A DNA stretch of 64,000 nucleotides from Octopus sinensis (taxonomy: Eukaryota). The notes below the pieces were generated by a model. The model saw only the letters and a list, made by a program, of their open reading frames with translations, had not been told where the DNA came from and did no database searches. The position numbers were made by a program, and so were the translations under genes. The stretch spans positions 37,324,001-37,388,000 of the forward strand of contig NC_043014.1 of assembly GCF_006345805.1 (NCBI RefSeq), given 5' to 3'. Shown here one piece after another: positions 1 to 64,000 of this stretch (the stretch's first letter is position 1; every line of letters begins with the position of its first letter).

Positions 1-119
1 GTAGCTAAGGATTGTTTGCTATTTTAAGGGACAGTGTGGGAGGTTGGTTGGGGTGGGGGCAAGGAAGCGCAATGTGGAATTAAAAGGATTTTTTTGTTTC
101 TTAGCTAGTCTATCATGGT

Positions 120-1550
120 TCAGTGGTTTTTGGGACTGGTCTGAGAGATCAGAATGGTGTGACTGTGTGTCTCTGTGCACGTCTCTATGTGTGTGTATAT
201 AAACATGTGTTTGTGTGTTTGATTGGTCCCAGAGTTTATTGTGATGTGTAAATGGGTCTGTGTGTGTTTTATATTTGGTAGGATGGTGTGTGTATATGTG
301 TGCACGTTTGTGTGAGTATGTGTGTAATTAATATTGTTATGGTGTTGTGTGTGTGTATGTGTTGTTTCCATGTGTGTATGTGTGCGTCTGTGGATGTGTG
401 TGTATGTTTGTGTGTGAGTATGTGTGTACATGTGTGTGAGTGTTTGTGTGTGTCTGTCTGAATATGCTTGTCTTGTTATAATTGTCCTGGTGTTGTGTGT
501 GCGCATATGTGTATATGTGTTAGTTCGTGTGTGTGTATGTGTGCATCTGTGTGTGTGCACGTGTATGTTTATGTGTTGTGTGGTGGTGGGGATGTTATGT
601 GTGTGTACGTGAGTGTGTGTGTGTGTGTGTGCATGAGTGTGTGTGTGTGTTAGTGAGTATGTGTGTGTCTCTGTTTGAGTATGTTTGTGTTGTTTTAATT
701 GTCCTTGTGGTGTGTGTGTGTGCAACCATATGTGTGTGAGGGTGCATATGCATGTGTGCGTGTGTATGCTTGTGTGGTTTGTGTCCTTGTGGTGTGTGTG
801 TGTGAGCAACTGTATGTGTGTGTGTGAGGATGCATATGTATGTGTGTGTATGCATGGGTGTGTATGTGTGTGTAAGTGTGTTGTATTTATCAGGGGTTCT
901 GTGTGTATGCATGTGTGTTTTGTGTATGTTGGTGCTGAGTATGCATTTGTGTGTGTGTGTGCTGCATTTGTGAGTGATTTGTTTGTATTGTTAGAGCAGT
1001 ATATGTGTATACGTGTGAGTGTGTTTGTGTGAGTGTGTCTATGTGTCTTGTATTTGTCGGGGAGGTGTGTGTCATTGTGTGTGTGCATGCTTGTGTGTGT
1101 TGTGGTTGTTCAGATTGTATTGTGTGTATATGTGTGTGTTTTTTCTTTGAGTGTGTGTGTGATTTCTTTAATGGGGAATGGACATATTGTGTGTGTGGGT
1201 TGTGTTGTATTTGAATGTTTGTGTGTGTATCTGTGTGTGTGTGTGTGTGGATGTGTTTGTGTGAATGTTGTTTGTAATTGTCGGGGTGGTGTGTGTAGGT
1301 GTGTGCATGTACATGTTTACATATGTGTGTATGTGTGTGTGAGTGTTGATTATGGTTGCTAGAATCGTATTGCAAGTGTATATATGTATGTGTTTTTTCA
1401 TGGCGTGTGTGTCGGTTTGTGCTCTAGTGTGGGGATATTGTGTTTGTGCATGTGTGTATATGTATGTGTGCGTGTTTGCGTCGGAGGTTTGCATTGTTTT
1501 TGTGTGTGTGCGATTTTGTATATCTATATGTGTTTCTGTGTGTGTTCGTT
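120..1550. repeat. Degenerate (TG)n/(CA)n low-complexity array
   Basis: About 1.4 kb of interrupted TG dinucleotide repeat. All overlapping ORFs are His/Thr or Val/Cys repeat translations. Confidence 0.95.
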
Positions 1551-1559
1551 TTGGATGTT

Positions 1560-3415
1560 TACCTGGGGGTATGTTAGAGTATGTTGATAAGGACCTTAGA
1601 GAATTTCTTAAGGACTTTTATAATTTGAGCATCGTTTTTGAGAATAATCCTAAAGTGGCAAATTTCCTGGATGTCACTCTCGACCTGAATACCAGCTTGC
1701 ACTACCCCTTCCGAAAACCAAACCAAACTTTCCAATATATCAATGTTTCCTCAAATAATCCCAAATCAACCATCAATAGCATCGTAACTGAAATTTCTAT
1801 CAGAATCTCAAACCTATCGGCGAATGAAAACATCTTTAATCAACACGCTCCAATATACAACAATGCCTTGAAATTGAGTGGGTTAACAAATAACATTGAA
1901 TACATACCCAATACCAAATTAAAAATTAAATTGGCCAGCATGGTCAGTGATGATATGAAACGGATTTCGGATGGCAGAGGCTCCCCACATAGTTCCCAAG
2001 GAGCTAGCAACAAGCTAATAATGACCAATATTTGTGCTGATAAAAGAAGCTTTGGAAATAGGAGAAATGAATGCGATGTGGTTGGTCTTGTAAATGGTAA
2101 CCACGTTAATAAGGCTAATAATGAGATTTGTAAGGATGAAAATACCATGGACGATAACGGTAACGGGAGGGAAGGGGTTATAAATAATATGAATCATAAA
2201 TGTGAACTAAGGTGTAAAGTTAGGTTTAGGTCTAATGAAGGTGGTAATAGAAATAAGAATAATACTAGTAGTAATAGAGATATGAATATTAGTAATAGAT
2301 ACAGGAGTGCCCTTACATTTAGTACATCAAGCCGAGCAACATATTGTAATCCCACTATTAATACTAAGCCTAGGATTCATCAAGTTACTTGGTTTGCCCC
2401 TCCCTTTTCATTAAGGGTGAAAGGTTTACCAAAGCTATTTTTTAAGTTATTGAAGGAAAATTTCCGAAAACACCATAAGTATTATTCAATATGTAACAAG
2501 TCAACAATCAAGCTGGCCTACTCAGTCACTCCCAATGTCGGATCTATTATTGCTTCGTTGAGCAGAAGTAAAATAAGGCGCTATAATGATAGAAATGATG
2601 ACAGAAGCTTTACTGGAAAATTCATTAAAGACATAGAAGAGAGTATTAATATTAATAGTTCATCTTCTGAAATCGATTGTGAAGGGCGTGTTGGGGTGAC
2701 AAATAGTGTAAATAGTAGAGATAATCATAATAATGATGTCGGTGATGATATTAGTGATTATAATGATTATCAGGGTGGTAATGATGGTGTTAATAGTAGT
2801 GGAAATGGTAATAAAAATATTAGTAGAAATAAAAATGAAAATAAGAAGAATGGTAATAGTAGAAATAATAATAGAATAATTGTACCGGAAAATAGTACGA
2901 ACGATGGTGTAGATGATATGGTGGATCCTAGTACTGGGAGTGCCACGGTTTCAGACTTATCAATAATACGAGACCCTGTAGCAGGTTGAAGAAATCTAAT
3001 TTTAGGGACCCAATTGAATGTCCGATTAGCGGAAATTGTCGCCAGGAAAATGTGGTCTATAAATGTAGTGTTGAGGCTCAAGGAGGCCAGAGAAAAATAT
3101 ATATCGGAAGCACAGTAGACTTTAAGCAGAGGTATCGATCCCACCTGAGCTCCTTCAACAATCCTAAATATAGGACCTCTACAACACTGGCATTACATAT
3201 TAACGACCTCAAGGAAAGGAATGTTGAATTTAAATATCATGGGCTATCCTTGCGCATGCCTCCCCTTATAGAATTGGGTCCACTAGATGCAGTTTATGCA
3301 TAAGGGAGGCATACACTATATTGAAAAATTAGAACAACGCAGTATTAAATAAGTTCACTGATGCAATACCGGCGTGTATGCATAAGATCCACTCAACGTT
3401 CTATAGGAAATTTAG
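1560..3415 (+). mobile_element. 5'-truncated Penelope-like element (RT C-terminus, Asn-rich linkers, GIY-YIG endonuclease), frameshifted
   Basis: Motifs NFLDVTLDL..YPFRKPN..YINVSSNNP, VTWFAPPFS..KLAYSVTPNV, and CPISGNCRQENVVYKC..KIYIGSTVDFKQRYRSH are typical PLE RT-thumb and GIY-YIG motifs. Frame breaks near 2985 and 3235. Confidence 0.9.
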
Positions 3416-3659
3416 AAATAGGAAAAGCAATAAAAGTTTGAGCTAAGCAATAACAAATGAATTAAGTTTAGTAAATATAGTGAGTGGTAAACGAGATTTA
3501 ACTAAAGTAATGTAAGTATTAAAAAATAGCTAGGAAATTTAGAAGTAGAAATAGCAATAAAAGTTAGAGCTTACCAATAACAAGTGAATTAAGTTTAGTA
3601 AGTATAGTGAGTGGAAAACGAGATAAAACTACAGTAATGTGATTATATGAAAAATAGCT
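3404..3659. repeat. Two-copy tandem repeat, about 127 bp period, 3' of the PLE
   Basis: TAGGAAATTTAGAA..GCAATAAAAGTT..GAATTAAGTTTAGTAA..ATAGTGAGTGG starts at both 3404 and 3531. Confidence 0.85.
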
Positions 3660-4702
3660 GTTAGTCGAGGATTCGAACCTGAGTATGTGGCTTTGGATGT
3701 ATGGGAGAATTTATGATGGACTTCTGTATATCTTATATTTTTGTAAGCTTGTATGTGTATTATATTTTGTGTACTATTCGCTGGAATTTTACTCGTGTCT
3801 TGATATGCTATATTTTTATATTATCACTATATTATTCCTCTTATTCTAACAGTTTTAAGCGTGTTATATGCAAAATTTATATTTATATTTATTTGTATAT
3901 TTATATTTGTATTTATATTTGTATTTGTATATGATACTTATATATTAATGAATTTTTAAATTTCTAATATGTCGGACTGTATAGATATAACTAGTATATA
4001 AGATTTGTATGTGTTTGGTCTATCTTTGAATTTGTGGTGTTCCTGTGGGTGTTGCTCCTATTACCTCCCCTTGGATAAAAAAGTGTATATATATATATAT
4101 AATATATATATTATATATATATTATATATATATATATACAGATATAAACGCACACACACATATATACTCACATATATATGAATATGTAGATACTTATACA
4201 AAAACATATTTGTTAATTCTGTTAATTGACAAGGTAGAAAGTGGGTGGGAAAGCTGAGAGATGGAGCAAAGACAAAAGTAGAAGTAAGGAACTAATCAAT
4301 GTATCATAATCTTTTTCTTAATATGTTTCCTACACATATGACATTTATCAAGTACTTCACCACATTTTTTACAAGTGGTATGGCCACAATCAAAGACCAT
4401 ATCCCAACGATGCTCCATACATATTGTGCATATCATTTCATCACTGAGTTGTTTGTTTTTGAACACCTGAGGTGGATTTACTGTTTTAAATTCAGACCCA
4501 TCTGAAATGATAAATATACAAATTTTACATTATGATATTAATCAGGGGCACATCAAAAGCAATAAATATTCAATTATAACACACTATAATATTAATCTGT
4601 AACCCATCTGAATTGATAAATAAACAATTTTATGCCAGAATATTTAGTTAAAAAATTAAGAAAATGTGTAATTTGAGAGAAAATTGCAGTTAAGAAATCC
4701 TC

Positions 4703-6885
4703 ATCATTATCATCACCATTTAACGTCCACTTTCCATGCTGGCATGGGTTGGACGGTTTGACATGGAGCTGGCTAGCAGGGAGCTGTCCGGATTCCAACT
4801 CTGTTGTGGCATGGTTTCTATGGCTGGAATCCCTTCCTCATACCAAACACTTAAAAGAGTGTGCTGGGTGCTTTTTACGTGCCACCAGCATGGGTGCAAT
4901 TACACAGCACTGGCACAGGGGCATTAACACTGCACCAGGCACAGGTGCTTTTAAGTGACACTGGTAACTAAAACGACAAGCCTGTATGTGTGGGAGATAG
5001 CAATTTTACTTAGCTTGACATATCTCATCAAGTACAGCAAATCACCACATCCCCCAGTCCCTTGTCATTTTCTCAGTGAGGTCCAACATCTTAACATCCT
5101 TTCTCAACACTTTGTCCCACGTCTTCCTGGGTCCACTCCTTCCACAATTAGAGCTTGGCACTTCTTTATGCAGCTATCCTCCTCCATATGCATCACATGA
5201 CCAAACCAGCACAGTCTTCTCTCTTGCACACAACATCTGATTCCTCTTAGACCCAATTTTCCTCTTAAATCATTTACACTCTGTCATATTATCTTTCCAG
5301 CAGAACATGCTAGCTTCATTTCTTTCAAACCTTTGCAAGTCCCCTGTAGTCAAATCCCATGTAATACTGTATGTACACAGGCAATATGTCTTTCACTCTG
5401 AGAGAACAGTCTTTAGTTAACAACAAAGGTAGAAGCTCTCTGAACTTTGCCCAGCCCATTCTTATCTTAGCAACTACTCTTTCAGAACTTCCTCCACCTC
5501 TTCTAACTTGGTCTCCTAGGTTACAGAAGCTATCTACTACTTCTAAGGATCCCACCAATCATTTGAGAAAGTCTATTGTCTACACATTTTTTGTGCTTAT
5601 TGTACCTGCACATTTGCCACACACAAAAACTATAATCTCCATTAATCTTCCTGTGATACTGCTACAACTTTTATGTGTCCAAAGCTTGCACTGGGTACAA
5701 TGTATGGAGTTTCAATCAACACCCATCTTATATATTGGCAGGGCCATCTTCCAAAAGGGATTTGTGATTTGTCTGTTTACTTACTTAGTAGGACATTGAT
5801 TTTTGCTAAATTAACCCTAAGGCCCTTAGATTCCATATCTTGTTTTCACATCTGAAATTTCTTCTCTAGGTCAGGTAGTGATTCAGCTACAAGAACAAGG
5901 TCATCAGTATAGAGGAGCTCCCAGATAAATAGGATGGGGCTGAGGACTGAGCATTGGTGAACTCCTACTTGTGCTCTAAATTCATCCCTGTACATGGCTT
6001 GTACCACTCTTACTAACCACTCATCTATTCCTAGCTTCTGCATTGACCACCAGATAAGGGAGCAGGGGACTCTGTCAAAGGCTTTCTCCATACTGACAAA
6101 AGCCAGATACAGAGGTTTATTTTTGGCAAAGTACTTCTCCTGCAGTTGCCTAACCAGGAATACAGCATCAGTCATGCTCCTGCCTGACACAAATCCAAAC
6201 TGCATCTCATCTACACTTTCTTCCTAATTAATTGAGCTATGACCCTTTCTGTGTCTTTCATCACCTGGTCCAGCAATTTGATATGTCTGTAATTATTACT
6301 GTCTAAGGCATCACTTTTGCCTTTAAATAACATGACTCCTTCATGGGCCATTAACTATACAGATAACTTGGCTATATCCTACTCTGGCAGATGGTGATAC
6401 CTGATGGGCCAGGTGCTTTACTTGTTTTCATATCTTTAATTGCTTTATCTACCAAGCTACTGTCTATTTCGATAACTGAACACCTCAGTTGGGTCTACAG
6501 TTAGCAAACTCTCCTCCTATTCATTTTCTCCATTTAGCAGCCTTTCATAATGGCATTTCCAAGCCTCTTTCTTCGCAGAATCATTAAATTGCAAGTGAAC
6601 CATTATCCATGCAGACACATTTCTCTCCTATGACATCATGATTTTCTCTCACACACAGTCTTGCAATTCAAAACATTTCAAGTCTCTTCTCCTCATGTCA
6701 CAGATCATTAGCAAACTTTTTCTTTTCTGCTTCTCCCCTGGCTAAATATACTTGTCTCCTAGCTTCCCTTCTAGCTATCAGATACAGTTCCCTGCTACCA
6801 CCACATTTCCAGTCCTTCCAGGTCTGTTTCTTTTCTCTAATGGCCCTGATAACTACACTGTTCCACCACCATGTTGCCTTCTATA
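4703..6885 (-). mobile_element. Old, degenerate RTE-clade LINE fragment
   Basis: Broken frames MQFGFVSGRSMTDAVFLVRQLQEKY..LYTDDLVLVAE and EVVDSFCNLGDQV..RMGWAKFRELLPLL. The (CAT)n-type 3' tail is at about 4703. Confidence 0.9.
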
Positions 6886-7093
6886 GTAAAGTTAGATATA
6901 TCAATGTATTAGTATTTTAAGACATTTTTCATAATTAGATTGGTGTTACAAAAGGCACAAACCATGCCAAATCAGATTGGAACCTTATTATAACCTTATA
7001 TATAACCTTATTAGTTTTTTGATTACGTCAAATTATATCCATAATACTTGAGATGTAAACTATGGACTAACATCCAAGATGTTTATATATATA

Positions 7094-8030
7094 TGAGGCC
7101 ATTAAGAATGAAATGTTTGATTTCGAACTGAAAGTTTATTTTACTTTATCTCAACAAAAAGCAATGCAGCTAATCAAAGTATGCACGTAAATTATTAACA
7201 CAATTTTGCCATTTTATCGGCAGCTTATTTATGCTGGCAGTGAAGAATTCTGGAGAGCAAGAGGTGATGAAACATGAAAGGCTGTTTTTGCGTCTTCTTC
7301 AGATTAAAAAATTTTTCTTTACAAGAAGTTGTCTAATGCCTGGAAAACATAATAGTCAGTTGGTGCAAGGTCTGGTAAATATCACATGTAACAATACATT
7401 ACAAAAATGGTTCACTTTTATGTCATGACAGCAAAGAGCATCAAGTTTCAAGACAATGTATAATTCGATGCTCTTTCAGTTTGTGTGGTACTCACTTGTC
7501 CAGTTCCTTTGCCTTGCTGATTTGTTTCAGATGGCCCAATACAGTTGGAATCAAAAAATCAAATCTTGCTTCTAACTCAGGCATAGTTTGAGATGTATCC
7601 ACTTGTACTACAGTTTCCAGCTCATCATTATCCACCTTGGTCTCAGGTCTACCAAGGGGCTGATTTTCAAGAGTAAATTCACCAGACTGGAACATTTCAA
7701 ACCATCGATGTACAGTGCGCTCATTCACCACATCTTCACCAAATACCTCATTGATGTTTCAAGCTGCCTGGAATGTATTGGTTCCATTTGGATGCATTGG
7801 AACTCATAAACAACATGAACTTTTGATCTATCCATGGGTTCACAAAAATTGATTTACAAGAGAAAACTCACAATATAATCAGACACCATTTCAGAAAGTG
7901 ATGATGCAACTCTTTTCAAGTTACATCATCAATGTTATAAAACAAAGTATTGTTAGGATAAAACATTAGAGTTAATGACTGTTAAACTCAGTGCATAAGA
8001 GAATCAGACATTTCATTCTTAATGACCTGA
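7094..8030 (-). mobile_element. Internally deleted mariner (D,D34D-type) transposon
   Basis: About 29-bp TIRs TGAGGCCATTAAGAATGAAATGTTTGATT / AATCAGACATTTCATTCTTAATGACCTGA, with TA on both sides. Transposase remnant VNERTVHRWFEMFQSGEFTLENQPLGRPETKVDNDEL. Confidence 0.9.
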
Positions 8031-8046
8031 TAGTATGTTTGTAAGT

Positions 8047-8430
8047 GGAGGCACAATGGCCCAGTGGTTAGGGCCATGGACTCGCAGTCTTAGGATCGCA
8101 GTTTCGATTCCCAAACCAGGTATTGTGAGTGTTTATTGAGCAAAAACACCTAAAGCTACACAAGGCTCCAGTAGGGGGTGGTGGTGAACCCTGCTGTACT
8201 CTTTCACCACAACATTCTCTCACTCTTTCTTCTTGTTTCTGTTGTACCTGTATTTCAAAGGGCCAGCCTTGTCACATTCTGTGTCACGCTAAATCTCCCC
8301 AAGAACTACGTTAAGGGTGCACATGTCTGTGGAGTGCTCAGCCACTTGCACGTTAATTTCACGAGCAGGCTGTTCTGTGGATTGGATCAACTGGAACACT
8401 CGTCGTCATAACCGATGGAGAGCCAACCAT
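8047..8430 (+). mobile_element. tRNA-derived SINE
   Basis: Head GGAGGCACAATGGCCCAGTGGTTAGGG (A box) and GTTTCGATTCCC (B box). Homologous to the minus-strand copy at 22170-22603. Confidence 0.8.
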
Positions 8431-9270
8431 GTTTGTAAACATTAAATGGTTACATTCACTTAATAAATAATTAATTTTAATGGATACTATATCAGTTTTG
8501 ATAATTAGTATACCAGTTCAATCAACTGCATTGAATTATAGTATTAAGCAGCTGCATATTGCCAAAGCACTAGTATCCTTAATGTAATCCTTAGGGAGAC
8601 TCAGTATGATAATATATGTAAGTGCATGAGTCTTCCAGAGTCACTTGCATCATTAATAAAATCTTCAGGCAGAATTAGTGTGGTGCAGTGTAATATGTAT
8701 CAAAGCTAGTTCTCTGAATTACAGTCCTTCTGATGGACTTCTATCCAATTTTCTGTCGACAAAATTCTTTTCACAAGGATTGAGTTAATCCAAGGCTCTG
8801 ACAGAAGATATCTGTCCAAGGAACTGCACAGTGGGACTGGATTTGGGACCTCATGATTGGGAAGTAAACTTCATAACCATTTAGCCATGTCAGCACTTAC
8901 ACACACACAACATTGATAACAACAGCAGCAGCAATTTAGGTTTCATTAGAAGGTTGGGGAAGGAACAAGGTTTCTGAACGTTGTGATTGCTGACTTTTCA
9001 AATATAAATGATGTGGTTCAACTCCAGGTCAATGGATAAGGTTTGAATACTCAACAGTTTTGAACATATAGTTGTTTAGGGACAATGGCAATAGATTTTT
9101 AAATTCTTCCTTCTTTACAAATTTGGTTTTAATATCTAATTTTTGACTTCACCAACACTATTTCAAATGTATCTATAGTAGAAGATACATACAGCGGCAC
9201 ATTGGGCAAATGACTTCTACTATAGCCTTGTGAGTGAATTTGGTAGACAGAAACTTGAAAGAAGCCCATC

Positions 9271-9314
<44 letters not shown>

Positions 9315-9317
<3 letters not shown>

Positions 9318-11131
9318 GATCCCTCATCTGGTGGTCAATGAGGAAACTAGGGATAGATGAATGGCTGGTGAGGGCTGTGCAAGCCATGTACAGAGATGCC
9401 GTAAGTAAGGTTAGAGTTGGCAGCATGTACACAGAAGAATTCAAGGTAGAGGTTGGGGTCCACCAGGGTTCAGTACTCAGCCCCCTCCTATTTATCATAG
9501 TCCTCCAGGCAATTGTGGAGGAATTCAAGACAGGTTGCCCCTGGGAGCTCCTCTATGCTGACGACCTCGCTCTAATCGCTGAGTCACTATCAGAACTGGA
9601 GGAGAAGTTCCAGGTGTGGAAGGAGGGTTTAGAATCGAGGGGCCTTAGAGTCAACCTAGCTAAAACCAAAGTACTAATAAGTAGAAAGTTAGAAAATCCA
9701 CAAATATCCTCAGGAAGATGGCCCTGCTCGATCTGTAGAAAAGGTGTAGGTAGAAACTCTATAAGATGTACCCAGTGTAAGCTATGGACACATAAGAGGT
9801 GCAGCAATGTCAAAGGTAGGCTAACTGGGAAGATAGTTTTTGTATGTGGCAGATGCTCTGGAGCATTGACCTCCGAAAATCTGCAGAAAACAACTTCCGT
9901 CACTTTCCGGGGGGAAAAACTAGAAGTAGTTGATAGCTTCCGCTATCTAGGTGACCAAGTCAGTAGTGGGGGCGGGTGCGCTGAAAGTGTAACTGCTAGA
10001 ATAAGAATAGCCTGGGCAAAGTTTAGGGAGCTCTTACCTCTGCTGGTGACTAAAGGCCTCTCGCTCAGAGTAAAAGGCAGACTGTATGATGCATGTGTAC
10101 GAACAGCTATGCTACATGGCAGTGAAACATGGGCCGTGACTGCTGAGGACATGCGTAAGCTTGTGAGGAACGAAGCCAGTATGCTCCGATGGATGTGTAA
10201 TGTCAGTGTACTTACTCGACAGAGCGTTAGTACCTTGAGAGAAATGTTGTACCTAAGAAGCATCAGTTGTTGTGTGCAAGAGAGACGATTGCGCTGGTAT
10301 GGTCATGTGGCGAGAATGGATGAAGATAGGTGTGTGAGAAAGTGCCAATCCCTAGCAGTTGAGGGAACCCGTGGAAGAGGTAGACCCAGGAAAACCTGGG
10401 ACGAAGTGGTGAAGCACGACCTTCGGACGTTAGGTCTCACCATGGAAATGACTAGAGACCGAGACCTATGGAAGTATGCTGTGCGTGAGAAGACCCGGCA
10501 AGACTAGTGAAGCCATAATCCGTGGCCCCTACCTGGGACGTAGTCAGTCCACCTGTGCATACCTTCCTTCTTGTGACACTTGTGAAGACCTGTTGAGGCA
10601 AGTGAGAATCGAATCGAATCAAATCAAATCAAATCGAACCAAATCAAAATAGATGAACATCAATGGAATTTGTATCCTTGTGGTACCAGTGCCGGTGGCA
10701 CATAAGAAAACCATCCGAACGTGATCGTAGCCAGTACCGCAACGACTGGCCTCCGTGCTGAGGGCACGTAACAAACACCATCCAAGCGTGGCCGTCCGCC
10801 AGCCCCGTCTGGCACCTGTGTCGGTGACACATAAGAAAACACCATCCGAGCGTGGCCGTCAGCCAGCCTCGTCTGGCACCTGTGTCGGTGGCACATAAAA
10901 ACACCATCCGAGCGTGGCCGTCTGCCAGCCTCGTCTGGCACCTGTGTCGGTGGCACATAAAATCACCCACTACACTCTCGGAGTGGTTGGCGTTAGGAAG
11001 GGCATCCAGCTGTAGAAACACTGCCAGATCTGACTGGCCTGGTGCAGCCTTCGGGCTTGCCAGACCCCAGTTGAACCGTCCAACCCATGCTAGCATGGAA
11101 AGCGGACGTTAAACGATGATGATGATGATGA
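9315..11131 (+). mobile_element. Young 5'-truncated RTE-clade LINE (RT C-terminal half open, 3' UTR minisatellite, (GAT)n tail)
   Basis: ORF 9230-10507 contains GVHQGSVLSPLLF, LLYADDLAL, YLG, RLRWYGHV and RGRPRKTW. The 3' UTR ends in CCATGCTAGCATGGAAAGCGGACGTTAAAC(GAT)n. (TA)n flanks both ends. Confidence 0.95.
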
Positions 11132-11143
11132 TATATATATATA

Positions 11144-12179
11144 CTAGCATTAAAGACCCATCGTTGCCGGGTCATAGTGCTAGTGCATGTATATATGTGT
11201 ATATATATGTGTACATATTACATGTACATCTATATATATACATCTACACATAAAATACAAAATACAAAGTTATATCTTGATATCGCTAGTGATAACAATA
11301 CTCAAAATATATAACAGACTGGAATTGTTAGCCCGTCACTTGTAATTTCGATCAATTGTATCTTGTCCTCCCTCTTGTATAGAAGTGTGGCTACAATCCA
11401 GCCTACCTCTACTTCTGGGGGGACATTTTTAATTTTTATCCGGGACATCCTATGTCCCAGATATAAAGGTAAAAATAAAATATTTCCACTTTACAAGTAC
11501 GAGTCGAGTACTCCCTTGCACGCTCTGTTGACTCGAACCTTGCTTCTATTGTGGCGAATTTACCGCCTCTGATTAGATACCTTTCATAGTCGCACCAAGA
11601 CACTTTTCGAAGGTGCTTTCCTCCATGTATTCAAATCTTTTTTCTCTACATTGTATACTTTATAGACAATAGTCTTTTCTTTAATTTAATTTTTTATTAT
11701 TCATCTGGACTATTCCATTTCTGCACGCTAATTTTATTTTTAATTTATTCTCATTCATGTGAAACCACTTATTCAAGTTCAAATCACTGATGCAAATTTA
11801 TACCAATTGCTATTTTTACTTTTGTTATGTTACGATTATATTATACGTTAGTTTGATTTTACTTATTACTTACTACATATAATTCAATTATTATTATTAT
11901 TTTTATTGTTTAAGTGAAAGCATCTGACATAAAATAGAGAAATGTTTTTGTTTCACTTTTAACACGTAATACTGAAATAGTGGAGAAGATATGATATTGC
12001 TATGGGCTCGCTCTAGGCAAGAACTTGAACATTTGTTTTGCCCATGAAAGTACATGGACCCTAAGTAAGGCATGTGTAAAATTTGAATGGAATTGTTTGT
12101 GTAGTTCTCAAGTTTTAGGGAAACACACAGACAGACAGAGAGACAGACAGACACATTCTCAGTTTTATATATATAAAGA
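11144..12179 (-). mobile_element. Non-autonomous Helitron (Lep1-like), uninterrupted copy
   Basis: On the minus strand: A|TCTTTATATATATAAAACTGAGAATGTG(TCTG)n 5' end, and a 3' hairpin GACCCGGCAACGATGGGTC followed by CTAG|T. Inserted between A and T. Paralogs at 53543-55860 and 57873-58373. Confidence 0.85.
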
Positions 12180-12854
12180 TAGATATATATGTGTGGGTGT
12201 GTGTGAGTTCTTTGTGTCTGTGTTTGTCCCCTTCCACTGCTTGACGACCAGTTTGGGTTTGTTTACAACCCTGTAACTTAGTGATTCAGCAAAAAAGGCT
12301 GATAGAATAAGTATTAGGTTTAACCCTTTGGGATTTACATGATTCTGTCAAATGTAATGCTTTTCATTCACATTGCTTTGAATAAAGCTGCTTTATTTTG
12401 TAGCTTAGAGATTTTGATAATGTGATTGTATATTTTTAGAATGATATTGTAGGGTAAGTGTGAGAGGCAGGATCTAGCCAGTTTGAACATAAAACATGTA
12501 GAATATTTGGGCCTGATATATCCAATTTAAATGCTAAAACATAAAAAAAAAGTACTGGGGTTGTTACATTTGACTAAAATTCTTCAAGGTGGTGCCCTAG
12601 CATGGCCACAGTCTAATGACAGAAACAAGTAAAAGATAAAAGATAAAATTTTTGATTTTACCAACACTATTTCAAATGTACCTTTGTGCAGGCATTGGGA
12701 AATTATGTTTTTTGTTTCTATGTTATATAAAACCTTGTCTTACAGTTCATTAACACTTTTGATAATAATCTGCATGTGACTGCTTCTGGTTCAATAACTG
12801 CCAACTTTCAGATTTTAAGTAGTCTAAATTAAAGCTTTCTTCCATCAAAATTTC

Positions 12855-13120
12855 ATCTTATCATCATTTTCATTTAGTGTCCGCTTTCCATGCTAGCATG
12901 GGTTGGACGGTTCAACTGGGTTCTGGGAGGCCAGAAGGCTGCACCAGGCCCAGTCTGATCTGGCAATGTTTCTACAGCTGGATGCCCTTCCTAACACCAA
13001 CCACTCCGTGAGTGTAGTGGATGCTTTTTACGTGCCACCGGCACAGGTGCCAGATGGTGCTGGCAAACAGCCACGGTCGGATGGTGCTTTTTACGTGCCA
13101 CCGGCACGGGGGCCAGGCGA
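12855..13120 (-). mobile_element. RTE-tail-only fragment or SINE
   Basis: Reverse complement of the RTE 3' UTR/tail (CCATGCTAGCATGGGTTGGACGG..GCTGGATGCCCTTCCTAAC). Confidence 0.8.
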
Positions 13121-13627
13121 GGCTACTATAATTAATAACACTTACTACTACAGGAACAAGGCCTGAGATTTTGAGGGACAGGGCTAGTTGCTGAAGTGGT
13201 AAATATTTTATCAATCCTGAAAGGACGAAAGACAAAATTGACCTCAATGGAATTTGAACTCAGAACATAAAGACAGAAGAAATGCTACTAAGCATTTTGT
13301 CCAGTGTGCTAAAGATTTTGCCAGCTTGCTGCCTTAAACATCAGCTTAATAATGACAAAGTGATTTTACTAAATACTTCATTACTTTCAAAATTTACTGA
13401 AACAGAGGCAGTGCATTTCAACAGAAGTGTTGTAACAAAACGATTAAAAATAACATACATTTTACATGTGAAATTCTGATAAGAACGTAATCAAGTAAGT
13501 TTATTACTCTTCCTGTTAGCAAAATCCAGAGAAATGATTGGATATAAAATATCCCATTTTGAATCAAAACAAACACATCAATCAACATCATCTAATGAGA
13601 CAGATAAACCTTCAAATATCTACTTAC

Positions 13628-13776
13628 CAAACCTAGTTTTGTGAATCACAGTCTGTTTGCATCGATTACATTTTTTGATCTTTATCTTAGAGCAACATTC
13701 TTCACATATTATCCTATGTCGGCAGGGGTGGAATTTTATAGAAACTCGATTATCTCCACATACATAACACTCATAC
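13628..13776 (-). CDS. RING (C3HC4) exon of the ankyrin-RING gene
   Basis: tttcttttacag|G TAT GAG TGT..TTT G|gtaagt, 149 nt, phase 2 to 1. Encodes YECYVCGDNRVSIKFHPCRHRIICEECCSKIKIKKCNRCKQTVIHKTRF, with C3HC4 spacing of the IAP/Mind bomb type. Confidence 0.9.
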
Positions 13777-14989
13777 CTGTAAAAGAAACACACACAGACT
13801 CACCAATAAAATCATCTGATAACAAATATTTCATTGAATATAAATGTAGAAAGAATATTTTTTATAATGTTACCATAAAATATCATTTGAAGAGAACATT
13901 TTAAATTATTATTAAACCTTTGGAGATGTAGCTAACTGATGCACATTTTAAAACAAGACAGAATTATAAGATACGAAAACAATATCTAAATCTAATAAAC
14001 ACAGAAAAATGTATATATTTTCTTTACAGTGCAAAACAACAGATTGACAGATCAGCCTAGTAATGGTGTTAAGAAATATTTTCTTTCAAAACACACACAT
14101 GTTCGCACAGAGTTAATTATCCATGTGCAACTAAAAATAAAACATGGAGATTATATGAATATGAAGAGATTCTACAGTAATAATCCATTAAAATAATGGA
14201 TTATAATGACTGACTGTGAGCAAGCTTGATAATTATTTGAGGTGTTGTGATTATGTGTAGAGCTAATTGAAATGTTTTAGGCAATGAATGAATGGGTGAA
14301 TCATTGGTTAAAGGTTAAGCTACTATGTTTTTTTCCATCACTGAAACGTCAATCAAAACCTGTTTTGGCAGCAAGCAGATGTCTTCAACTTTGATATAAT
14401 CATGAGCAATGACTTATGTCTTTGAAAATGCCTTTATAGCTTTATAGTTCATTCTATTTGACTTTATCAGTCCATCAGTTTCAGCTATTACCCTCTGTTG
14501 TATCTTTTATGGATGGATGTTTAACTCTTTAGCATTTAGATTACTCTGTCAAATGTAGTGCTTATTTATTGATATTGTTTTGAATTAATCATAGCTTTGA
14601 GATGTTGATGATGTGGTTGTATACATTTAGAATGACAATATAGAGTAGATGTGAGAAGTTAGATCTAGCCAGTTTAAATATAAAACAAGCAGTACATTTT
14701 GACCAGATATGGCTGGTTTAAATGGGAAAGGGTTGAATACTCAAACTTTCATCACTGTTTCATTGTTGTCAGGTAAGAAAGGTATAAAGGCATACAGATA
14801 GCGAGCTACATACTGACTACTGTTTAGAGAAGAGACCAACATAGCAATATACAGCAGAGGCAAAGTTATAGTATTAGCAGTAACAATCCACTGTATTTGT
14901 GGAAGTAAAAATCAACACATAATTATGCATAAAATATAAAATACAAAGCAACTTGCTGGTGTATTTAGCAATCATTAGGGAATACTTAC

Positions 14990-15156
14990 ACTTTTACAAG
15001 ATATAGTTCCAGTCTGCTTTTCAAATCTGAATTCTTGATGATGTCAAGTGGTGTGGTGTTGTTTTTGTTTTTATGATAGAAGTTTGCTCCTTGTGTTGCC
15101 AGATATCCAGCTACAACTATACTGGATAATCTATCTTCTTTGAGCTGACAGGAAAT
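14990..15156 (-). CDS. Last ankyrin-repeat exon of the ankyrin-RING gene
   Basis: tttcatcatttatag|ATT TCC..AAA GT|gtaagt, 167 nt, phase 0 to 2. Encodes ISCQLKEDRLSSIVVAGYLATQGANFYHKNKNNTTPLDIIKNSDLKSRLELYLVK. Confidence 0.9.
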
Positions 15157-15581
15157 CTATAAATGATGAAATATATATTTATATATACAATAAGACTATT
15201 GTTCAATATTCTTTTTCTTTGCCCAACACATTTTAGCGTCAACAAATTTTAGTTTTATTCAAGAAAATTCCAGTTATATTCTGAAGTGTCAAAGTAATAT
15301 CAACTAGTCTGCCATTGGTTGTTACAGTCTTAATCTATAGCTCTCATTAGGCTGGTTCTGGGATTTAAAACTAACAAGGGTTGTGATGAAGTTTGAGAGA
15401 ACCAGCTTATATCTAATTTACTTCCATAATCTAAGAACAAAGTATTTGCATACGAATCAAGCAAACTATGAAGCCAAATATTGATGAAAATATCAGAGAT
15501 AACCAATTGATATGTTTATGTATGATAAACACTAGCAAATTTGAGAAGTAGAACTTGTTCTTTGAATGCTTTACAGTATGC

Positions 15582-16765
15582 ATGAGGGGTACCCAAAAGT
15601 AACTGGAAACATTCTCTATGGGCTAAGCCCATTGCAGTTCAGGCTTCTGCTACTAGATGCCACTTGATGCCACCTTCAGAAATCAGTCTCCCAACCAGTG
15701 GTGTCATGTGAAGTTGTACCGCCATGTGGTGTGCCTTTGTTTTGCAGTGATTCTCTTCTGTTCATCAATTTTTGCAATGGCTGAAACAAAGGAACAGCAT
15801 GCTACCATGAAATTCTGTTTCCTGTTGGGGAAAATAGCAGCTGAAACAGTTGTCGTGCTTCAAACAGCTTACAAGGATGCTACCTTGAGCAAAACACAAG
15901 TTTATGAGTGGTTTTCACATTTTAGGACCAACCTCGTTCAGGGTGACCACAGAACTCTGGAATGAATGAAAACATCACAAAAATTTATGAACTGATCTTG
16001 GAGGACCATTACTGAACAATTTATGAACTTGATATTACTGGTGTAACCTGGAGCTCCTGCCAACAAATTTTGAGCAAGGAATTGTGAATGAAATGAGTTA
16101 CATCAAAATTTGTGACTCGCTTGCTCACTGAATATCAAAAAGCAGTCATGACTGAATGGATGTCATGAATTGAAAGAATAGTTGGATGTTGATCCAAATC
16201 TTTTTCTGAAGGTCAATATTGGTGACAAAAGCTGGTGCTATGACTACAACCCAGAAACAAAGCAACAATTAAGTTAATGGAAGCATTCAATGTCACCATA
16301 CCTCAAAAAAGCACGTCAAGCAAAGTCCAATATCAAGACAATGTTGATTCATTTCATTGATGTGAAAGGAATTGTCCACACAGAATTTGTTTCTCCTGGT
16401 CAAACTGCTAAGCAGACATTTTACTTGGCAGTTCTGAAGTGTCTGCAAGACACAGTAAGACAAAAACTCCCCAACCTGTGGCAAAAGTGGAGTGTGGTGG
16501 CTTTATCATGACAATGCACCTGCACACACTGTCTTGAGTGTGAGACAGTTTTTGAAAAAATAGAATGACCTCGCTTATCCATCCTCTCTATTCACCTGAT
16601 CTTGCTCCCTGTTCCTCCAAATAAAAAAGGTCCTGAAAGGAAAACGTTTTGCAGATGTGGAAGAAGTGAAAAAAAAAAATACAACGGAGGCATTAAAAGG
16701 CATCACTTTGCAAGAGTTCATGGACTGCTTCAAACAGTGGAAAAAGAGGTAAGACATTAGTGTTA
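15582..16765 (+). mobile_element. Degenerate mariner transposon
   Basis: Fragments MAETKEQHATMKFCFLLGKIAAETV..LSKTQVYEWFSHF, GDKSWCYDYNPETKQ and KARQAKSNIKTMLIHFIDVKGIVH, with multiple stops and frameshifts. Confidence 0.9.
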
Positions 16766-17567
16766 CAGTGATGCACATCAACAAGTTTCACTTGAGAAAT
16801 TTTTAAACTGTTACTCTGATAGATAATTCTAGTAGCGCTATATAGGTGGTTGTTAAGATAGCTTACAAAATAGACATAGCAGCAGCAGCCACTACCATCA
16901 CAGCAGCAGCCACAGTCTGATTTGACTTGGTTTCTAAGGCTGGATGCCCTTCTTAATGCCAATCACTTTATAGTGTGTACTGTGTGCTTTTAACATGCCA
17001 CTGACACAGGACTGTTACAGGCCAATCCTTTTCACCAGGGGATGCAGCAGCAGCCACTGCCTCCTCCTCCCCCTCTTCATATTCCTCCTCTCTATCCTCC
17101 CCACAATTACTCATCCCCTAACTGCACTTTTATTTACTTTTTGTTTCCTCCTGATATAAGCTAAAAGATGATGTCTGGAAGACACACAATGTCACAGCAC
17201 ACCTTTGATGCAAGTCTGATAAAGTGCTACTCTAATGTCTAAAACTACAAACATTACATAAATTTTGACTTTGAATTTTTGCATAAACTGGCATTGCAAG
17301 TAGAATTGGTACAGAAACAATTATAATGAATCATTAAAGATGTGTTAAAGAATTTCTTTGTCTTCTTATTACTTTGATTATAGTTTACTCTTCGCAAAAC
17401 CGACACAAGGGTGCAACCATCGTGGAACCAGGATTTTCTACACTTGAAGAATTTCAGCATTGGTTTGGAACCTGACAGTGTTGATAGCCCAGAATTTGGG
17501 GTACTTCTCTGGAAAAATCCTATCTTTATACCCTACCAGGACCTAAGATATATATATATGTATATAT

Positions 17568-18050
17568 CAGGGTGTGTCAATTTTAATAACTTACTAAAAA
17601 TCTAATTTGGCAGTGAAATTATTGAGTCTTTTTACTCCCTGACTTGAGATATATATATACCAAAATGGATTAACACAACTCTAACTTACATCAATCTTAT
17701 CCTAAATTTTCAATATGGTGTTGTTTTGAAACAATAACTTAAAATTTACATGAAAAACTGATTAGACTCAAAATATCACTCTTATATTATCTTTTAATTA
17801 GTAAAATGAATCATATCATCTTTTAATTGGTTAAATGAATTTTTACTCTTTCAGATATTCACAAGATGTCAACACTGAAGACTAGAGGCTAGATGTCATC
17901 CCACTTGAGCCTGTTAATTTGTACATGGAAAGAGCTTCTTGTATCAGAGCTTCCAATAGTGAGAGATATTTTAAAACTTGGGTTACTACTTTGGGAACAA
18001 AATTCCAAGGATGAATTTTCCTATTTACTCCCAAAAATTGACACACCCTA
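17568..18050. mobile_element. Tc1/mariner-type MITE
   Basis: Terminal inverted repeats CAGGGTGTGTCAATTTT / AAAATTGACACACCCT in a TA-rich context; no coding capacity. Confidence 0.6.
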
Positions 18051-18069
18051 GTATATATATATATGCAAA

Positions 18070-18350
18070 TTGACTTGCATCAATCTTATTGAAGACACAG
18101 TATACAAATTCAATTTAGGACAGATTTTTACCATAAAAAATCATTTGATATGTTCTTCAAAGAATTTAATATATGCTATTAAATGTGAAGGATGTAATGA
18201 AGATTACATAGGTCAAAGTTTACTCTCCGAAATAGACTGACCATTCACCACAAAAAATACGAGACCCCAGTACTAGACAGATTCCACTGAGTGGACACAG
18301 ACATATGTGCAAAAAAGAACTCCCCCAAATTCCAAGTCTTCCCACTCTAC
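18070..18350 (+). mobile_element. Penelope-like GIY-YIG endonuclease fragment
   Basis: Reads YAIKCEGCNEDYIGQS, then in a shifted frame LRNRLTIHHKK..RQIPLSGH. Confidence 0.6.
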
Positions 18351-18661
18351 CTTTGTTCAGTGAAGTTGTTTAGATCTAAACTTGATTGGTGGCATTACTT
18401 ACTCTCCTACAATGTTGCTACAAATTTTGATGTAACATTTTTCTACTGGATCAAATCTCAATATTTTTATGCTAAAATATAGCTAGGGACCAGTCCTCTT
18501 CAAAAATGTTAACAGTTTTCAATTTGATTAAGAACTGAATTAGCGACAAGCTCTGAAAGATGCTGCATGTAAGTAAATTGCGGCCTTAAGAATATTATTC
18601 AACTACTACTGTAGTTGAAAGGTATCTGTCTCACATAAAAAAAAAAAATTCTGAAACTTAC

Positions 18662-18871
18662 CTCATCTAAAATTTCAAGATGTTTACTTTTAGAGTGAAA
18701 CATTTTCTCCCTCAATGCAATATGCAAGCAATTGTCACCATCTTTATTTATAGCGTCAAGATCTGCTCCTTTTAATACTAACATCTGCATGATCTCAAGG
18801 TTACCCTTAGAAACAGCCTGGAGGAATGGTGTCTGATCATGAGTGTTACGAATATCAAATTCCACTTCAGC
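18662..18871 (-). CDS. Ankyrin-repeat exon of the ankyrin-RING gene
   Basis: tttcatttccacaaag|GCT GAA..GAT GAG|gtaagt, 210 nt, phase 0 to 0. Encodes AEVEFDIRNTHDQTPFLQAVSKGNLEIMQMLVLKGADLDAINKDGDNCLHIALREKMFHSKSKHLEILDE. Confidence 0.92.
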
Positions 18872-19389
18872 CTTTGTGGAAATGAAAATAAAAAGTAAAA
18901 ATATCAATGTATCATGAGTGTTTTTACTGGATATTTGATCAGACTGTTACTGTGGATTTGATGTGGTCAATAAAACAAACCATTCATAGGTTGCACTGTA
19001 AGATGGTATGGATGTACATTAGAGACATGATAAATTTATGAAAATGACAAAAACAGGTTGTTTCAGGACAGTCTACTTTTATCCCTAGCTATATACCTAA
19101 CTCACAGTAAGTTATAGACTATTTGAGCTAGAAAGAACAATTAATTAGCAAATGAAATCCATTGAAGAAGAATCATTTGTCCAATGTATACTTTTGATGT
19201 TGCTATATCATTAAATGATCCATAAAATTGCTTTGTTGGTTAGAGTCAATGTTAAAATGATACCTACTTAGATGTTATATATTTGTGTGTTTCATACATT
19301 CAATATATAAATTTGTGTGTTTAATATACATTGAACTGCAAAAGATTTGCGAGACATGTGTAACTGTGAAATATGCTTGAATTTCATTA

Positions 19390-20640
19390 TGTCAGAGATA
19401 AATTTTGATAAATCTGATAAAGTCAATTTCTTGGATACACTTTGACCACAGTCTATGGGTTGTTATCATGTGTTCTGGTAGTGGGCGGATCCAGTACATC
19501 AAGATTGTAAGGTGTGACATGTTCAATACTGTATATGCTCGCCCTGGGTATTCAAAATGGCCATACACCATTGGTACATGGAGTGCATGAGGCAGTTCAC
19601 AAAATGCATAGGCATCTGTGCCCACTACCTGAGGAAAGCTGCCTCCAGTTCCACATGAGTTGTCGGCCTTGGGAACACCTGGTTCAGCCATCTCTGGATT
19701 TCATCCCACAGATGTTCAACTGGGTTCAAATCCGTGCTGAGAGCTGACCATTACATGGTTCAGATGTTGTATTGATGCAGGAAGTCCATGGTGACCCTGA
19801 CTATGTGGGAGGGAGCATTGTCCTGCTGGAACATGTGGTTATGGTGACGTACAAAGAAGGGCATGATGTTAGGTCTTAGGATGTGATCAACGTAGTGCTG
19901 CGCTGTGATGCCATTCCCTCTGCTTGCACCAACATTTTGGAACTCATGGGGCCCAATTCTCTGATTTAGGCCTATAGTATCCCAAACCATGATGTTATGG
20001 CCACCCCACGTCTCCCTCCATGGCACATGCATCTCTGTAGCATTCACTCCTCCTACACCACACCCTCACTCTGCCATCTGAGGTGGAAATGCAGTACCAG
20101 CTCTTGTCAGAGAAGACTATCAACCTCCATTGTTGATGCTACAAATGTCAGTGCTGTGTAGCCCACTGTAATAGTACCTGATGGTGGCAGGTGGTGAGGA
20201 CAGGCCCTAGAGCAGGATGATGGCAACACAGGTTGTTGGTAACCAGCCAATGTCATACCGTGTCATGGCTGATGGGTTGCTGTCTGGTGCTGTCATGCTG
20301 GCTAGTCTGAAGAGATCATGGAGATGTTGCAGGTGGATGAAGCAGTCCTGCCTGGGTGTGGTCACCTGGGGGTGCCCTCTGCAGGCACAGTCTGCAGTAC
20401 TATTGGTGTTTTATTGCTGTTGCAAGCAATAGATGGTACTGACATGAACAGTGTAAACTTTCGCAACAACTAGGGCATGCTACCCTGCTTGCAATCAGCT
20501 GATAGCTTGTTCTCTCTGTGCTGCTAACTGGGTCATCCCTGATGTGTCCAAATTACGAATGCCAAGAACATGGTTCAAGTTGATTTTTATACCCATAACC
20601 TTCACAAGGTGCACATGCATTTCGGTTTTCGTGACAATTA
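19390..20640 (-). mobile_element. Degenerate Tc1-like (DD34E) transposon
   Basis: WGGHNIMVWDTIG..HYVDHILRP..MFQQDNAPSH..MDFL, with many disablements. Ends are approximate. Confidence 0.8.
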
Positions 20641-20845
20641 TTTGCAACTTCCACCCATGGCATTCGGCATCTCATTTCAGGGAAAATTGAAAGACTTGAC
20701 AAGACTTGACATTTTAGTAGGTGGTGTATAGTGAATGAAATCAACCCCAGTATTTCACTGGTACTCTGATGATAATGATGAGAATATTGAACAGAATGAT
20801 GAGATCAATAAAATACTACACTGTGAATAATATATGTTAACTAAC

Positions 20846-20882
20846 CTGGGATAGTATCAGTTTCACTATATCTTGGTGTTGC
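20846..20882 (-). CDS. 37-nt linking exon of the ankyrin-RING gene
   Basis: tttcccttttataatttcag|G CAA CAC CAA GAT ATA GTG AAA CTG ATA CTA TCC CAG|gttagt, phase 2 to 0. It completes the ankyrin repeat TSLQCAVLR-QHQDIVKLILSQ-AEVEF. Confidence 0.9.
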
Positions 20883-22169
20883 CTGAAATTATAAAAGGGA
20901 AAATAAAAATAATACAAACATCACAAAGATTGAATTAATCAATAATTAGATTTTCAATTAAAGAAAACAAATGTAAATACAAGTGTAATGAGACCCTGAC
21001 TGAGATTTGAACCATAGATCTGATTTTCCCTGTCAAGAACTATGAACTGATATATTTTCATAAAAGGAAAAGTGCTGCTGTAAAAGTTATTAATGCCCAT
21101 GTAAATATGGCTTGACCAATCAGCACTGGCTGACTTTTAATAGCTGAGGTGACAATTTTCAAAAGAAGTATGCAAGTTTTTTCTGCAAAACTGAAGATTC
21201 TAGAGCTGCTAAGCCTTCCAGGGAAATTTACATTGCTTGTCTAACAAAACTGTTTTGTCTCTCCTCTTTCATTTCTAAGTAACATACTTACACCATAGTT
21301 GATGAAAGCTAACCTTTACTTGTAGTGTCAGTAATACATACTAATTATATGCCGTGATTAATTTCCTTGTATTATCTTCATTACATCATCCTGCAGGTTA
21401 TATATAGAAGATTCCTAACTGTTATGTTCACTGAACATTGATCCAGTAATTTATTGACTGTACGTGAGTAAATATAATAATGTTCATTAATAAAATATTT
21501 TAAAAAATTTTAATTTTAGTAAGATCATTGTCTATACCCTTTTTAACTTGTGAATGGCCAACAAAGAATATATGGCAAATTGCCACACTAAGCAGGTATT
21601 CCTAGCATAAAGGTGAAAACCTTGCAGTGATGTGAAGTTCCATAAAACAAAACTAATTTTTCCCATTTACTTGCCTGTTACACAGAAGTCAATGGACATG
21701 CAACCAATGGGAAAATAAGTTTTGTGTCATGGAACTGTACATTACAGATACATTTTCAAGAGGAAGTGCAGCATATTTGCATGTGTGTGTGTTTATATCG
21801 CTTACATTATATATGTGCATATGGGGGTGGAGGCAGTTATATTAAGTTGTCTCCTTTGTTGCATATATATACATATATATGTATAAATGACATCCTCACC
21901 AGGTATGAATGTTTCTTTAAAAAAAAAACTCAAAAAAACTATAGCAACATAGAATTGTTTTTCCAGGTGTTCAATCATTCTGCTTGTTAATATATCAGAA
22001 GAAAATGAAATGCTAGCACATACCACGTATACTCATTGTTGTGTTACTTCAATTAACACGTAAGATTACAATATTACAAAAATTGTAAAAAAATTTTAAT
22101 TAGAGCTCCAGAGCAGAGAACAGAAATAAGGCTGCAAAATTCAAGCACAGGAAGAAATGTTATAAAATA

Positions 22170-22603
22170 TTTTGTCCAGTAAGGGAATAATTCTGTTGGC
22201 TTACTACTACTACTGCTGCTGTTGCTGTTGCTGTTGAGCGAACGGTCTTTGTCCCAGGGCTCACAAGATGGGAAAAGTCCAAAATGTGGTCCTTTGCTAT
22301 TTGTAAGACTCGCAAAAGAGAAAGCAGGTCAACCCCCGACACCGAGAGCATTGATGGATGGATGAATGCGCATCCAGGCTCAGCGGCTGCAAAGGAAATT
22401 GGTGGACAAGAAACAGGAAGAAAGAGTGAGAGAAAGTTGGGGTGAAAGAGTACAACAGTGGTCGCCACCACCCCCTGCCAGAGCCTTCGTGGAACTTTAG
22501 GTGTTTTCACTCAATAAACACACACAATGCCCAGTCTAGGAATCGAAACCCCGATCCTCTGACTGTGAGTCAGCTGCCCTAACCACTGAGCCATTGCGCC
22601 TCC
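22170..22603 (-). mobile_element. tRNA-derived SINE
   Basis: The reverse complement begins GGAGGCGCAATGGCTCAGTGGTTAGGGCAGCTGACTCACAGTCAGAGGATCGGGGTTTCGATTCC (A and B boxes). Confidence 0.85.
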
Positions 22604-23262
22604 ACTTGCTGCTGCTGCTGCTGCTACTACTACTACTACAGAAAATCTGCTTGCCCTTCCCACCCAAAGGAAAGTTGAAGGCTAATCTTCAAAAACAACA
22701 ACAACAATGGCTTCCAATTTTGACACAAGGCCAGCAATTTTAGAGGGAAGGAGTTAGTTGATTACATCAATTCCAGTACTTGACTGGTACTTTATTTTAC
22801 TGACCTAGAAATAATGAAAGGCAAGTGACTTCAGTGAAACTTGAACTTTGAACAATAATAATCATAATTTCTAGCTTAGACACAAGAATAGGAAAAAAGT
22901 AGAGCACAGCTTTCTGAATTAACCCCTTAACTTTACTGGAATAAATTTCTATTGACCCCTTAAAATGACAATTCCTGGTAGGAATTTAACTTGAAACAAT
23001 GTGACAACAGTTAATACTCTTAAGTATATAATTCTGAAGGTGACTGTTCCAGGGATTGGTAATGGTGGTGACAATGATGATGATAAGGATGAAAGTGGTA
23101 GTGATGATGATGATGATGATGATTTCTTAATGAAGTAGATTTAAGAGTGAGGCCCCATAGTGGAATGATGGCATTAAGTGATTTGTTAAAAATTAAAATT
23201 TTGGCAAAACAGAAAAATAAAAGAGAACCAGATGCAAATATTCTGGATTATTCTTGACTTAC

Positions 23263-24095
23263 CGTAGAACTGCACACTGTAGGGATGTTTCATTATATTT
23301 ATCCTTTTTATTAATGTCAGCTCCAGACTGTATTAACAAGTCTACTATATCAGTAAATCCTTTATTGCAGGCAATGTGGAGTGCTGTATAACCACTGGCA
23401 CTGACCATATTAATGTCAGATTTGGACTGTATTAAAAAGTTTGCTATATCAGTACATTCTTTATCGCAGGCTATGTGAAGTGCCGTGTAACCATGGCTGT
23501 TGACAATATTGACATCAGCATCAAACTTTACTAACAACTTTACTACATCAACAAATTTTTTACTGCAAGCTATGTGAAGAGCTGTGTCACCACTGGTACT
23601 GATCATATTAATGTCAGATTTGGACTGTATTAAAAAGTTTGCTATATCAGTACATTCTTCATCGCAGGCTATGTGAAGTGCCGTGTGACCATGGCTGTTG
23701 ACAATATTGACATCAGCATCAAACTTTACTAACAACTTTACTACATCAACAAATTTTTTACTGCAAGCTATGTGAAGAGCTGTGTCACCAGTGGTACTGA
23801 CCATATTAATGTCAGATTTGAATCGTATTAACAAGTCTGCTATATCAGTAAATCCTTTATCGCAGGCTATGTGGAGTGCTGTGAAACCATTGTTCCTTAC
23901 AACATTGCTGTCTTGTTCAGACTGTAAAATCAACTTTACTGACTTAATGTGCCCAACACAACATGCCAGATGAAGAGCTGTGTCATAACCCATCTTTACC
24001 ACACAAAATTTCAGTAACAACTTAACCATGTCAACATTATTACTATCACAGGCGAGATCCAGAAGGTTTGTATTATTACCAACTTTTTTACGGGT
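23263..24095 (-). CDS. Large ankyrin-repeat exon (about 8 repeats) of a Mind bomb-like ankyrin-RING E3 ligase
   Basis: ctatctcttttcag|ACC CGT AAA..CTA CG|gtaagt, 833 nt, phase 0 to 2. Repeated G[DFHY]TALH[IL]AC..KLL..DIN motifs with 33-aa period. Confidence 0.95.
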
Positions 24096-25149
24096 CTGAA
24101 AAGAGATAGATATATATTAAGATATATTTATATTATTTGCCTATACAGATGTATGTATTCATATATATATATATATATGTATGTATATATACATGCATGC
24201 ACACACAAAACAAATGACAGAGTTGGAAACCATGGGAAACTTTATTGCTCACAATGGCCGTTTCTACACATTGTGCATTGGTTGTTCTGTGAGCAATAAA
24301 GTTTCCCATGTATTGCATTTTCTGTCTCCATCATTTGTTTTGTATTCAACATACACTGAGGATTTCCTGAGATAGATCCAGCTACAATTGAGTAATTACC
24401 ATGGATGATGTCAGGTAACTATAGGCAGTGAATGTGCTTTATCAGTGTACTACTAGGAACATACTGAACATTTAAATATTTACTTATATATATATATATA
24501 TATATATCTATAATTATTATTTAAGAAGCACAATATATGTTTTTATGTGCTTTTATTAGTTTCATGTGCTGAGAACATGCCAAACATTGTTTTATAGCAT
24601 GTCTGGTATCCCAGCATGATCCTTATACACTGTCCACAAGGCATAACAAAACTAAAAATGGGACATGAGAAAAGGTGAGAAGGAAGTATATATAAAAACC
24701 AGAAAATGAGAAAATAATCAGAAAGAAACAAAAGGGTAATAAGAGTTATTTTCCTTAGACCATAAATCATAAAGCTAGAAAAGTGGCTAAGAGCCTATGG
24801 TACAGTTATTCAATCTGGTTGAGGAGGCACTTTCCAATTCTTCAACAGGAACTTAGGTATATGCTTACAACTGCTGAAAAATTCAGATCTAGAGTTCAGC
24901 AGAGAGAGTTCTTAGATCTGTAAAGGAGCCGAGTTCTTTCAGCTGAAAGAGGGGCACAGGCTGAGATAATTTTTGCAGTAAGCTTCAATCACATACTCTA
25001 TCTCAATTATATATCAACCCATTTCTCAGCAAGAAGAATGCCCACACCACCAATCCCATCACTGTTCCCTACCACTCAGATTTGGCCATCGCATTGTTCA
25101 TGAAATTTCAGCTAAGTTTTATCATATTTTATTCAAATGTGACACAATA

Positions 25150-26590
25150 ATACTTAAAATTTCTCTCCGGAAGAAACAGGGGGTATATATAGGGATTATG
25201 CCTTATTTTCTTCTATACAGAAGTAGTAAAGTACAGTTAGAAAGGCACAGGAAAAATTTCTTTGGACTTTTCAAAAATTTAGGACTAAACATTATTATTG
25301 GTAAAGATTATCGTAGAGTGAATTTTCTTGATGCAATCTTCTGTCTTGATACTGGATTATTGAACCATTTCATAAGCTGAATGATCATATTAAGTACATT
25401 AACGTAGCATCCAACCATCCACCCTCGATTATATGGGGGCTAATTAAGAATATTTCTACAAGAATCTTTAGATTATCTGCTAACAGTAAAAATTTTCAAA
25501 TCTCATGCATCTTATTATAATGATGCTCTAGCTAAGGCAGGGTACCATGATAAAATTCATTATATACAAGATACTGGCATAAGCTACATTGGTAATTCCT
25601 GCAACTGCGATGCACATCATATAACACCACAACGTTACCATTTGAGAAACCACTCGGATAAAGAATACAGGCCAGAAAGAATTGGTCTTGTCAATGAACT
25701 CCCAAAGAAAACTCATAGACACATGCAACACAGTAATTCAACTGCTTGTTCCAATCCTGTACAACACACTCAATCAAATAAATTTAACAACAGATATAGG
25801 ATTAAGGATGTCCTCTGGTTCAACCCAATTTTTGGTTTGCATGTTTCAACCAGGATCGCTGGAAAATTTCTTGCTGCTTTGGACAAGTGTTTTCCTAAAT
25901 CTAATTGGTATCATGCTATTTTTAATTGATACACTATGAAGGTATCCTATGCCAACTCTGCTAATTTAGCAAAATGCAGCAAAGGTTCAATAACCAACCT
26001 ACTGGATCTAGTAAGTATTTGCATCTAAATACCAACCAAGGAGATGTAAACCACATTGATAATCATCAACTTCAACCAATTTGTAGTAGTAGAAATACTC
26101 ATGGTACAGCTAGTACGATAACAACGCCGGTAAATGGAGTCGGGATTACCTTATATATAAATATGATAAATGCTCATGCAGAGATAAATCAAAATGTCCT
26201 TTGATGAATCTCTGTATGAGTACAAATCTTGTATATGAATGTACTTGCACACAAGGGGAGGGCCCTATGTTTACATTGGGCAAATGGCTGATTCATTTAA
26301 GAATCGTTATCATAACCATGTCACCAGCTTTAAGTCAATCAATAAGAGACATTCGACATCTTTGACAGATTTTATATGGTGACTTAAGGAGGGTAAAACA
26401 AAGTACAACATTAATTGCTCCATAGTTAGACATGTAAAACTATACAGTATAATTTCCAGGAGATTCTGTCTCTGCTCCGAGGAATCTCTTCTATTCTGTG
26501 GACTAACAAGAAGATACTTAATAGAATTTCTGAACAACTATCGAGATGCCTACATGCATATAAATGTACTTTCACACAATGCAGTGAGAA
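25150..26590 (+). mobile_element. Degenerate Penelope-like element (RT C-terminus + GIY-YIG)
   Basis: VNFLDAIFCLDTG, YINVASNHPPS, VLWFNPIFG..KFLAALDKCFPK and YVYIGQMADSFKNRYHNHVTSF, with many stops and frameshifts. Confidence 0.85.
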
Positions 26591-26868
26591 TGAATTTTGA
26601 GTAACCGTTAATTTAATGTAATTTAATTTAAGGTATTTAATTTAAGTTTACTTTTAACCTCCCCGTTCTTCTAAACACCTAGTAAATAACTAACTCGCAT
26701 TGTGATCAGGAGTACAGCAAACCTCACATTTTTGCTGATGCTTGTATGAGTGTGTGTACTCATGCCATGTAACTTGCCTGAGGGCGTTTATATATCCATA
26801 CCTGTTAACAGTTATTGTCAATACTTTTCTCACTGGATTACGGGTTTGTTTCTCTTTTTGTCTTCTGC

Positions 26869-26913
<45 letters not shown>

Positions 26914-26940
26914 TAAGCAACAAGAATATCTTCAGTAATT

Positions 26941-27024
26941 TGGTACGATCGTTTCACGCTACATCATTTTATTAAACATTGTGAGTGTTACATCAGTTTT
27001 AAAATGTTGAGCGATCATCAACCA
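26941..27024 (-). ncRNA. Degenerate minimal hammerhead ribozyme (PLE-associated)
   Basis: Minus strand: UGG-UUGAUGA-U-CGCU...AGCG-U-GAAA-C-GAUC-G-UA-CCA. Palindromic stem III and 3-bp stem I; core C3 is mutated to U. Confidence 0.55.
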
Positions 27025-27337
27025 TCCATAGAGGTTTTCCATCAATACATATGTTTATTTTCATGTCCATTGCTAATATTATGATGAGGGTAGATATACA
27101 GACAGACAGAGGGGTTTCATTGATTGTTAAGAACATGTTAATGTTGGAATTTATCTACTGACCGTAGATACTTCTTTTAATTATTTGAATCTGCTAGTGA
27201 GGAGGAAGGGATATATGGTTGAATGGAGACAAAGAGATTTTCTATTTATAGATATAGGAAGGGCTAAAATAAAAGTCAAAAGTTATTCATGTTGAAATTC
27301 AAAGGTAGTGGGATCATAGACTAATAATGTCTTAGAG

Positions 27338-27538
27338 CAGTGGTTTTCAACCAGGGTTCCGCCAGTACAGTCCAGGGGTTCCGCCAGAAGTTACAAAACT
27401 GCTAAAATCAGCAGTAATTTTTAATTCTCCTGTGCAGATATGTGTGCAGAAGACTATTAAATTATTGCACAGGGGTTCCTCGAGCCAGTGGAATATTTCC
27501 TTGGGGTTCTGCTCCAGCAAAAAGGTTGAAAAGCACTG
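27338..27538. mobile_element. hAT-family MITE
   Basis: TIRs CAGTGGTTTTCAACC / GGTTGAAAAGCACTG with an 8-bp TSD TCTTAGAG at 27330-27337 and 27539-27546. Confidence 0.9.
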
Positions 27539-28605
27539 TCTTAGAGAATACCTACTACTACTTATCAATCTAATGAAGTATCAAGAAAACTAGGCCAATA
27601 CACCTTATACAATTAACTAGATAATCTCAATAAACATTTGTAACTTATATAGTAATAGAAACTTCAGAAACTCCTTTACATTTGCATAAATATATATCTA
27701 TATGCATTGCATTAATATATATAATCATAATTGACTAGTAAGTGGTGATTATTTTAATAAGTTGGATTACAAGAGAATGCTAGAGAAAAAAAAAAAAAAC
27801 TATTATTTGTTTTGTATATATATTATGAGTAGGTATAATATTTAATAAGCGTGGACAAAGCCTTATTTATTATGTACATATATTAGGAAGTTCCTAATAT
27901 AAAAAAAGAGAAAATTTAATTCTAATTATGCAATGAAGTTTCCTATTAATCTATGCAAGTTGGATAAAAGCTAGTATGGTATATTCATTTTTATTTGGTT
28001 ATAAAGCGTTATGATTTGAAAATTTAGGGGTGGTCAGAATATAATTATTTAAAATATCTAAACGTATAGGCTGCATGACGTATGCAACATGCTCCTAGTT
28101 CAGAACGATTATTTAACAAGTTTACATTACTCCTATGCTTTAAACTTTCATGTTTCCATAGAACAAAGTTCACAACCATCTCTGCTATTTTTATACAGCT
28201 GTACCTTTCTTATTATAAATTTCATTGCAAATGAACTGACCTGTTTCACCATATTATCGTAATATAGTGAAACAGGTCAGTTCATCCAAAATTCTTAGAA
28301 AACTAAAAATATCTCCTTCGTTGTACATATATATACTACCAAAATATGACCTTTTTGAACTTATAATTTTCTGTGTATATATATATAGATACAATACCAA
28401 ATTCTTTATGAACTTTTTAATAATTTTTTCTGTAAAACGTACAATATTTTGTGACAACCAGTACCAAACACAACAAAGCTTTTACATGTTACTTTTGAAA
28501 ATCTTTTTTCTAAAAAAGGGAAACCGGTCAAGTGAATAAACATCTTTCAAAATTGTATTTTCAAAACCTTCTTTCATAGATGTATATATATATATACATA
28601 TATAT

Positions 28606-28685
<80 letters not shown>

Positions 28686-28694
28686 CATATATAT

Positions 28695-28748
<54 letters not shown>

Positions 28749-28761
<13 letters not shown>

Positions 28762-30126
28762 AAACTGAGAATGTGTGTATGTCTGTGTGAATCTTTAAAA
28801 CTTGAGAACTACACAACCAATTTCATTCAAATATCACACATGCCTTACTTAGGGTCCATGTAGTGTCATGGGCAAAAAGAATTTTTATCTTCTTGCCTAG
28901 GGCGAGCCCACAGCAATATCATATCTTCTCCACATACACCTCACTCAATAAGAATTCCCTACTTGAATGGACCATAGTAAACACAAAACTTGACTTTAAA
29001 AGGATTTAGATAACCCTATCAGGTGGTGCTATTAAGTTAGACATGGCTTGGACCAATCTTTGGTCGAAACATATCTAAGTTTTATGTATATATATGTGTG
29101 CGTATATATGTATGTATATATACATATGTGTGTGCATATATATATGTGTATGTATGTATATATATGTTTGTGTGTATAAATGTATATATATACACACACA
29201 TATATATATATATATATATACCTACTGCATATGTGGTAAATTCTGTTTATGGAGTTGTTAGCTAACTCCTCCTTCACTATTTTATTGATTTTGAGGAAAC
29301 TTGACATATAAGTAGAACTTGTGTCTGGAAACCTCATGGCATACTCAGATTGTTGAAAAATCGATAATAGAGCCCCTGGAAGGGATCTTTATATATATAT
29401 CTGATACATTTTATTTTAAAAACCAAGGGAAATACCCATTCACCCCTAGACGGGATCCTTGTATATAGCCAAGGGAAATAACCCATTCATTTTCCTAAAT
29501 TATTTGGGAAAAATGAAATCGAGTATGCTTATTTCTTAGTATTTGAACTGTTAGAGTTATTTTCGCAATTTATCCAGTACAACCCTTAAACTAGTAAATA
29601 GTATTTTCCTAAACAATAGATCCACTTATTTCAGTTAGTGACTTATTCATGAATATCCCAACATTAAAGCCCCTGAGGGTAATATTCTCTGGGAACGCAC
29701 AAATGCCCTTTTCAGAGTTATTTAATTTGAATTATTATCTCATATCTGATTAGCCTGTTATTATGTAACATGCTTCACGATTTTAGTATACATATGTTAT
29801 TAGTATTTCCTTCTATGTATACTCTATACACTCTGGGAACACATAAAAGCCCTTTTGGGGGCTACTTTATTTGAATTCTTACTATTGGGTAACTAATTCC
29901 ATGTTATTGCATAATGAATTTACAATCTGGGTATTCATAACTTATTTGGAATTCCTAAAAACAACATCCTGCGTAAGACAGTTCGGTATTCTCTGTAAAT
30001 GCACAAAAAAACTGCTTTAAGGGCTACTTTCTTTGAATTGTTGTTGTTAGATTAGCAAAACAATTATGAGAACGGAACCAAGGGATAAGCCCCGCTTTCC
30101 CAGGAATTACTGGGTACATCAACTAG
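28749..30126 (+). mobile_element. Non-autonomous Helitron with a different internal segment
   Basis: 5' part ATATATAAAACTGAGAATGTG..CTTGAGAACTACACAA matches the 11144-12179 family. 3' end has hairpin CCCAG-GAATTA-CTGGG then CTAG|T at 30123-30127. Whether both ends belong to one element is inferred. Confidence 0.6.
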
Positions 30127-30187
30127 TGTATACATACATACATATATGTATATATATATATATATATATAATATATATATATATATA

Positions 30188-31805
30188 CAGTGGCGGCCAA
30201 AATGTTCAGAACGGCATTGTTTTCGTCAGAAAAGTAGATATAATTTTTTATCAAAGTTGTTTTATATTCTATAATTTTCACAGACAATAAGTACGATATT
30301 GTGTTATTGCCTGAGATTTTGGTGTAATTTGAGAGGATAATACAAAAGTTATGGATGGTTTAGTGATTTACTGCAAAACCCATGGCAGCCAAAATGATCA
30401 GAACAGTTGCTTTTACTCCGTGGTTTAGTATATTTAACCGGCAAACTCTAATGTTTTGAATTTGTTTACGTGACGCTTCGTTTACTAAACATTAGTAAGA
30501 ATATTTGCAATGTACTTTGTTAATATAATGCCACTTACTCCGTTACCAATTCGTCAGCAGATTATTAAGCTTCGAAGGAAGGATAATTTAAGTATTGGAT
30601 CTATTGCAAACATTGTTAACAAGTCAAAAAGTGTTGTACACAGTATTCTTAAGGTCTACGATGATTCTGGTTCGTGTGAAGCAAGAAAGTTTACAGGTAG
30701 GCCAAGAAAAACGACCAAGAGAGAAGATCGTGCTATGGTAAAGTTGGTTAAAAAGGACAGATTTAAAACTACTGCTGCTGTTTCTCGGAAAATGAGCATT
30801 GTATTTAAGAAAACTTTATCTCGTAAAACTGTGTCTCGTCATTTAGTTGAACATGACCTACAAGCAAGAGCACCTGCAGTGAAGCCACTGATCAGCTCCA
30901 AGAATAAAAAGTGTCGTCTTACCTTTGCAACCGAACATGTCTTGTGATCTCAAGAAAAATGGCAAACGGTGCATTTCAGTGATGAATCTAAGTTTATGTT
31001 ATTTGGCTCAGATGGGAAAAGGTACGTTCGTCGAAAAGTAGGTAAAAAATTGTCGCCTAAATGCCTTAAGACTAGTGTTAAATTCGGTGGAGGAAGTGTC
31101 ATGGTTTGGGGGATGATATCTCGAGATGGTGTGGGCCCTTTTGTGTGATTACATGGAAATGTAAATGCAGGAGTTTATAAACAACTTGTAAAAGTGCCTG
31201 TGCTGAGAAATTCAACTAAGCGACCATCCATATTCATGCAGGACAATGCCCCATGTCACAAGGCTAAGGTGGTCATGAACTTCCTCAAGGCTGAAAAGGT
31301 TATTGTTATGGATTGGCCTGCTCAAAGCCCAGATCTCAATCCTATTGAAAATGTATGGAATATTCTAGGAGAACGTTCGAAAGCCAGAAATCCTAAAACA
31401 ACTGAGCAATTATGGAATGCCCTTCAGGAAGAATGGAATGAGATCACCCAGCAAGAAATTGAAAATTTAATTTCCTCATGCAGTCGAAGATATCAGAGTG
31501 TGATTGAAGCTAAAGGGCTTCACACTAAATATTAAATAATTCTAGTATTCTCTGTCATTTTTTATTATTTTGTTATTTTTTCAACCGTTCTGATCATTTT
31601 GGCCGCCATGGGTTTTGCAGTAAATCACTAAATCATCCATAACTTTTGTATTATCCTCTCAAATTACACCAAAATCTCAGACAATAACAATTAATATTGT
31701 ATTTATTGTCTATAAAAATTATAGAATATAAAACTACTTTGATAAAAACTTATACTTACTTTTCTGACGAAAACAATGCCGTTCTGAACATTTTGGCCGC
31801 AACAG
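30188..31805 (+). mobile_element. Tc1-like IR/DR transposon with disabled transposase (about 30528-31535)
   Basis: Long TIRs starting CAGTGGCGGCCAAAATGTTCAGAAC, inner direct repeats near 30381 and 31590, TA flanks. GRPRKTT, VHFSDESKF, FMQDNAPCHKA and WPAQSPDLNPIENVW motifs; premature stops. Confidence 0.95.
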
Positions 31806-32128
31806 TATATATAAATCTGTGGCTTAACTTCAGCTTTGATGAAAAGATAAAAGTTGTTATTTTGGATATTACAATTGAATTTGAGGATGTATACAATGAT
31901 AACCATATTCTAACTGTATGTTATATGTTTATATGCATGTATATTTGTATACATGTATATATGTATGAATATATATATATTTAGTCTTGTATCGTAATTT
32001 TCTGATATGTTAGAATCTATTATATGTATGGTCTAGTGAAGATTACTATAAATATAATTATATTGTTACATTTATATATTTGTTGTGCAAGATTTTTTAA
32101 GTGAAATCGTGTGATGAAACAGATATTG

Positions 32129-32409
32129 TTGTATTTCAGAATGGGCATTTTGCCAGTTTAGCCAATAAAAACATATTTGGTGTTACTTTGCTTCAGTGTT
32201 CTTTATTTTTTACATTGATCTTAATCTTATTTCGGCCAGAGTTCTTTCGTCACACTCCTGTGACCGCATCAGTGGTCCTTTGCTTTCTTCTTTCTTATTT
32301 GTGTGTCTCTCCTTACTAACCATCAGCCGTTTTGTATTTCTATATTTCAAATATATAGTGTGTGTGTTTTTATTGGCTAAACTGGCAAAATGGCCATTCC
32401 GAAATACAA
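32129..32409. repeat. Inverted repeat with about 45-bp arms; probable Penelope pseudo-LTR remnant
   Basis: TTGTATTTCAGAATGGGCATTTTGCCAGTTTAGCCAATAAAAACA (32129-32173) and its reverse complement at 32365-32409. PLE origin is inferred from the nearby hammerhead. Confidence 0.65.
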
Positions 32410-32657
32410 TAATTATATTGTTATTATTGATAAACATAATAATAATAATAATAATATCAATATTGATAATAATAACAGTATTTTTATTAATAATTGATTG
32501 TTATTTATCTGTCCATAAGCATAGACGTGTTTATATGTTCCAATGTATTTATATATGTATATGACATATGGTATATCTACTTGAACCTATTGTTTAATTG
32601 TGTTTATTTATGTATTTTACGCATGTAAAGAGTATATACACTTTGCTTATGTATGTA

Positions 32658-32722
<65 letters not shown>

Positions 32723-32819
32723 GGCAATATGGTTATTTGTTTATTTTTTCTATGTATATTAAGTAATACATGTATCATGTTTAATGTATTAATGTTAATA
32801 TATCTAAAGTTCCTTATAA

Positions 32820-32952
32820 CCTCTGACGAGGCCTATGGTTATATATATAAGTACCTTATTTTGAAATGCCTACAACCTCAGTATGTTGACACATATAGGC
32901 AATGAAAATAAAATTATCTACTTTTAGCCATAGGCTGAAACAGCTGTAAGAG
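32820..32952 (+). ncRNA. Minimal type I hammerhead ribozyme motif (PLE-type)
   Basis: CUGACGA (32823-29); stem II GGCCUAUGGUU/AGCCAUAGGCU (32830-40 / 32926-36); GAAA (32937-40); C-AGCU-G palindromic stem III; GUA cleavage triplet (32946-48). Stem I is only 2 bp. Confidence 0.7.
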
Positions 32953-33302
32953 ATGATTTTAACGATTTCATTAATTTATATTATGACTTATAATCTGAAT
33001 TCTTATCTTATAATTTATATGTATTGAATTATAAGATATATATGTATGCTATTAATGTTGTCATTTTGTTAAATGAATAAATAATCTAACATTATAATAT
33101 TTGTAAGTTGATGAACAAACTAATTTTGTTTCTCCATTTTTTTATTTGTATTATAAATTTATGGTAAAAATATTTCTTTACCTTCACCCGTTTAATACAA
33201 TAAATGAGTTAATTGCATTGCAATTAAAAAACATTTATGTATTAAGAATCTGGGTACTGTACCAACAGTATATTGGATATAAAACCCTATATTACATTGT
33301 AC

Positions 33303-33336
<34 letters not shown>

Positions 33337-33354
33337 ATATATATAATATATATA

Positions 33355-33414
<60 letters not shown>

Positions 33415-33447
33415 CATCTATAAATATACATCAATATGTATACATCT

Positions 33448-33494
<47 letters not shown>

Positions 33495-33599
33495 AATTTA
33501 AAATTTAAAATGATAAGGGTGAAAAATTGAATATTAATGTGATTACTATGAATCTAGCAGAATGGATGTCCAGTTACAGTTCATCCCTGTTATATAATA

Positions 33600-34185
33600 G
33601 TTTCCTTTTAATAGTTTCAGTATTAAAGTGAAAGTATCTGACATTACAATAAAGAGATGTTTTTCTTTCACTTTTGACACGTAATACTGAAATAGTGAAG
33701 ATATGATATTGCTGTGGGCTCGCCCTAGGAAAGAAGTTAAAATTTTTTTTATGCCCATGACACTACATGGACCCTAAGTAAGGCTTGTATAAAATTTGAA
33801 TGAAATTGGTTGTGTAGTTCTCAAGTTTTAGGGATTCACACAGACAGACAGACATTCATCATCATCATCATCATCATTTAGCGTCCGTTTTCCATGCTAG
33901 CATGGGTTGGACGGTTCAACTGGGGTCTGTGAAGCTGGAAGGCTTCATCAGGCCCAGTCAGATCTGGCAGTGTTTCTACGGCTGGATGCCCTTCCTAACG
34001 CCAACCACTCTGTGAGTGTAGTGGGTGCTTTTTATGTGCCACCCGCACAGGTGCCAGACAGAGCTGGCAAACAGCTACGAATGGATGGTTCTTTAATGTG
34101 TCACCGGCACGGGGGCCAGGCGAGGCTGGCAACGGACACGAACGGATGGTGCTTTTATCTCAGTTTTAAATATATAGATACATAA
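33600..34185 (-). mobile_element. Helitron 5' fragment interrupted by an RTE-tail element (33865-34150)
   Basis: Matches 11900-12179. CTCAGTTTTAAATATATAGAT resumes after the (CAT)n-tailed insert. Confidence 0.7.
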
Positions 34186-34193
34186 ATACATAA

Positions 34194-34251
<58 letters not shown>

Positions 34252-34570
34252 TGCATATCCATATATATAAATAAATATATACACATACATAGAAACTTGC
34301 ACACATGTATGTGTGGGTGAGCGTACATACGTATAGGCTACATGTATATCAGCCAGTATTCTTTCTCATTCTATAACGTTTTCACGATAAATATGCTGAT
34401 TAAAACATACTTGTGTATTAGTATGGCATATAAAATTGCAGACTTGTGTAATCATAGATATATATAAATAACCAAGTTTGTATGTGTGTGTGTAAATGTT
34501 TTAAATATTTTTTCTAAGTGAAAACAATGCAATTTATAAATATTGATAACACAGGTTGATGGTTACTTAT

Positions 34571-34597
34571 GGGTGATGGTGGTGGCATTCAACGTAC
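34571..34597 (-). pseudogene. Dead micro-exon A1
   Basis: Same flanks as the live cassettes, but acceptor AG>AT, donor GT>AT, and GTA CGT TGA stop in phase 0. Confidence 0.7.
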
Positions 34598-36120
34598 ATA
34601 TGGAGAAAAAGAGATGAGATACATGTGTATAGTGCATATACAGATAAATATATTCTCATACATAGAGACATGTGCACATATGAGTGTGTTTGTACATTCA
34701 TATGTATAGGCCACATGTATATCAGCCAGTATCTTATTTCATCAACAAAGATTAAAATATACGTGTTTATTAGTATCAGCCAGTATCTTTTCTCTTTGTA
34801 TAATGTTTAAAAAGAAATATGCTGATGAAAATATACGTGTGTATTAATATGGCATTAATAATTAATTAGAATAATAATTTCTACATTTATGAATTTGTGT
34901 TGCAAGATTCCTTGTGTGAAACTGTGTTGAAAGATATTGCTGCATATGGTGATGGTCATATTTTTTTGCTTTTTGCCAAATAGATATGTGCACTATATAT
35001 TCGTTCTTCCCCCATTTATTACTGTTCTTACTCTAACTCATGTCCATCATCCAGACACCTTTTGTCACACATCTGTGACCTCTTCAGTGACACTTTCCGT
35101 ATTCGTGTTTGCTCTTGCTCTGCTTATTCCATTCTATTCTTCTATGATGTGTCACATCATAAAAAAAAACAGAATGGAATGAGCAGAAGAAGAGCACACA
35201 CAAATGTAGAAAGTGTGGCTGAAGAGGTCAGAGATGTGTGACAAAAGGTATCCAGACAATGGACTTAAGTTAGAATAAGAAGAGTAATAAACAAGTGAAG
35301 ATCAGATATGTAGTGCATGTGTCTATTTGGCCAAAAAAGGAAAATAATGAACATCCCAAATGACAACAATATAATCATAATAATTAAACATTATGAATTC
35401 TTCTTGTAAGCTTGTTTCACTATGTGGCCTGCATACATTATCCATATCTTATTTATTATTGTACTTAAATTCATCATACTTTTATCTAAGAGTCTACCAC
35501 AAAAAGCAATGAATGAGAAGAAAAATCATATCTTTAGCAGCCATTTATGGAAAATCTGTCTGTGATAGGCGGAAACTAAAAATATATTTGAAATCAGCAT
35601 AAAAAATAGTTCTGAATCACTGAATAACCTATAAACAAACAATCAGCACTTATTTCATTTAAAAGTGCAGTTGTGTAATTATAGATATATAAAAATAATC
35701 ATGTGTGTGTATGTGTGTGCATGTGTGTGTGTAGATATATATATACATTTCTGTGTGTATGTGTTTGTGTATCTGTATGTGTGTGTGTGTTTGCATCTGT
35801 GTGTGTGTGTGAAAAAATCATCCAATGTTCTGTCATGAGGACCACAGACTTGAAGTGTTTCAAATTACAAGACACCATGTGAGAGAAAATCGCGATGTCA
35901 TTGGAGCATAATGTGTCCACATGGATGATGGCTCATTTGCAATCAATATTGCTGCAAAGAGAGAGAAAGTCAAACTGTTCAACCCATGACAGCAAGGAAT
36001 GTGGACATTAAACAACGACGATGCCGATGATGACTATGTTAATGTTTTAAATATGTTTTCTAAGCCAAAACAATGTAGTTATAAATATTAATAATATAGG
36101 TTGATGATTAGTTCCCTTAC

Positions 36121-36144
36121 CTGTCTTGCAGCAGTATGGCTCAT
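36121..36144 (-). CDS. Micro-exon B1 (24 nt, MSHTAARQ)
   Basis: ctcatctctttttctccatag|ATGAGCCATACTGCTGCAAGACAG|gtaagg. Open in phase 0; expression not shown. Confidence 0.7.
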
Positions 36145-38383
36145 CTATGGAGAAAAAGAGATGAGACATATATAGTATATATAGTGTATCATTCAACTAC
36201 AGCAGTAGCTGAATAATATTCTTAAGGACGCAATTTACACACACGCAGCACCTTTCAGAGCTTGTCACTAATTCAGTTCTTAACTAAATGGAAAACCAGT
36301 AGATGAAAATTGGTCCAGTAGAAAAATGTTTACAATAAAATTTGGACTGACATTATAGGAGACTAAATAACACCACCAGTCAAGTTTAGATCTAAATAAA
36401 GCAAAATATATTCATCTTAGCTTCAATGACAGAAGAAAGCATGAAGAATTTCATAGTTTTGTACCCATGCAACAAAAATTTGTATAAAAAAAGTTGGGAG
36501 GTAAAATATGAAAATTAATATAAGTAAGGCATAAAATTGAATTTAAGCATAAATAACTTTTTTGTTTTAAAAACAAGCTATATTTTAATCAACCAATAAT
36601 GCCAAAATTTTACTAGAGAATGAAATTGCCTGAAAATTCACAGATACTATTATTTTGACCTAAATAATAACTGAAAAAAAATTTCATTGAAATCTGTTTG
36701 ATACCGATTGCATACACATTAATAACACCTTCCATACTGTGATACTGATCATACAGAAATCACAATTTGTATCAAGTATTTGTTTCACACCCTTTAAATT
36801 AAGTGCCAGTTGAAATGGACAATCAGTATGAATGGGTAAAGCTGAATTCCTATTTTCAACTTCCTAATTATTAATAAATAATTAAAAAGATATTTTAATT
36901 CTTTACTTTTAAAAGAAGTAACAATTAATAACAAATAAATGTAATAAAGTGTAATAAAATTTTTAGTTTTAATAAATACTAATATTTTCTAAATCTAAAT
37001 ACTTCATTTGAACTTCTATCCTTAGCTGCAATATTTTAAGTAAAATCTTCTTGTTCTGTACTTTACCAGATGTAATAACTAGTCCTGAACTTTTCCAAGT
37101 GTAATAATAGGTCCTGTAATTTTCCAGGTTTATAAGCTTAAGAATATTATTTCTATTCCTCATATTTTTCCATGTAATATATATAGATAGTTAGGTTGAG
37201 ATATACATATATATACACACATGCATCCATACAAGCATGTAGATATACATATGTGTGTGTGTGTGTGTGTGTGTATGTATAGTCCACATGTGTACCAGCT
37301 CGTCAGTCAGTCTCACTGAACAGTGTTTATACAATAAACATGCTGAGTAAAATGTACATGTTAAGAATAATTATTGTAATAATAATAACTAGCAGATCCC
37401 TTAAACATTTGACAGAATCAACAGTCGATTTCATGGCTTATTTGTGAAAACTTTACCCTAAAACTCTAAAAGCGTAGCCTGGGTTGTGTTTGTATGAAAA
37501 GATGGTAAACATTCATTTTAGAAATATATTCTTTATTCTTATTATTTAAGCATTACTCCCTCATTTCCTTACTGACATGAAATTTCGTAACATTTTACTT
37601 CACGACTCTTTTTCTACTTATTTTTGGTCAATGCAACTAGCGATTCTTAATTCCTCGTGCATTTTTCTATCATTTAAGACTAAGAAAAGTATACTTTTAA
37701 TTTAAAATTTAAAAATTTATGTTAATTGAAGATGAATATCTGCCTACTGCTCATCACCCACCTTGAGGTCACATTATATTTTAATGTAACTTTTTTCTAC
37801 TGAACAAAGTCTCAAACTATTTATGCCAAACTATAGCTGAGGAGGTGACCTCTTTAAAACTATTAACAGTTTGCAATTTAGTTGAGAACTGAATTAGTAG
37901 TGAAGCTTGGAAGCTGCTGTGTTTGATGAAATGGTGGACTTGAGAATATATTCAGCCAGTACCGTGGTTGAATGATATTAGAACTTCTTAGAAGCTCAAT
38001 CAAATTGCTGGCCTACATACATTATTCACATCATTTCTTATTATTGATCTCGTCTTTTGTTCTTAATTTCATCATACTTTTACTTAGAAGTCTGCCACAA
38101 AGGCAACAAAATAACCTGTAAAATCATATCTTTATCAAACATATATGAAATATCTGTATGTAATAGGCAAATGTTAAAACCATTATTGAAATCAGTATGA
38201 AAAATAGTTCAGAATCACCTATAAGTAGACATTCATACTTTATTTCATTTAAAATTGCAAACTTGTGTAATCATAGATATTTATAAATAACTGTGTTTGT
38301 GTGTGTAAATGTTTTAAATATTTTTTCTAAGTGAAAACAATGCAATTTATGAATATTAATAACACAGGTTGATGGTTACTTAT

Positions 38384-38410
38384 GGGTGATGGTGGTGGCA
38401 TTCAACATAC
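38384..38410 (-). pseudogene. Dead micro-exon A2
   Basis: Duplicate of A1: AG>AT, GT>AT, GTA TGT TGA stop. Confidence 0.7.
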
Positions 38411-39816
38411 ATATGGAGAAAAAGAGATGAGATACATGTATATAGTGCATATATAGATAAATATATTCTCATACATAGAGACATGTGCACATATGTGTTT
38501 GTACATCCATATGTATAGGCCACATGTATATCAGCCAGTATTTCATCAACAAAGATTTAAATATATGTGTGTATTAATATGGCATCAATAATTAATTAGA
38601 ATAATAATTCTATATTTATAAATTTGTGTTGCAAGATTCCCCATGTTATACTATTATTTGAAACATATTGCTGCATATGGTGATGGTCATATTTTTTTGT
38701 TTGCCAAATAGATACGTGCACTATATATTCGTTCTTCCCCCATTTATTACTGTTCTTACTCTAACTCATGTCCATCATCCAGATACCTTTTGTCAAACAT
38801 CTGTGACCTCTTCAGTGACACTTTCCGTATTCGTGTTTGCTCTTGCTCTGCTTATTCCATTCTGTTCTTCTATGATGTGTCACATCATAAAAAAAAACAA
38901 TGGAATGAGCAGAAGAAGAGCACACACGAATGCAGAAAGTGTTGCTGAAGAGGTCAGAGATGTGTGACAAAAGGTATCCAGACAATGGGCTTAAGTTAGA
39001 ATAAGAAGAGTAATAAACAAGTGAAGATCAGATATGTAGTGCATGTGTCTATTTGGCCAAAAAAGGAAAATAATGAACATCCCAAATGACAACAATATAA
39101 TCATAATAATTAAACATTATGAATTCTTCTTGTAAGCTTGTTTCACTATGTGGCCTGCATACATTATCCATATCTTATTTATTATTGTACTTAAATTCAT
39201 CATACTTTTATCTAAGAGTCTACCACAAAAAGCAAAGAATGAGAAGAAAAATCATATCTTTAGCAGCCATTTATGGAAAATCTGTCTGTGACAGGCGGAA
39301 ACTAAAAATACATTTGAAATCAGCATAAAAAATAGTTCTGAATCACTGAATAACCTATAAACAAACAATCAGCACTTATTTCATCTAAAAGTGCAGTTGT
39401 GTAATTATAGATATATAAAATTAATCATGTGTGTGAGTATGTGTGTGCATGTGTGTGTGTGTAGATATATATATACATTTGTGTGTGTATGTGTTTGTGT
39501 ATCTGTATGTGTGTGTGTGTGAAAAAATCATCCAATGTTCTGTCATGAGGACCACAGACATGAAGTGTTTCAAATTACAAGACACCATGTGAGAGAAAAT
39601 CGCAATGTCATTGGAGCATAATGTGTCCACATGGATGATGGCTCACTTGCATTCAATATTGCTGCAAAGAGAGAGAAAGTCAAACTGTTCAACCCATGAC
39701 AGCAAGGAATGTGGACGTTAAACAACGACGATGCCGATGATGATTATGTTAATGTTTTAAATATGTTTTCTAAGCCAAAACAATTAACAATATAGGTTGA
39801 TGATTAGTTCCCTTAC

Positions 39817-39840
39817 CTGTATTGGACTGCTTTCAAAGAA
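39817..39840 (-). CDS. Micro-exon B2 (24 nt, FFESSPIQ)
   Basis: ctcatctctttttctccatag|TTCTTTGAAAGCAGTCCAATACAG|gtaagg. Open in phase 0, stop in phase 1. Confidence 0.7.
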
Positions 39841-40929
39841 CTATGGAGAAAAAGAGATGAGACATATATAGTATATATAGTGTATCATTCAACTACAGCA
39901 TTAGTTGAATAATATTCTTAAGGACGCAATTTACACACATGCAGCACCTTTCAGAGCTTGTCACTAATTCAGTTCTTAACTAAATGGAAAACCAGTAGAT
40001 GAAAGTTGGTCCCGTAGAAAAATGTTTACAATAAGATTTGTTGTGACATTATAGGAGAGTATGTAACACCACCAGTCAAGTTTAGATCTAAATAAAGCAA
40101 AATATATTCATCTTAGCTTCAATGACAGAAGAAAGCCTGAAGAATTTCATAGTTTTGTGCCCATGCAACAAAAATTTGTATAAAAAAAGTTGGGAGGTAA
40201 AATATGAAAATTAATATAAGTAAGGCATAAAATTGGATTTAAGTATAAATAACTTTTTTGTTTTAAAAACAAGCTATATTTTAATCAACCCAAAAATGTC
40301 AAAATTTTTCTAGAGAATGAAATTGCCTGAAAATTCACAGATACTATTATTTTGACCTAAATATCAACTGAAAGAAATTTCATTGAAATCTGTTTAATAC
40401 CGATTGCATACACATTAATAACATCTTCCATACTGTGATACAGATCATACAGAAATCACAATTTGTATCAAGTATTTGCTTCACACCCTTTAAATTAAGT
40501 GTCAGTTGAAATGATTTTTTATAACCTATTTTCAACTTTCTAATTATTAATTAATAATTAAAAAAATATTTTAATTGAATTATTCTTTATTTTTAAAAGA
40601 AGTAACAAGCAATAACAAATAAATGTAATAACGTGTAATAAAATTTTTAGTTTTAATAAATGCTAATATTTTCTAAATCTAAATATTTCATTTGAACTTC
40701 TATCCTTAGCTGCAATATTTTAAGTAAAATCTTCTTGTTCTGCACTTTACCAGGTGTAATAACTAGTCCTGAACATGTCCAAGTGTGATAATAGGTCCTC
40801 TAATTTTCCAGGTTTATAAGCTTAAGAATATTATTTCTATTCCTCATATTTTTCCATGTAATATATATAGATAGTTAGGTTGAGATATACATATATATAC
40901 ACACATGCATCCATACAAGCATGTAGATA

Positions 40930-40982
<53 letters not shown>

Positions 40983-42101
40983 TGTATGTATAGGCCACAT
41001 GCTTACCAACTGGTCAGTCAGTCTCACTACACAGTGTTTATACAATAAACATGCTGAGTAAAATGTACATGTTAAGAATAATTATTGTAATAATAATAAC
41101 TAGCAGATCCCTTAAACGTTTGAAAGAATCAAAAGTCGACTTCATGGCTTATTTCTGAAAACTTTACCCTAAAACTCTAAAAGCGTAGCCTGGGTTGTGT
41201 TTGTGTGAAAAGATGGTAAACATTCATTTTAGAAATATATTCTTTATTCTCATTCTTGGAGCATTACTCCCTCATTTCCTTACTGACATGAAATTTCGTA
41301 ACATTTTACTTCACGACTCTTTTTCTACTTATTTTTGTTCAATGCAACTAGCGATTCTTAATTCCTCGTGCATTTTTCTATCATTTAAGACTAAGAAAAG
41401 TATACTTTTAATTTAAAATTTTAAAATTTATGTTAATTGAAGATGAATATCTGCCTACTGCTCATCACCCACCTTGAGGTCACATTATATTTTAATGTAA
41501 CTTTTTTCTACTGAACAAAGTCTCAAACTATTTATGCCAAACTATAGCTGAGGAGGTGTCCTCTTTAAAACTATTAACAGTTTGCAATTTAGTTGAGAAC
41601 TGAATTAGTAGTGAAGCTTGGAAGCTGCTGTGTTTGATGAAATGGTGGACTTGAGAATATATTCAGCCAGTACTGTGGTTGAATGATATTAGAACTTCTT
41701 GGAAGCTCACTAAAATTGCTGGCCTACATACATTATTCACATCATTTCTTATTATTGATCTCATCTTTTGTTCTTAATTTCATCATACTTTTACCTGGAA
41801 GTCTGCCACAAAAGGCAACAAAATAACCAGTAAAATCATATCTTTACCAAACATTTATGAAAAATCTGTATGTGATAGGCAAAGATTAAAACCATTATTG
41901 AAATCAGTATGATAAATGGTTCAGAATCACCTATAAGTAGACAATCATAATTTATTTCATTTAAAATTGCAGACTTGTGTAATAACAGATATTTATAAAT
42001 AATTGTGTTTGTATGTGTGTCTGTAAATGTTTTAAATATTTTTTCTTAGTGAAAACAATGCAATTTATAAATTTCAATAACACAGGTTGATGGTTACTTA
42101 C

Positions 42102-42143
42102 GTAAGGCATTGACTCCCTGCATCGAGTCTTTCTCATGCATAC
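42102..42143 (-). CDS. Micro-exon C1 (42 nt, VCMRKTRCRESMPY)
   Basis: cacttctttttctccatag|GTATGCATGAGAAAGACTCGATGCAGGGAGTCAATGCCTTAC|gtaagt. Confidence 0.7.
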
Positions 42144-42896
42144 CTATGGAGAAAAAGAAGTGATATATACATATATATATAGTGTATATATAGATAAATA
42201 TATACTCATACATAGAGACATGCACACACATGTGTGTGTTTGTGCATTCATACGTATAGGCTACATGTATATCAGCCAGTATCTTTTCTCTTTGTATAAT
42301 GTTTAAAAAGAAATATGTTGATGAAAATATACGTGTGTATTAATATGGCATTAATAATTAATTAGAATACTAATGTCTACATTTATGAATTTGTGTTGCA
42401 AGATTCCTTGTGTGAAACCGTGTGTTGAAAGATATTGCTGTACAAAAAGATATTGCTGTACTTTTTTCGTTTTTTGCCAAATAGATACGTGCACTATATA
42501 TTCGTTCTTCACACATTTATTACTGTTCTTACTCTAACTCATGTCCATCATCCGGAAACCTTTTGTCACACATCTGTGACCTCTTCAGCAACACTTACTG
42601 TATTTGTGTGTGCTCTGCTTATTCCATTCTAAGACCTCTTCAGTGACACTTTCCGTATTCGTGTGTGCTCTCGCTCTGCTTATTCCATTTTGTTCTTCTA
42701 TCGTGGGTCACATATAATGGGTCACATCATAGAAGAACAGAATGGAAGAAGAAGAACAAGAGCACACACAAATAAGGAAAGTGTTGCTGAAGAGGTTAGT
42801 TACAGATGTATGACGAAAGGTTTCTGGACGTTGGATGTTGGTTAAAATAGCAAGAGTAATAAACAAGTGAAGAGCAAATATATAGTGCACGTGTCT

Positions 42897-43070
42897 ATCA
42901 TCATCATCATCGTCGTTTAACGTCCGTTCTCCATGCTAGCATGGGTTGGACGGTTCGACCGGGGTTCTGGGAAGCCAGAAGGCTGCACCAGGCTCCAGTC
43001 TAATTTGGCAATGTTTCTACAGCTGGATGCCCTTCCTGACGCCAACCACTCCGTGAGTGTAGTGGGTGCT
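42897..43070 (-). mobile_element. RTE-tail fragment inserted into a module
   Basis: (CAT)n-CGTTTAACGTCCG..CCATGCTAGCATGGG; the module sequence resumes at ATTTGGCATGAAAATG. Confidence 0.8.
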
Positions 43071-43437
43071 TATATTTGGCATGAAAATGAAAAAAAGATG
43101 ACCATCCCAAAATACAACAGTACAATAATAATAATTGAATACTATGACTTGTTCTTGTAAGCTCACTTAACTGCGTAGCCTACATACATTATCCACATCT
43201 TTTTTATTATTGTTCTTAAATTCATCAAACTTTTACCTAAAGGTCTGCCACAGAAGGCAATGAATGACAAGAAAAATCATCATATCTTTAGCAGCCATTT
43301 ATGGAAAATCTGCCTGTGATAGGTGAAAACTAAAGACATACTTGAAATTAGCATAAAAATAGTTCCGAATCATGGAATCACATATAATCAAACAATCAGC
43401 ACTTATGTGATTTAGAAATACAGACTTGTGTAATCAT

Positions 43438-43475
<38 letters not shown>

Positions 43476-43523
43476 TATATAACAAAGTTGAGTTGTGGGG
43501 TACCGCACGAGTGGAATTATATA

Positions 43524-45176
43524 CGAAAGAAGGTTTGAAAATGCAATTTAAAAGATGTTTATTCACTTTACCGGTTTCACTCTTTGGAAAAAGATTGTCA
43601 AAAGTAACATGTGGAAGTTTGGTTGCGTTAATTATTGGTTGTTGCAAATTGCTACATTACATATATATATACAGACTTTGGTAACAGGGACATGTTAAGG
43701 ACATAAAAAAGTTCAACAAGTTCCTTAAAATATTGGGCAAAAAAGATTATATAAATAATCGTTCTCAAGGACATACTTAAGATAGTTTCCAGAAGGAATT
43801 GATATTGGTACTGTATCTGTATATTTAAACATGCACAGAATATTGGTTGACACAATATAAATATACAGTCTTTGGTGACAATAGTATGTTGAGAATATAA
43901 AAAAGTTTAACAAGCTCATTGAAAAAATGGGCAGAAAAGATTAAAACAAATATATTATACATCTGAGGGTAATTTCCAGGAGGAATTATTAAAAAAAAGT
44001 TCAGTATACACATACAGAATATTATGAGTTCAAAAAGATTTACATTAATGTAGTGGTGAGGTTGTTACTAACCTGTCCGTTTTAGCAGAAATGTGGAATA
44101 AGACGCGCACGCACACGCGCGCACACGGGCAGGCACGCATATACACACACCATCCTACCCCCAAAAATTCTTTAAACAACACACATCTATTTACACCACC
44201 CTGGAACAAATCAAAAACAGCCCCCACGCACACACAGACACATGTATACGTGTATGTGCACGCACACAGGGACACACACACTCACACCAATCTCACCTCC
44301 ATACAGGCACATATATACACACGCAGCACCATGTCAAATGCCATCCACACACATACATGCGTACACACGCACACACACACACAACACCATGACAACCACA
44401 CACGCGGTTGACAAACAGACACCATCTGACCAAATACTACAGACACACAGACACATCTATTCACACCACATGTATATGTATGCACACACACATACACGCA
44501 GAGACTCACATATTCACCTCATCCTAACCCCAAAATCATTGATGCTTGAAGGAGAGCCAAAAAGAGAAAAAAATGGGTACATTCTATTCAATTCCACATT
44601 TCTGCTAAAACGTACAGGTTAGTAACAACCTCACCACTACATTAATGTAAATCTTTTTGAACTCATAATAGTCTGTGTGTATACTGAACTTTTTTTAATA
44701 ATTCCTCCTGGAAATTACCCTGAGATGTATAATATATTTGTTTTAATCTTTTCTGCCCATTTTTTTCAATGAGCTTGTTAAACTTTTTTATATTCTCAAC
44801 ATACTGTTGTCACCAAAGACTGTATATTTATATGGATTATAGTACTCTGTGTCAACCAATATTCTGTGCATGTTTGAATATACAGATACAGTACCAATAT
44901 CAATTCCTTCTGGAAACTATCTTAAGTATGTCCTTGAGAACGATTATTTATGTAATCTTTTTTGCCCAATATTTTAAGGAACTTGTTGAACTTTTTTATG
45001 TCCTTAACATGTCCCTGTTACCAAAGACTGTATATATATATGTAATGTAGCAATTTGCAACAACCAATAATTAACGCAACCAAACTTCCACATGTTACTT
45101 TTGATAATCTTTTTCCAAAGAGTGAAACCGGTAAAGTGAATAAACATCTTTTAAATCGCATTTTCAAACCTTCTTT

Positions 45177-45178
<2 letters not shown>
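43524..45178. mobile_element. Foldback-like element: about 590-bp inverted arms around a 480-bp CA-rich spacer
   Basis: TA|CGAAAGAAGGTTTGAAAATGC ... CGCATTTTCAAACCTTCTTTTG|TA. Arms 43524-44102 and about 44585-45178 are reverse complements with internal sub-repeats. A related terminus lies at about 28470-28578. Confidence 0.85.
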
Positions 45179-45215
<37 letters not shown>

Positions 45216-45542
45216 ATAATTGTGTGTGTGTGTGTGCAAGTGTTTGTATGTATATATGTGTGTGTGTGTGTATATTTAAGTGTGCATGTGTATGTGTGTA
45301 TGTATATATATATATAGATAGATAGATATAGATATATATGAAAAACTTTTCCAATCTTCTTTGTGCTGAGGACAAGAAGCTTGTGCTTCAAATTGTAAGA
45401 CAGTGTCTGAGAGAAAATTGTGATGTCATTGGAGAGAAATGTGTCCACATGGACGATGTCTCACTTGCATTCAATGATGCTGCAAAAGAGAGACTGGGAG
45501 ATGCCACTATGTAAGGTTGATTTAGAAGTACAGACTTGTGTA

Positions 45543-45544
<2 letters not shown>

Positions 45545-45579
<35 letters not shown>

Positions 45580-45596
45580 TCATCATCATATATATG

Positions 45597-45627
<31 letters not shown>

Positions 45628-45694
45628 GTATGTATATATATATATATGTATATATATGTATGTATGTATATATATATATGTATATATATGTATG

Positions 45695-45725
<31 letters not shown>

Positions 45726-45845
45726 GTATATATATATATGTATATATATATATATTATATATATATATATATATGTATATATATGTATGTATATATATAT
45801 ATGTATATATATGTATGTATATATATATATGTATATATATGTATG

Positions 45846-45933
<88 letters not shown>

Positions 45934-46085
45934 TAAATGTATATATATATAGATATATGTATATATATATATATAAATGTATATATATATAGATATATGT
46001 ATATATATATAGATATATGTATATATTATATATATATAAATAATTATGTGTTTGTGTGTGTATATGTATATATATATAGATATAT
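45545..46085. repeat. Long (TA)n/(TATG)n microsatellite array
   Basis: Direct inspection. Similar arrays at 28580-28760, 33300-33490 and 34200-34250. Confidence 0.95.
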
Positions 46086-46410
46086 ATGAAAAAATATGCA
46101 GCATATTAATAGGTCAGAGTACTTGATTCCATGAAAAAATTTAATTTTTTTGTTTTTTCTTAGTGAAAATCATGTGGGTGTTAATATAGAAATTGACTAT
46201 AATATTGTTGTTTTTAGCCTCAAATAAGCCCTGATACTGCAAACGTATCATCAAAGACATTCCACCCTTCAGCAAACCATCTTTTTAGGCATAATCTAAG
46301 ACATTACATACATGTGATACTTTGGCTGTATTTTTCAGCATGTCGAGCGACTAGGTAGAGGCCTTTTCATTCGTTCGATTGTGTGCTGAGATTTTTTTAC
46401 ACATATATGT

Positions 46411-49400
46411 CATCATCATCATTTAGTGTCCGTTTTCCATGCTAACATGGGTTGGACGGTTCAACTGGGGTCTGTGAAGCCAGAAGGCTGCATCAGGCCC
46501 AGTCTGATCTGGCAGTGTTTCTACGGCTGGATGCCCTTCCTAACGCCAACCACTCCGCGAGTGTAGTGGGTGCTTTTTACGTGCCACCCGCACAGGAGCC
46601 AAACGGAGCTGGCAAACGGCCATGAACGGATTGTGCATTTACGTGCCACCGGCACTGGGGCCGGACGAGGCTGGCAACGGACACAAACGGATGGTGCTTT
46701 AACGTGCCACCGGCACGGAGGCCAGTCGTGGCGGCACTGTCAACAACCACGAAAGGATGGTGCTTTTTACTTGCCACCGGCACGGGGGCAGGGCGACACT
46801 GGCAACGGCCACGAACAGATAGTGCTTTTTACGTGCCACCGGCACGGGGGCCAGACGAGGCTGGCAACGGCCACGAACGGATGGTGCTTTTTACGTGTCA
46901 CCAGCATGGAGGCCAGTCGGGGCGGCGCTGGCAACGGCCACGATCGGATGGTTCGCTTACTTGTCACCGGCACTGGTATCACAGCCGCAGTTTCCATTGA
47001 TGTTGATCGACTTCGATTTTGGTTCTGCTTTCTGATATCTTCACAAGTGGAGTTTTGTGTCCCAAGAAGGAAAGGTATGTATAAGTCGACTGGCTACATA
47101 CCAGGTAGAAGCCACAGGTTATGTCTCACTAGTCTTGCCGGGTCTTCTCACGCACAGCATATTTCCATAGGTCTCGGTCTCTAGTAATTTCCTTGGTGAG
47201 ACCTAAAGTGTGAAGGTCGTGCTTCACCACCTCGTCCCAGGTTTTCCTGGGTCTACCTCTTCCACAGGTTCCCTCAACTGCTAGGGTGTGGCACTTTTGC
47301 ACACAACTATCTTCAGCCATTCTCATCACGTGACCATACCAGCGCAAACTTCTCTCTTGCACACCACAACTGATGCTTCTTAGGTCCAACTTTTCTCTCA
47401 AGGTACTTACACTCTGTCGATTATGAACACTGACATTACACATCCATCGGAGCATACTGGCTTCATTTCTTGCGAGCTTACGCATATATATCCTCAGCAG
47501 TCACGGCCCATGTTTCACTCCCATGTAGCATGGCTGTACGTACACATGCATCATACAGTCTGCCTTTTACTCTGAGTGAGAGGCCTTTTGTCACCAGCAG
47601 GGGTAAGAGCTCTCTAAACTTTGCCCAGGCTATTCTTACTCTAGCAGTTACACTTTCAGCACACCCACCCCCGCTACTGACTTGGTCACCTAGGTAGCAG
47701 AAGCTATCAACTACTTCTAGTTTGTCTCCCTGGAACGTGGTAGAAGTTGGTCTCTGCACATTTCCAGTGTTTATTGCTCCTGAGCATCTACCACAGACAA
47801 AAACTATTTTCCTAGTTAGCCTTCCTTTGACATTGCTGCACCTCTTATGTGTCCATAGCTTACACTTGGTGCATCTTATAGAGTTTCTACTTACACCTTT
47901 TTTACAGATCGACCAGGGCCATCTACCTGAAGTCATTTGTGATTGGTCTACCTTCCTACTTATTAGGACTTTGGTTTTGGCTAGGTTGATTCTAAGGCCC
48001 TTCGATTCTAATCCTTGTTTCCACACCTGAAACTTCTCCTTCAGTTCTGATAGTGACTCAGCAATTAGAGCAAGGTAATCAGCATAGAGGAGCTCCCAGG
48101 GGCATCCTGTCTTGAATTCCTCCATTATTGCCTGGAGGACTATGATAAATAGGAGGGGACTGAGGACTGAACCTTGGTGGACCCCAACCTCTACCCGGAA
48201 TTCTTCACTGTACTCGTTGCCAACCCTCACCTTACTAGCAGCGTCTCTGTACATGGCTCGCACAACTCTCACTAACCATTCATCTATCCCCAGTTTCCTT
48301 ATTGACCACCAGATAAGGGATCGGGGGACCCCGTCGAAGGCTTTCTGCATGTCAACAAAAACCAGGTACAGGGGCTTATCTTTGGCTAGGTATTTCTCCT
48401 GCAGCTGTCTTACCAGGAATATAGCATCAGTAGTACTTTTCCCTGGCACGAACCCAAACTGCATCTGATCTAAGCTAACTCTCTCTCTAATTAGGTGGGC
48501 TATGACCCTCTCCGTAACCTTCATTACCTGATCCAGCAGCTTGATACCCCTGTGGTTATTTGTATCTAGGGCGTCACCTTTACCTTTGTAGCAGTTGACT
48601 ATTATGCTGCTACACCAGTCATTGGGTATGACTCCTTCGTGTATCACCTGGTTAACTATACGGGTAACTAGGCTATAGCCGACACTACCAGATATTTTGA
48701 GCATCTCTGCAGTAATTCCTGATGGGCCTGGGGCTTTCCCTGTTTTCATGCTTGTAATTGCCTTAACTACTAAGGAACAGTCAACTCGGATTGCTGGTCC
48801 CTCTGTTGGGTCGACATTAGGCCGACTCTCTTTATCCCATTCATTTTCCTCATTCAGCAACCTTTCATAGTGGCGTCTCCAAACCTCTCTCTTTGTATCC
48901 TCATTTAGCGCAAGTGAACCGTCATCCTTGCGAACACATTTCTCTACTACCATGTCACGATTCTCCCTCACACACTGTCTTGCAACACGAAATACCTCAA
49001 GTCTTTCATCCTCACGGCGCAGCACCTTGGCAAATTTTTTCTTATCTGCTTCCCCTCTGGCTAAATACACCTGCCTCCTAGCTTCCCTTCTGGCAGTCTG
49101 ATACACTTCCCTGCTACCACCATTCTTCCAGTCCTTCCAAGCCTGTTTCTTTTGTCTAATAGCCCTGTCAACAATATTGTTCCACCACCACGTTATTTTG
49201 GGTCTTGAGGGGACTTTGCACCAGCCACAGATCTGGTCAGTAGCTTTCAGCAGGTTGTCCCTCAGAAGCGTCCAGTTGTATTCTACCCCATGTGTAGCTA
49301 TACCTCCCTCTATTTCGTCAAAGGCTTCAAGTAACATGTCTCTAAATCTCTGTCCATTCGCAGGGTCTTTAAGCTTCCAGACCCTTCTTCTCCATGTTGG

Positions 49401-49606
49401 TCATCTTCTAGTCGTCCTCTTAGTCCTGATCCTAAAGTCACTAACTACCAGTCTCTGTTGTGGGGTGCATTCTTCGCCTGGGAATGTTTTGGCATTTATA
49501 AGCAGCCATCTTTCCCTATTTCTGGCAAGGATGTAGTCGATTTGGCTAGTATGCCGGCCCGATCGGTAGGTGACCAGGTGGCTTGTCGGTTTCCTGAAGT
49601 TATGTA
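46411..49606 (-). mobile_element. RTE-clade LINE, about 3.2 kb, truncated in the endonuclease domain, lightly disabled
   Basis: HLVTYRSGRHTSQIDYIL (EN), RGIKLLDQVMK..QFGFVPGKSTTDAIF..GVHQGSVLSPLLF..LYADYLAL (RT; catalytic D>Y). Frameshifts near 49400 and 47485; 3' UTR minisatellite and (CAT)n tail at 46411. Confidence 0.95.
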
Positions 49607-49609
49607 ATA

Positions 49610-49671
<62 letters not shown>

Positions 49672-51103
49672 CATCGGCAGAAGTTAGAAAGTAAGTCGAA
49701 AGCTGAGATTGCATGTATTGGCACTTATCTAACACGAATTTGTCCATTGTCACTCTGTAACTTCTGACGAAATAACTTCTAAAATACAAGATTTTGTCAA
49801 AAACGTAAAGAGTAAACCCTATTCTATGTGACACATTCTACCAGAATCAGAAGTCTGAAAGTGTTTAGTTAAAAGAAATTAATTAAATAATGTGTATGTC
49901 TAATTGAATAGATCCAAAATGGATGAATGGCAAAGTCGACCTCTGCGGAATTTGAACTCAGAACGTAAATACAGATGAAATGCCGCTTCTAAAATACAAA
50001 ATTTTATCAAAAACATTAAGAATAAACCCTGTTCTATGTGACATATTCTACCAGTATCGGAAGTTTGAAAGTGTTTAGTTGAAAAAAATTAATTAAATAA
50101 TCTGTACATCAAAGTCGACCTCGCTGAAATTTGAACTAAAAAATGTAAAGACAAATGAAATACCATTGAGCATTTCGCCTGGCACGCTATCGTTTCTACC
50201 AGCTCACTGCCTTAGAAAGTAACCATTCATTTTAGAAATATACTCTTTATTCTTATTGCTTAAGCATTACTCCCTTACTCCCTTACTGACATGAAATTTC
50301 GTAACATTTTACTTCATAACTCTTTTTCTACTCATTTTTGTTCAATGCAACTAGCGATTCTCAATTCCTCGTGCATTTTTCTATCATTTAAGACTAACAA
50401 AAGTATACTTTAAATATAAAATTTTAAAATTTATGTTAATTGAAGATGAATATCTGCCTACTTCTCCCCACCCAATTTGAGGTCACATTATATTTTAATG
50501 TAACTTTCTTTCTACTGAACCAAGTCTAAACCTATTTATGCCAAACTATAGCTGAGGAGGTGACCTCTGTAAAACTATTAACAGTTTGCAATTTCGTTGA
50601 GAACTGAATTAGTGGTGAAGCTTGGAAGCTGCTATGTTTGATAAAATGGTGGACTTGAGAATATATTCAGCCAGTACTGTGGTTGAATGATATTAGAACT
50701 TCTTGGAAGCTCAATCAAATTGCTGGCCTACATACGTTATTCACATCATTTCTTATTATTGATCTCGTCTTTTGTTCTTAATTTCATTATACTTTTACCT
50801 GGAAGTCTGCCACAAAAGGCAACAAAATAACCAGTAAAATCATATCTTTACCAAACATTTATAAAAAATCTGTATGTGATGGGCAAAGATTAAAACCATT
50901 ATTGAAATCAGTATGAAAAATTATTCAGAATCACCTATAAGTAGACAATCATAATTTATTTCATTTAAAATTGCAGACTTGTGTAATCATAGATATTTAT
51001 AAATAACTGTGTTTGTGTGTGTGTGTGTGTGTAAATGTTTTTTTTTCCAAGTGAAAACAATGCAATTAATAAATATTAATAACACAGATTGCTGGTTACT
51101 TAC

Positions 51104-51135
51104 GGGTATGCTTTATGATAGTTTCTCGGGTATAC
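51104..51135 (-). CDS. Micro-exon C2 (32 nt as assembled, VYPRNYHKAY+CC)
   Basis: cacttctttttctccatag|GTATACCCGAGAAACTATCATAAAGCATACCC|gtaagt. Splice sites intact, but one base short of 33. Confidence 0.45.
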
Positions 51136-53466
51136 CTATGGAGAAAAAGAAGTGAGATATATATATGTATAGATATATATATATATATATATAGATATAT
51201 ATATTATATATATATATATATAAATATATGTATATATTTATATATATAAATATATATATAGAGAGCGAGAGTGAGATAAATATATACTCATACATAGAGA
51301 CATGCACACACATGTGTGTATTTGTGCATTCTTATGTATAGGCCACATGTATATCAGCCAGAATCTTTTCTCTTTGTATAATGTTTAAAAAGAAATATGC
51401 TGATGAAAATATACGTGTGTATTAATATGGCATTAATAATTAATTAGAATAATAATTTCTACATTTATGAATTTGTGTTACAAGATTCCTTGTGTGAAAC
51501 CGTGTGTTGAAAGATATTGCTGTATATGGGGATGGTCATATTTTTTTGATTTTTGCCAAATAGATACGTGCACTATATATTCGTTCTTCACACATTTATT
51601 ACTGTTCTTACTCTAACTCAAGTCCATCATCCAGAAACCTTTTGTCACACATCCGTGACCTCTTCAGCAGCACTTACTGTATTTGTGTATGCTCTGCTTA
51701 TTCCATTCTAACACCTCTTCAGTGACACTTGCCGTATTCGTGTGTGCTCTTGCTCTGCTTATTCCATTCTGTTCTTCTATCGTGGGTCACATATGATGGG
51801 TCACATCATAGAAGAACAGAATGGAATAAGCAGAACAAGAGCACACACAAATAAGGAAAGTGTTGCTGAAGAGGTTAGCTACAGATGTATGACGAAAGGT
51901 TTCTGGACGTTGGATGTTGGTTAAAATAGCAAGAGTAATAAACAAGTGAAGAGCAAATATATAGTGCATGTGTCTATTTGGCATGAAAATGAAAAAAGAT
52001 GACCATCCCAAAATACAACAATACAATAATAATAATTGAATACTATGACTTGTTCTTGTAAGCTCACTTAACTGTGTAGCCTACATACATTATCCACATC
52101 TTTTTTATTATTGTTCTTAAATTCATCATACTTTTACCTAAAGGTCTGCCACAGAAGGCAATGAATGACAAGAAAAATCATCATATCTTTAGCAGCCATT
52201 TATGGAGAATCTGCCTGTGATAGGTGAAAACTAAAGACATACTTGAAATTAGCATAAAAAATAGTTCTGAATCACGGAATCACATATACGCAAACAATCA
52301 GCACTTATTTGATTTAGAAGTACAGACTTGTATAATCGTAGATATATATATATATAAATAATTGTGTGTGTGTGTGTGTGCATGCATGTCTGTGTGTGTG
52401 TGTGTGCAAGTGTTTTTATGTATATATATGTGTGTGTGTGTATATTTAAGTGTGTATGTGTGTGTGTGTGTATGTATATATATATATATATAGATAGATA
52501 TAGATATATATGAAAAAATACTGTTAAGCATTTCGCCTGGCACGCTATCGTTTCTACCAGCTCACTGCCTTAGACAGTAAACATTCATTTTAGAAATATA
52601 TTCTTTATTCTTATTGCTTAAGCATTACTCCCTTACTTCCTTACTGACATGAAATTTCGTAACATTTTACTTCATAACTCTTTTTCTACTCATTTTTGTT
52701 CAATGCAACTAGCGATTCTCAATTCCTCGTGCATTTTTCTATCATTTAAGACTAACAAAAGTATACTTTAAATATAAAATTTTAAAATTTATGTTAATTG
52801 AAGATGAATATCTGCCTACTTCTCCCCACCCAATTTGAGGTCACATTATATTTTAATGTAACTTTTTTTCTACTGAACCAACTCTCAAACTATTTATGCC
52901 AAACTATAGCTGAGGAGGTGTCCTCTTTAAAACTATTAACAGTTTGCAATTTAGTTGAGAACTGAATTAGTGGTGAAGCTTGGAAGCTGCTGTGTTTGAT
53001 GAAATGGTGGACTTGAGAATATATTCAGCCAGTACTGTGGTTGAATGATATTAGAACTTCTTGGAAGCTCAATCAAATTGCTGGCCTACATACGTTATTC
53101 ACATCATTTCTTATTATTGATCTCGTCTTTTGTTCTTAATTTCATTATACGTTTACCTAGAAGTCTGCCACAAAAGGCAACAAAATAACCAGTAAAATCA
53201 TATCTTTACCAAACATTTATGAAAAATCTGTATGTGATAGGCAAAGATTAAAACCATTATTGAAATCAGTATGAAAAATGGTTCAGAATCATCTATAAGT
53301 AGACAATCATAATTTATTTCATTTAAAATTGCAAACTTGTGTAATCATAGATATTTATAAATAACTGTGTTTGTGTGTGTGTGTGTGTAAATGTTTTAAA
53401 TATTTTTTTCTAAGTGAAAACAATGCAATTAATAAATATTAATAACACAGGTTGATGGTTACTTAC

Positions 53467-53502
53467 ATCGTACATTACTTGTCCATCATATCCTCGGAAT
53501 TC
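53467..53502 (-). CDS. Micro-exon C3 (36 nt, EFRGYDGQVMYD)
   Basis: cacttccttttctccatag|GAATTCCGAGGATATGATGGACAAGTAATGTACGAT|gtaagt. Only phase 0 is open. Confidence 0.75.
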
Positions 53503-53542
53503 CTATGGAGAAAAGGAAGTGAGATATATATATATAGATATA

Positions 53543-55860
53543 CTAGCATTAAGGACCCGTCATTGCCGAGTATAGTGCTAGTGCATGTGTATATGTGTAT
53601 ATATATGTGTACATATAACATGTACATCTATATATATACATCTACACATAAAATACAAAATACAAAGTTATATCTTGATATTGCTAGTGATAACAATACT
53701 CAAAATATATAACTGACTGGAATTGTTAGCCCGTCTCTTCTAATTTCGATCAATTGTATCTTGTCCTCCCTCTTGTATAGAAGTGTGGCTACAATCCAGC
53801 CTACCTCTACTTTGGGGTGGGGAGATGGGCATTAAAAATTTTTAGGGATGTCCTACGTCCCAGATATAAAGGTAAAAATAAAATATTTCCACTTTGCAAG
53901 TTCGAGTCGAGTACTCCCTTGCACGCTCCGTTGACTCGAACCTTCCTTCTATTGTGGCGAATTTACCGCCTCTGATTAGATAGCTTTCATAGTCACACCA
54001 CGACACTTTTCGAAGGTGCTTTCCTCCATGTGTTTTATTATTACCCACTAGGGGTGAACATAGAGGGGACAACACAACCTGGCTGAGGTGCTTCCTGCGG
54101 TTTGGGTTGGGGTTGGGGTTGGCATTCCGCCCTTACATGACCCTTCTTACCGCAGCCGAAGCACCTCGGCTTTCTGCCCTCTACGAAAACTGTTACTCTA
54201 TCTTCTTCACTTATTTTTAGAGTTTCTGGAATCTCCTCCAGTGTTTGAATTTCTGCCTGAATGGCTATTACTATCCGCTGCCCTTTCCAGAATTCCTCCT
54301 CCTCTACTGTGGCCTGGAGGATGTTTATTTTTTCCCCCAGGCCTACCATGACTGCTGCCACCAGACATTCGGCATCTGCCTCTGGCGGAATGTTATTCAT
54401 CGTGATTTTTGATGTTCTTTTTCCTCTATACAAGGGGAGGAGAACAATGTTCTCCGCTTTTATTGGCTCCATAGACAGTTTTTTAGCTATCTCCTCTGTT
54501 GTGAAACGCACCTCTACTGTGCCGTATCTCTTTCCTCTGTTGATGTATGTGATCTTGTCCATTAATGGTTTTAAACAATTCTCGATTTTTTTTTCCTCAA
54601 TTTTTTGTATCATTTTGCTTGTCGTATTAAAGGTCTTATAGATTATTCTTCTTTTTTCGATTTCTTCATGTTTTTGGGCGTTTGTGACCACTGTCACTTC
54701 CGTGCCCTCTTTTGTAATACAGTCCGCATATTTCTTTAAGTCTTTGACGTTTATTTTTTTGATTTTCTTACCAGCTACTTCTGAGAATTTTTTCGCTGGT
54801 GCTGGTGCTGGTGCAGGGGTTTCCTTTTCCTTTGGCGCCACCGCCTCTTTTTTCTTTGGTGACACCGCCTCTTTTTTCTTTGGCGACACCACCGGAGATT
54901 CTTCTTCACTAGTCACGGGAGAATATGAGATGGGGGATTCTATCTCGAACAACTGGCTTAACAAGCCCTTGGCACAACCAAGATAAGTGATATTTTTTTT
55001 CCCCCACGGAGGGGGAACACCACCACGAAGTCCTCGCGCGAAGGCTGACTTCAACAGTTGTACAGCAATAAACAAAGACAGGTAGACACACAGTAGAATA
55101 TAACGGAGAAAATATACACTAAGGAAAATTGTAATAACTCACTACACACGCGATTTGCGTTCCGCCATGTGCTCAAATCTTATTTTTCTCTACATCGTAT
55201 ACTTTATAGACAATAGTCTTTTCTTTAATTTAATTTTTTATTATCCATCTGGACAATTCCATTTCTGCACGCTAATTTTATGTTTAATTTATTCCCATTT
55301 ATGTGAAACCACTTATTCAAGTTCAAATCATTGATGCAATTTTATACCAATTGCTATTTTTACTTTTGTTATGTTACAATTATATTATACTTTAGTTTGA
55401 TTTTAATTATTACTTACTACATATAATTCAATTGTTATTATTATTTTTATTGTTAAAGTGAAAGTATCTGACATAAAATAGAGAAACGTTTTTGTTTCAC
55501 TTTTAACACGTAATACTGAAATAGTGGAGAAGATATGATATTGCTATGGGCTCGCTCTTGGCAAGAAGTTGAACATTTTTTTGCCCATGAAAATACATGG
55601 ACCCTAAGTAAGGCATGTATAAAATTTGAATGGAATTGGTTGTGTAGTTCTCAAGTTTCAGGAAATCGTAGTGGGGAAGATATGATATTGCTGTGGGCTC
55701 GCCCTAGGCTAAAAGTTAAAAGTTATTTTTGCCGATGACACTCTCCGGACCCTAAGTAAGGCATGAGTAAAGTTTGAATGAAATTGGTTGTGTAGTTCTC
55801 AAGTTTTAGGGAAACACAGAGACAGACAGACACACTTTCTCAGTTTTATATATATAAAGA
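53543..55860 (-). mobile_element. Non-autonomous Helitron interrupted by a Tx1-like insertion
   Basis: Same termini and body as 11144-12179; split at CCATGTG. Confidence 0.85.
54033..55164 (-). mobile_element. ORF1-only (HAL1-like) Tx1-type retroelement with a 7-bp TSD
   Basis: TSD CCATGTG at 54026-54032 and 55165-55171. Open frame 54041-55075 has RRIIYK..RGKRYGTVEVRF..VTVFVEGRKPRCFGCGKKGHVRAEC (CCHC) and reads straight into the 3' tail. The frame starts at TTG, with no early ATG. Confidence 0.85.
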
Positions 55861-57794
55861 GATATATATATAGTGCATATATAGACAAATATATACTCAT
55901 ACATAGAGACATGCAGACACATGTGTGTATTTGTGCATTCTTATGTATAGGCCACACGTATATCAGCCAGAATCTTTTCTCTTTGTATAATGTTTAAAAA
56001 GAAATATGCTGATGAAAATATACGTGTGTATTAATATGGCATTAATAATTAATTAGAATAATAATTTCTACATTTATGAATTTGTGTTGCAAGATTCCTT
56101 GTGTGAAACCGTGTGTTGAAAGATATTGCTGTATATGGGGATGGTCATACTTTTTTGTTTTTTTGCCAAATAGATACGTGCACTATATATTCGTTCTTCA
56201 CCCATTTATTACTGTTCTTACTCTAACTCATGTCCATCGTCCAGAAACCTTTTGTCACACATCTGTGACCTCTTCAGCAACACTTACTGTATTTGTGTGT
56301 GCTCTGCTTATTCCATTCTAAAACCTCTTCAGTGACACTTTCCGTATTCATGTGTGCTCTTGCTCTGCTTATTCCATTCTGTTCTTCTATGGTGGGTCAC
56401 ATATGATGTGTCACATCATAGAAGAACAGAATGGAATAAGCAGAACAAGAGCACACACAAATAAGGAAAGTGTTGCTGAAGAGGTTAGTTACAGATGTAT
56501 GACGAAAGGTTTCTGGACGTTGGATGTTAGTTAAAATAGCAAGAGTAATAAACAAGTGAAGAGCAAATATATAGTGCACGTGTTTATTTGGCATGAAAAT
56601 GAAAAAAAGATGACCAAATACAACAATACCATAATAATAATTGATTATTATTAAAATACAGATGAAATACCGCTTCTAAAATACAAAATTTTATCAAAAG
56701 CATTAAGAATAAACCCTGTTTATGTGACATATTCTACCAGTATCGGAAGTTTGAAAGTGTTTAGTTGAAAAAAATTAATTAAATAATCTGTATATCAAAG
56801 TCAACCTCGCTGAAATTTGAACTAAAAAACGTAAAGACAGATGAAATACCGTTAAGCATTTCGCCTGGCACGCCATCGTTTCTACCAGCTCACTGCCTTA
56901 GAAAGTAAACATTCATTTTAGAAATATATTATTTATTCTTATTGCTTAAGCATTACTCCCTTACTTCCTTACTGACATGAAATTTCGTAACATTTTACTT
57001 CATAACTCTTTTTCTACTCATTTTTGTTCAATGCAACTAGCGATTCTCAATTCTTCGTGCATTTTTCTATCATTTAAGACTAAGAAAAGTATACTTTTAA
57101 TTTTAAATTCTAAAATTCATGTTAATTGAGGATGAATATCTGCCTACTGCTCCCCACTCACCTTGAGGTCACATTATAATTTAATGTAACTTTTTTTCTA
57201 CTGAACCAACTCTCAAACTATTTATGCCAAACTATAGCTGAGGAGATGACCTCTTTAAAACTATTAACAGTTTGCAATTTAGTTGAGAACTGAATTAGTG
57301 GTGAAGCTTGGAAGCTGCTGTCTTTGATGAAATGGTGGACTTGAGAATATATTCAGCCAGTACCGTGGTTGAATGATATTAGAACTTCTTGGAAGCTCAA
57401 TCAAATTGCTGGCCTACATACGTTATTCACATCATTTCTTATTATTGATCTCGTCTTTTGTTCTTAATTTCATTATACGTTTACCTAGAAGTCTGCCACA
57501 AAAGGCAACAAAATAACCAGTAAAATCATATTTTAACCAAACATTTATGAAAAATCTGTATGTGATAGGCAAAGATTAAAACCATTATTGAAATCAGTAT
57601 GAAAAATGGTTCAGAATCACCTATAAGTAGACAATCATAATTTATTTCATTTAAAATTGCAAACTTGTGTAATCATAGATATTTATAAATAACTGTGTTT
57701 GTGTGTGTGTGTGTGTAAATGTTTTAAATATTTTTTTCTAAGTGAAAACAATGCAATTAATAAATATTAATAACACAGGTTGATGGTTACTTAC

Positions 57795-57830
57795 ATGGTG
57801 TATTACTTGTTCATCATATCCTCGGAATTC
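57795..57830 (-). CDS. Micro-exon C4 (36 nt, EFRGYDEQVIHH)
   Basis: cacttccttttctccatag|GAATTCCGAGGATATGATGAACAAGTAATACACCAT|gtaagt. Confidence 0.75.
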
Positions 57831-57872
57831 CTATGGAGAAAAGGAAGTGAGATATATATATATATAGATATA

Positions 57873-58373
57873 CTAGCATTAAGGACCCGTCGTTGCCGAG
57901 TATAGTGCTAGTGCATGTGTATATATATGTGTACATATAACATGTACATCTATATATATACATCTACGCATAAAATACAAAATACAAAGTTATATCTTGA
58001 TATTGCTAGTGATAACAATACTCAAAATATATAACAGACTGGAATTGTTAGCCCGTCTTTTCTAATTTCGATCAATTGTATCTTGTCCTCCCTCTTGTAT
58101 AGAAGTGTGGCTACAATCCAGCCTACCTCTACTTGGGGGGGGGGGGGGGGCATTAAAAATTTTTTTTTAGGGATGTCCTACATCCCAGATATAAAGGTAA
58201 AAATAAAATATTTCCACTTTGCAAGTTCGAGTCGAGTACTCCCTTGCACGCTCCGTTGACTCGAATCTTCCTTCTATTGTGGCGAATTTACCACCTCTGA
58301 TTAGATACCTTTTAATAGTCACACCACGACACTTTTTGAAGGTGCTTTCCTCCATGTGTTCAAATCTGATTTC
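57873..58373 (-). mobile_element. Helitron 3' half (duplicate of 53543-54032)
   Basis: Same position next to the micro-exon acceptor as the 53543 copy; ends at a second Tx1-like insertion. Confidence 0.85.
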
Positions 58374-60015
58374 TTTATTACCCACTAGGGGCTACATAGA
58401 GGGGACGTTACAAACATTGGAGACATAGAACATCACAATTACATATATATGAGCAAAATGGAATATGAAAATGATATATGAAAGCGATGCCGACGGCCCC
58501 ATCCGCCAGCATCACTTACCTGTCCTTCTTCACCCATTTCCAATTAGCATTCCTTGTTTACCTATCACAATGTTCGTTTTTCTTTTAGCCCTCTCTATCA
58601 ATTTTGCACTGACTTCCAACACACACCCTCTTCCTCCAACCTTCTCATCAATATACCCGTATCATCACTATCCACAGCCATGTAGCTACAATCTTCATGT
58701 TCGTACCAATTGGTTAACACCCTTTTTTTTACGTTTTGTGTGTCTTTCCCATTTATAACACATAAAAAGTGGGTCTTGGGACTTTCTTTGTTCTGTGTGT
58801 CTGTTTTTGTTTTTCTCGTAGGCGGGGAGTGGGTGGAATCGCTGTTTGCAGGGGAAGGATGGGACTCCAAGGGTGTGGGTGGTGTTGGGGTGGGTTGGGG
58901 CTTCGCACTGTCTTTCTTTTTCTCTCTTTTTCTCTTCTTTCTCCCTTCTTCCCACTCTTGCTGCATCTCCTCTTCTTCTGTCGTTTCCTTTTCTGTTTGG
59001 TTCTCTTTAGTTTCTTCCACTTTTGGGGCTTCCGCAATGATTTCCTTTTCTTTTTCCTTTGGTGGGGGAGGGCAGTAGGCTCTTATGTGACCCCTCAGGC
59101 CACACTTGTAGCACCTGGGCGCCCTACCCTCCACCCACACTCTCATAATAATATTCCCAGTTTTTATACTGTCCGTAAGTTTTCCTATTACTTCCGCCTC
59201 CGTCTGAATGTTCATTTCTAGTGTGGCACCTCTCACGCCTTCATATTTCATAATGGCGTGGAGGATGTCCACTTTATCTTCGTTTCCTTTGATTATTGCA
59301 GCCATTATATATTCGCCCTCTAGGTGTGGAGGTATTCCTTCCACCCTAATTCTGGTAGTCCTTCTATTTAAGTACGAGGGGAACAAGTAAACTTTTTCTG
59401 TCCTCACCACCTTGGCTGCTATATTTCTGGCAACTTTCTCGCTTCTAAATTGTACCATTATAGTTCCATATTCTAGTCCTTTTGTCATGTACACGATTTC
59501 TTCTCCTGTCTGTTTGAGAGCCTCTTCAATTGCTTCCATATTAATCACTTTCATTTTTCTACCTCCATTCATATATACTTTATATTTAATGGTTCTACGA
59601 CTGAACCAGTCTCCGCACCCTGCTGGAGGCAACAGCTCGACCTCTCCGTTCTCCTCCTCCCTCATGAACTCCTGGAAGCCCGTCAACCTAGCCAGGTCTA
59701 TCTCTTTTTCCGTTGACCTCTTCGTCACTCCTGCGTAGGTGCTTTCCATCTTTTCCACCGCTTCCTCCTCAGATGTCGATGAAATTTCAGAGAGATTTCT
59801 CCCTTCCATCTCATCCGTTTGGTAGAGGCGGCTCAAAGTCGCCTCAGACCGAAAAACGGCCGCCCGAACCGAAACAGTGCGACACACAGAACCAGTGCGA
59901 CGCGAAACCGCACCAACCGACATTCCAATTCCGCAACAACCACAATTCACTTTTTGTTCTTTTTTCTTTTTTAACCGAATTTTACAGAGCGTAAAAAAAC
60001 ACGACCGACTTCAAA
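58374..60015 (-). mobile_element. Second ORF1-only Tx1-type retroelement
   Basis: Intact ORF1, about 200-nt 3' region with no ORF2, and the shared tail GTCCCCTCTATGTAGCCCCTAGTGGGTAATAAA. Confidence 0.85.
58598..59809 (-). CDS. Tx1-type ORF1 (gag-like nucleic-acid chaperone with CCHC knuckle)
   Basis: ATG at 59809 (MEGRNLSEISS), STYAGVTK, RTTRIRVEGIPP, VWVEGRAPRCYKCGLRGHIRAYC and a Glu/Lys-rich C-terminus; no stops. Confidence 0.85.
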   Translation of the reverse strand: MEGRNLSEISSTSEEEAVEKMESTYAGVTKRSTEKEIDLARLTGFQEFMREEENGEVELLPPAGCGDWFSRRTIKYKVYMNGGRKMKVINMEAIEEALKQTGEEIVYMTKGLEYGTIMVQFRSEKVARNIAAKVVRTEKVYLFPSYLNRRTTRIRVEGIPPHLEGEYIMAAIIKGNEDKVDILHAIMKYEGVRGATLEMNIQTEAEVIGKLTDSIKTGNIIMRVWVEGRAPRCYKCGLRGHIRAYCPPPPKEKEKEIIAEAPKVEETKENQTEKETTEEEEMQQEWEEGRKKRKREKKKDSAKPQPTPTPPTPLESHPSPANSDSTHSPPTRKTKTDTQNKESPKTHFLCVINGKDTQNVKKRVLTNWYEHEDCSYMAVDSDDTGILMRRLEEEGVCWKSVQN

Positions 60016-60023
60016 CCATGTTG

Positions 60024-61318
60024 TTTTATTATTACCCACAAGGGGCGAACATAGAGGGGACAATACAATCTGATGTGGGGTCAGATATACGAATGGGTTT
60101 ACAAAAAAGGCGAATTTAAAAATTTACAGAAATTACAAAAAATAGAAAAAAATCGAATGGGGAACAGACCGGAAGACATTACGGATGGAGTGGGAGCGGG
60201 TTTAGCTCGGACCCCACGAGCCCCGCCTGCCCACTGATACATTGGTTTCGTCTAGTTTTACATTTATGTGGTATCATCCACTCGCAACTTTCGTGCTACA
60301 TCTTTCCATCGTTCTTCATACACTCTCTTAGTCAGGCATTTTCTCTCCAGCCCTATCTTCCTTTTCAGGTGAAAGATGAAATAATTCATCAAACCAGGGC
60401 CGGAGATGAACTTGCCTGACCGTAAACCTTTCATTCTCGTCTTCCATATCACCTCTTTCGCAATTGCTACTACAACGAGAAAACAAATCTTACCTTCTTT
60501 CGCGAGGAAATCTGGTGGGTCAATTTTTGTAATCGATTCAGTCGACAGCTGTACTCTTCATGTGCTTGACAACAGCTGTTCGGCATAAACCCACACCTCA
60601 GACACGACCGAACAATAGCGTGCGGGACGGTTTCCCTATCCCGCTCGCATCTTGGACATATCGGACTGTCTTGGCCACCGTGCCTTGCGAGTTTATCCCG
60701 AACAGGTAGAGCTCCTCTGTAGCATTGCCATGCCAGAGACTTCTGGAAGTTGTCCAGTGTCTTCGGCTCGAACGTATGTCGGAACAGACTGGCCAGCTGA
60801 TTATCGTCGAGACCTAGGGTTTCCCCCAAGGTATCTTCACATTCCGCCTCTACCAACCCTCTATAGAAGAATGTGGTGAAACCCCACCGCAGGCGTTGCC
60901 GAGCGACGGAATAGCAGGAGAGCCTTGCGACACTCCGTGTACCATGTGCCTAGTTTCGATCTACGATTCAGCCAGGTTTCCCATCCACCGAAACTAGTGA
61001 ACTTGGGAAAACATCAGTTTTGCTAGCGAGACCACACCCGTTCACCATCCAGGTAGAGCCACAGATGTCTTAACCTCAGCGCATGTCTGCGCATCATCAG
61101 CCAAGGCATCCCTAGCCCACCCTTTAATGGTTGTTGACAGCAAGTAGAGCGTTTCACAAGTGGTTTCCCGCCCTTCCACAAGAAGTAAAAGAGCTGTCTT
61201 TCCAACTTGATCAACCACGAATCAGGGCAAGGAACGACGGAAAGGCGGTAGGTGATAACCGATGCGATAAACACATTGGCTACCTCCGCCCTCCCTTTCA
61301 GGGATAGCCACCGCCAAG
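60024..61318 (-). mobile_element. 3' fragment of Tx1-clade ORF2 (post-RT region + zf-RVT) with the same 3' tail
   Basis: WRWLSLKGRAEVANVFIAS..LFYFLWKG..GGLGMP and LAWQCYRGALPVRDKL..CPRCERDRETVPHAI. Tail GTCCCCTCTATGTTCGCCCCTTGTGGGTAATAATAAAA. Confidence 0.85.
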
Positions 61319-61367
61319 ACCAGGTGGCTTGTCGGTTTCCTGAAGTTATGTAATATGTATATATATA

Positions 61368-61964
61368 TCATCATCATCATTTAACGTCCGCTTTCCATGC
61401 TAGCATGGGTTGGACGGTTCAACTGGGGTCTGGGGAGCCCGAAAGCTGCACCAGTCCAGTCAGATCTGGCAGTGTTTCTACAGCTGGATGCCCTTCCTAA
61501 TGCCAACCACTCCGAGAGTGTAGTGGGTGATTTTATGTGCCACCGACACAGGTGCCAGACGAGGCTGGCAAACGGCCACGCTCGGATGGTGTTTTTTATG
61601 TGCCACCGACACAGGTGCCAGACGAGGCTGGCAGACGGCCACGCTCGGATGGTGTTTTTATGTGCCACTGACACAGGTGCCAGATGAGGCTGGCAAAACG
61701 GCCACGATCGGATGGTGCTTGTTACGTGCCCACAGCACAGAGGCCAGTCGATGCGGTACTGGCTACGGCCACGTTCGGATGGTTTTCTTGTGTGCCACAA
61801 GGATACAAATTCCATTGATGTTCATCTATTTTGATTTGTTTTGATTTTCACTTGCCTCAACAGGTCTTCACAAGTGTCACAAGAAGGAAGGTATGCACAG
61901 GTGGACTGACTACGTCCCAGGTAGGGGCCATGGGTTATGGCCTGACTAGTCTTGCCGGGTCTTC
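61368..61964 (-). mobile_element. RTE LINE 3' end (3' UTR + tail)
   Basis: Reverse complement of 10495-11131, including GAAGACCCGGCAAGACTAGT at the ORF2 stop. Confidence 0.9.
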
Positions 61965-62066
61965 GGATGGTGTTTTTATGTGCCACCGACACAGGTGCTA
62001 GATGAGGCTGGCGAAGGGCCACGATCGGATGGTGTTTGTCATGTGCCCACCGCACTGACTACAGCA

Positions 62067-62103
<37 letters not shown>

Positions 62104-63526
62104 TCGGCAGAAGTTAGAAAGTAAGTCGAAAGCTGAGATTGCATGTATTGGCACTTATCTAACACGAATTTGTCCATTGTCACTCTGTAACTTCTGACGA
62201 AATAACTTCTAAAATACAAGATTTTGTCAAAAACGTAAAGAGTAAACTATTCTATGTGACACATTCTACCAGAATCAGAAGTCTGAAAGTGTTTAGTTAA
62301 AAGAAATTAATTAAATAATGTGTATGTCTAATTGAATAGATCCAAATGGATGAAAGGCAAAGTCGACCTCTGCGGAATTTGAACTCAGAACGTAAATACA
62401 GATGAAATGCCGCTTCTATAATACAAAATTTTATCAAAAACATTAAGAATAAAACCCTGTTCTATGTGACATATTCTACCAGTATCGGAAGTTCGAAAGT
62501 GTTTAGTTGAAAAAAATTAATAAATAATCTGTACGTCAAAGTCGACCTCGCTGAAATTGAACTAAAAAATGTAAAGACAAATGAAATACCATTGAGCATT
62601 CGCCTGGCACGCTATCGTTTCTACCAGCTCACTGCCTTAGAAAGTAAACATCATTTAGAAATATATTCTTTATTCTTATTGCTTAAGCATTACTCCCTTC
62701 TTCCTTACTGACGTGAAATTTCGTAACATTTTACTTCATAACTCTTTTTCTACTCATTTTTGTTCAATTGCAACTAGCGATTCTCAATTCCTCGTGCATT
62801 TTTCTATCATTTAGACTAACAAAAGTATACTTTAAATATAAAATTTTAAAATTTATGTTAATTGAAGATGAATATCTGCCTACTTCTCCCCACCCAATTT
62901 GAGGTCACATTATATTTTAATGTAACTTTCTTTCTACTGAACCAACTCTCAACTATTTATGCCAAACTATAGCTGAGGAGGTCCCTCTTTAAAACTATTA
63001 ACAGTTTGCAATTTAGTTGAGAACTGAATTAGTGGTGAAGCTTGGAAGCTGCTGTGTTTGATGAAATGGTGGACTTGAGAAATATATTCAGCCAGTACTG
63101 TGGTTGAATGATATTAGAACTTCTTGGAAGCTCAATCAAATTGCTGGCCTACATATGTTATTCACATCATTTCTTATTATTGATCTCGTCTTTTGTTCTT
63201 AATTTCATTATACTTTTACCTGGAAGTCTGCCACAAAAGGCAACAAAAAACCAGTAAAATCATATCTTACCAAACATTATGAAAAAATCTGTATGTAATA
63301 GGCAAAGGTTTAAAACCATTATTGAAATCAGTATATGAAAAATGGTTCAGAATCACCTATAAGTAGACAATCATAATTTATTTCATTTAAAATTGCAGAC
63401 TTGTGTAATCATAGATATTTATAAATTACTGTGTGTGTGTGTGTGGTAAATGTTTTAAATATTTTTTTCTAAGTGAAAAACAATGCAATTAATAAATATT
63501 AATAACACAGGTTGATGGTTACTTAC

Positions 63527-63571
63527 CTGGAATATTCTTGCCTGAGTGTCATCAGTGTTTCTTATGCATAC
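63527..63571 (-). CDS. Micro-exon C5 (45 nt, VCIRNTDDTQARIFQ)
   Basis: cacttccttttctccatag|GTATGCATAAGAAACACTGATGACACTCAGGCAAGAATATTCCAG|gtaagt. Only phase 0 is open. Confidence 0.75.
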
Positions 63572-63593
63572 CTATGGAGAAAAGGAAGTGAGA

Positions 63594-64000
63594 TCATCAT
63601 CATCATCATCGTTTAACATCCGTTTTCTGTGCTAGCACGGCTTGGACGGTTCGACCATGGTCTGGGAAGCAAGGAGGCTGCACCAGGCTCATCTGGCAAT
63701 GTTTCTACAGCTGGATGCCCTTCCTAACGCCAACCACTCCGTGAGTATAGTGGGTGCTTTTTACGTTTTACCGGCCCAGGTGCCAGACGAGTCTGGTAGC
63801 GGCCACGATCGGTTGGTGCTTTTACGTGCCACCAGCACGGAAGCCAGTCAAGGTGGTGCTGGCATTGGCCACATTCGGACGGCACTTTTACGTGCCACCG
63901 GCACAGAAGCCAGTCAAGGCGGCGCTGGCATCGGCCACGTTCGGATGGTGCTTTTTACGTGCCACCGGCACAGAAGCCAGTCAAGGCGGCACTGGCATCG
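63594..64000 (-). mobile_element. RTE 3' UTR/tail element running off the window
   Basis: (CAT)n tail, GCTGGATGCCCTTCCTAACGCC, and tandem minisatellite units. Confidence 0.85.

Follow-up and report, generated by a model that had tools for sequence, protein, structure and literature searches.

Organization of the cassette array

The minus strand of the window (the whole stretch of 64,000 nucleotides of Octopus sinensis DNA that was analysed) carries nine cassettes spanning positions 63571-34571, each composed of a branch point, a polypyrimidine tract and TTCTCCATAG, followed by 24-45 nt and a GTAAG donor. Six of them are intact and have a length that is a multiple of three, which bears out the frame preservation claimed in the original prediction; a further one (32 nt) would break the frame, and the remaining two have lost both splice sites. 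When up to one mismatch is allowed, TTCTCCATAG occurs 12 times in the window, against a mean of 4.5 in 100 shuffles, none of which reached 12. Nine of its ten minus-strand matches have extended flanks in common, so that the array of nine copies first proposed is real; the remaining match, at 52209, has no flank similarity and was rejected as a chance occurrence.

The cassettes belong to an array of tandem segmental duplicates with units of about 2-2.4 kb (34427..63594, minus strand; blastn and alignments), broken up by insertions of transposable elements. Each unit comprises, in order, an upstream segment of about 0.8-1.1 kb, a (TA)n tract, a conserved 22-nt block that includes the branch point, the polypyrimidine tract and the AG, the exon, and about 1.2 kb of downstream intron. 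One unit, compared with the window by blastn, matched the six other type-I positions with 91.6-95.3% identity over 960-1573 nt and cassette 8 with 76% over 156 nt, and gave no cassette match at cassette 6. By type, the window contains five A copies and two B-C pairs. The cassettes are homologous adjacent copies, since the acceptor block, the donor and about 1 kb of flank are common to all nine, and the 5' parts of the exons can still be aligned across copies (GTATGCATAAGAAAC, GTATACCCGAGAAAC, GCATATTCAAGAAAC). At the intact cassettes all splice sites are GT-AG, and acceptors are spaced by at least 1.4 kb.

In transcript order, cassette 1 (type A, 63527..63571, 45 nt, VCIRNTDDTQARIFQ) has an intact AG and GTAAGT and retains the ancestral micro-exon: 44 of its 45 nt are identical to an annotated coding micro-exon of the Octopus vulgaris protein P0002 (positions 31831-31875 of its locus, L001). 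Cassette 2 (57795..57830, 36 nt, EFRGYDEQVIHH) has intact splice sites and an open phase 0, and cassette 3 (53467..53502, 36 nt, EFRGYDGQVMYD), copied from it, is the youngest duplicate. Cassette 4 (51104..51135, 32 nt) is a probable pseudo-exon or poison exon because its inclusion would shift the frame; its splice sites are perfect, and strong sites are thus no guarantee of productive use. Cassette 5 (42102..42143, 42 nt, VCMRKTRCRESMPY) is, by its flanks and gene order, the positional orthologue of O. vulgaris cassette A. Cassette 6 (type B, 39817..39840, 24 nt, FFESSPIQ, donor GTAAGG) matches O. vulgaris cassette B (LFESSPIQ, L001 34575-34598) at 23 of 24 nt. Cassette 7 (type C, 38384..38410, 27 nt) is dead, with AG changed to AT, GTAAGT changed to ATAAGT and an in-frame TGA, and its positional counterpart in O. 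vulgaris (L001 35333-35380), 48 nt long, retains the AG and an open frame and is followed by a GTAACC donor. Cassette 8 (type B', 36121..36144, 24 nt, MSHTAARQ) arose by duplication of cassette 6, and its body is hyperdiverged; cassette 9 (type C', 34571..34597, 27 nt) is a duplicate of cassette 7 and is dead like it. All of these cassettes lie on the minus strand, and every length and peptide initially reported proved correct.

Phase 0 is free of stops in all seven copies with intact splice sites and phases 1 and 2 are stopped in most copies, confirming that phase 0 is the only one open in all of these; it is also fixed independently by the O. vulgaris orthologue. Because every intact copy is symmetric, any one of them, any subset or none keeps the frame. 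A stop-free phase 0 in four of four novel independent cassettes is of marginal significance (P = 0.05, shuffles). A length of 3n in seven of eight independent length classes has P = 0.003, a statistic that pools the copies of the window with those of L001, counts dead ones and takes its boundaries from our own alignment of the copies.

The orthologous gene in Octopus vulgaris

Cassette A is annotated in the O. vulgaris gene model as a coding micro-exon of P0002 with phase 0-0, and lies between LLEAARNSVE and PPLKDGYD (LLEAARNSVE, then VCIRNTDDTQAGIFQ, then PPLKDGYDTNLLDLAC). The junctions are GTGAGT upstream, AG and GTAAGT on the two sides of the cassette, and CAG downstream, all in phase 0, and the model joins cassette A to the ankyrin exon at the acceptor orthologous to 24095. 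L001 contains a single copy each of A, B and C, all three retaining AG and GT, together with one that is dead; its positions 30706-35816 are collinear with 43444-37975 of the window. P0002, the single model available, uses A and skips B and C, the latter having the weaker GTAACC donor. The O. vulgaris A copy is a mosaic, with flanks nearest to the window copy w42153 and an exon nearest to w63581. Searches of protein databases returned no product with the peptides of cassettes 2-8.

Three coding exons upstream of the cassettes lie beyond position 64000, and two of them encode ankyrin repeats. The cassette is therefore an internal inter-repeat loop, and its placement just N-terminal to the ankyrin surface, as originally described, was wrong. 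The AlphaFold2 model of P0002 has a mean pLDDT of 90.6 and a sole dip (57) at residues 151-160, which falls inside cassette A (residues 146-160); this model suggests that the segment forms the end of a long helix and a disordered loop between two ankyrin repeats. The protein starts with MGDVIGRDIDG and on inspection has no evident signal peptide.

The downstream ankyrin and RING exons

The ankyrin-repeat exon of 833 nt (23263..24095, minus strand) is orthologous to L001 60321-60659, and its Pfam Ank families match P0002. Its acceptor at 24095 (CTCTTTTCAG followed by ACC) opens in phase 0, in agreement with the earlier call, and is orthologous to the one used in the O. vulgaris model. At its 3' end the exon is in phase 2, and a TAA (23261-23259) lies inside its GTAAGT donor; it is at this TAA that the P0002 model stops. 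With a pN/pS of 1.12 over 93 codons of this exon the gene evolves fast, a value that relaxed constraint and positive selection fit equally well.

Farther downstream on the minus strand lie a second ankyrin exon, ANK2 (18871-18662; Pfam Ank_4, 42 bits; acceptor in phase 0), an exon at 15156-14990 that joins both its neighbours in frame, and a RING exon (13776-13628; Pfam zf-C3HC4_3, 31.9 bits, above the cutoff of 27). These three exons (13628..18871) join each other in frame. In a test for a MIB-like ankyrin-RING protein, the RING exon was in frame with the two exons upstream of it, but not with the ankyrin exon linked to the cassettes; splicing the latter directly to ANK2 (18871) gives a frameshift and an early stop. 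In O. vulgaris no RING exon was found within 10 kb downstream, and nothing in the protein database matched the exons from ANK2 to RING. A single gene for an ankyrin-RING E3 ligase, as the original prediction had it, is not established, and the link between cassettes and RING is unproven, since a direct splice breaks the frame and the orthologue model, which has no RING, ends earlier.

Divergence restricted to the exon bodies

In comparisons between paralogues the flanks are 88-100% identical and the exon bodies 45-65% (Fisher P down to 3e-8), and the drop in identity is bounded by the AG on one side and the GT on the other, with the 22 nt before the AG and the GTAAGT after the exon conserved. 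Along about 950 aligned columns the exon is the deepest trough (0.42-0.56, compared with mostly 0.8-1.0), smaller dips of 0.63 and 0.74 being present elsewhere. The exon bodies are thus hypervariable relative to their flanks, as had been claimed, and in all copies but the first it is they alone that have outpaced the intron around them, by a factor of several.

Individual pairs illustrate this pattern. The exon body of cassette 2 is 57% identical to that of cassette 1 and the flanks are 95% identical. Cassettes 2 and 3 differ at 4 of 36 exon nucleotides and at 1 of 272 in the immediate flank (Fisher P = 7e-4), an excess that is only about 3-fold if the 3-5% divergence of the wider unit (95-97% identity) is taken as the baseline; all four exon differences, with codons read by eye, change the amino acid. 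Cassette 5 and Ov31821 have a gapless flank that is 94% identical, and their exons show 32 matches, 7 mismatches and 9 gap columns, so that the body of cassette 5 has diverged from O. vulgaris A despite its orthologous position. Cassettes 8 and 6 share 92% identity over the 687 nt around them, and their exon bodies match in only 14 of 27 alignment columns. The B-C pair provides an internal neutral control, as the dead cassettes 7 and 9 (C and C') are identical at 26 of 27 nt and it is the intact B and B' that have diverged. Orthologous exons are conserved between the window and O. vulgaris (A 44/45, B 23/24); the divergence is therefore between paralogues and does not reflect a general mutation hotspot.

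Proposed explanation and alternatives

From the sequence, we put at about even the chances that the locus is a young, lineage-expanded cluster of duplicated micro-exons in a long intron of an ankyrin gene, varying a disordered loop between repeats. A unit of about 2 kb, carrying a 45-nt micro-exon of phase 0-0 and strong splice signals, has been duplicated in tandem. The first copy has kept the ancestral exon, and the other exon bodies have diverged, their lengths changing in frame. At least some of the extra copies may be spliced, or may have been until recently, as alternative versions of one segment, with selection on the peptide presumably acting on them. Alternative cassettes would alter the length and chemistry of the inter-repeat loop, because it is only in this segment that confidence in the predicted ankyrin solenoid is low. 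Three copies are already in decay (two without splice sites, one frameshifted), as is expected of a birth-and-death array. The wider proposal that octopods vary this loop by choice among fast-evolving micro-exons, with a repertoire that would expand and turn over from one close relative to the next under diversifying selection, is a speculative one that we hold to be rather unlikely.

Somewhat less probable than a cluster of alternative micro-exons, and its most serious competitor, is the reading in which cassette 1 alone is functional and the other eight are unused pseudo-exons left by intronic segmental duplication, their divergence being due either to selection disabling redundant co-included duplicates, or to gene conversion that homogenises flanks while older exon differences persist. 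It agrees with a sole gene model that uses A alone, with the visible defects of three of the nine copies, with the absence of the other cassette peptides from the database proteins searched and with a pN/pS near 1 for the gene as a whole; the mosaic of O. vulgaris A (w42153 for the flanks, w63581 for the exon) points to exchange among units. However, neutral pseudo-exons cannot outpace the neutral intron around them, and the dead C/C' pair (1 difference in 27 nt) does not. Silencing, moreover, takes a single splice-site change, not a divergence of about 50% with frame-preserving indels (P = 0.003), and gene conversion that left out precisely the 24-45 nt between AG and GT, and did so in several units, would itself call for selection acting on the exon body.

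That the array is a module for combinatorial or mutually exclusive exon use, attached to a ubiquitin ligase of the ankyrin-RING type and employed in intracellular recognition or immunity, is improbable. The symmetry of all intact cassettes, any subset of which stays in frame, the hyperdivergent bodies and a RING exon 10 kb downstream on the same strand are in its favour, but the ankyrin exon has a stop in its donor and no in-frame splice to the next exon, and O. vulgaris lacks a RING exon within 10 kb. In the latter species AG and GT survive in just three cassettes, which makes the repertoire small and unstable. A search of the whole window for docking/selector pairing of the conserved downstream element gave nothing above shuffles: the best duplex has -29.9 kcal/mol, compared with -24.8 to -28.4 for shuffled queries, and its site has no counterpart in L001. 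None of the mechanisms that could enforce mutually exclusive use was found, whether such pairing, steric hindrance, incompatible spliceosomes or a frameshift with nonsense-mediated decay on double inclusion: the acceptors of different cassettes lie 1.4 kb or more apart, every site is GT-AG and every intact cassette is 3n.

It is very unlikely that the repeats only resemble exons flanked by splice sites and derive from a transposable element or a cluster of intronic small RNAs. Transposable elements do abound in the window, and some stretches of the unit (1628-1955 and 2725-3218 in unit coordinates, for example) have matches elsewhere in either orientation. The cassettes with their immediate flanks, however, are confined to the array, where they keep a single orientation and a conserved order in both species; copy 1 codes for protein in the orthologue; and the region, with no Rfam match and no stable fold (z = +0.24), is neither a known RNA family nor a structured RNA.

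Should splicing of the extra copies be confirmed, the birth of an alternative-exon cluster would have been caught very early; with introns nearly identical and exon bodies already remodelled, the order of duplication, divergence, and regulation or decay would be directly observable. The locus would then also be a case in which micro-exon choice varies the loop of a binding scaffold in a cephalopod, a group where work on the diversity of transcripts has centred on RNA editing. Even with no splicing of these copies, hyperdivergence bounded by the exon still needs a mechanism.

Comparison with known systems

Tandem exon duplication clusters, a source of mutually exclusive or alternative exons, include Dscam1 exons 4, 6 and 9, Mhc, 14-3-3 zeta and the sodium-channel exons 5a/5b (reviewed in PMC9013439), and unannotated duplicate exons are described there as common. 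Having homologous adjacent exons, at least one of them an annotated exon, the octopus array belongs to this class. As in clusters of the Dscam1 type, homologous exons produced by local duplication lie head to tail in one intron and have phase, splice-site architecture and encoded protein segment in common. In contrast, the octopus cluster consists of micro-exons that vary in length from 24 to 45 nt, its duplicates are of very recent origin (flanks 88-100%) with bodies already about 50% diverged, no competing RNA structure was found in the array, the introns are too long for steric exclusion, and the copies are candidate alternative exons known from sequence. Double inclusion stays in frame, and therefore nonsense-mediated decay would not police the array.

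The micro-exon genes (MEGs) of Schistosoma consist mostly of symmetric micro-exons and encode secreted proteins (PMC10526429). The octopus locus resembles them in its symmetric 3n micro-exons, long intervening introns and hypervariability, which in MEGs arises through exon choice. MEG products, however, are small secreted proteins that distinct micro-exons make up almost entirely, whereas the octopus cassettes are paralogous copies of one, and their host gene, having conventional ankyrin exons of 159-833 nt, is not a MEG.

In venom gene families such as conotoxins and snake venom phospholipase A2, exons evolve faster than introns, which is read as diversifying selection. In the octopus array, too, recent paralogues differ more in the coding segment than in introns and flanks; it is unlike them in that venom families are whole-gene duplicates encoding secreted toxins, and here single micro-exons of one transcription unit are duplicated within the gene of an apparently intracellular repeat protein. 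Neural micro-exons of bilaterians are 3-27 nt long, SRRM4-dependent, single and deeply conserved in sequence. Like the cassettes, they are in frame, have conserved flanking introns and alter surface loops of interaction domains, but in octopus the exon bodies are the least conserved part and the copies are many, and on inspection no UGC motif stands between the polypyrimidine tract and the AG. A splice-based variable loop on an ankyrin scaffold would be loosely analogous to the randomised loops of designed ankyrin binders.

Architecture of the cassette array

The motif TTCTCCATAG, with at most one mismatch, occurs 12 times in the window against a shuffle mean of 4.5 (no shuffle attained 12), and ten of the matches fall at minus-strand positions from 34598 to 63581. 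All but one of these ten have common extended flanks and are numbered here as cassettes 1-9 in transcript order; the exception, at 52209, lacks these flanks and was put down to chance. On the acceptor side the cassettes share a 22-nt block, TCTCAC/TTCCTTTTCTCCATAG, that we read as a branch-point-like CTCAC/CTCAT followed by a pyrimidine tract and AG; after a variable body of 24-45 nt they go on with GTAAGTAACCATCAACCTGTGTTATTAATATTTAT.AATTGCATTGTTTTCACTTAGAAAA, the 3' flank sequence being AACCATCAACCTGTGTTATTAAT. AG and GT are retained in seven copies, with body lengths that are multiples of three in six (45, 36, 36, 42, 24 and 24 nt) and 32 nt in one, while in the copies at 38410 and 34597 AT replaces AG, ATAAGT replaces GTAAGT and a TGA stands in frame. 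Re-extraction from the window reproduced exactly the exon bodies, lengths and peptides of the original prediction and confirmed phase 0 as the sole open phase: it is free of stops in all seven copies that have splice sites, whereas phases 1 and 2 are not. Cassette 4, the 32-nt copy, has perfect splice sites and would shift the frame when included, so that constitutive inclusion of all copies is unlikely in a working gene.

Each repeated unit of about 2-2.4 kb comprises the exon with, ahead of it, an upstream segment of about 0.8-1.1 kb and a (TA)n tract and, behind it, some 1.2 kb of intron. Two types can be distinguished, named here by motif position and all on the minus strand: type I at 63581, 57840, 53512, 51145, 42153, 38420 and 34607, and type II, with donor GTAAGG, at 39850 and 36154. 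When one unit was compared with the window, it was found at six other type-I positions with 91.6-95.3% identity over 960-1573 nt; in the same search the type-II cassettes gave 76% over 156 nt (cassette 8) and no match (cassette 6).

The host gene and its orthologue in Octopus vulgaris

For the ankyrin exon at 24095-23263, the protein database yielded a single close relative, a 273-aa protein of O. vulgaris (P0002) named 'ankyrin repeat RF_0381 isoform X1', whose segments follow in the order ...NLVKPLLEAARNSVE-VCIRNTDDTQAGIFQ-PPLKDGYDTNLLDLACDS... and which contains the peptide of the first cassette with 14 of 15 residues identical. In the genomic locus of this protein (L001), the first coding segment (16 nt) lies at 10001 and is followed by exons near 15537-15647 and at 17207-17365, by an upstream ankyrin exon at 25946-26104 (junction GAG/GTGAGT), by the micro-exon at 31831-31875, called cassette A, between CCATAG and GTAAGT, and by the ankyrin exon from 60321, where TTTTCAG precedes CCC. 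All junctions flanking the micro-exon are in phase 0. Because the preceding intron is almost identical, the window acceptor at 24095 is orthologous to that of the O. vulgaris ankyrin exon; both this acceptor and its phase had been proposed correctly. Cassette 1 is thus, by annotation in O. vulgaris, a genuine coding micro-exon; the exons further upstream in the window gene fall past position 64000. Protein-database searches for proteins with the other cassettes, or for orthologues in other species, returned only P0002 as a relative.

The array had been expected to lie N-terminal to the ankyrin domain, and the AlphaFold2 model of P0002 (mean pLDDT 90.6, pTM 0.85) places it elsewhere. Cassette A (residues 146-160) spans the end of a long predicted helix (130-150) and passes into a coil, which extends to the next ankyrin helix at residue 171; the single dip in pLDDT, with a mean of 57 over residues 151-160, falls within the cassette. 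By this placement the cassette codes for an internal loop between ankyrin repeats.

The neighbouring ankyrin exon is also variable. Its pN/pS is 1.12 (24 nonsynonymous and 6 synonymous differences in 93 codons, window 24095-23817, minus strand, against L001 60321-60599), a value that would fit positive selection on a binding surface and equally well relaxed constraint. Six of the first eight residues past the acceptor differ between the window (TRKKVGNN) and O. vulgaris (PPLKDGYD) beside an almost identical upstream intron, which indicates that the segment directly after the cassette is hypervariable too. Moreover, the exon contains a 198-nt tandem repeat (23327-23890, minus strand, 2.8 copies, 90% matches) that adds pairs of ankyrin repeats; it comprises 278 codons in the window versus 113 in the orthologue, so the number of ankyrin repeats is also changing between close species.

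Only four cassette copies are found in L001, in the same order as in the window: a dead type-II copy at 28243-28269 (plus strand, 27 nt, AG changed to GG, GT lost, frame still open), A at 31831, B at 34575 (LFESSPIQ) and C at 35333 (48 nt, frame open, donor GTAACC). Positions 30706-35816 of L001 are collinear with window 43444-37975, which holds the cassettes at 42143, 39840 and 38410; beyond this block, the window species thus possesses four additional type-A units on the upstream side and another B-C pair (B', C') on the downstream side, a surplus that may reflect either gain in its lineage or loss in O. vulgaris. The dead O. vulgaris copy sits 3.6 kb upstream of A, and the window array may therefore also extend past position 64000.

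Divergence is confined to the exon body

Paralogous units share 88-100% identity in their flanks, taken as 22 nt before and 250 nt after the exon, but only 45-65%, with indels, in the exon bodies; the flank range leaves out the truncated unit at 34607, for which flank identity is 70-74%. Fisher tests on mismatches in exon versus flank reach P values down to 3e-8. When the five type-A units of the window are aligned with O. vulgaris A over about 950 homologous columns, identity sinks deepest in the exon (mean pairwise identity 0.42-0.56); outside it, identity is mostly 0.8-1.0, with lesser dips to 0.63 and 0.74. The drop begins directly after AG and stops at GT. Measured against a neutral yardstick between species of about 10% (pS = 0.098, ankyrin exon), the exon bodies changed several-fold faster than neutral. 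The duplicated B-C pair provides a control that speaks against a local mutation hotspot: the dead C and C' (cassettes 7 and 9) differ at 1 of 27 nt, and the intact B and B' (cassettes 6 and 8) match in just 14 of 27 alignment columns.

The bodies also bear marks of coding constraint. Seven of eight independent length classes (45, 36, 32, 42, 24, 27, 27 and 48) are multiples of three (P = 0.003), in a set that joins the window cassettes with the O. vulgaris copies, dead ones included, and takes the boundaries of dead and O. vulgaris copies from our own alignment. All four novel independent bodies are stop-free in the phase 0 fixed by the orthologue (P = 0.05 by shuffling). The youngest pair, at 57830 and 53502, has four differences in the exon versus one in the immediate 272-nt flank, and on codon reading each of the four changes an amino acid (E/G, I/M, H/Y, H/D); relative to the 3-5% divergence of the wider unit, the excess in the exon is only about 3-fold.

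On the best-supported reading of these patterns, the array represents a young cluster in which a micro-exon was duplicated in tandem. Copy 1 keeps the ancestral sequence and three copies are decaying. All copies but the first would have been remodelled under selection on the peptide, which would imply their present or past translation into alternative forms of the loop. We infer that the extra copies are spliced into mRNA; in the sole gene model, that of O. vulgaris, A is the one cassette included, B and C being skipped. According to the main rival, copy 1 alone is in use and the other copies are unused. This rival must explain why DNA without a use diverged faster than the neutral sequence around it, in steps of three and precisely from one splice site to the other. 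Exon-sparing gene conversion of the flanks may play a part in this, as may selection for the inactivation of redundant duplicates. A mosaic hints at conversion, since the flanks of O. vulgaris A are nearest to the unit of cassette 5 (42153) and its exon to that of cassette 1 (63581). As to patch conversion into the exons, a 12-mer scan of the window and L001 gave no donor sequence for the new bodies, and thus no evidence of it from within those 135 kb. A mutation hotspot by the (TA)n tract was rejected, as the 22 nt between microsatellite and exon are conserved, the dead copies are not hyperdivergent, and conservation of the exons between species (44/45 for A, 23/24 for B) argues against a local hotspot.

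Possible exclusive choice and comparison with known systems

Docking/selector pairing was sought by scanning the window and L001 with the conserved 45-nt element downstream of each cassette, and nothing rose above shuffles; the top docking site (25100-25041, -29.9 kcal/mol) was no better than with shuffled queries and has no O. vulgaris counterpart. Given long introns, GT-AG signals at every splice site and a frame that double inclusion would preserve, none of the known enforcing mechanisms is evident, and in mechanism the locus does not fit the class of mutually exclusive exons. Rfam gave no match in the window, and cassettes with their flanks fold no better than shuffles.

Venom gene families combine conserved introns with hypervariable exons; the octopus pattern differs in that it concerns single micro-exons inside one gene. 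Under the definition in PMC9013439, the locus is a tandem exon duplication cluster. Through the symmetry and variability of its cassettes the octopus gene recalls the micro-exon genes of schistosomes (PMC10526429), but it is not one of them, because it contains ordinary ankyrin exons. Our literature search returned no paper on this locus or on octopus micro-exon arrays generally, and none in which tandem exon duplication is tied to octopus micro-exons or to ankyrin repeats.

Downstream ANK2-RING exons

Three minus-strand exons, 18871-18662 (ANK2), 15156-14990 (167 nt) and 13776-13628 (RING), join in frame and encode Ank and zf-C3HC4_3 domains. The original prediction had assigned the array to an ankyrin-RING ligase, and RING and Ank exons do lie on the same strand, mutually in frame; the ankyrin exon, however, joins them out of frame. 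This exon (833 nt) ends in phase 2, and its direct splicing to 18871 would give a frameshift and an early stop. Its donor GTAAGT contains the TAA (23261-23259) where the O. vulgaris coding sequence ends, and the cassette gene may end at 23259. Judging from the reading frames, either a missing exon of length 3n+1 would link the ankyrin exon to ANK2-RING, or there would be two transcription units. A tblastn search of L001, which reaches 10 kb past the gene, found no match to the ANK2, 15156 or RING exons, and the ANK2-RING concatenate had no match at all in the protein database. Searching PDB sequences with the C-terminal part yielded only generic ankyrin matches, MIB1 among them, that are not discriminating.

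Transposable elements and repeats

The window is animal DNA rich in transposable elements. Reverse-transcriptase ORFs of non-LTR retrotransposons (RVT_1 with a PHD-like finger) occur at 47478-49337 (minus), 9230-10507 (plus) and 5846-6205 (minus), and an uninterrupted 619-aa copy lies inside the array, between cassettes 4 and 5. Two long minus-strand ORFs of 450 and 344 aa, at 58598-59950 and 54041-55075, contain a CCHC zinc knuckle and match no Pfam family; they probably encode nucleic-acid-binding proteins of an element, were duplicated along with the units of cassettes 2 and 3, and have a relative at 11648-11131. Tc1/mariner-type transposase remnants occupy the introns on both sides of the ankyrin exon, at 30510-31535 (plus; HTH_Tnp_Tc3_2, DDE_3) and at 19395-20065 (minus; ORF 19760-20047, no Pfam match, called by eye). 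At 1343-3303 (plus), an asparagine-rich ORF of 548 aa precedes one of 105 aa, and the latter weakly matches GIY-YIG nucleases, at 21.7 bits just under the cutoff; the two may form a Penelope-like element, which the ORF at 25642-25929 (plus) resembles by eye. A GC-rich unit of 62-66 nt (GGCACATAAAA..CCATCCGAGCGTGGCC..) recurs in short tandem arrays on both strands, at 10763-10962, 46569-46973, 61531-61798 and 63793-64000, where it generates spurious ORFs; it probably represents a family of this genome that is SINE-like or satellite. Positions 1-1500 form a CA/TG-rich low-complexity tract, in which the long His/Thr or Cys/Val ORFs of both strands are artificial.

What the first reader, a model, noticed from the sequence alone, without database searches (positions are those of the whole stretch)
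36095..39870. Micro-exons B1 and B2 differ at 13 of 24 nt although the surrounding 3.7-kb tandem units are near-identical
Seen: ATGAGCCATACTGCTGCAAGACAG versus TTCTTTGAAAGCAGTCCAATACAG, with 11 of 24 positions matching. The 26-nt and 28-nt immediate flanks are identical, length is kept at 24 nt, and neither has a phase-0 stop. C2 versus C5 and A2 versus C1, which sit at equivalent module positions, show the same pattern plus length change. Inference: ordinary point mutation since such a recent duplication is unlikely to explain this. Options are gene conversion that homogenises introns while exons escape under selection, or templated replacement of the exon from donors elsewhere.
Basis: partly seen in the sequence, partly recalled or inferred. 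Interest (0 to 1): 0.8.

Follow-up and report, generated by a model that had tools for sequence, protein, structure and literature searches.

The report
Octopus ankyrin gene micro-exon array
The two 24-base segments are real alternative micro-exons in a tandemly duplicated array inside an octopus ankyrin-repeat gene; one copy kept the ancestral sequence and the other was rewritten over its first 19 bases, a striking but not unprecedented case of exon birth, remodelling and death.

Summary
B1 (36121-36144) and B2 (39817-39840), both on the minus strand, differ at 13 of 24 nt. Their ~3.7-kb tandem units differ at only 3.9% of aligned sites (P~8e-13). The nearest flank mismatches lie 60 nt upstream and 28 nt downstream.

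The window holds nine such modules, each with a branch point, polypyrimidine tract, AG, a 24-45 nt exon and GTAAGT. They sit in the last intron of an octopus ankyrin-repeat gene. The Octopus vulgaris orthologue (CAI9737748.1) includes exon C5's counterpart (VCIRNTDDTQAGIFQ) in its annotated protein, in a low-confidence linker between ankyrin repeats 3 and 4.

O. vulgaris has only four modules. Its M3 equals B2 (23/24) and its M2 equals C5 (44/45). B1, C2, C3, C4 and A have no counterpart there. With O. vulgaris as outgroup, 12-13 changes fall on B1 inside exon nt 1-20, against 8 in ~680 nt of flank.

So B2 is ancestral and B1 was rewritten, most likely as a segmental replacement in a redundant, weakly constrained linker exon. 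A local intronic template is suggestive only. The introns are mosaic, consistent with gene conversion. However, the razor-sharp divergence peak and the outgroup argue against "old exons, homogenised introns". A donor elsewhere in the genome could not be searched for.

The parts
36121..36144 (-). Micro-exon B1 (24 nt, ATGAGCCATACTGCTGCAAGACAG = MSHTAARQ in phase 0). This is the derived copy.
   Evidence: Searches show AG acceptor and GTAAGG donor intact. Searches place 12-13 lineage-specific changes within nt 1-20. Searches find no counterpart in the O. vulgaris locus.
39817..39840 (-). Micro-exon B2 (24 nt, TTCTTTGAAAGCAGTCCAATACAG = FFESSPIQ). This copy keeps the ancestral sequence.
   Evidence: It is 23/24 identical to O. 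vulgaris M3 (L001 34575-34598).
34571..34597 (-). Pseudo-exon A1 (27 nt). The acceptor AG is mutated to AT, the first GT of the donor is mutated to AT, and there is a phase-0 stop.
   Evidence: It differs from A2 at 1 of 27 nt.
38384..38410 (-). Pseudo-exon A2, the tandem-duplication partner of C1. It carries the same splice-site lesions as A1.
42102..42143 (-). Micro-exon C1 (42 nt, VCMRKTRCRESMPY). It occupies the same position as O. vulgaris M2 but shares only its first 23 nt (20/23).
51104..51135 (-). Micro-exon C2 (32 nt, not a multiple of 3). Probably a decaying or 'poison' exon.
   Evidence: It also has an excess of private changes in the first 100 nt of its downstream intron.
53467..53502 (-). 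Micro-exon C3 (36 nt, EFRGYDGQVMYD).
   Evidence: It differs from C4 by 4 substitutions; by my reading of the codons all four are nonsynonymous.
57795..57830 (-). Micro-exon C4 (36 nt, EFRGYDEQVIHH).
63527..63571 (-). Micro-exon C5 (45 nt, VCIRNTDDTQARIFQ). Its orthologue is an annotated coding exon in O. vulgaris.
   Evidence: It is 44/45 identical to L001 31831-31875, which encodes residues 146-160 of P0124.
34427..38245 (-). Tandem unit copy I (contains A1 and B1).
38246..41957 (-). Tandem unit copy II (contains A2 and B2).
41958..42898 (-). Partial third copy (contains C1 and its upstream intron).
23259..24095 (-). Terminal coding exon of the same gene (ankyrin repeats). It has a phase-0 acceptor (...tctcttttcag|ACC) and ends in a stop codon.
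   Evidence: It is orthologous to L001 60321-60659.
35928..35957 (.). Candidate local template for B1 nt 1-19, inside an old TE fragment of the downstream intron. It contains ATGAGCCAT in direct orientation and ATATTGCTGCAA in inverted orientation.
   Evidence: Suggestive only: P=0.005 against shuffles, but 13% of real 24-mers reach the same score.
45347..45514 (-). Remnant of a further B-type module. The exon position is now occupied by an (AT)n tract at 45546-46087.

Best explanation
SHOWN. The segments are cassette micro-exons (phase 0-0) in a tandem array of at least nine exon-intron modules. The array lies on the minus strand, in the long last intron of an octopus ankyrin-repeat gene. The exons encode versions of, or additions to, a flexible linker between ankyrin repeats 3 and 4.

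INFERRED. The array grew by unequal crossing-over between modules. The 3.7-kb [A+B] unit duplicated at about the time this species split from O. vulgaris.

SHOWN, with one outgroup. B2 kept the ancestral exon, while all the change lies on B1 and is confined to exon nt 1-19/20.

INFERRED. B1 was rewritten by a segmental replacement: a delins or template-switch-like complex mutation, in one or a few events. The replacement kept the length, the frame and both splice sites. It persisted because the exon is a redundant copy of a weakly constrained linker, whether tolerated or favoured.

The same process runs across the array. Alignable exon parts diverge at roughly intron rates. Other parts are replaced or gain and lose bases in frame, and some copies die (A1/A2, C2, O. 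vulgaris M1). The introns stay similar because the duplications are young and because modules still exchange sequence by gene conversion.
For: Real exons:
- Nine modules share a CTCAY branch site, a polypyrimidine tract, AG, and a GTAAGT/GTAAGG donor.
- Six of seven independent exon lengths are multiples of 3 (P=0.007), and phase 0 is open in all intact exons (P=0.047).
- C5's orthologue is a coding exon of O. vulgaris P0124/CAI9737748.1, flanked by phase-0 junctions.

Linker: the AlphaFold model of P0124 has mean pLDDT 87.8. Block means over residues 141-170 are 66, 46 and 56, with pLDDT below 50 at residues 155-164. This stretch covers the micro-exon and the start of the last exon.

Polarity:
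- O. vulgaris M3 matches B2 at 23/24 and M2 matches C5 at 44/45. B1 is absent from that locus.
- 12-13 B1-derived changes fall in the exon, against 8 in ~680 nt of flank.

Timing: flank distances are B1-M3 3.4%, B1-B2 3.8-5% and B2-M3 4.9-6%. Upstream introns are star-like at 4.5-6.1%.

Segmental mode:
- B1 and B2 are no more alike than shuffles.
- C1 and C5 match at 20/23 in the 5' part and are then unalignable.
- A1 and A2 (dead copies) differ at 1/27.
- The intron itself carries delins-type clusters.

Intron exchange: mosaic polymorphism blocks and Sawyer-type run tests.
Against: - Only one outgroup species and one locus were available. Loss of a B1-type module in O. vulgaris cannot be excluded.
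- Neutral complex mutations should strike a 24-nt exon only about 2-4% of the time at the density seen in the introns (my estimate). Yet most duplicated exons here carry such changes. Some exon-specific force (selection, or a donor-templated process) is therefore still needed and has not been identified.
- No RNA evidence shows that B1, B2, C1, C3 or C4 are spliced in.
- B2's upstream flank carries more derived changes than B1's (18-26 against 8), which a simple duplication model does not predict.
Confidence: 0.55

Rival explanations
1. Old exon repertoire with homogenised introns. B1- and B2-type exons (and the C variants) are ancient and kept distinct by selection. Gene conversion and unequal crossing-over keep erasing divergence in the surrounding introns, so the units only look young.
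For: The module introns are mosaic, with significant runs of shared polymorphism (C2-C5 P<0.0005; A2-C1 0.0025). A2 and C1 diverge by 6.6% in the first 410 nt but 0.9% from 410 to 850 nt. The window's downstream introns are closer to each other (2.3-7%) than to O. vulgaris M2's (8.6-11%). Exon relationships do not track intron distances. The model itself is established; red/green opsin exon 5 is the example in PMC3924837.
Against: B1, C2, C3/C4 and A types are absent from the O. vulgaris locus. All B-exon change is on the B1 branch, and B2 has hardly moved. There are no mismatches within 60 nt upstream or 28 nt downstream of the exon, so there is no sheltered shoulder. Conversion tracts of tens to hundreds of nt would be expected to leave one (my reading). 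B1's flanks are as close to O. vulgaris M3 as to B2. Upstream introns show no excess similarity among paralogues.
Confidence: 0.15
2. Germline templated replacement from a donor outside the window. A short gene-conversion patch from a diverged B-type module elsewhere in the genome (a paralogous gene, or array units beyond base 64000) overwrote the first ~19 nt of B1. The flanks are identical, so the true extent of the tract is invisible.
For: B1 nt 1-19 are unrelated to the ancestral sequence while nt 20-24 and both flanks are retained. The array continues past the window edge, since C5 lies only about 430 nt from base 64000. B-type modules with other exon bodies do exist (O. vulgaris M1). Conversion among modules is evident in the introns.
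Against: No sequence within 3 mismatches of B1 occurs in the window or in the 70-kb O. vulgaris locus. No 12-mer-level donor was found for any exon beyond its known paralogues. The rest of the genome could not be searched.
Confidence: 0.17
3. Stepwise positive selection. Many single-base substitutions in B1 were each driven to fixation by diversifying selection on the encoded loop.
For: Seven of eight codons differ and all the differences change the amino acid (my reading of the codons). C3 and C4 differ by 4 substitutions, all nonsynonymous on the same reading, at 11% divergence against 2.4-4.6% in their introns. Splice sites and reading frame are preserved.
Against: Five adjacent codons differ at 2-3 positions each, and the similarity is at random level. 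This looks like replacement rather than accumulated single hits. The C3/C4 excess is not significant (about P=0.09 by my binomial estimate). The encoded segment is a low-confidence linker. Orthologous exons are conserved between species (1/24 and 1/45).
Confidence: 0.08
4. Not functional at all. Most duplicated segments are unused pseudo-exons, and the apparent exon-specific change is a local mutational hotspot between the flanking (TA)n and (CA)n microsatellites.
For: Every cassette is bracketed by a (TA)n tract about 25-60 nt upstream and a (CA)n tract about 95 nt downstream. TEs have repeatedly inserted into the (TA)n tract. Several copies are clearly dead: A1, A2, C2 and M1. Only one micro-exon is in the annotated O. 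vulgaris mRNA.
Against: The 22 nt upstream and about 90 nt downstream of the exon lie inside the same microsatellite-bounded cassette but are not hypervariable. The dead pair A1/A2 evolve at background rate, 1/27. Exon lengths stay multiples of 3 and frames stay open.
Confidence: 0.1

Closest known systems
Tandem exon duplication producing arrays of alternative or cassette exons (general class; Dscam-type clusters are the extreme case; from my own knowledge)
   Same: Repeated exon-intron modules lie in one orientation inside one gene. Each has its own splice sites, all share one phase, and copies are born and die.
   Different: The exons here are 24-45 nt and vary in length. They encode a disordered linker rather than a folded domain segment. 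The introns, not the exons, are the conserved part. No docking or selector RNA structure was found. Mutually exclusive use was not tested.
Schistosome micro-exon genes (MEGs) (PMC5825161, PMC10526429)
   Same: Both have short symmetric exons (multiples of 3) separated by long introns. Both show rapid sequence turnover, internal duplication and possible shuffling of micro-exons, with variation expected through exon skipping.
   Different: In MEGs most of the coding sequence is micro-exons, and the products are secreted parasite proteins. Here the micro-exons form only one linker in an otherwise ordinary ankyrin-repeat gene of a mollusc.
Divergence peaks in paralogues under gene conversion, e.g. 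red/green opsin exon 5 (Teshima and Innan model, reviewed in PMC3924837)
   Same: Divergence is high in an exon and low in the flanking introns of tandem duplicates. There is evidence of sequence exchange between the copies.
   Different: The peak here is 19-45 nt wide with no shoulder. The change sits on one branch only, and the divergent exon type is missing from the outgroup.
Short template-switch or complex mutation clusters (Loytynoja and Goldman 2017, PMC5453318)
   Same: A dense cluster of differences sits on one lineage within about 20 nt. Part of it matches nearby sequence in inverted orientation (12 nt with 1 mismatch, 165 nt away).
   Different: The match needs two pieces, one direct and one inverted. 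Its significance is marginal. Such events are not expected to favour exons.

Membership tests
Tandemly duplicated cassette-exon array | Several homologous exon-intron modules in tandem, in the same orientation, within one gene | tested here: met
   Nine modules lie on the minus strand between 34.5 and 63.6 kb. They sit upstream of the terminal ankyrin exon of the same gene, as in the O. vulgaris orthologue.
Tandemly duplicated cassette-exon array | Each copy is flanked by functional-looking splice signals, and the copies share phase and frame | tested here: met
   All seven intact copies have branch site, polypyrimidine tract, AG and GTAAGT. Six of seven independent lengths are multiples of 3, and phase 0 is open. 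A1 and A2 fail and are pseudo-exons.
Tandemly duplicated cassette-exon array | Copies are included in mature mRNA | tested here: inconclusive
   Only the C5 orthologue is in an annotated O. vulgaris CDS. Seven guessed alternative isoforms are not in the protein collection. No transcript data are available for this species.
Tandemly duplicated cassette-exon array | Mutually exclusive choice guided by competing RNA pairings | tested here: not met
   The consensus fold of the nine cassettes gives -2.3 kcal/mol with no covariation. Only the cassettes themselves were tested, not distant docking sites.
Schistosome-type micro-exon gene (MEG) | Most of the coding sequence is built from symmetric micro-exons | tested here: not met
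   In P0124 one 45-nt micro-exon lies among exons of 111-339 nt.
Schistosome-type micro-exon gene (MEG) | Secreted product with a signal peptide | not tested
   No signal-peptide predictor was run. The product is an all-ankyrin repeat protein.
Selected divergence island under concerted evolution (opsin exon 5 type) | [quoted passage not shown] | tested here: inconclusive
   True for downstream introns (2.3-7% against 8.6-11%). Not true for upstream introns or for the B flanks (B1-M3 3.4% against B1-B2 3.8-5%).
Selected divergence island under concerted evolution (opsin exon 5 type) | Both exon types predate the species split | tested here: not met
   B1 has no counterpart in the 70-kb O. vulgaris locus. 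This rests on a single outgroup.
Selected divergence island under concerted evolution (opsin exon 5 type) | The divergence peak extends into linked neutral sites (a shoulder) | tested here: not met
   No mismatch occurs within 60 nt upstream or 28 nt downstream of B1/B2. A shoulder does exist for A2/C1: 6.6% over 0-410 nt against 0.9% beyond.
Donor-templated cassette replacement (programmed or conversion-based) | A donor copy of the new exon sequence exists | tested here: not met
   None was found in the window or in L001. The rest of the genome cannot be searched with these tools.
Donor-templated cassette replacement (programmed or conversion-based) | Somatic and germline DNA, or haplotypes, differ at the exon | not testable with these tools
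   Only one assembly sequence is available.
Local template-switch mutation cluster | The clustered change is confined to one lineage | tested here: met
   12-13 B1-derived changes lie in exon nt 1-20, against 0-1 in B2.
Local template-switch mutation cluster | The derived sequence copies nearby sequence, often inverted | tested here: inconclusive
   B1 nt 1-9 match intron positions +184..+193 in direct orientation (9/9). B1 nt 8-19 match +163..+175 in inverted orientation (11/12). The shuffle test gives P=0.005, but 13% of real 24-mers score as high, and the test was designed after seeing the match.

The most novel reading that the evidence does not exclude
The array may be a germline 'exon nursery'. 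On this reading, the bodies of duplicated micro-exons, and little else, are rewritten by short templated patches copied from intronic TE fragments or from other exons. That would yield a lineage-specific repertoire of alternative inter-repeat loops for an ankyrin scaffold, a recognition-diversity system built from micro-exons.
Probability: 0.07. Interest if true: 0.8.

Novelty: new member of a known kind. Interest (0 to 1): 0.42.

Why it matters
This is a clean natural example of how alternative micro-exons are born, remodelled and lost. A related species serves as outgroup, and the intron sequence provides an internal neutral yardstick.

Exon bodies here change mainly by in-frame segment replacement, not by point substitution, while splice signals are kept. 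If transcript data confirm that several of these exons are used, the locus would show how a flexible loop in a repeat-protein scaffold can diversify quickly in one cephalopod lineage.

It would also provide a test case for whether complex (template-switch type) mutations feed exon innovation. The locus is also a caution for annotators: eight of the nine modules would be missed by homology-based annotation.

Tried and rejected
- Rfam scan of the whole window: no hits.
- Consensus RNA fold of the nine cassettes: no structure and no covariation. On the plus strand I also checked by eye for snoRNA or spacer-repeat features and found no C/D boxes. The minus-strand splice signals fit far better.
- Protein search with the concatenated micro-exon peptides found nothing, although P0124 contains one of them.
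- Exact look-ups of the window's RT and ankyrin ORFs were not on record.
- A search with the LINE reverse transcriptase gave hits of 59% identity or less and no organism.
- Two metagenome scans for module flanks returned zero hits.
- Donor search for every exon in the window with 12-mers allowing 1 mismatch found only known paralogues. The same search in the O. vulgaris locus found only B2, C5 and the 5' part of C1. One fuzzy-regex run timed out.
- Local single-piece templating within 600 nt was not significant for any exon. Two-piece templating was significant only for B1, and only against shuffles.
- In-place inversion of the ancestral B exon gives 11/24 matches with one run of 6 (by eye), which is not convincing.
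- Exon similarity to other coding exons of the gene was not significant. This includes B1 GCTGCAAGA against the end of exon 4, C5 AAGAAACACTGATGA against the end of exon 4, and B2 against the start of exon 3 (P=0.1-0.16). The C-type match is in frame and may reflect the origin of the micro-exon from the 3' end of exon 4.
- Seven guessed O. vulgaris isoforms with other micro-exon combinations are not in the protein collection.
- Literature searches for an existing description of this locus found none.

Full report
**1. Checking the observation**

Both 24-mers occur once, on the minus strand, at 36121-36144 (B1) and 39817-39840 (B2). Read on that strand, each is preceded by CTCATCTCTTTTTCTCCATAG and followed by GTAAGGGAAC.

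The surrounding tandem duplication spans 34427-39052 and 38246-42898. It aligns at 93.9% identity over ungapped columns. In the well-aligned core the substitution divergence is 3.9% (131/3371), and the alignment as a whole has 27 gap runs. BLAST identity including gaps is 89-91%, so 'near-identical' is a little generous.

The exons differ at 13 of 24 positions. With the core background, P is about 8e-13. In that core, the only two places where 24-nt windows reach 13 or more mismatches are the two exon positions, B1/B2 and A2/C1. The nearest flank mismatches are 60 nt upstream and 28 nt downstream. After gapped alignment, B1 and B2 are no more similar than shuffled sequences (0.50 against 0.48, P=0.42).

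**2. What the modules are**

The acceptor motif occurs nine times, always on the minus strand, between 34.5 and 63.6 kb. A multiple alignment shows the same anatomy each time:
- a (TA)n tract;
- a 22-nt block holding a CTCAY branch-site match, a polypyrimidine tract and AG;
- a variable segment;
- GTAAGT (C and A types) or GTAAGG (B type);
- about 90 nt of conserved intron, a (CA)n tract, and then up to 900 nt more of homologous intron.

The variable segments are 24, 24, 42, 32, 36, 36 and 45 nt in the intact copies, and 27 nt in A1/A2. Six of seven independent lengths are multiples of 3 (P=0.007). Phase 0 is the only frame open in all intact copies (P=0.047 for five independent exons). A1 and A2 have AG mutated to AT, the first donor GT mutated to AT, and an in-frame stop. 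They are pseudo-exons, and they differ from each other at only 1 of 27 nt.

No Rfam family matches and no conserved RNA structure is present.

**3. The gene**

A 256-aa ankyrin ORF lies on the same strand at 23259-24029. It extends upstream to a phase-0 acceptor, so the exon begins at 24095.

Searching with this ORF returned 'ankyrin repeat RF_0381 isoform X1' of Octopus vulgaris (P0124, CAI9737748.1). Its sequence reads ...LLEAARNSVE-VCIRNTDDTQAGIFQ-PPLKDGYDTNLLDLACDSNN.... The middle 15 residues are micro-exon C5 with one substitution.

The O. vulgaris locus was fetched as L001 (70.7 kb, OX597833.1). There the protein maps to exons at 15537-15647, 17207-17365 and 25952-26107, the 45-nt micro-exon at 31831-31875, and a terminal exon at 60321-60659. 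All relevant junctions are in phase 0.

The window is therefore from an Octopus species a few per cent diverged from O. vulgaris. Single-copy stretches match at 91-93% including gaps. The array sits in the gene's last intron, and the exon preceding the array lies beyond base 64000.

An AlphaFold model of P0124 is confident overall (mean pLDDT 87.8, pTM 0.81). Block means over residues 141-170 are 66, 46 and 56, with pLDDT below 50 at residues 155-164. This stretch covers the micro-exon and the first residues of the last exon.

By inspection, the first residues of C-type exons continue the loop motif that ends ankyrin repeat 3: VCIRN in C5, VCMRK in C1, VYPRN in C2 and AYSRN in M4. That fits the better conservation of their 5' halves. 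The rest, and all of the 8-residue B-type exons, is linker.

**4. Comparison with O. vulgaris**

L001 holds only four modules:
- M1, B-type and dead (acceptor GG, donor GA);
- M2, which matches C5 at 44/45;
- M3, which matches B2 at 23/24;
- M4, a 48-nt open exon with a GTAACC donor.

B1, C2, C3, C4 and A have no counterpart. M2 occupies C1's position, with the same TE-fragment remnant and upstream intron before it and the B2-like module after it. However, C1 shares only its first 23 nt with M2 (20/23).

A three-way alignment of B1, B2 and M3 places 12-13 changes on the B1 branch, inside exon nt 1-20. Only 8 B1-derived changes fall in about 680 nt of alignable flank. The B2 exon has 0-1 changes.

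Flank distances are B1-M3 3.4%, B1-B2 3.8-5% and B2-M3 4.9-6%. The unit duplication is therefore about as old as the species split. The upstream introns of C1, C2, C3 and M2 form a star at 4.5-6.1%. The downstream introns of the window's modules are 2.3-7% apart but 8.6-11% from M2's.

**5. Intron exchange**

The polymorphic-site matrix of six downstream introns is visibly mosaic. Run tests are significant for several pairs: C2-C5 P<0.0005, A2-C1 0.0025 and A2-C4 0.003. A2 and C1 differ by 6.6% in the first 410 nt and 0.9% from 410 to 850 nt.

Similarity of the A modules to C-type modules drops from about 90% to about 76% within roughly 50 nt upstream of the A exon, at the (TA)n tract. This fits a recombination junction.

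Weaker matches of 71-77% show that each ~2.3-kb super-unit contains an older pair of sub-units. The B position is one of these. It survives as a live exon in the two [A+B] units and as a remnant at 45.3-45.5 kb.

**6. How exon bodies change**

Where exon parts can be aligned, they diverge at about intron rates:
- C1/C5 5' part: 3 differences in 23 columns, against about 6% in their downstream introns;
- A1/A2: 1 difference in 27;
- C3/C4: 4 differences in 36, against 2.4-4.6%.

The excess is in segmental replacements and indels. These include B1 nt 1-19, the 3' half of C1, a deletion plus an insertion in A, and several events in C2 and in the C3/C4 ancestor. Delins-type clusters also occur in the introns, about three in 3.4 kb. 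At that density a given micro-exon should be hit only a few per cent of the time (my estimate). The enrichment at exons is therefore real, and it is not explained by neutral mutation alone.

**7. Where did B1's new sequence come from?**

No donor exists in the window or in L001. Within its own downstream intron, B1 nt 1-9 (ATGAGCCAT) match +184..+193 exactly in direct orientation. B1 nt 8-19 match +163..+175 in inverted orientation at 11/12. Both sources lie in one old TE fragment.

Together these pieces cover exactly the part of the exon that differs from the ancestor. Only 12 of 2500 shuffles score as high (P=0.005). However, 13% of real 24-mers from this repeat-rich window do so against their own flanks, and the statistic was designed after the match was seen. 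I treat this as a lead for a template-switch or patch-repair origin (PMC5453318), not as a result. No other exon shows such a signal.

**8. Weighing the explanations**

Three findings count against it for B1/B2: the outgroup, the one-sided change, and the lack of any shoulder.

The second option (a donor elsewhere) fits the anatomy but has no donor so far.

My best reading is lineage-specific module duplication followed by segmental rewriting of the redundant copy of a weakly constrained linker exon. Selection or an unidentified templating process would account for the enrichment at exons. I put this at 0.55, the donor-conversion rival at 0.17 and the old-exon rival at 0.15.

**9. Novelty**

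I found no description of this array. It belongs to known kinds: tandem exon duplication with birth and death of copies. It resembles schistosome micro-exon genes in exon size, symmetry and turnover (PMC5825161) but fails their defining features. It is a good specimen rather than a new category.

Noticed in passing
window 23309-23890 (minus strand): The terminal ankyrin exon carries an internal tandem amplification (period 99/198 nt, about 2.8 copies at 90%). The exon therefore encodes about 279 aa here against 113 aa in O. vulgaris. The ankyrin repeats themselves have been duplicated in this lineage.
   Followed up: partly
window 38665-39098, 34934-35372, 51514-52023, 56123-56616, 42464-42898: Each upstream intron segment contains a ~430-nt inverted repeat (long hairpin, arms about 80% complementary). 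It is probably a MITE that was in the module before the array expanded.
   Followed up: no
window 43518-45184: A foldback-type element with ~590-nt terminal inverted repeats at 95% identity is inserted between the B-type remnant and C1's upstream intron. It is absent at the matching place in O. vulgaris.
   Followed up: no
window 46693-49337 and 9230-10507; L001 28783-30633: An RTE-like LINE (RT plus PHD finger) has a 619-aa open ORF. The copy at the corresponding place in O. vulgaris is only 76% identical and in the opposite orientation relative to the gene, so the insertions were independent.
   Followed up: partly
window 63593-63996, 42898-43058, 33858-34157, 46410-46700, 61367-61661, 10836-11132, 12852-13124: A SINE-like element with a (GAT)n tail is associated with 62-66-nt tandem repeats. 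One copy sits exactly 22 nt upstream of exon C5, directly against the branch-site block.
   Followed up: no
window 53530-55075 and 57860-59950: A TE with gag-like ORFs (CCHC zinc knuckle; 344 and 450 aa) lies immediately upstream of the acceptors of C3 and C4. Its first ~550 nt are part of the C3/C4 duplication, while the two ORF regions differ.
   Followed up: no
window 45546-46087: An (AT)n tract of about 540 nt occupies the place where a B-type exon and its proximal intron would be expected. This suggests an exon was lost to microsatellite expansion.
   Followed up: partly
window 18599-18907 (minus strand): A second ankyrin-repeat ORF lies downstream of the terminal exon's stop codon. It may be part of a neighbouring paralogous gene.
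   Followed up: no
window 39775-39790 compared with 36074-36087: B2's proximal downstream intron lacks 14 nt that are present in B1 and in O. vulgaris M3. B2's upstream 220 nt also carries 10 derived changes against 2 in B1, even though B2 kept the ancestral exon.
   Followed up: partly
window 30510-31535 (plus strand): A mariner/Tc1-like transposase is split into two ORFs (a decayed copy) in the intron between the array and the terminal exon.
   Followed up: no
L001 26050-26107 compared with window 63549-63563: The 3' end of O. vulgaris exon 4 (AAGAAACAGTGTTGA, R-N-S-V-E) matches the 5' part of the C-type micro-exon (AAGAAACACTGATGA, R-N-T-D-D) in frame at 13/15. The micro-exon family may have begun as a duplication of the end of exon 4. 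The match is not significant on its own (P=0.12).
   Followed up: partly

What the first reader, a model, noticed from the sequence alone, without database searches (positions are those of the whole stretch)
53418..57900. Micro-exons C3 and C4: four substitutions, all amino-acid changing, inside almost identical flanks
Seen: the 36-nt exons differ at GGA>GAA, ATG>ATA, TAC>CAC and GAT>CAT, so 4 of 4 changes are non-synonymous. The 49 nt on the donor side are identical, and the roughly 68 nt on the acceptor side differ at one base. Inference: diversifying selection or a localised mutational process acts on the exon alone, the reverse of the usual exon/intron pattern. The numbers are small.
Basis: partly seen in the sequence, partly recalled or inferred. 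Interest (0 to 1): 0.8.

Follow-up and report, generated by a model that had tools for sequence, protein, structure and literature searches.

The report
Hypervariable micro-exon linker array, octopus ligase
C3 and C4 are two real, annotated 36-base coding exons in a tandem array of tiny optional exons that build a floppy linker inside an octopus ankyrin-RING ubiquitin ligase, and across the array the exons have diverged many times faster than the almost identical introns around them.

Summary
On the minus strand, C3 (53467-53502, EFRGYDGQVMYD) and C4 (57795-57830, EFRGYDEQVIHH) differ at four bases, all amino-acid changing. Their flanks are nearly identical.

The window is Octopus sinensis chromosome CM016876.1. 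Both exons are coding exons of NCBI model XP_036366777.1, an ankyrin-repeat protein with two C-terminal RING fingers.

They belong to an array of nine units, each with the same branch point, pyrimidine tract and AG upstream and GTAAGTAACC downstream. Six units are intact and are 24-45 nt long, all multiples of three and open in frame 0. They encode a linker between two ankyrin blocks that AlphaFold2 models with low confidence. Two annotated isoforms use different exon subsets.

The C3/C4 pair alone is weak evidence: P about 0.002-0.013 for the pre-specified exon, but not significant as a scan. The array-wide pattern is strong:
- Exon identity is 45-64% against 88-96% for flanks.
- Between O. 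sinensis and O. vulgaris, linker-coding bases differ at 9/126 against 1.33% in introns, all nonsynonymous.
- Splice-dead pseudo-exons are frozen.

Best reading: protein-level diversifying selection on cassette micro-exons, against a background of module duplication and gene conversion. Conversion alone remains a serious rival.

The parts
53467..53502 (-). Micro-exon C3 (U3), 36 nt, phase 0-0, EFRGYDGQVMYD. Residues 180-191 of XP_036366777.1 (isoform X1).
57795..57830 (-). Micro-exon C4 (U2), 36 nt, phase 0-0, EFRGYDEQVIHH. Residues 168-179 of isoform X1.
63527..63571 (-). Micro-exon U1, 45 nt, VCIRNTDDTQARIFQ. First unit of the array, present in both annotated isoforms and in O. vulgaris models. 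It resembles the start of an ankyrin repeat.
51104..51135 (-). Unit U4, 32 nt, intact AG and GTAAGT but frame-breaking. It is in neither annotated isoform. It may be a pseudo-exon, a poison exon or an assembly indel.
42102..42143 (-). Micro-exon U5, 42 nt, VCMRKTRCRESMPY, used in isoform X2. It has 3 nonsynonymous differences from the O. vulgaris orthologue inside flanks with no substitution in +-100 nt.
39817..39840 (-). Micro-exon U6, 24 nt, FFESSPIQ, donor GTAAGG, not in X1 or X2. Its first 16-18 nt differ completely from the positional orthologue in O. vulgaris. It matches the exon of the paralogous gene at 23 of 24 nt.
38384..38410 (-). Pseudo-exon U7, 27 nt (AT in place of AG, ATAAGT in place of GTAAGT, in-frame stop). 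Identical in O. vulgaris.
36121..36144 (-). Micro-exon U8, 24 nt, MSHTAARQ, used in isoform X2. It has 1 nonsynonymous difference from O. vulgaris.
34571..34597 (-). Pseudo-exon U9, 27 nt, 26/27 identical to U7 and identical in O. vulgaris.
53503..53523 (-). Conserved 3' splice-site block of C3 (CTCAC branch-point-like motif, pyrimidine tract, AG), bounded upstream by a (TA)n microsatellite. The same block is at 57831-57851 for C4 and at all other units.
52577..53466 (-). Donor-side intron segment of about 890 nt after C3, starting GTAAGTAACCATCAACC. It is 91-96% identical in six modules. The C4 copy is 56905-57794. It contains a mosaic tract at 52756-52834, where C3 matches U1/U4 and C4 matches U5/U7/paralogue.
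53540..54034 (.). 495-nt dispersed repeat inserted next to the C3 acceptor. Copies lie at 57870-58360 (next to C4) and 11141-11631. It shows that C3 and C4 come from one duplication that included this insertion.
23263..24095 (-). Large ankyrin exon that follows the array (phase-0 acceptor). Its first 15 nt (24081-24095, TRKKV) finish the linker and carry 4 O. sinensis-specific substitutions.
20846..20881 (-). Constitutive 36-nt micro-exon (QHQDIVKLILSQ, an ankyrin helix). It has no differences from O. vulgaris and serves as an internal control.
4299..18871 (-). Remaining 3' exons of the gene, as mapped to codon level: 18662-18871 (ankyrin), 14989-15156, 13629-13775 (RING 1) and 4299-4502 (RING 2).

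Best explanation
C3 and C4 are two members of a lineage-specific tandem array of symmetric cassette micro-exons. All intact units are in phase 0-0 and have lengths that are multiples of three. The array lies in an Octopus sinensis gene for an ankyrin-repeat protein with two C-terminal RING fingers, annotated as 'ankyrin-3-like' or 'MIB2-like'.

The exons are spliced in different subsets between an N-terminal block of ankyrin repeats and a central block of about ten repeats. Together with the first five codons of the next exon, they encode a linker of variable length and sequence that is probably disordered.

The array grew by duplication of whole modules (exon plus about 2.3 kb of intron). Exchange between modules and with the neighbouring paralogue keeps the introns alike.

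The linker-coding bases change several-fold faster than introns and synonymous sites, keep the reading frame, and so far change only amino acids. I read this as diversifying (positive) selection on the linker peptide of a rapidly evolving E3 ligase. Alternative splicing adds combinatorial variety.

- Shown here: the exon status, the gene, the array anatomy and the rate contrast.
- Inferred: selection as the cause.
- Unknown: what the linker does. It may tune the spacing of the two ankyrin blocks or contribute to substrate recognition.
For: **Gene and exon status.**
- The window equals the minus strand of L001, from O. sinensis CM016876.1.
- Isoform X1 reads ...GDSVK|U1|C4|C3|TRKKVGNN..., and isoform X2 reads ...|U1|U5|U8|....
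- Pfam finds ankyrin repeats plus two zf-C3HC4_3 domains.

**Coding character.**
- All six intact units are multiples of three. For five independent lengths the chance probability is 0.004.
- Only frame 0 is open in all of them (shuffle P = 0.016).
- The preceding exon and the ankyrin exon join the array in phase 0.

**Rate contrast among paralogous units.**
- Exons are 45-64% identical against 88-96% for flanks.
- The 100-nt window containing U6/U8 has 14 substitutions, against about 3 per 100 nt in neighbouring windows.

**Rate contrast between species.**
- The intron substitution rate is 671/50485, or 1.33%.
- Linker-coding bases differ at 9/126, binomial P = 5e-5.
- Against the constitutive exons of the same gene (15/1080), Fisher P = 4e-4. 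Against +-100 nt flanks, the pooled count is 13/162 vs 28/981, P = 0.003.
- All 13 changes are nonsynonymous.

**Controls.**
- Splice-dead pseudo-exons U7 and U9 and the constitutive 36-nt exon show no interspecies differences.

**Direction of change and absence of a template.**
- The four changes at the 5' end of the ankyrin exon are derived in O. sinensis. O. vulgaris and both species' paralogues share the other state.
- No donor sequence was found in about 350 kb of related loci.

**Structure.** The AlphaFold2 model has pLDDT below 50 for residues 153-199, between two confident ankyrin stacks.

**Intron constraint.** The module intron is only about 78% identical to the single O. bimaculoides unit. 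Orthologous introns elsewhere in the gene are about 86-93% identical. The introns are therefore alike because of recent duplication or exchange, not because of function. No Rfam family was found in the window.
Against: - The numbers are small. 13 nonsynonymous and 0 synonymous changes is only P of about 0.06 against the expected 81% (my calculation from the site counts).
- C3/C4 alone fails a scan test.
- Changes are clustered: 3 of the 4 in C3/C4 lie within 5 nt, and 4 lie within 10 nt in the ankyrin exon. This pattern also fits multinucleotide mutation events.
- Gene conversion is demonstrably active. It can mimic positive selection and makes the introns an imperfect clock.
- The whole gene evolves almost neutrally, with omega of about 0.7-0.9. 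Weak constraint is therefore part of the picture.
- I saw no transcript reads. Exon use rests on NCBI and O. vulgaris gene models, and the O. vulgaris annotation combined transcript, protein and ab initio evidence, so it may not be independent.
- A database search for transcript-derived fragments found nothing.
- O. vulgaris lacks C3, C4 and U4 altogether, so these exons are dispensable at least in that species.
Confidence: 0.55

Rival explanations
1. Concerted evolution without positive selection. The exon variants are old or are copied from other modules and paralogues. Frequent short-tract gene conversion and unequal exchange homogenise the near-identical introns. Because the flanks are already alike, exchanges are visible only in the heterologous exons. 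The 'fast exon' is then an illusion created by a reset intron clock and by templated swaps.
For: - The O. sinensis U6 exon differs from its positional orthologue in O. vulgaris at about 12 of the first 16 nt. It matches the paralogous gene's exon at 23 of 24 nt, with flanks at least 97% identical in all copies.
- The substitution cluster at 52756-52834 is a mosaic tract, in which C3 matches U1/U4 and C4 matches U5/U7/paralogue.
- The tree of donor-side introns is star-like, and C3 does not group with C4.
- The two copies of the supermodule have segments of very different divergence.
Against: - No donor was found for the C3/C4, U5/V5, U8/V8 or ankyrin-exon differences in about 350 kb covering both paralogues in two species.
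- The four ankyrin-exon changes are derived in O. sinensis while all three other copies agree.
- Orthologous modules are 97-99% identical while paralogous ones are about 91-96%, so homogenisation since the species split has been limited.
- Conversion does not explain how the variants arose in frame in the first place.
- Pseudo-exons in the same modules do not vary.
Confidence: 0.22
2. A localised mutational process, such as multinucleotide mutation or error-prone repair at a fragile site next to the (TA)n and (CA)n microsatellites, hits the short segment between the splice sites. Selection only filters out frame-breaking outcomes.
For: - The changes are clustered. In C3/C4, positions 53472-53473 form an adjacent GT>AC pair and 53469 lies 3 nt away.
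- There are 4 changes within 10 nt at the start of the ankyrin exon.
- Every unit lies between a (TA)n tract and a (CA)n tract.
- U4 is a frame-breaking 32-nt version.
Against: - A DNA-level process should not stop at the AG and the GT. It should also hit the pseudo-exons U7 and U9, which sit in the same sequence context but are invariant.
- It would have to act as well at the 5' end of a large exon about 12 kb beyond the last unit of the array.
- Six of seven units with intact splice sites keep length and frame.
Confidence: 0.1
3. The C3/C4 pair is chance in a weakly constrained, dispensable linker. The two exons are young duplicates drifting neutrally, and four hits in 36 nt is small-number noise.
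For: - The scan statistic is not significant (P = 0.9), and other clusters exist in the same module.
- 4 of 4 nonsynonymous has P of about 0.4.
- Gene-wide omega is about 0.7-0.9.
- O. vulgaris lacks these exons.
Against: - With the exon pre-specified, P is 0.013. Against the +-100 nt flanks it is about 0.002.
- The same excess recurs independently in U5, U8, U6, the ankyrin-exon start and all paralogous comparisons.
Confidence: 0.08
4. Assembly artefact. C3 and C4 are two haplotypes, or a mis-joined repeat, in the long-read O. sinensis assembly, and the differences are allelic or consensus errors.
For: - O. vulgaris has no C3, C4 or U4, and its U1-to-U5 intron is only 757 nt.
- The BUSCO-type completeness listed for the O. 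sinensis assembly is lower than for the other octopus genomes.
- U4's odd length of 32 nt could be an indel error.
Against: - The two modules sit in different contexts. Different retroelement ORFs lie upstream (54041-55075 vs 58598-59950), and one intron segment is present before C3 but absent before C4.
- Their flanks differ by 2.6%, about twice the species divergence.
- The differences are substitutions, not homopolymer indels.
- The NCBI model joins C4 and C3 in one transcript.
Confidence: 0.05

Closest known systems
Schistosome micro-exon genes (MEGs)
   Same: Both have runs of very short symmetric exons with lengths that are multiples of three, so any subset keeps the frame. Both generate protein variation by exon skipping and show accelerated amino-acid evolution (bioRxiv 10.1101/2023.06.21.545858; PMC4350168).
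   Different: MEGs encode small secreted proteins built almost wholly of micro-exons, and they are specific to flatworms. Here the micro-exons supply only about 40 of 724 residues of an ankyrin-RING protein, whose N-terminus shows no hydrophobic leader by inspection. They are also tandem copies of one module with near-identical introns.
Tandem arrays of mutually exclusive exons (Dscam1 exon clusters, myosin heavy chain and similar)
   Same: The alternative exons arose by tandem exon duplication and diversify one region of a protein through splicing (from established knowledge).
   Different: Those exons have equal length, encode a folded domain segment, and are used exactly one per mRNA. Here the lengths are 24-45 nt, several units are used together (U1+C4+C3 or U1+U5+U8), and the product is modelled with low confidence.
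Accelerated exon evolution with conserved introns in venom and defence gene families (snake phospholipase A2 and three-finger families, cone-snail peptide genes)
   Same: The exon/intron conservation pattern is reversed, and replacement changes predominate (from established knowledge, not tested here).
   Different: Those are secreted multigene families in which whole genes duplicate. Here the duplicated unit is an exon-intron module inside one gene for a protein that shows no evident secretion signal.
Titin PEVK and nebulin exon-duplication regions
   Same: Both are tandemly duplicated small symmetric exons, duplicated together with their introns. Both encode a disordered or repetitive spacer whose length is set by differential splicing (from established knowledge).
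   Different: PEVK exons keep a common motif and composition. Here the exon sequences are nearly unrelated to one another.
Mind bomb (MIB1/MIB2) E3 ubiquitin ligases
   Same: Ankyrin repeats are followed by C-terminal C3HC4 RING fingers, and sources name the relatives 'MIB2-like'.
   Different: No MIB/HERC2 or ZZ domains are detected. A micro-exon linker interrupts the ankyrin region. The gene evolves fast and is duplicated in the O. vulgaris/O. sinensis lineage.

Membership tests
Schistosome-type micro-exon genes (MEG) | Symmetric micro-exons with lengths that are multiples of three | tested here: met
   Six intact units of 45, 36, 36, 42, 24 and 24 nt, with only frame 0 open in all.
Schistosome-type micro-exon genes (MEG) | Most of the coding sequence is made of micro-exons | tested here: not met
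   About 37-39 of 722-724 residues come from the array. The rest is ordinary ankyrin and RING exons.
Schistosome-type micro-exon genes (MEG) | Secreted product with a signal peptide | tested here: inconclusive
   No signal-peptide predictor was available. The N-terminus MNYGFGTGSGVSTFKIDGRTY has no hydrophobic stretch by inspection.
Mutually exclusive exon cluster (Dscam-like) | Tandem homologous alternative exons | tested here: met
   Nine units share splice-site blocks and introns. The 5' halves of the exons are still alignable.
Mutually exclusive exon cluster (Dscam-like) | Exactly one exon of the cluster per mRNA, and equal exon lengths | tested here: not met
   Isoform X1 contains U1, C4 and C3, and isoform X2 contains U1, U5 and U8. 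Lengths range from 24 to 45 nt.
Mutually exclusive exon cluster (Dscam-like) | Docking-site and selector RNA pairing | not tested
   Only a palindrome of about 455 nt in each module intron was noted. No pairing analysis was done.
Mind bomb-type E3 ligase | Ankyrin repeats followed by C-terminal RING fingers | tested here: met
   Pfam finds ankyrin families (E down to 1e-100) and zf-C3HC4_3 with two stretches (E = 2e-14).
Mind bomb-type E3 ligase | N-terminal MIB/HERC2 and ZZ domains | tested here: not met
   Neither domain appears in the Pfam scan of the full protein at E <= 0.01.
Genes with accelerated exon evolution under positive selection | Exon divergence exceeds intron and synonymous divergence | tested here: met
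   9/126 vs 1.33% between species (P = 5e-5). Paralogous exons are 45-64% identical against 88-96% for flanks.
Genes with accelerated exon evolution under positive selection | dN significantly greater than dS, with conversion excluded | tested here: inconclusive
   There are 13 nonsynonymous and 0 synonymous changes, but only about 31 synonymous sites. Conversion is shown for at least one unit.
Differentially spliced tandem exon array encoding a disordered spacer (PEVK-like) | Product is disordered, and length is varied by splicing | tested here: met
   pLDDT is below 50 for residues 153-199. Two annotated isoforms carry different exon sets. No transcript reads were seen.
Intron-hosted small RNA array (snoRNA or miRNA host gene), considered as a reason for conserved introns | A recognisable small RNA, or intron conservation across species | tested here: not met
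   There is no Rfam hit at gathering score in the window. The module intron is only about 78% identical to O. bimaculoides, which is lower than ordinary introns of the gene.

The most novel reading that the evidence does not exclude
The array is a dedicated diversification device. It would combine a cassette of interchangeable micro-exons, exon-swapping conversion between modules and paralogues, and combinatorial splicing. Together these would give an intracellular ankyrin-RING ubiquitin ligase a rapidly changing recognition or spacer loop. That would be an arms-race receptor comparable in logic to fast-evolving restriction-factor E3 ligases, built with micro-exon architecture and arising within the last few million years in one octopus lineage.
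Probability: 0.12. Interest if true: 0.8.

Novelty: new variant of a known kind. Interest (0 to 1): 0.55.

Why it matters
If exon-restricted diversification is confirmed, this locus is a compact natural experiment. It holds near-identical introns, frozen pseudo-exons and a conserved micro-exon in the same gene as internal controls. It also shows a 21-kb presence/absence difference between species that split about 2.5 million years ago (date as cited in PMC10700109).

The locus would let selection, gene conversion and clustered mutation be separated using ordinary resequencing and RNA-seq. It would also extend the micro-exon route to protein variation, known mainly from secreted schistosome proteins, to an intracellular ubiquitin ligase in a cephalopod.

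If the pattern turns out to be mainly conversion, the locus is a clear warning case for dN/dS scans on tandem exon arrays.

Tried and rejected
1. **Concatenated-peptide search.** I searched the protein database with the concatenated micro-exon peptides. No candidate was returned, because the length filter excluded the 722-aa models. The gene was found only after I recognised ankyrin and RING exons downstream on the same strand.
2. **Transcript-fragment search.** A 146-aa query spanning the linker, meant to catch transcript-derived fragments and other isoforms, found nothing.
3. **Exact look-ups.** Look-ups of the ankyrin ORF and of isoform X2 found nothing, because only the longest product per gene is on record.
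4. **Introns conserved because they host small RNAs.** Rejected. There is no Rfam hit, and the module intron is poorly conserved in O. bimaculoides.
5. **Variable segments as spacers between copies of a transposon carrying the splice sites.** Rejected. The 5' halves of the exons are homologous, lengths and frame are kept, and the exons are in gene models.
6. **Recursive-splice sites.** AG|GTATGC occurs at U1, U4 and U5, so I considered this. I did not pursue it, because these exons are retained in annotated mRNAs.
7. **Local donors for exon variants.** I found a donor only for U6.
8. **The O. sinensis paralogue array.** It lies outside the locus I could fetch.
9. **Literature searches.** Searches for octopus or cephalopod micro-exon arrays found nothing relevant.
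10. **A phage-collection search with the 495-nt repeat.** This was pointless and returned nothing.

Full report
**1. What is at the coordinates**

Read on the minus strand, 53467-53502 and 57795-57830 are two 36-nt segments. Each is preceded by ctcacttccttttctccatag and followed by gtaagtaaccatcaacc. Only frame 0 is open, giving EFRGYDGQVMYD (C3) and EFRGYDEQVIHH (C4).

A gapped alignment of the two modules shows exactly four exon differences, at 53483, 53473, 53472 and 53469. All four change the amino acid. The donor-side intron is identical for 174 nt. On the acceptor side, the first 68 nt carry one substitution (53562) and a 2-nt TA indel (53537).

**2. Is the pair more than chance?**

The homologous module is 52516-54034 vs 56844-58360, with 1510 aligned columns and 42 substitutions.
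- Non-exon columns differ at 38/1474 (2.6%), and the exon differs at 4/36.
- For the pre-specified exon, the binomial P is 0.013 and Fisher P is 0.016.
- Against the +-100 nt flanks only, with one substitution, the hypergeometric P is about 0.002. This is my calculation from the alignment. The short re-alignment miscounts the acceptor flank because of the TA indel.
- As a blind scan the cluster is unremarkable. 90% of uniform permutations give a 36-nt window with at least four hits, and two other clusters exist.

One of those clusters, 52756-52834, is not new mutation at all. At six sites C3 carries the state of modules U1/U4, and C4 carries the state of U5/U7 and the paralogue. This marks a tract exchanged between modules. 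The pair alone is therefore suggestive, not decisive.

**3. The array**

The same acceptor and donor blocks occur nine times on the minus strand between 34.5 and 63.6 kb.

| Unit | Position (approx.) | Length | Peptide or status |
|---|---|---|---|
| U1 | 63.5 kb | 45 nt | VCIRNTDDTQARIFQ |
| C4 | 57.8 kb | 36 nt | EFRGYDEQVIHH |
| C3 | 53.5 kb | 36 nt | EFRGYDGQVMYD |
| U4 | 51.1 kb | 32 nt | frame-breaking |
| U5 | 42.1 kb | 42 nt | VCMRKTRCRESMPY |
| U6 | 39.8 kb | 24 nt | FFESSPIQ |
| U7 | 38.4 kb | 27 nt | no AG, no GT, stop in frame |
| U8 | 36.1 kb | 24 nt | MSHTAARQ |
| U9 | 34.6 kb | 27 nt | copy of U7 |

A compact module is about 2.36 kb. Longer spacings are due to retroelement and repeat insertions.

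About 890 nt of intron after each donor, and the branch point, pyrimidine tract and AG block before each exon, are 88-96% identical between modules. The exons themselves are 45-64% identical, which is close to what unrelated sequences give. Hypervariability starts within a few bases of the AG and ends at the GT.

The six intact units are all multiples of three (P = 0.004 for five independent lengths). Frame 0 alone is open in all of them (shuffle P = 0.016).

**4. The gene**

Downstream on the same strand I found ankyrin and RING-finger exons. A protein search with them returned 'ankyrin-3-like isoform X2 [Octopus sinensis]' at 96% identity, together with O. vulgaris and O. bimaculoides 'MIB2-like' relatives.
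- The X2 sequence contains ...GDSVK|VCIRNTDDTQARIFQ|VCMRKTRCRESMPY|MSHTAARQ|TRKKVGNN....
- Its cluster-mate isoform X1 (XP_036366777.1) contains ...|VCIRNTDDTQARIFQ|EFRGYDEQVIHH|EFRGYDGQVMYD|TRKKVGNN....

The window is an exact stretch of O. sinensis CM016876.1, with window x = 99013 - L001 coordinate. Exact mapping places every piece on the predicted exons. C3 and C4 are thus annotated coding exons, used together in one isoform and skipped in the other.

The protein has many ankyrin repeats and two C3HC4 RING fingers, but no MIB/HERC2 or ZZ domain.

An AlphaFold2 model has pLDDT below 50 for residues 153-199. That segment is exactly the micro-exon-encoded part plus the first residues of the next exon. 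It lies between two confident ankyrin stacks at 59-147 and 202-535.

U1 still resembles the start of an ankyrin repeat (compare FDIRNTHDQTPF in a later exon). The array therefore probably grew from an exon encoding the loop between two repeats. This last point is inference.

**5. Comparison with relatives**

I fetched the O. vulgaris orthologue (L002), its inverted neighbouring paralogue (L004), the single O. bimaculoides gene (L003) and part of the O. sinensis paralogue (L005).

*Array content.* O. vulgaris has orthologues of U1, U5, U6, U7, U8 and U9 but not of C4, C3 or U4. Its U1-to-U5 intron is 757 nt, against 21 kb in O. sinensis. C3/C4 flank divergence (2.6%) is about twice the interspecies intron divergence (1.33%, 671/50485). 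The duplication therefore probably predates the split, and O. vulgaris probably lost the block.

*Differences between orthologous units*:

| Unit | Differences from O. vulgaris | Note |
|---|---|---|
| U5 | 3/42 | no substitution in +-100 nt of flank |
| U1 | 1/45 | |
| U8 | 1/24 | |
| Pseudo-exons U7 and U9 | 0/54 | |
| Constitutive 36-nt exon (20846-20881) | 0/36 | |

*The ankyrin exon.* Its first 15 nt differ at four positions (TRKKV vs TPLKD). O. vulgaris and both paralogues share one state, so the O. sinensis state is derived. No donor was found.

*Pooled tests.*
- Linker-coding bases differ at 9/126 between species. The binomial P is 5e-5 against introns, and Fisher P is 4e-4 against the gene's other exons.
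- With C3/C4 included, the count is 13/162 against 28/981 in immediate flanks, P = 0.003.
- All 13 changes are nonsynonymous. With about 81% nonsynonymous sites, that alone is only P of about 0.06.

*Gene-wide rate.* The gene as a whole evolves fast:
- Against O. vulgaris, pN is 0.013 and pS is 0.018.
- Against O. bimaculoides, omega is about 0.8 once one misaligned exon is set aside.

**6. Evidence for exchange**

The O. sinensis U6 exon (TTCTTTGAAAGCAGTCCAATACAG) differs from its positional orthologue in O. vulgaris (ATAATCCATCATGCTGCAAGACAG) at about 12 of the first 16 nt. It matches the paralogue's exon (TTATTTG...) at 23 of 24 nt. All five aligned copies have flanks at least 97% identical.

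Two old exon types therefore exist, and one has replaced the other at this position in one lineage. The cause is either short-tract conversion or lineage sorting.

Three further observations show that the introns are not an undisturbed clock:
- the mosaic tract in the C3/C4 intron;
- the star-like intron tree, in which C3 does not pair with C4;
- the uneven divergence along the duplicated supermodule.

**7. What does not explain it**

- Intron function is unlikely. There is no Rfam family. The module intron is only about 78% identical to the one homologous, donor-less unit in O. bimaculoides, whereas ordinary introns of the gene are 86-93% identical.
- A DNA-level hotspot should not respect the AG and GT boundaries and should not spare the pseudo-exons.
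- Pure neutrality is contradicted by rates several-fold above those of introns, synonymous sites and the other exons.
- An assembly artefact is unlikely, given the different contexts of the two modules and the transcript model that joins them. I could not examine reads.

**8. Conclusion**

The best-supported account is a young, lineage-specific array of symmetric cassette micro-exons encoding a disordered, alternatively spliced linker of a fast-evolving ankyrin-RING ligase. The linker peptide is under diversifying selection, while duplication and conversion keep the introns alike.

The main rival is that conversion, together with old exon types, produces most of the contrast.

The closest known systems are the following:
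- schistosome micro-exon genes (bioRxiv 10.1101/2023.06.21.545858; PMC4350168);
- tandem alternative-exon clusters;
- venom-type accelerated exons;
- PEVK-like spacer arrays.

This locus shares features with each and meets the defining set of only the last, and loosely: the PEVK-like features tested were met, but its exons lack the shared motif. I found no paper describing such an array in cephalopods. The exons themselves are already in public annotation. What is new is the evolutionary pattern.

Noticed in passing
window 23309-24039 (ankyrin exon 23263-24095): The central ankyrin exon is itself a 99-bp tandem repeat, with one ankyrin repeat per unit. The O. sinensis exon encodes 278 residues and the O. 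vulgaris exon 212, a difference of exactly two repeats.
   Followed up: partly
window 24081-24095: There are four O. sinensis-specific substitutions within 10 nt at the very start of the large ankyrin exon (TRKKV vs TPLKD). O. vulgaris and both paralogues share the other state, and no donor copy was found.
   Followed up: yes
window 42144-63526 (L001 35487-56869) vs L002 34832-35588: There is a structural difference of about 21 kb between the sister species. O. vulgaris lacks modules C4, C3 and U4 and has a 757-nt intron where O. sinensis has 21 kb.
   Followed up: partly
window 51104-51135: Unit U4 has perfect splice signals but is 32 nt long, so its inclusion would shift the frame. It may be a poison exon, a recent pseudo-exon or an assembly indel.
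   Followed up: no
window 56151-56606; also 51515-52023 and the equivalent place in other modules: Each module intron contains an inverted repeat (palindrome) of about 455 nt, with inner arms 81 nt long, 89% complementary and 3 nt apart. It may be a MITE-like element or a structure relevant to splicing.
   Followed up: no
window 53540-54034, 57870-58360, 11141-11631: A 495-nt dispersed repeat lies directly upstream of the (TA)n and acceptor of both C3 and C4. A third copy lies in a distant intron and is also present at the orthologous O. vulgaris site.
   Followed up: partly
window 54041-55075 (-) and 58598-59950 (-): There are two different long ORFs with a CCHC zinc-knuckle-like motif and no Pfam match, probably retroelement gag-like genes. 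They are inserted upstream of C3 and C4 respectively. Other transposon remains include RT ORFs at 9230-10507 and 47478-49337 and a Tc1/mariner element at 30510-31535.
   Followed up: partly
window 63593-63860: A tRNA-SINE-like element with a (GAT)n tail is inserted immediately before the 21-nt acceptor block of U1. It is shared with O. vulgaris but absent from the paralogue's U1-like unit.
   Followed up: partly
L004 31831-31875 vs L002 34787-34831: The U1-type exon is identical (45/45) between the two O. vulgaris paralogous genes, although their flanking introns differ. Not every unit of the array is hypervariable.
   Followed up: partly
whole gene (window 4299-63571 and upstream in L001): The constitutive exons evolve almost neutrally, with omega of about 0.7 against O. 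vulgaris and about 0.8-0.9 against O. bimaculoides. The gene is duplicated as a convergent pair in the O. vulgaris/O. sinensis lineage only.
   Followed up: partly
window 1343-2989 (+) and 1-1500: There is a 548-aa asparagine-rich ORF with no Pfam match, next to a long (TG)n-rich low-complexity region. It was not examined.
   Followed up: no
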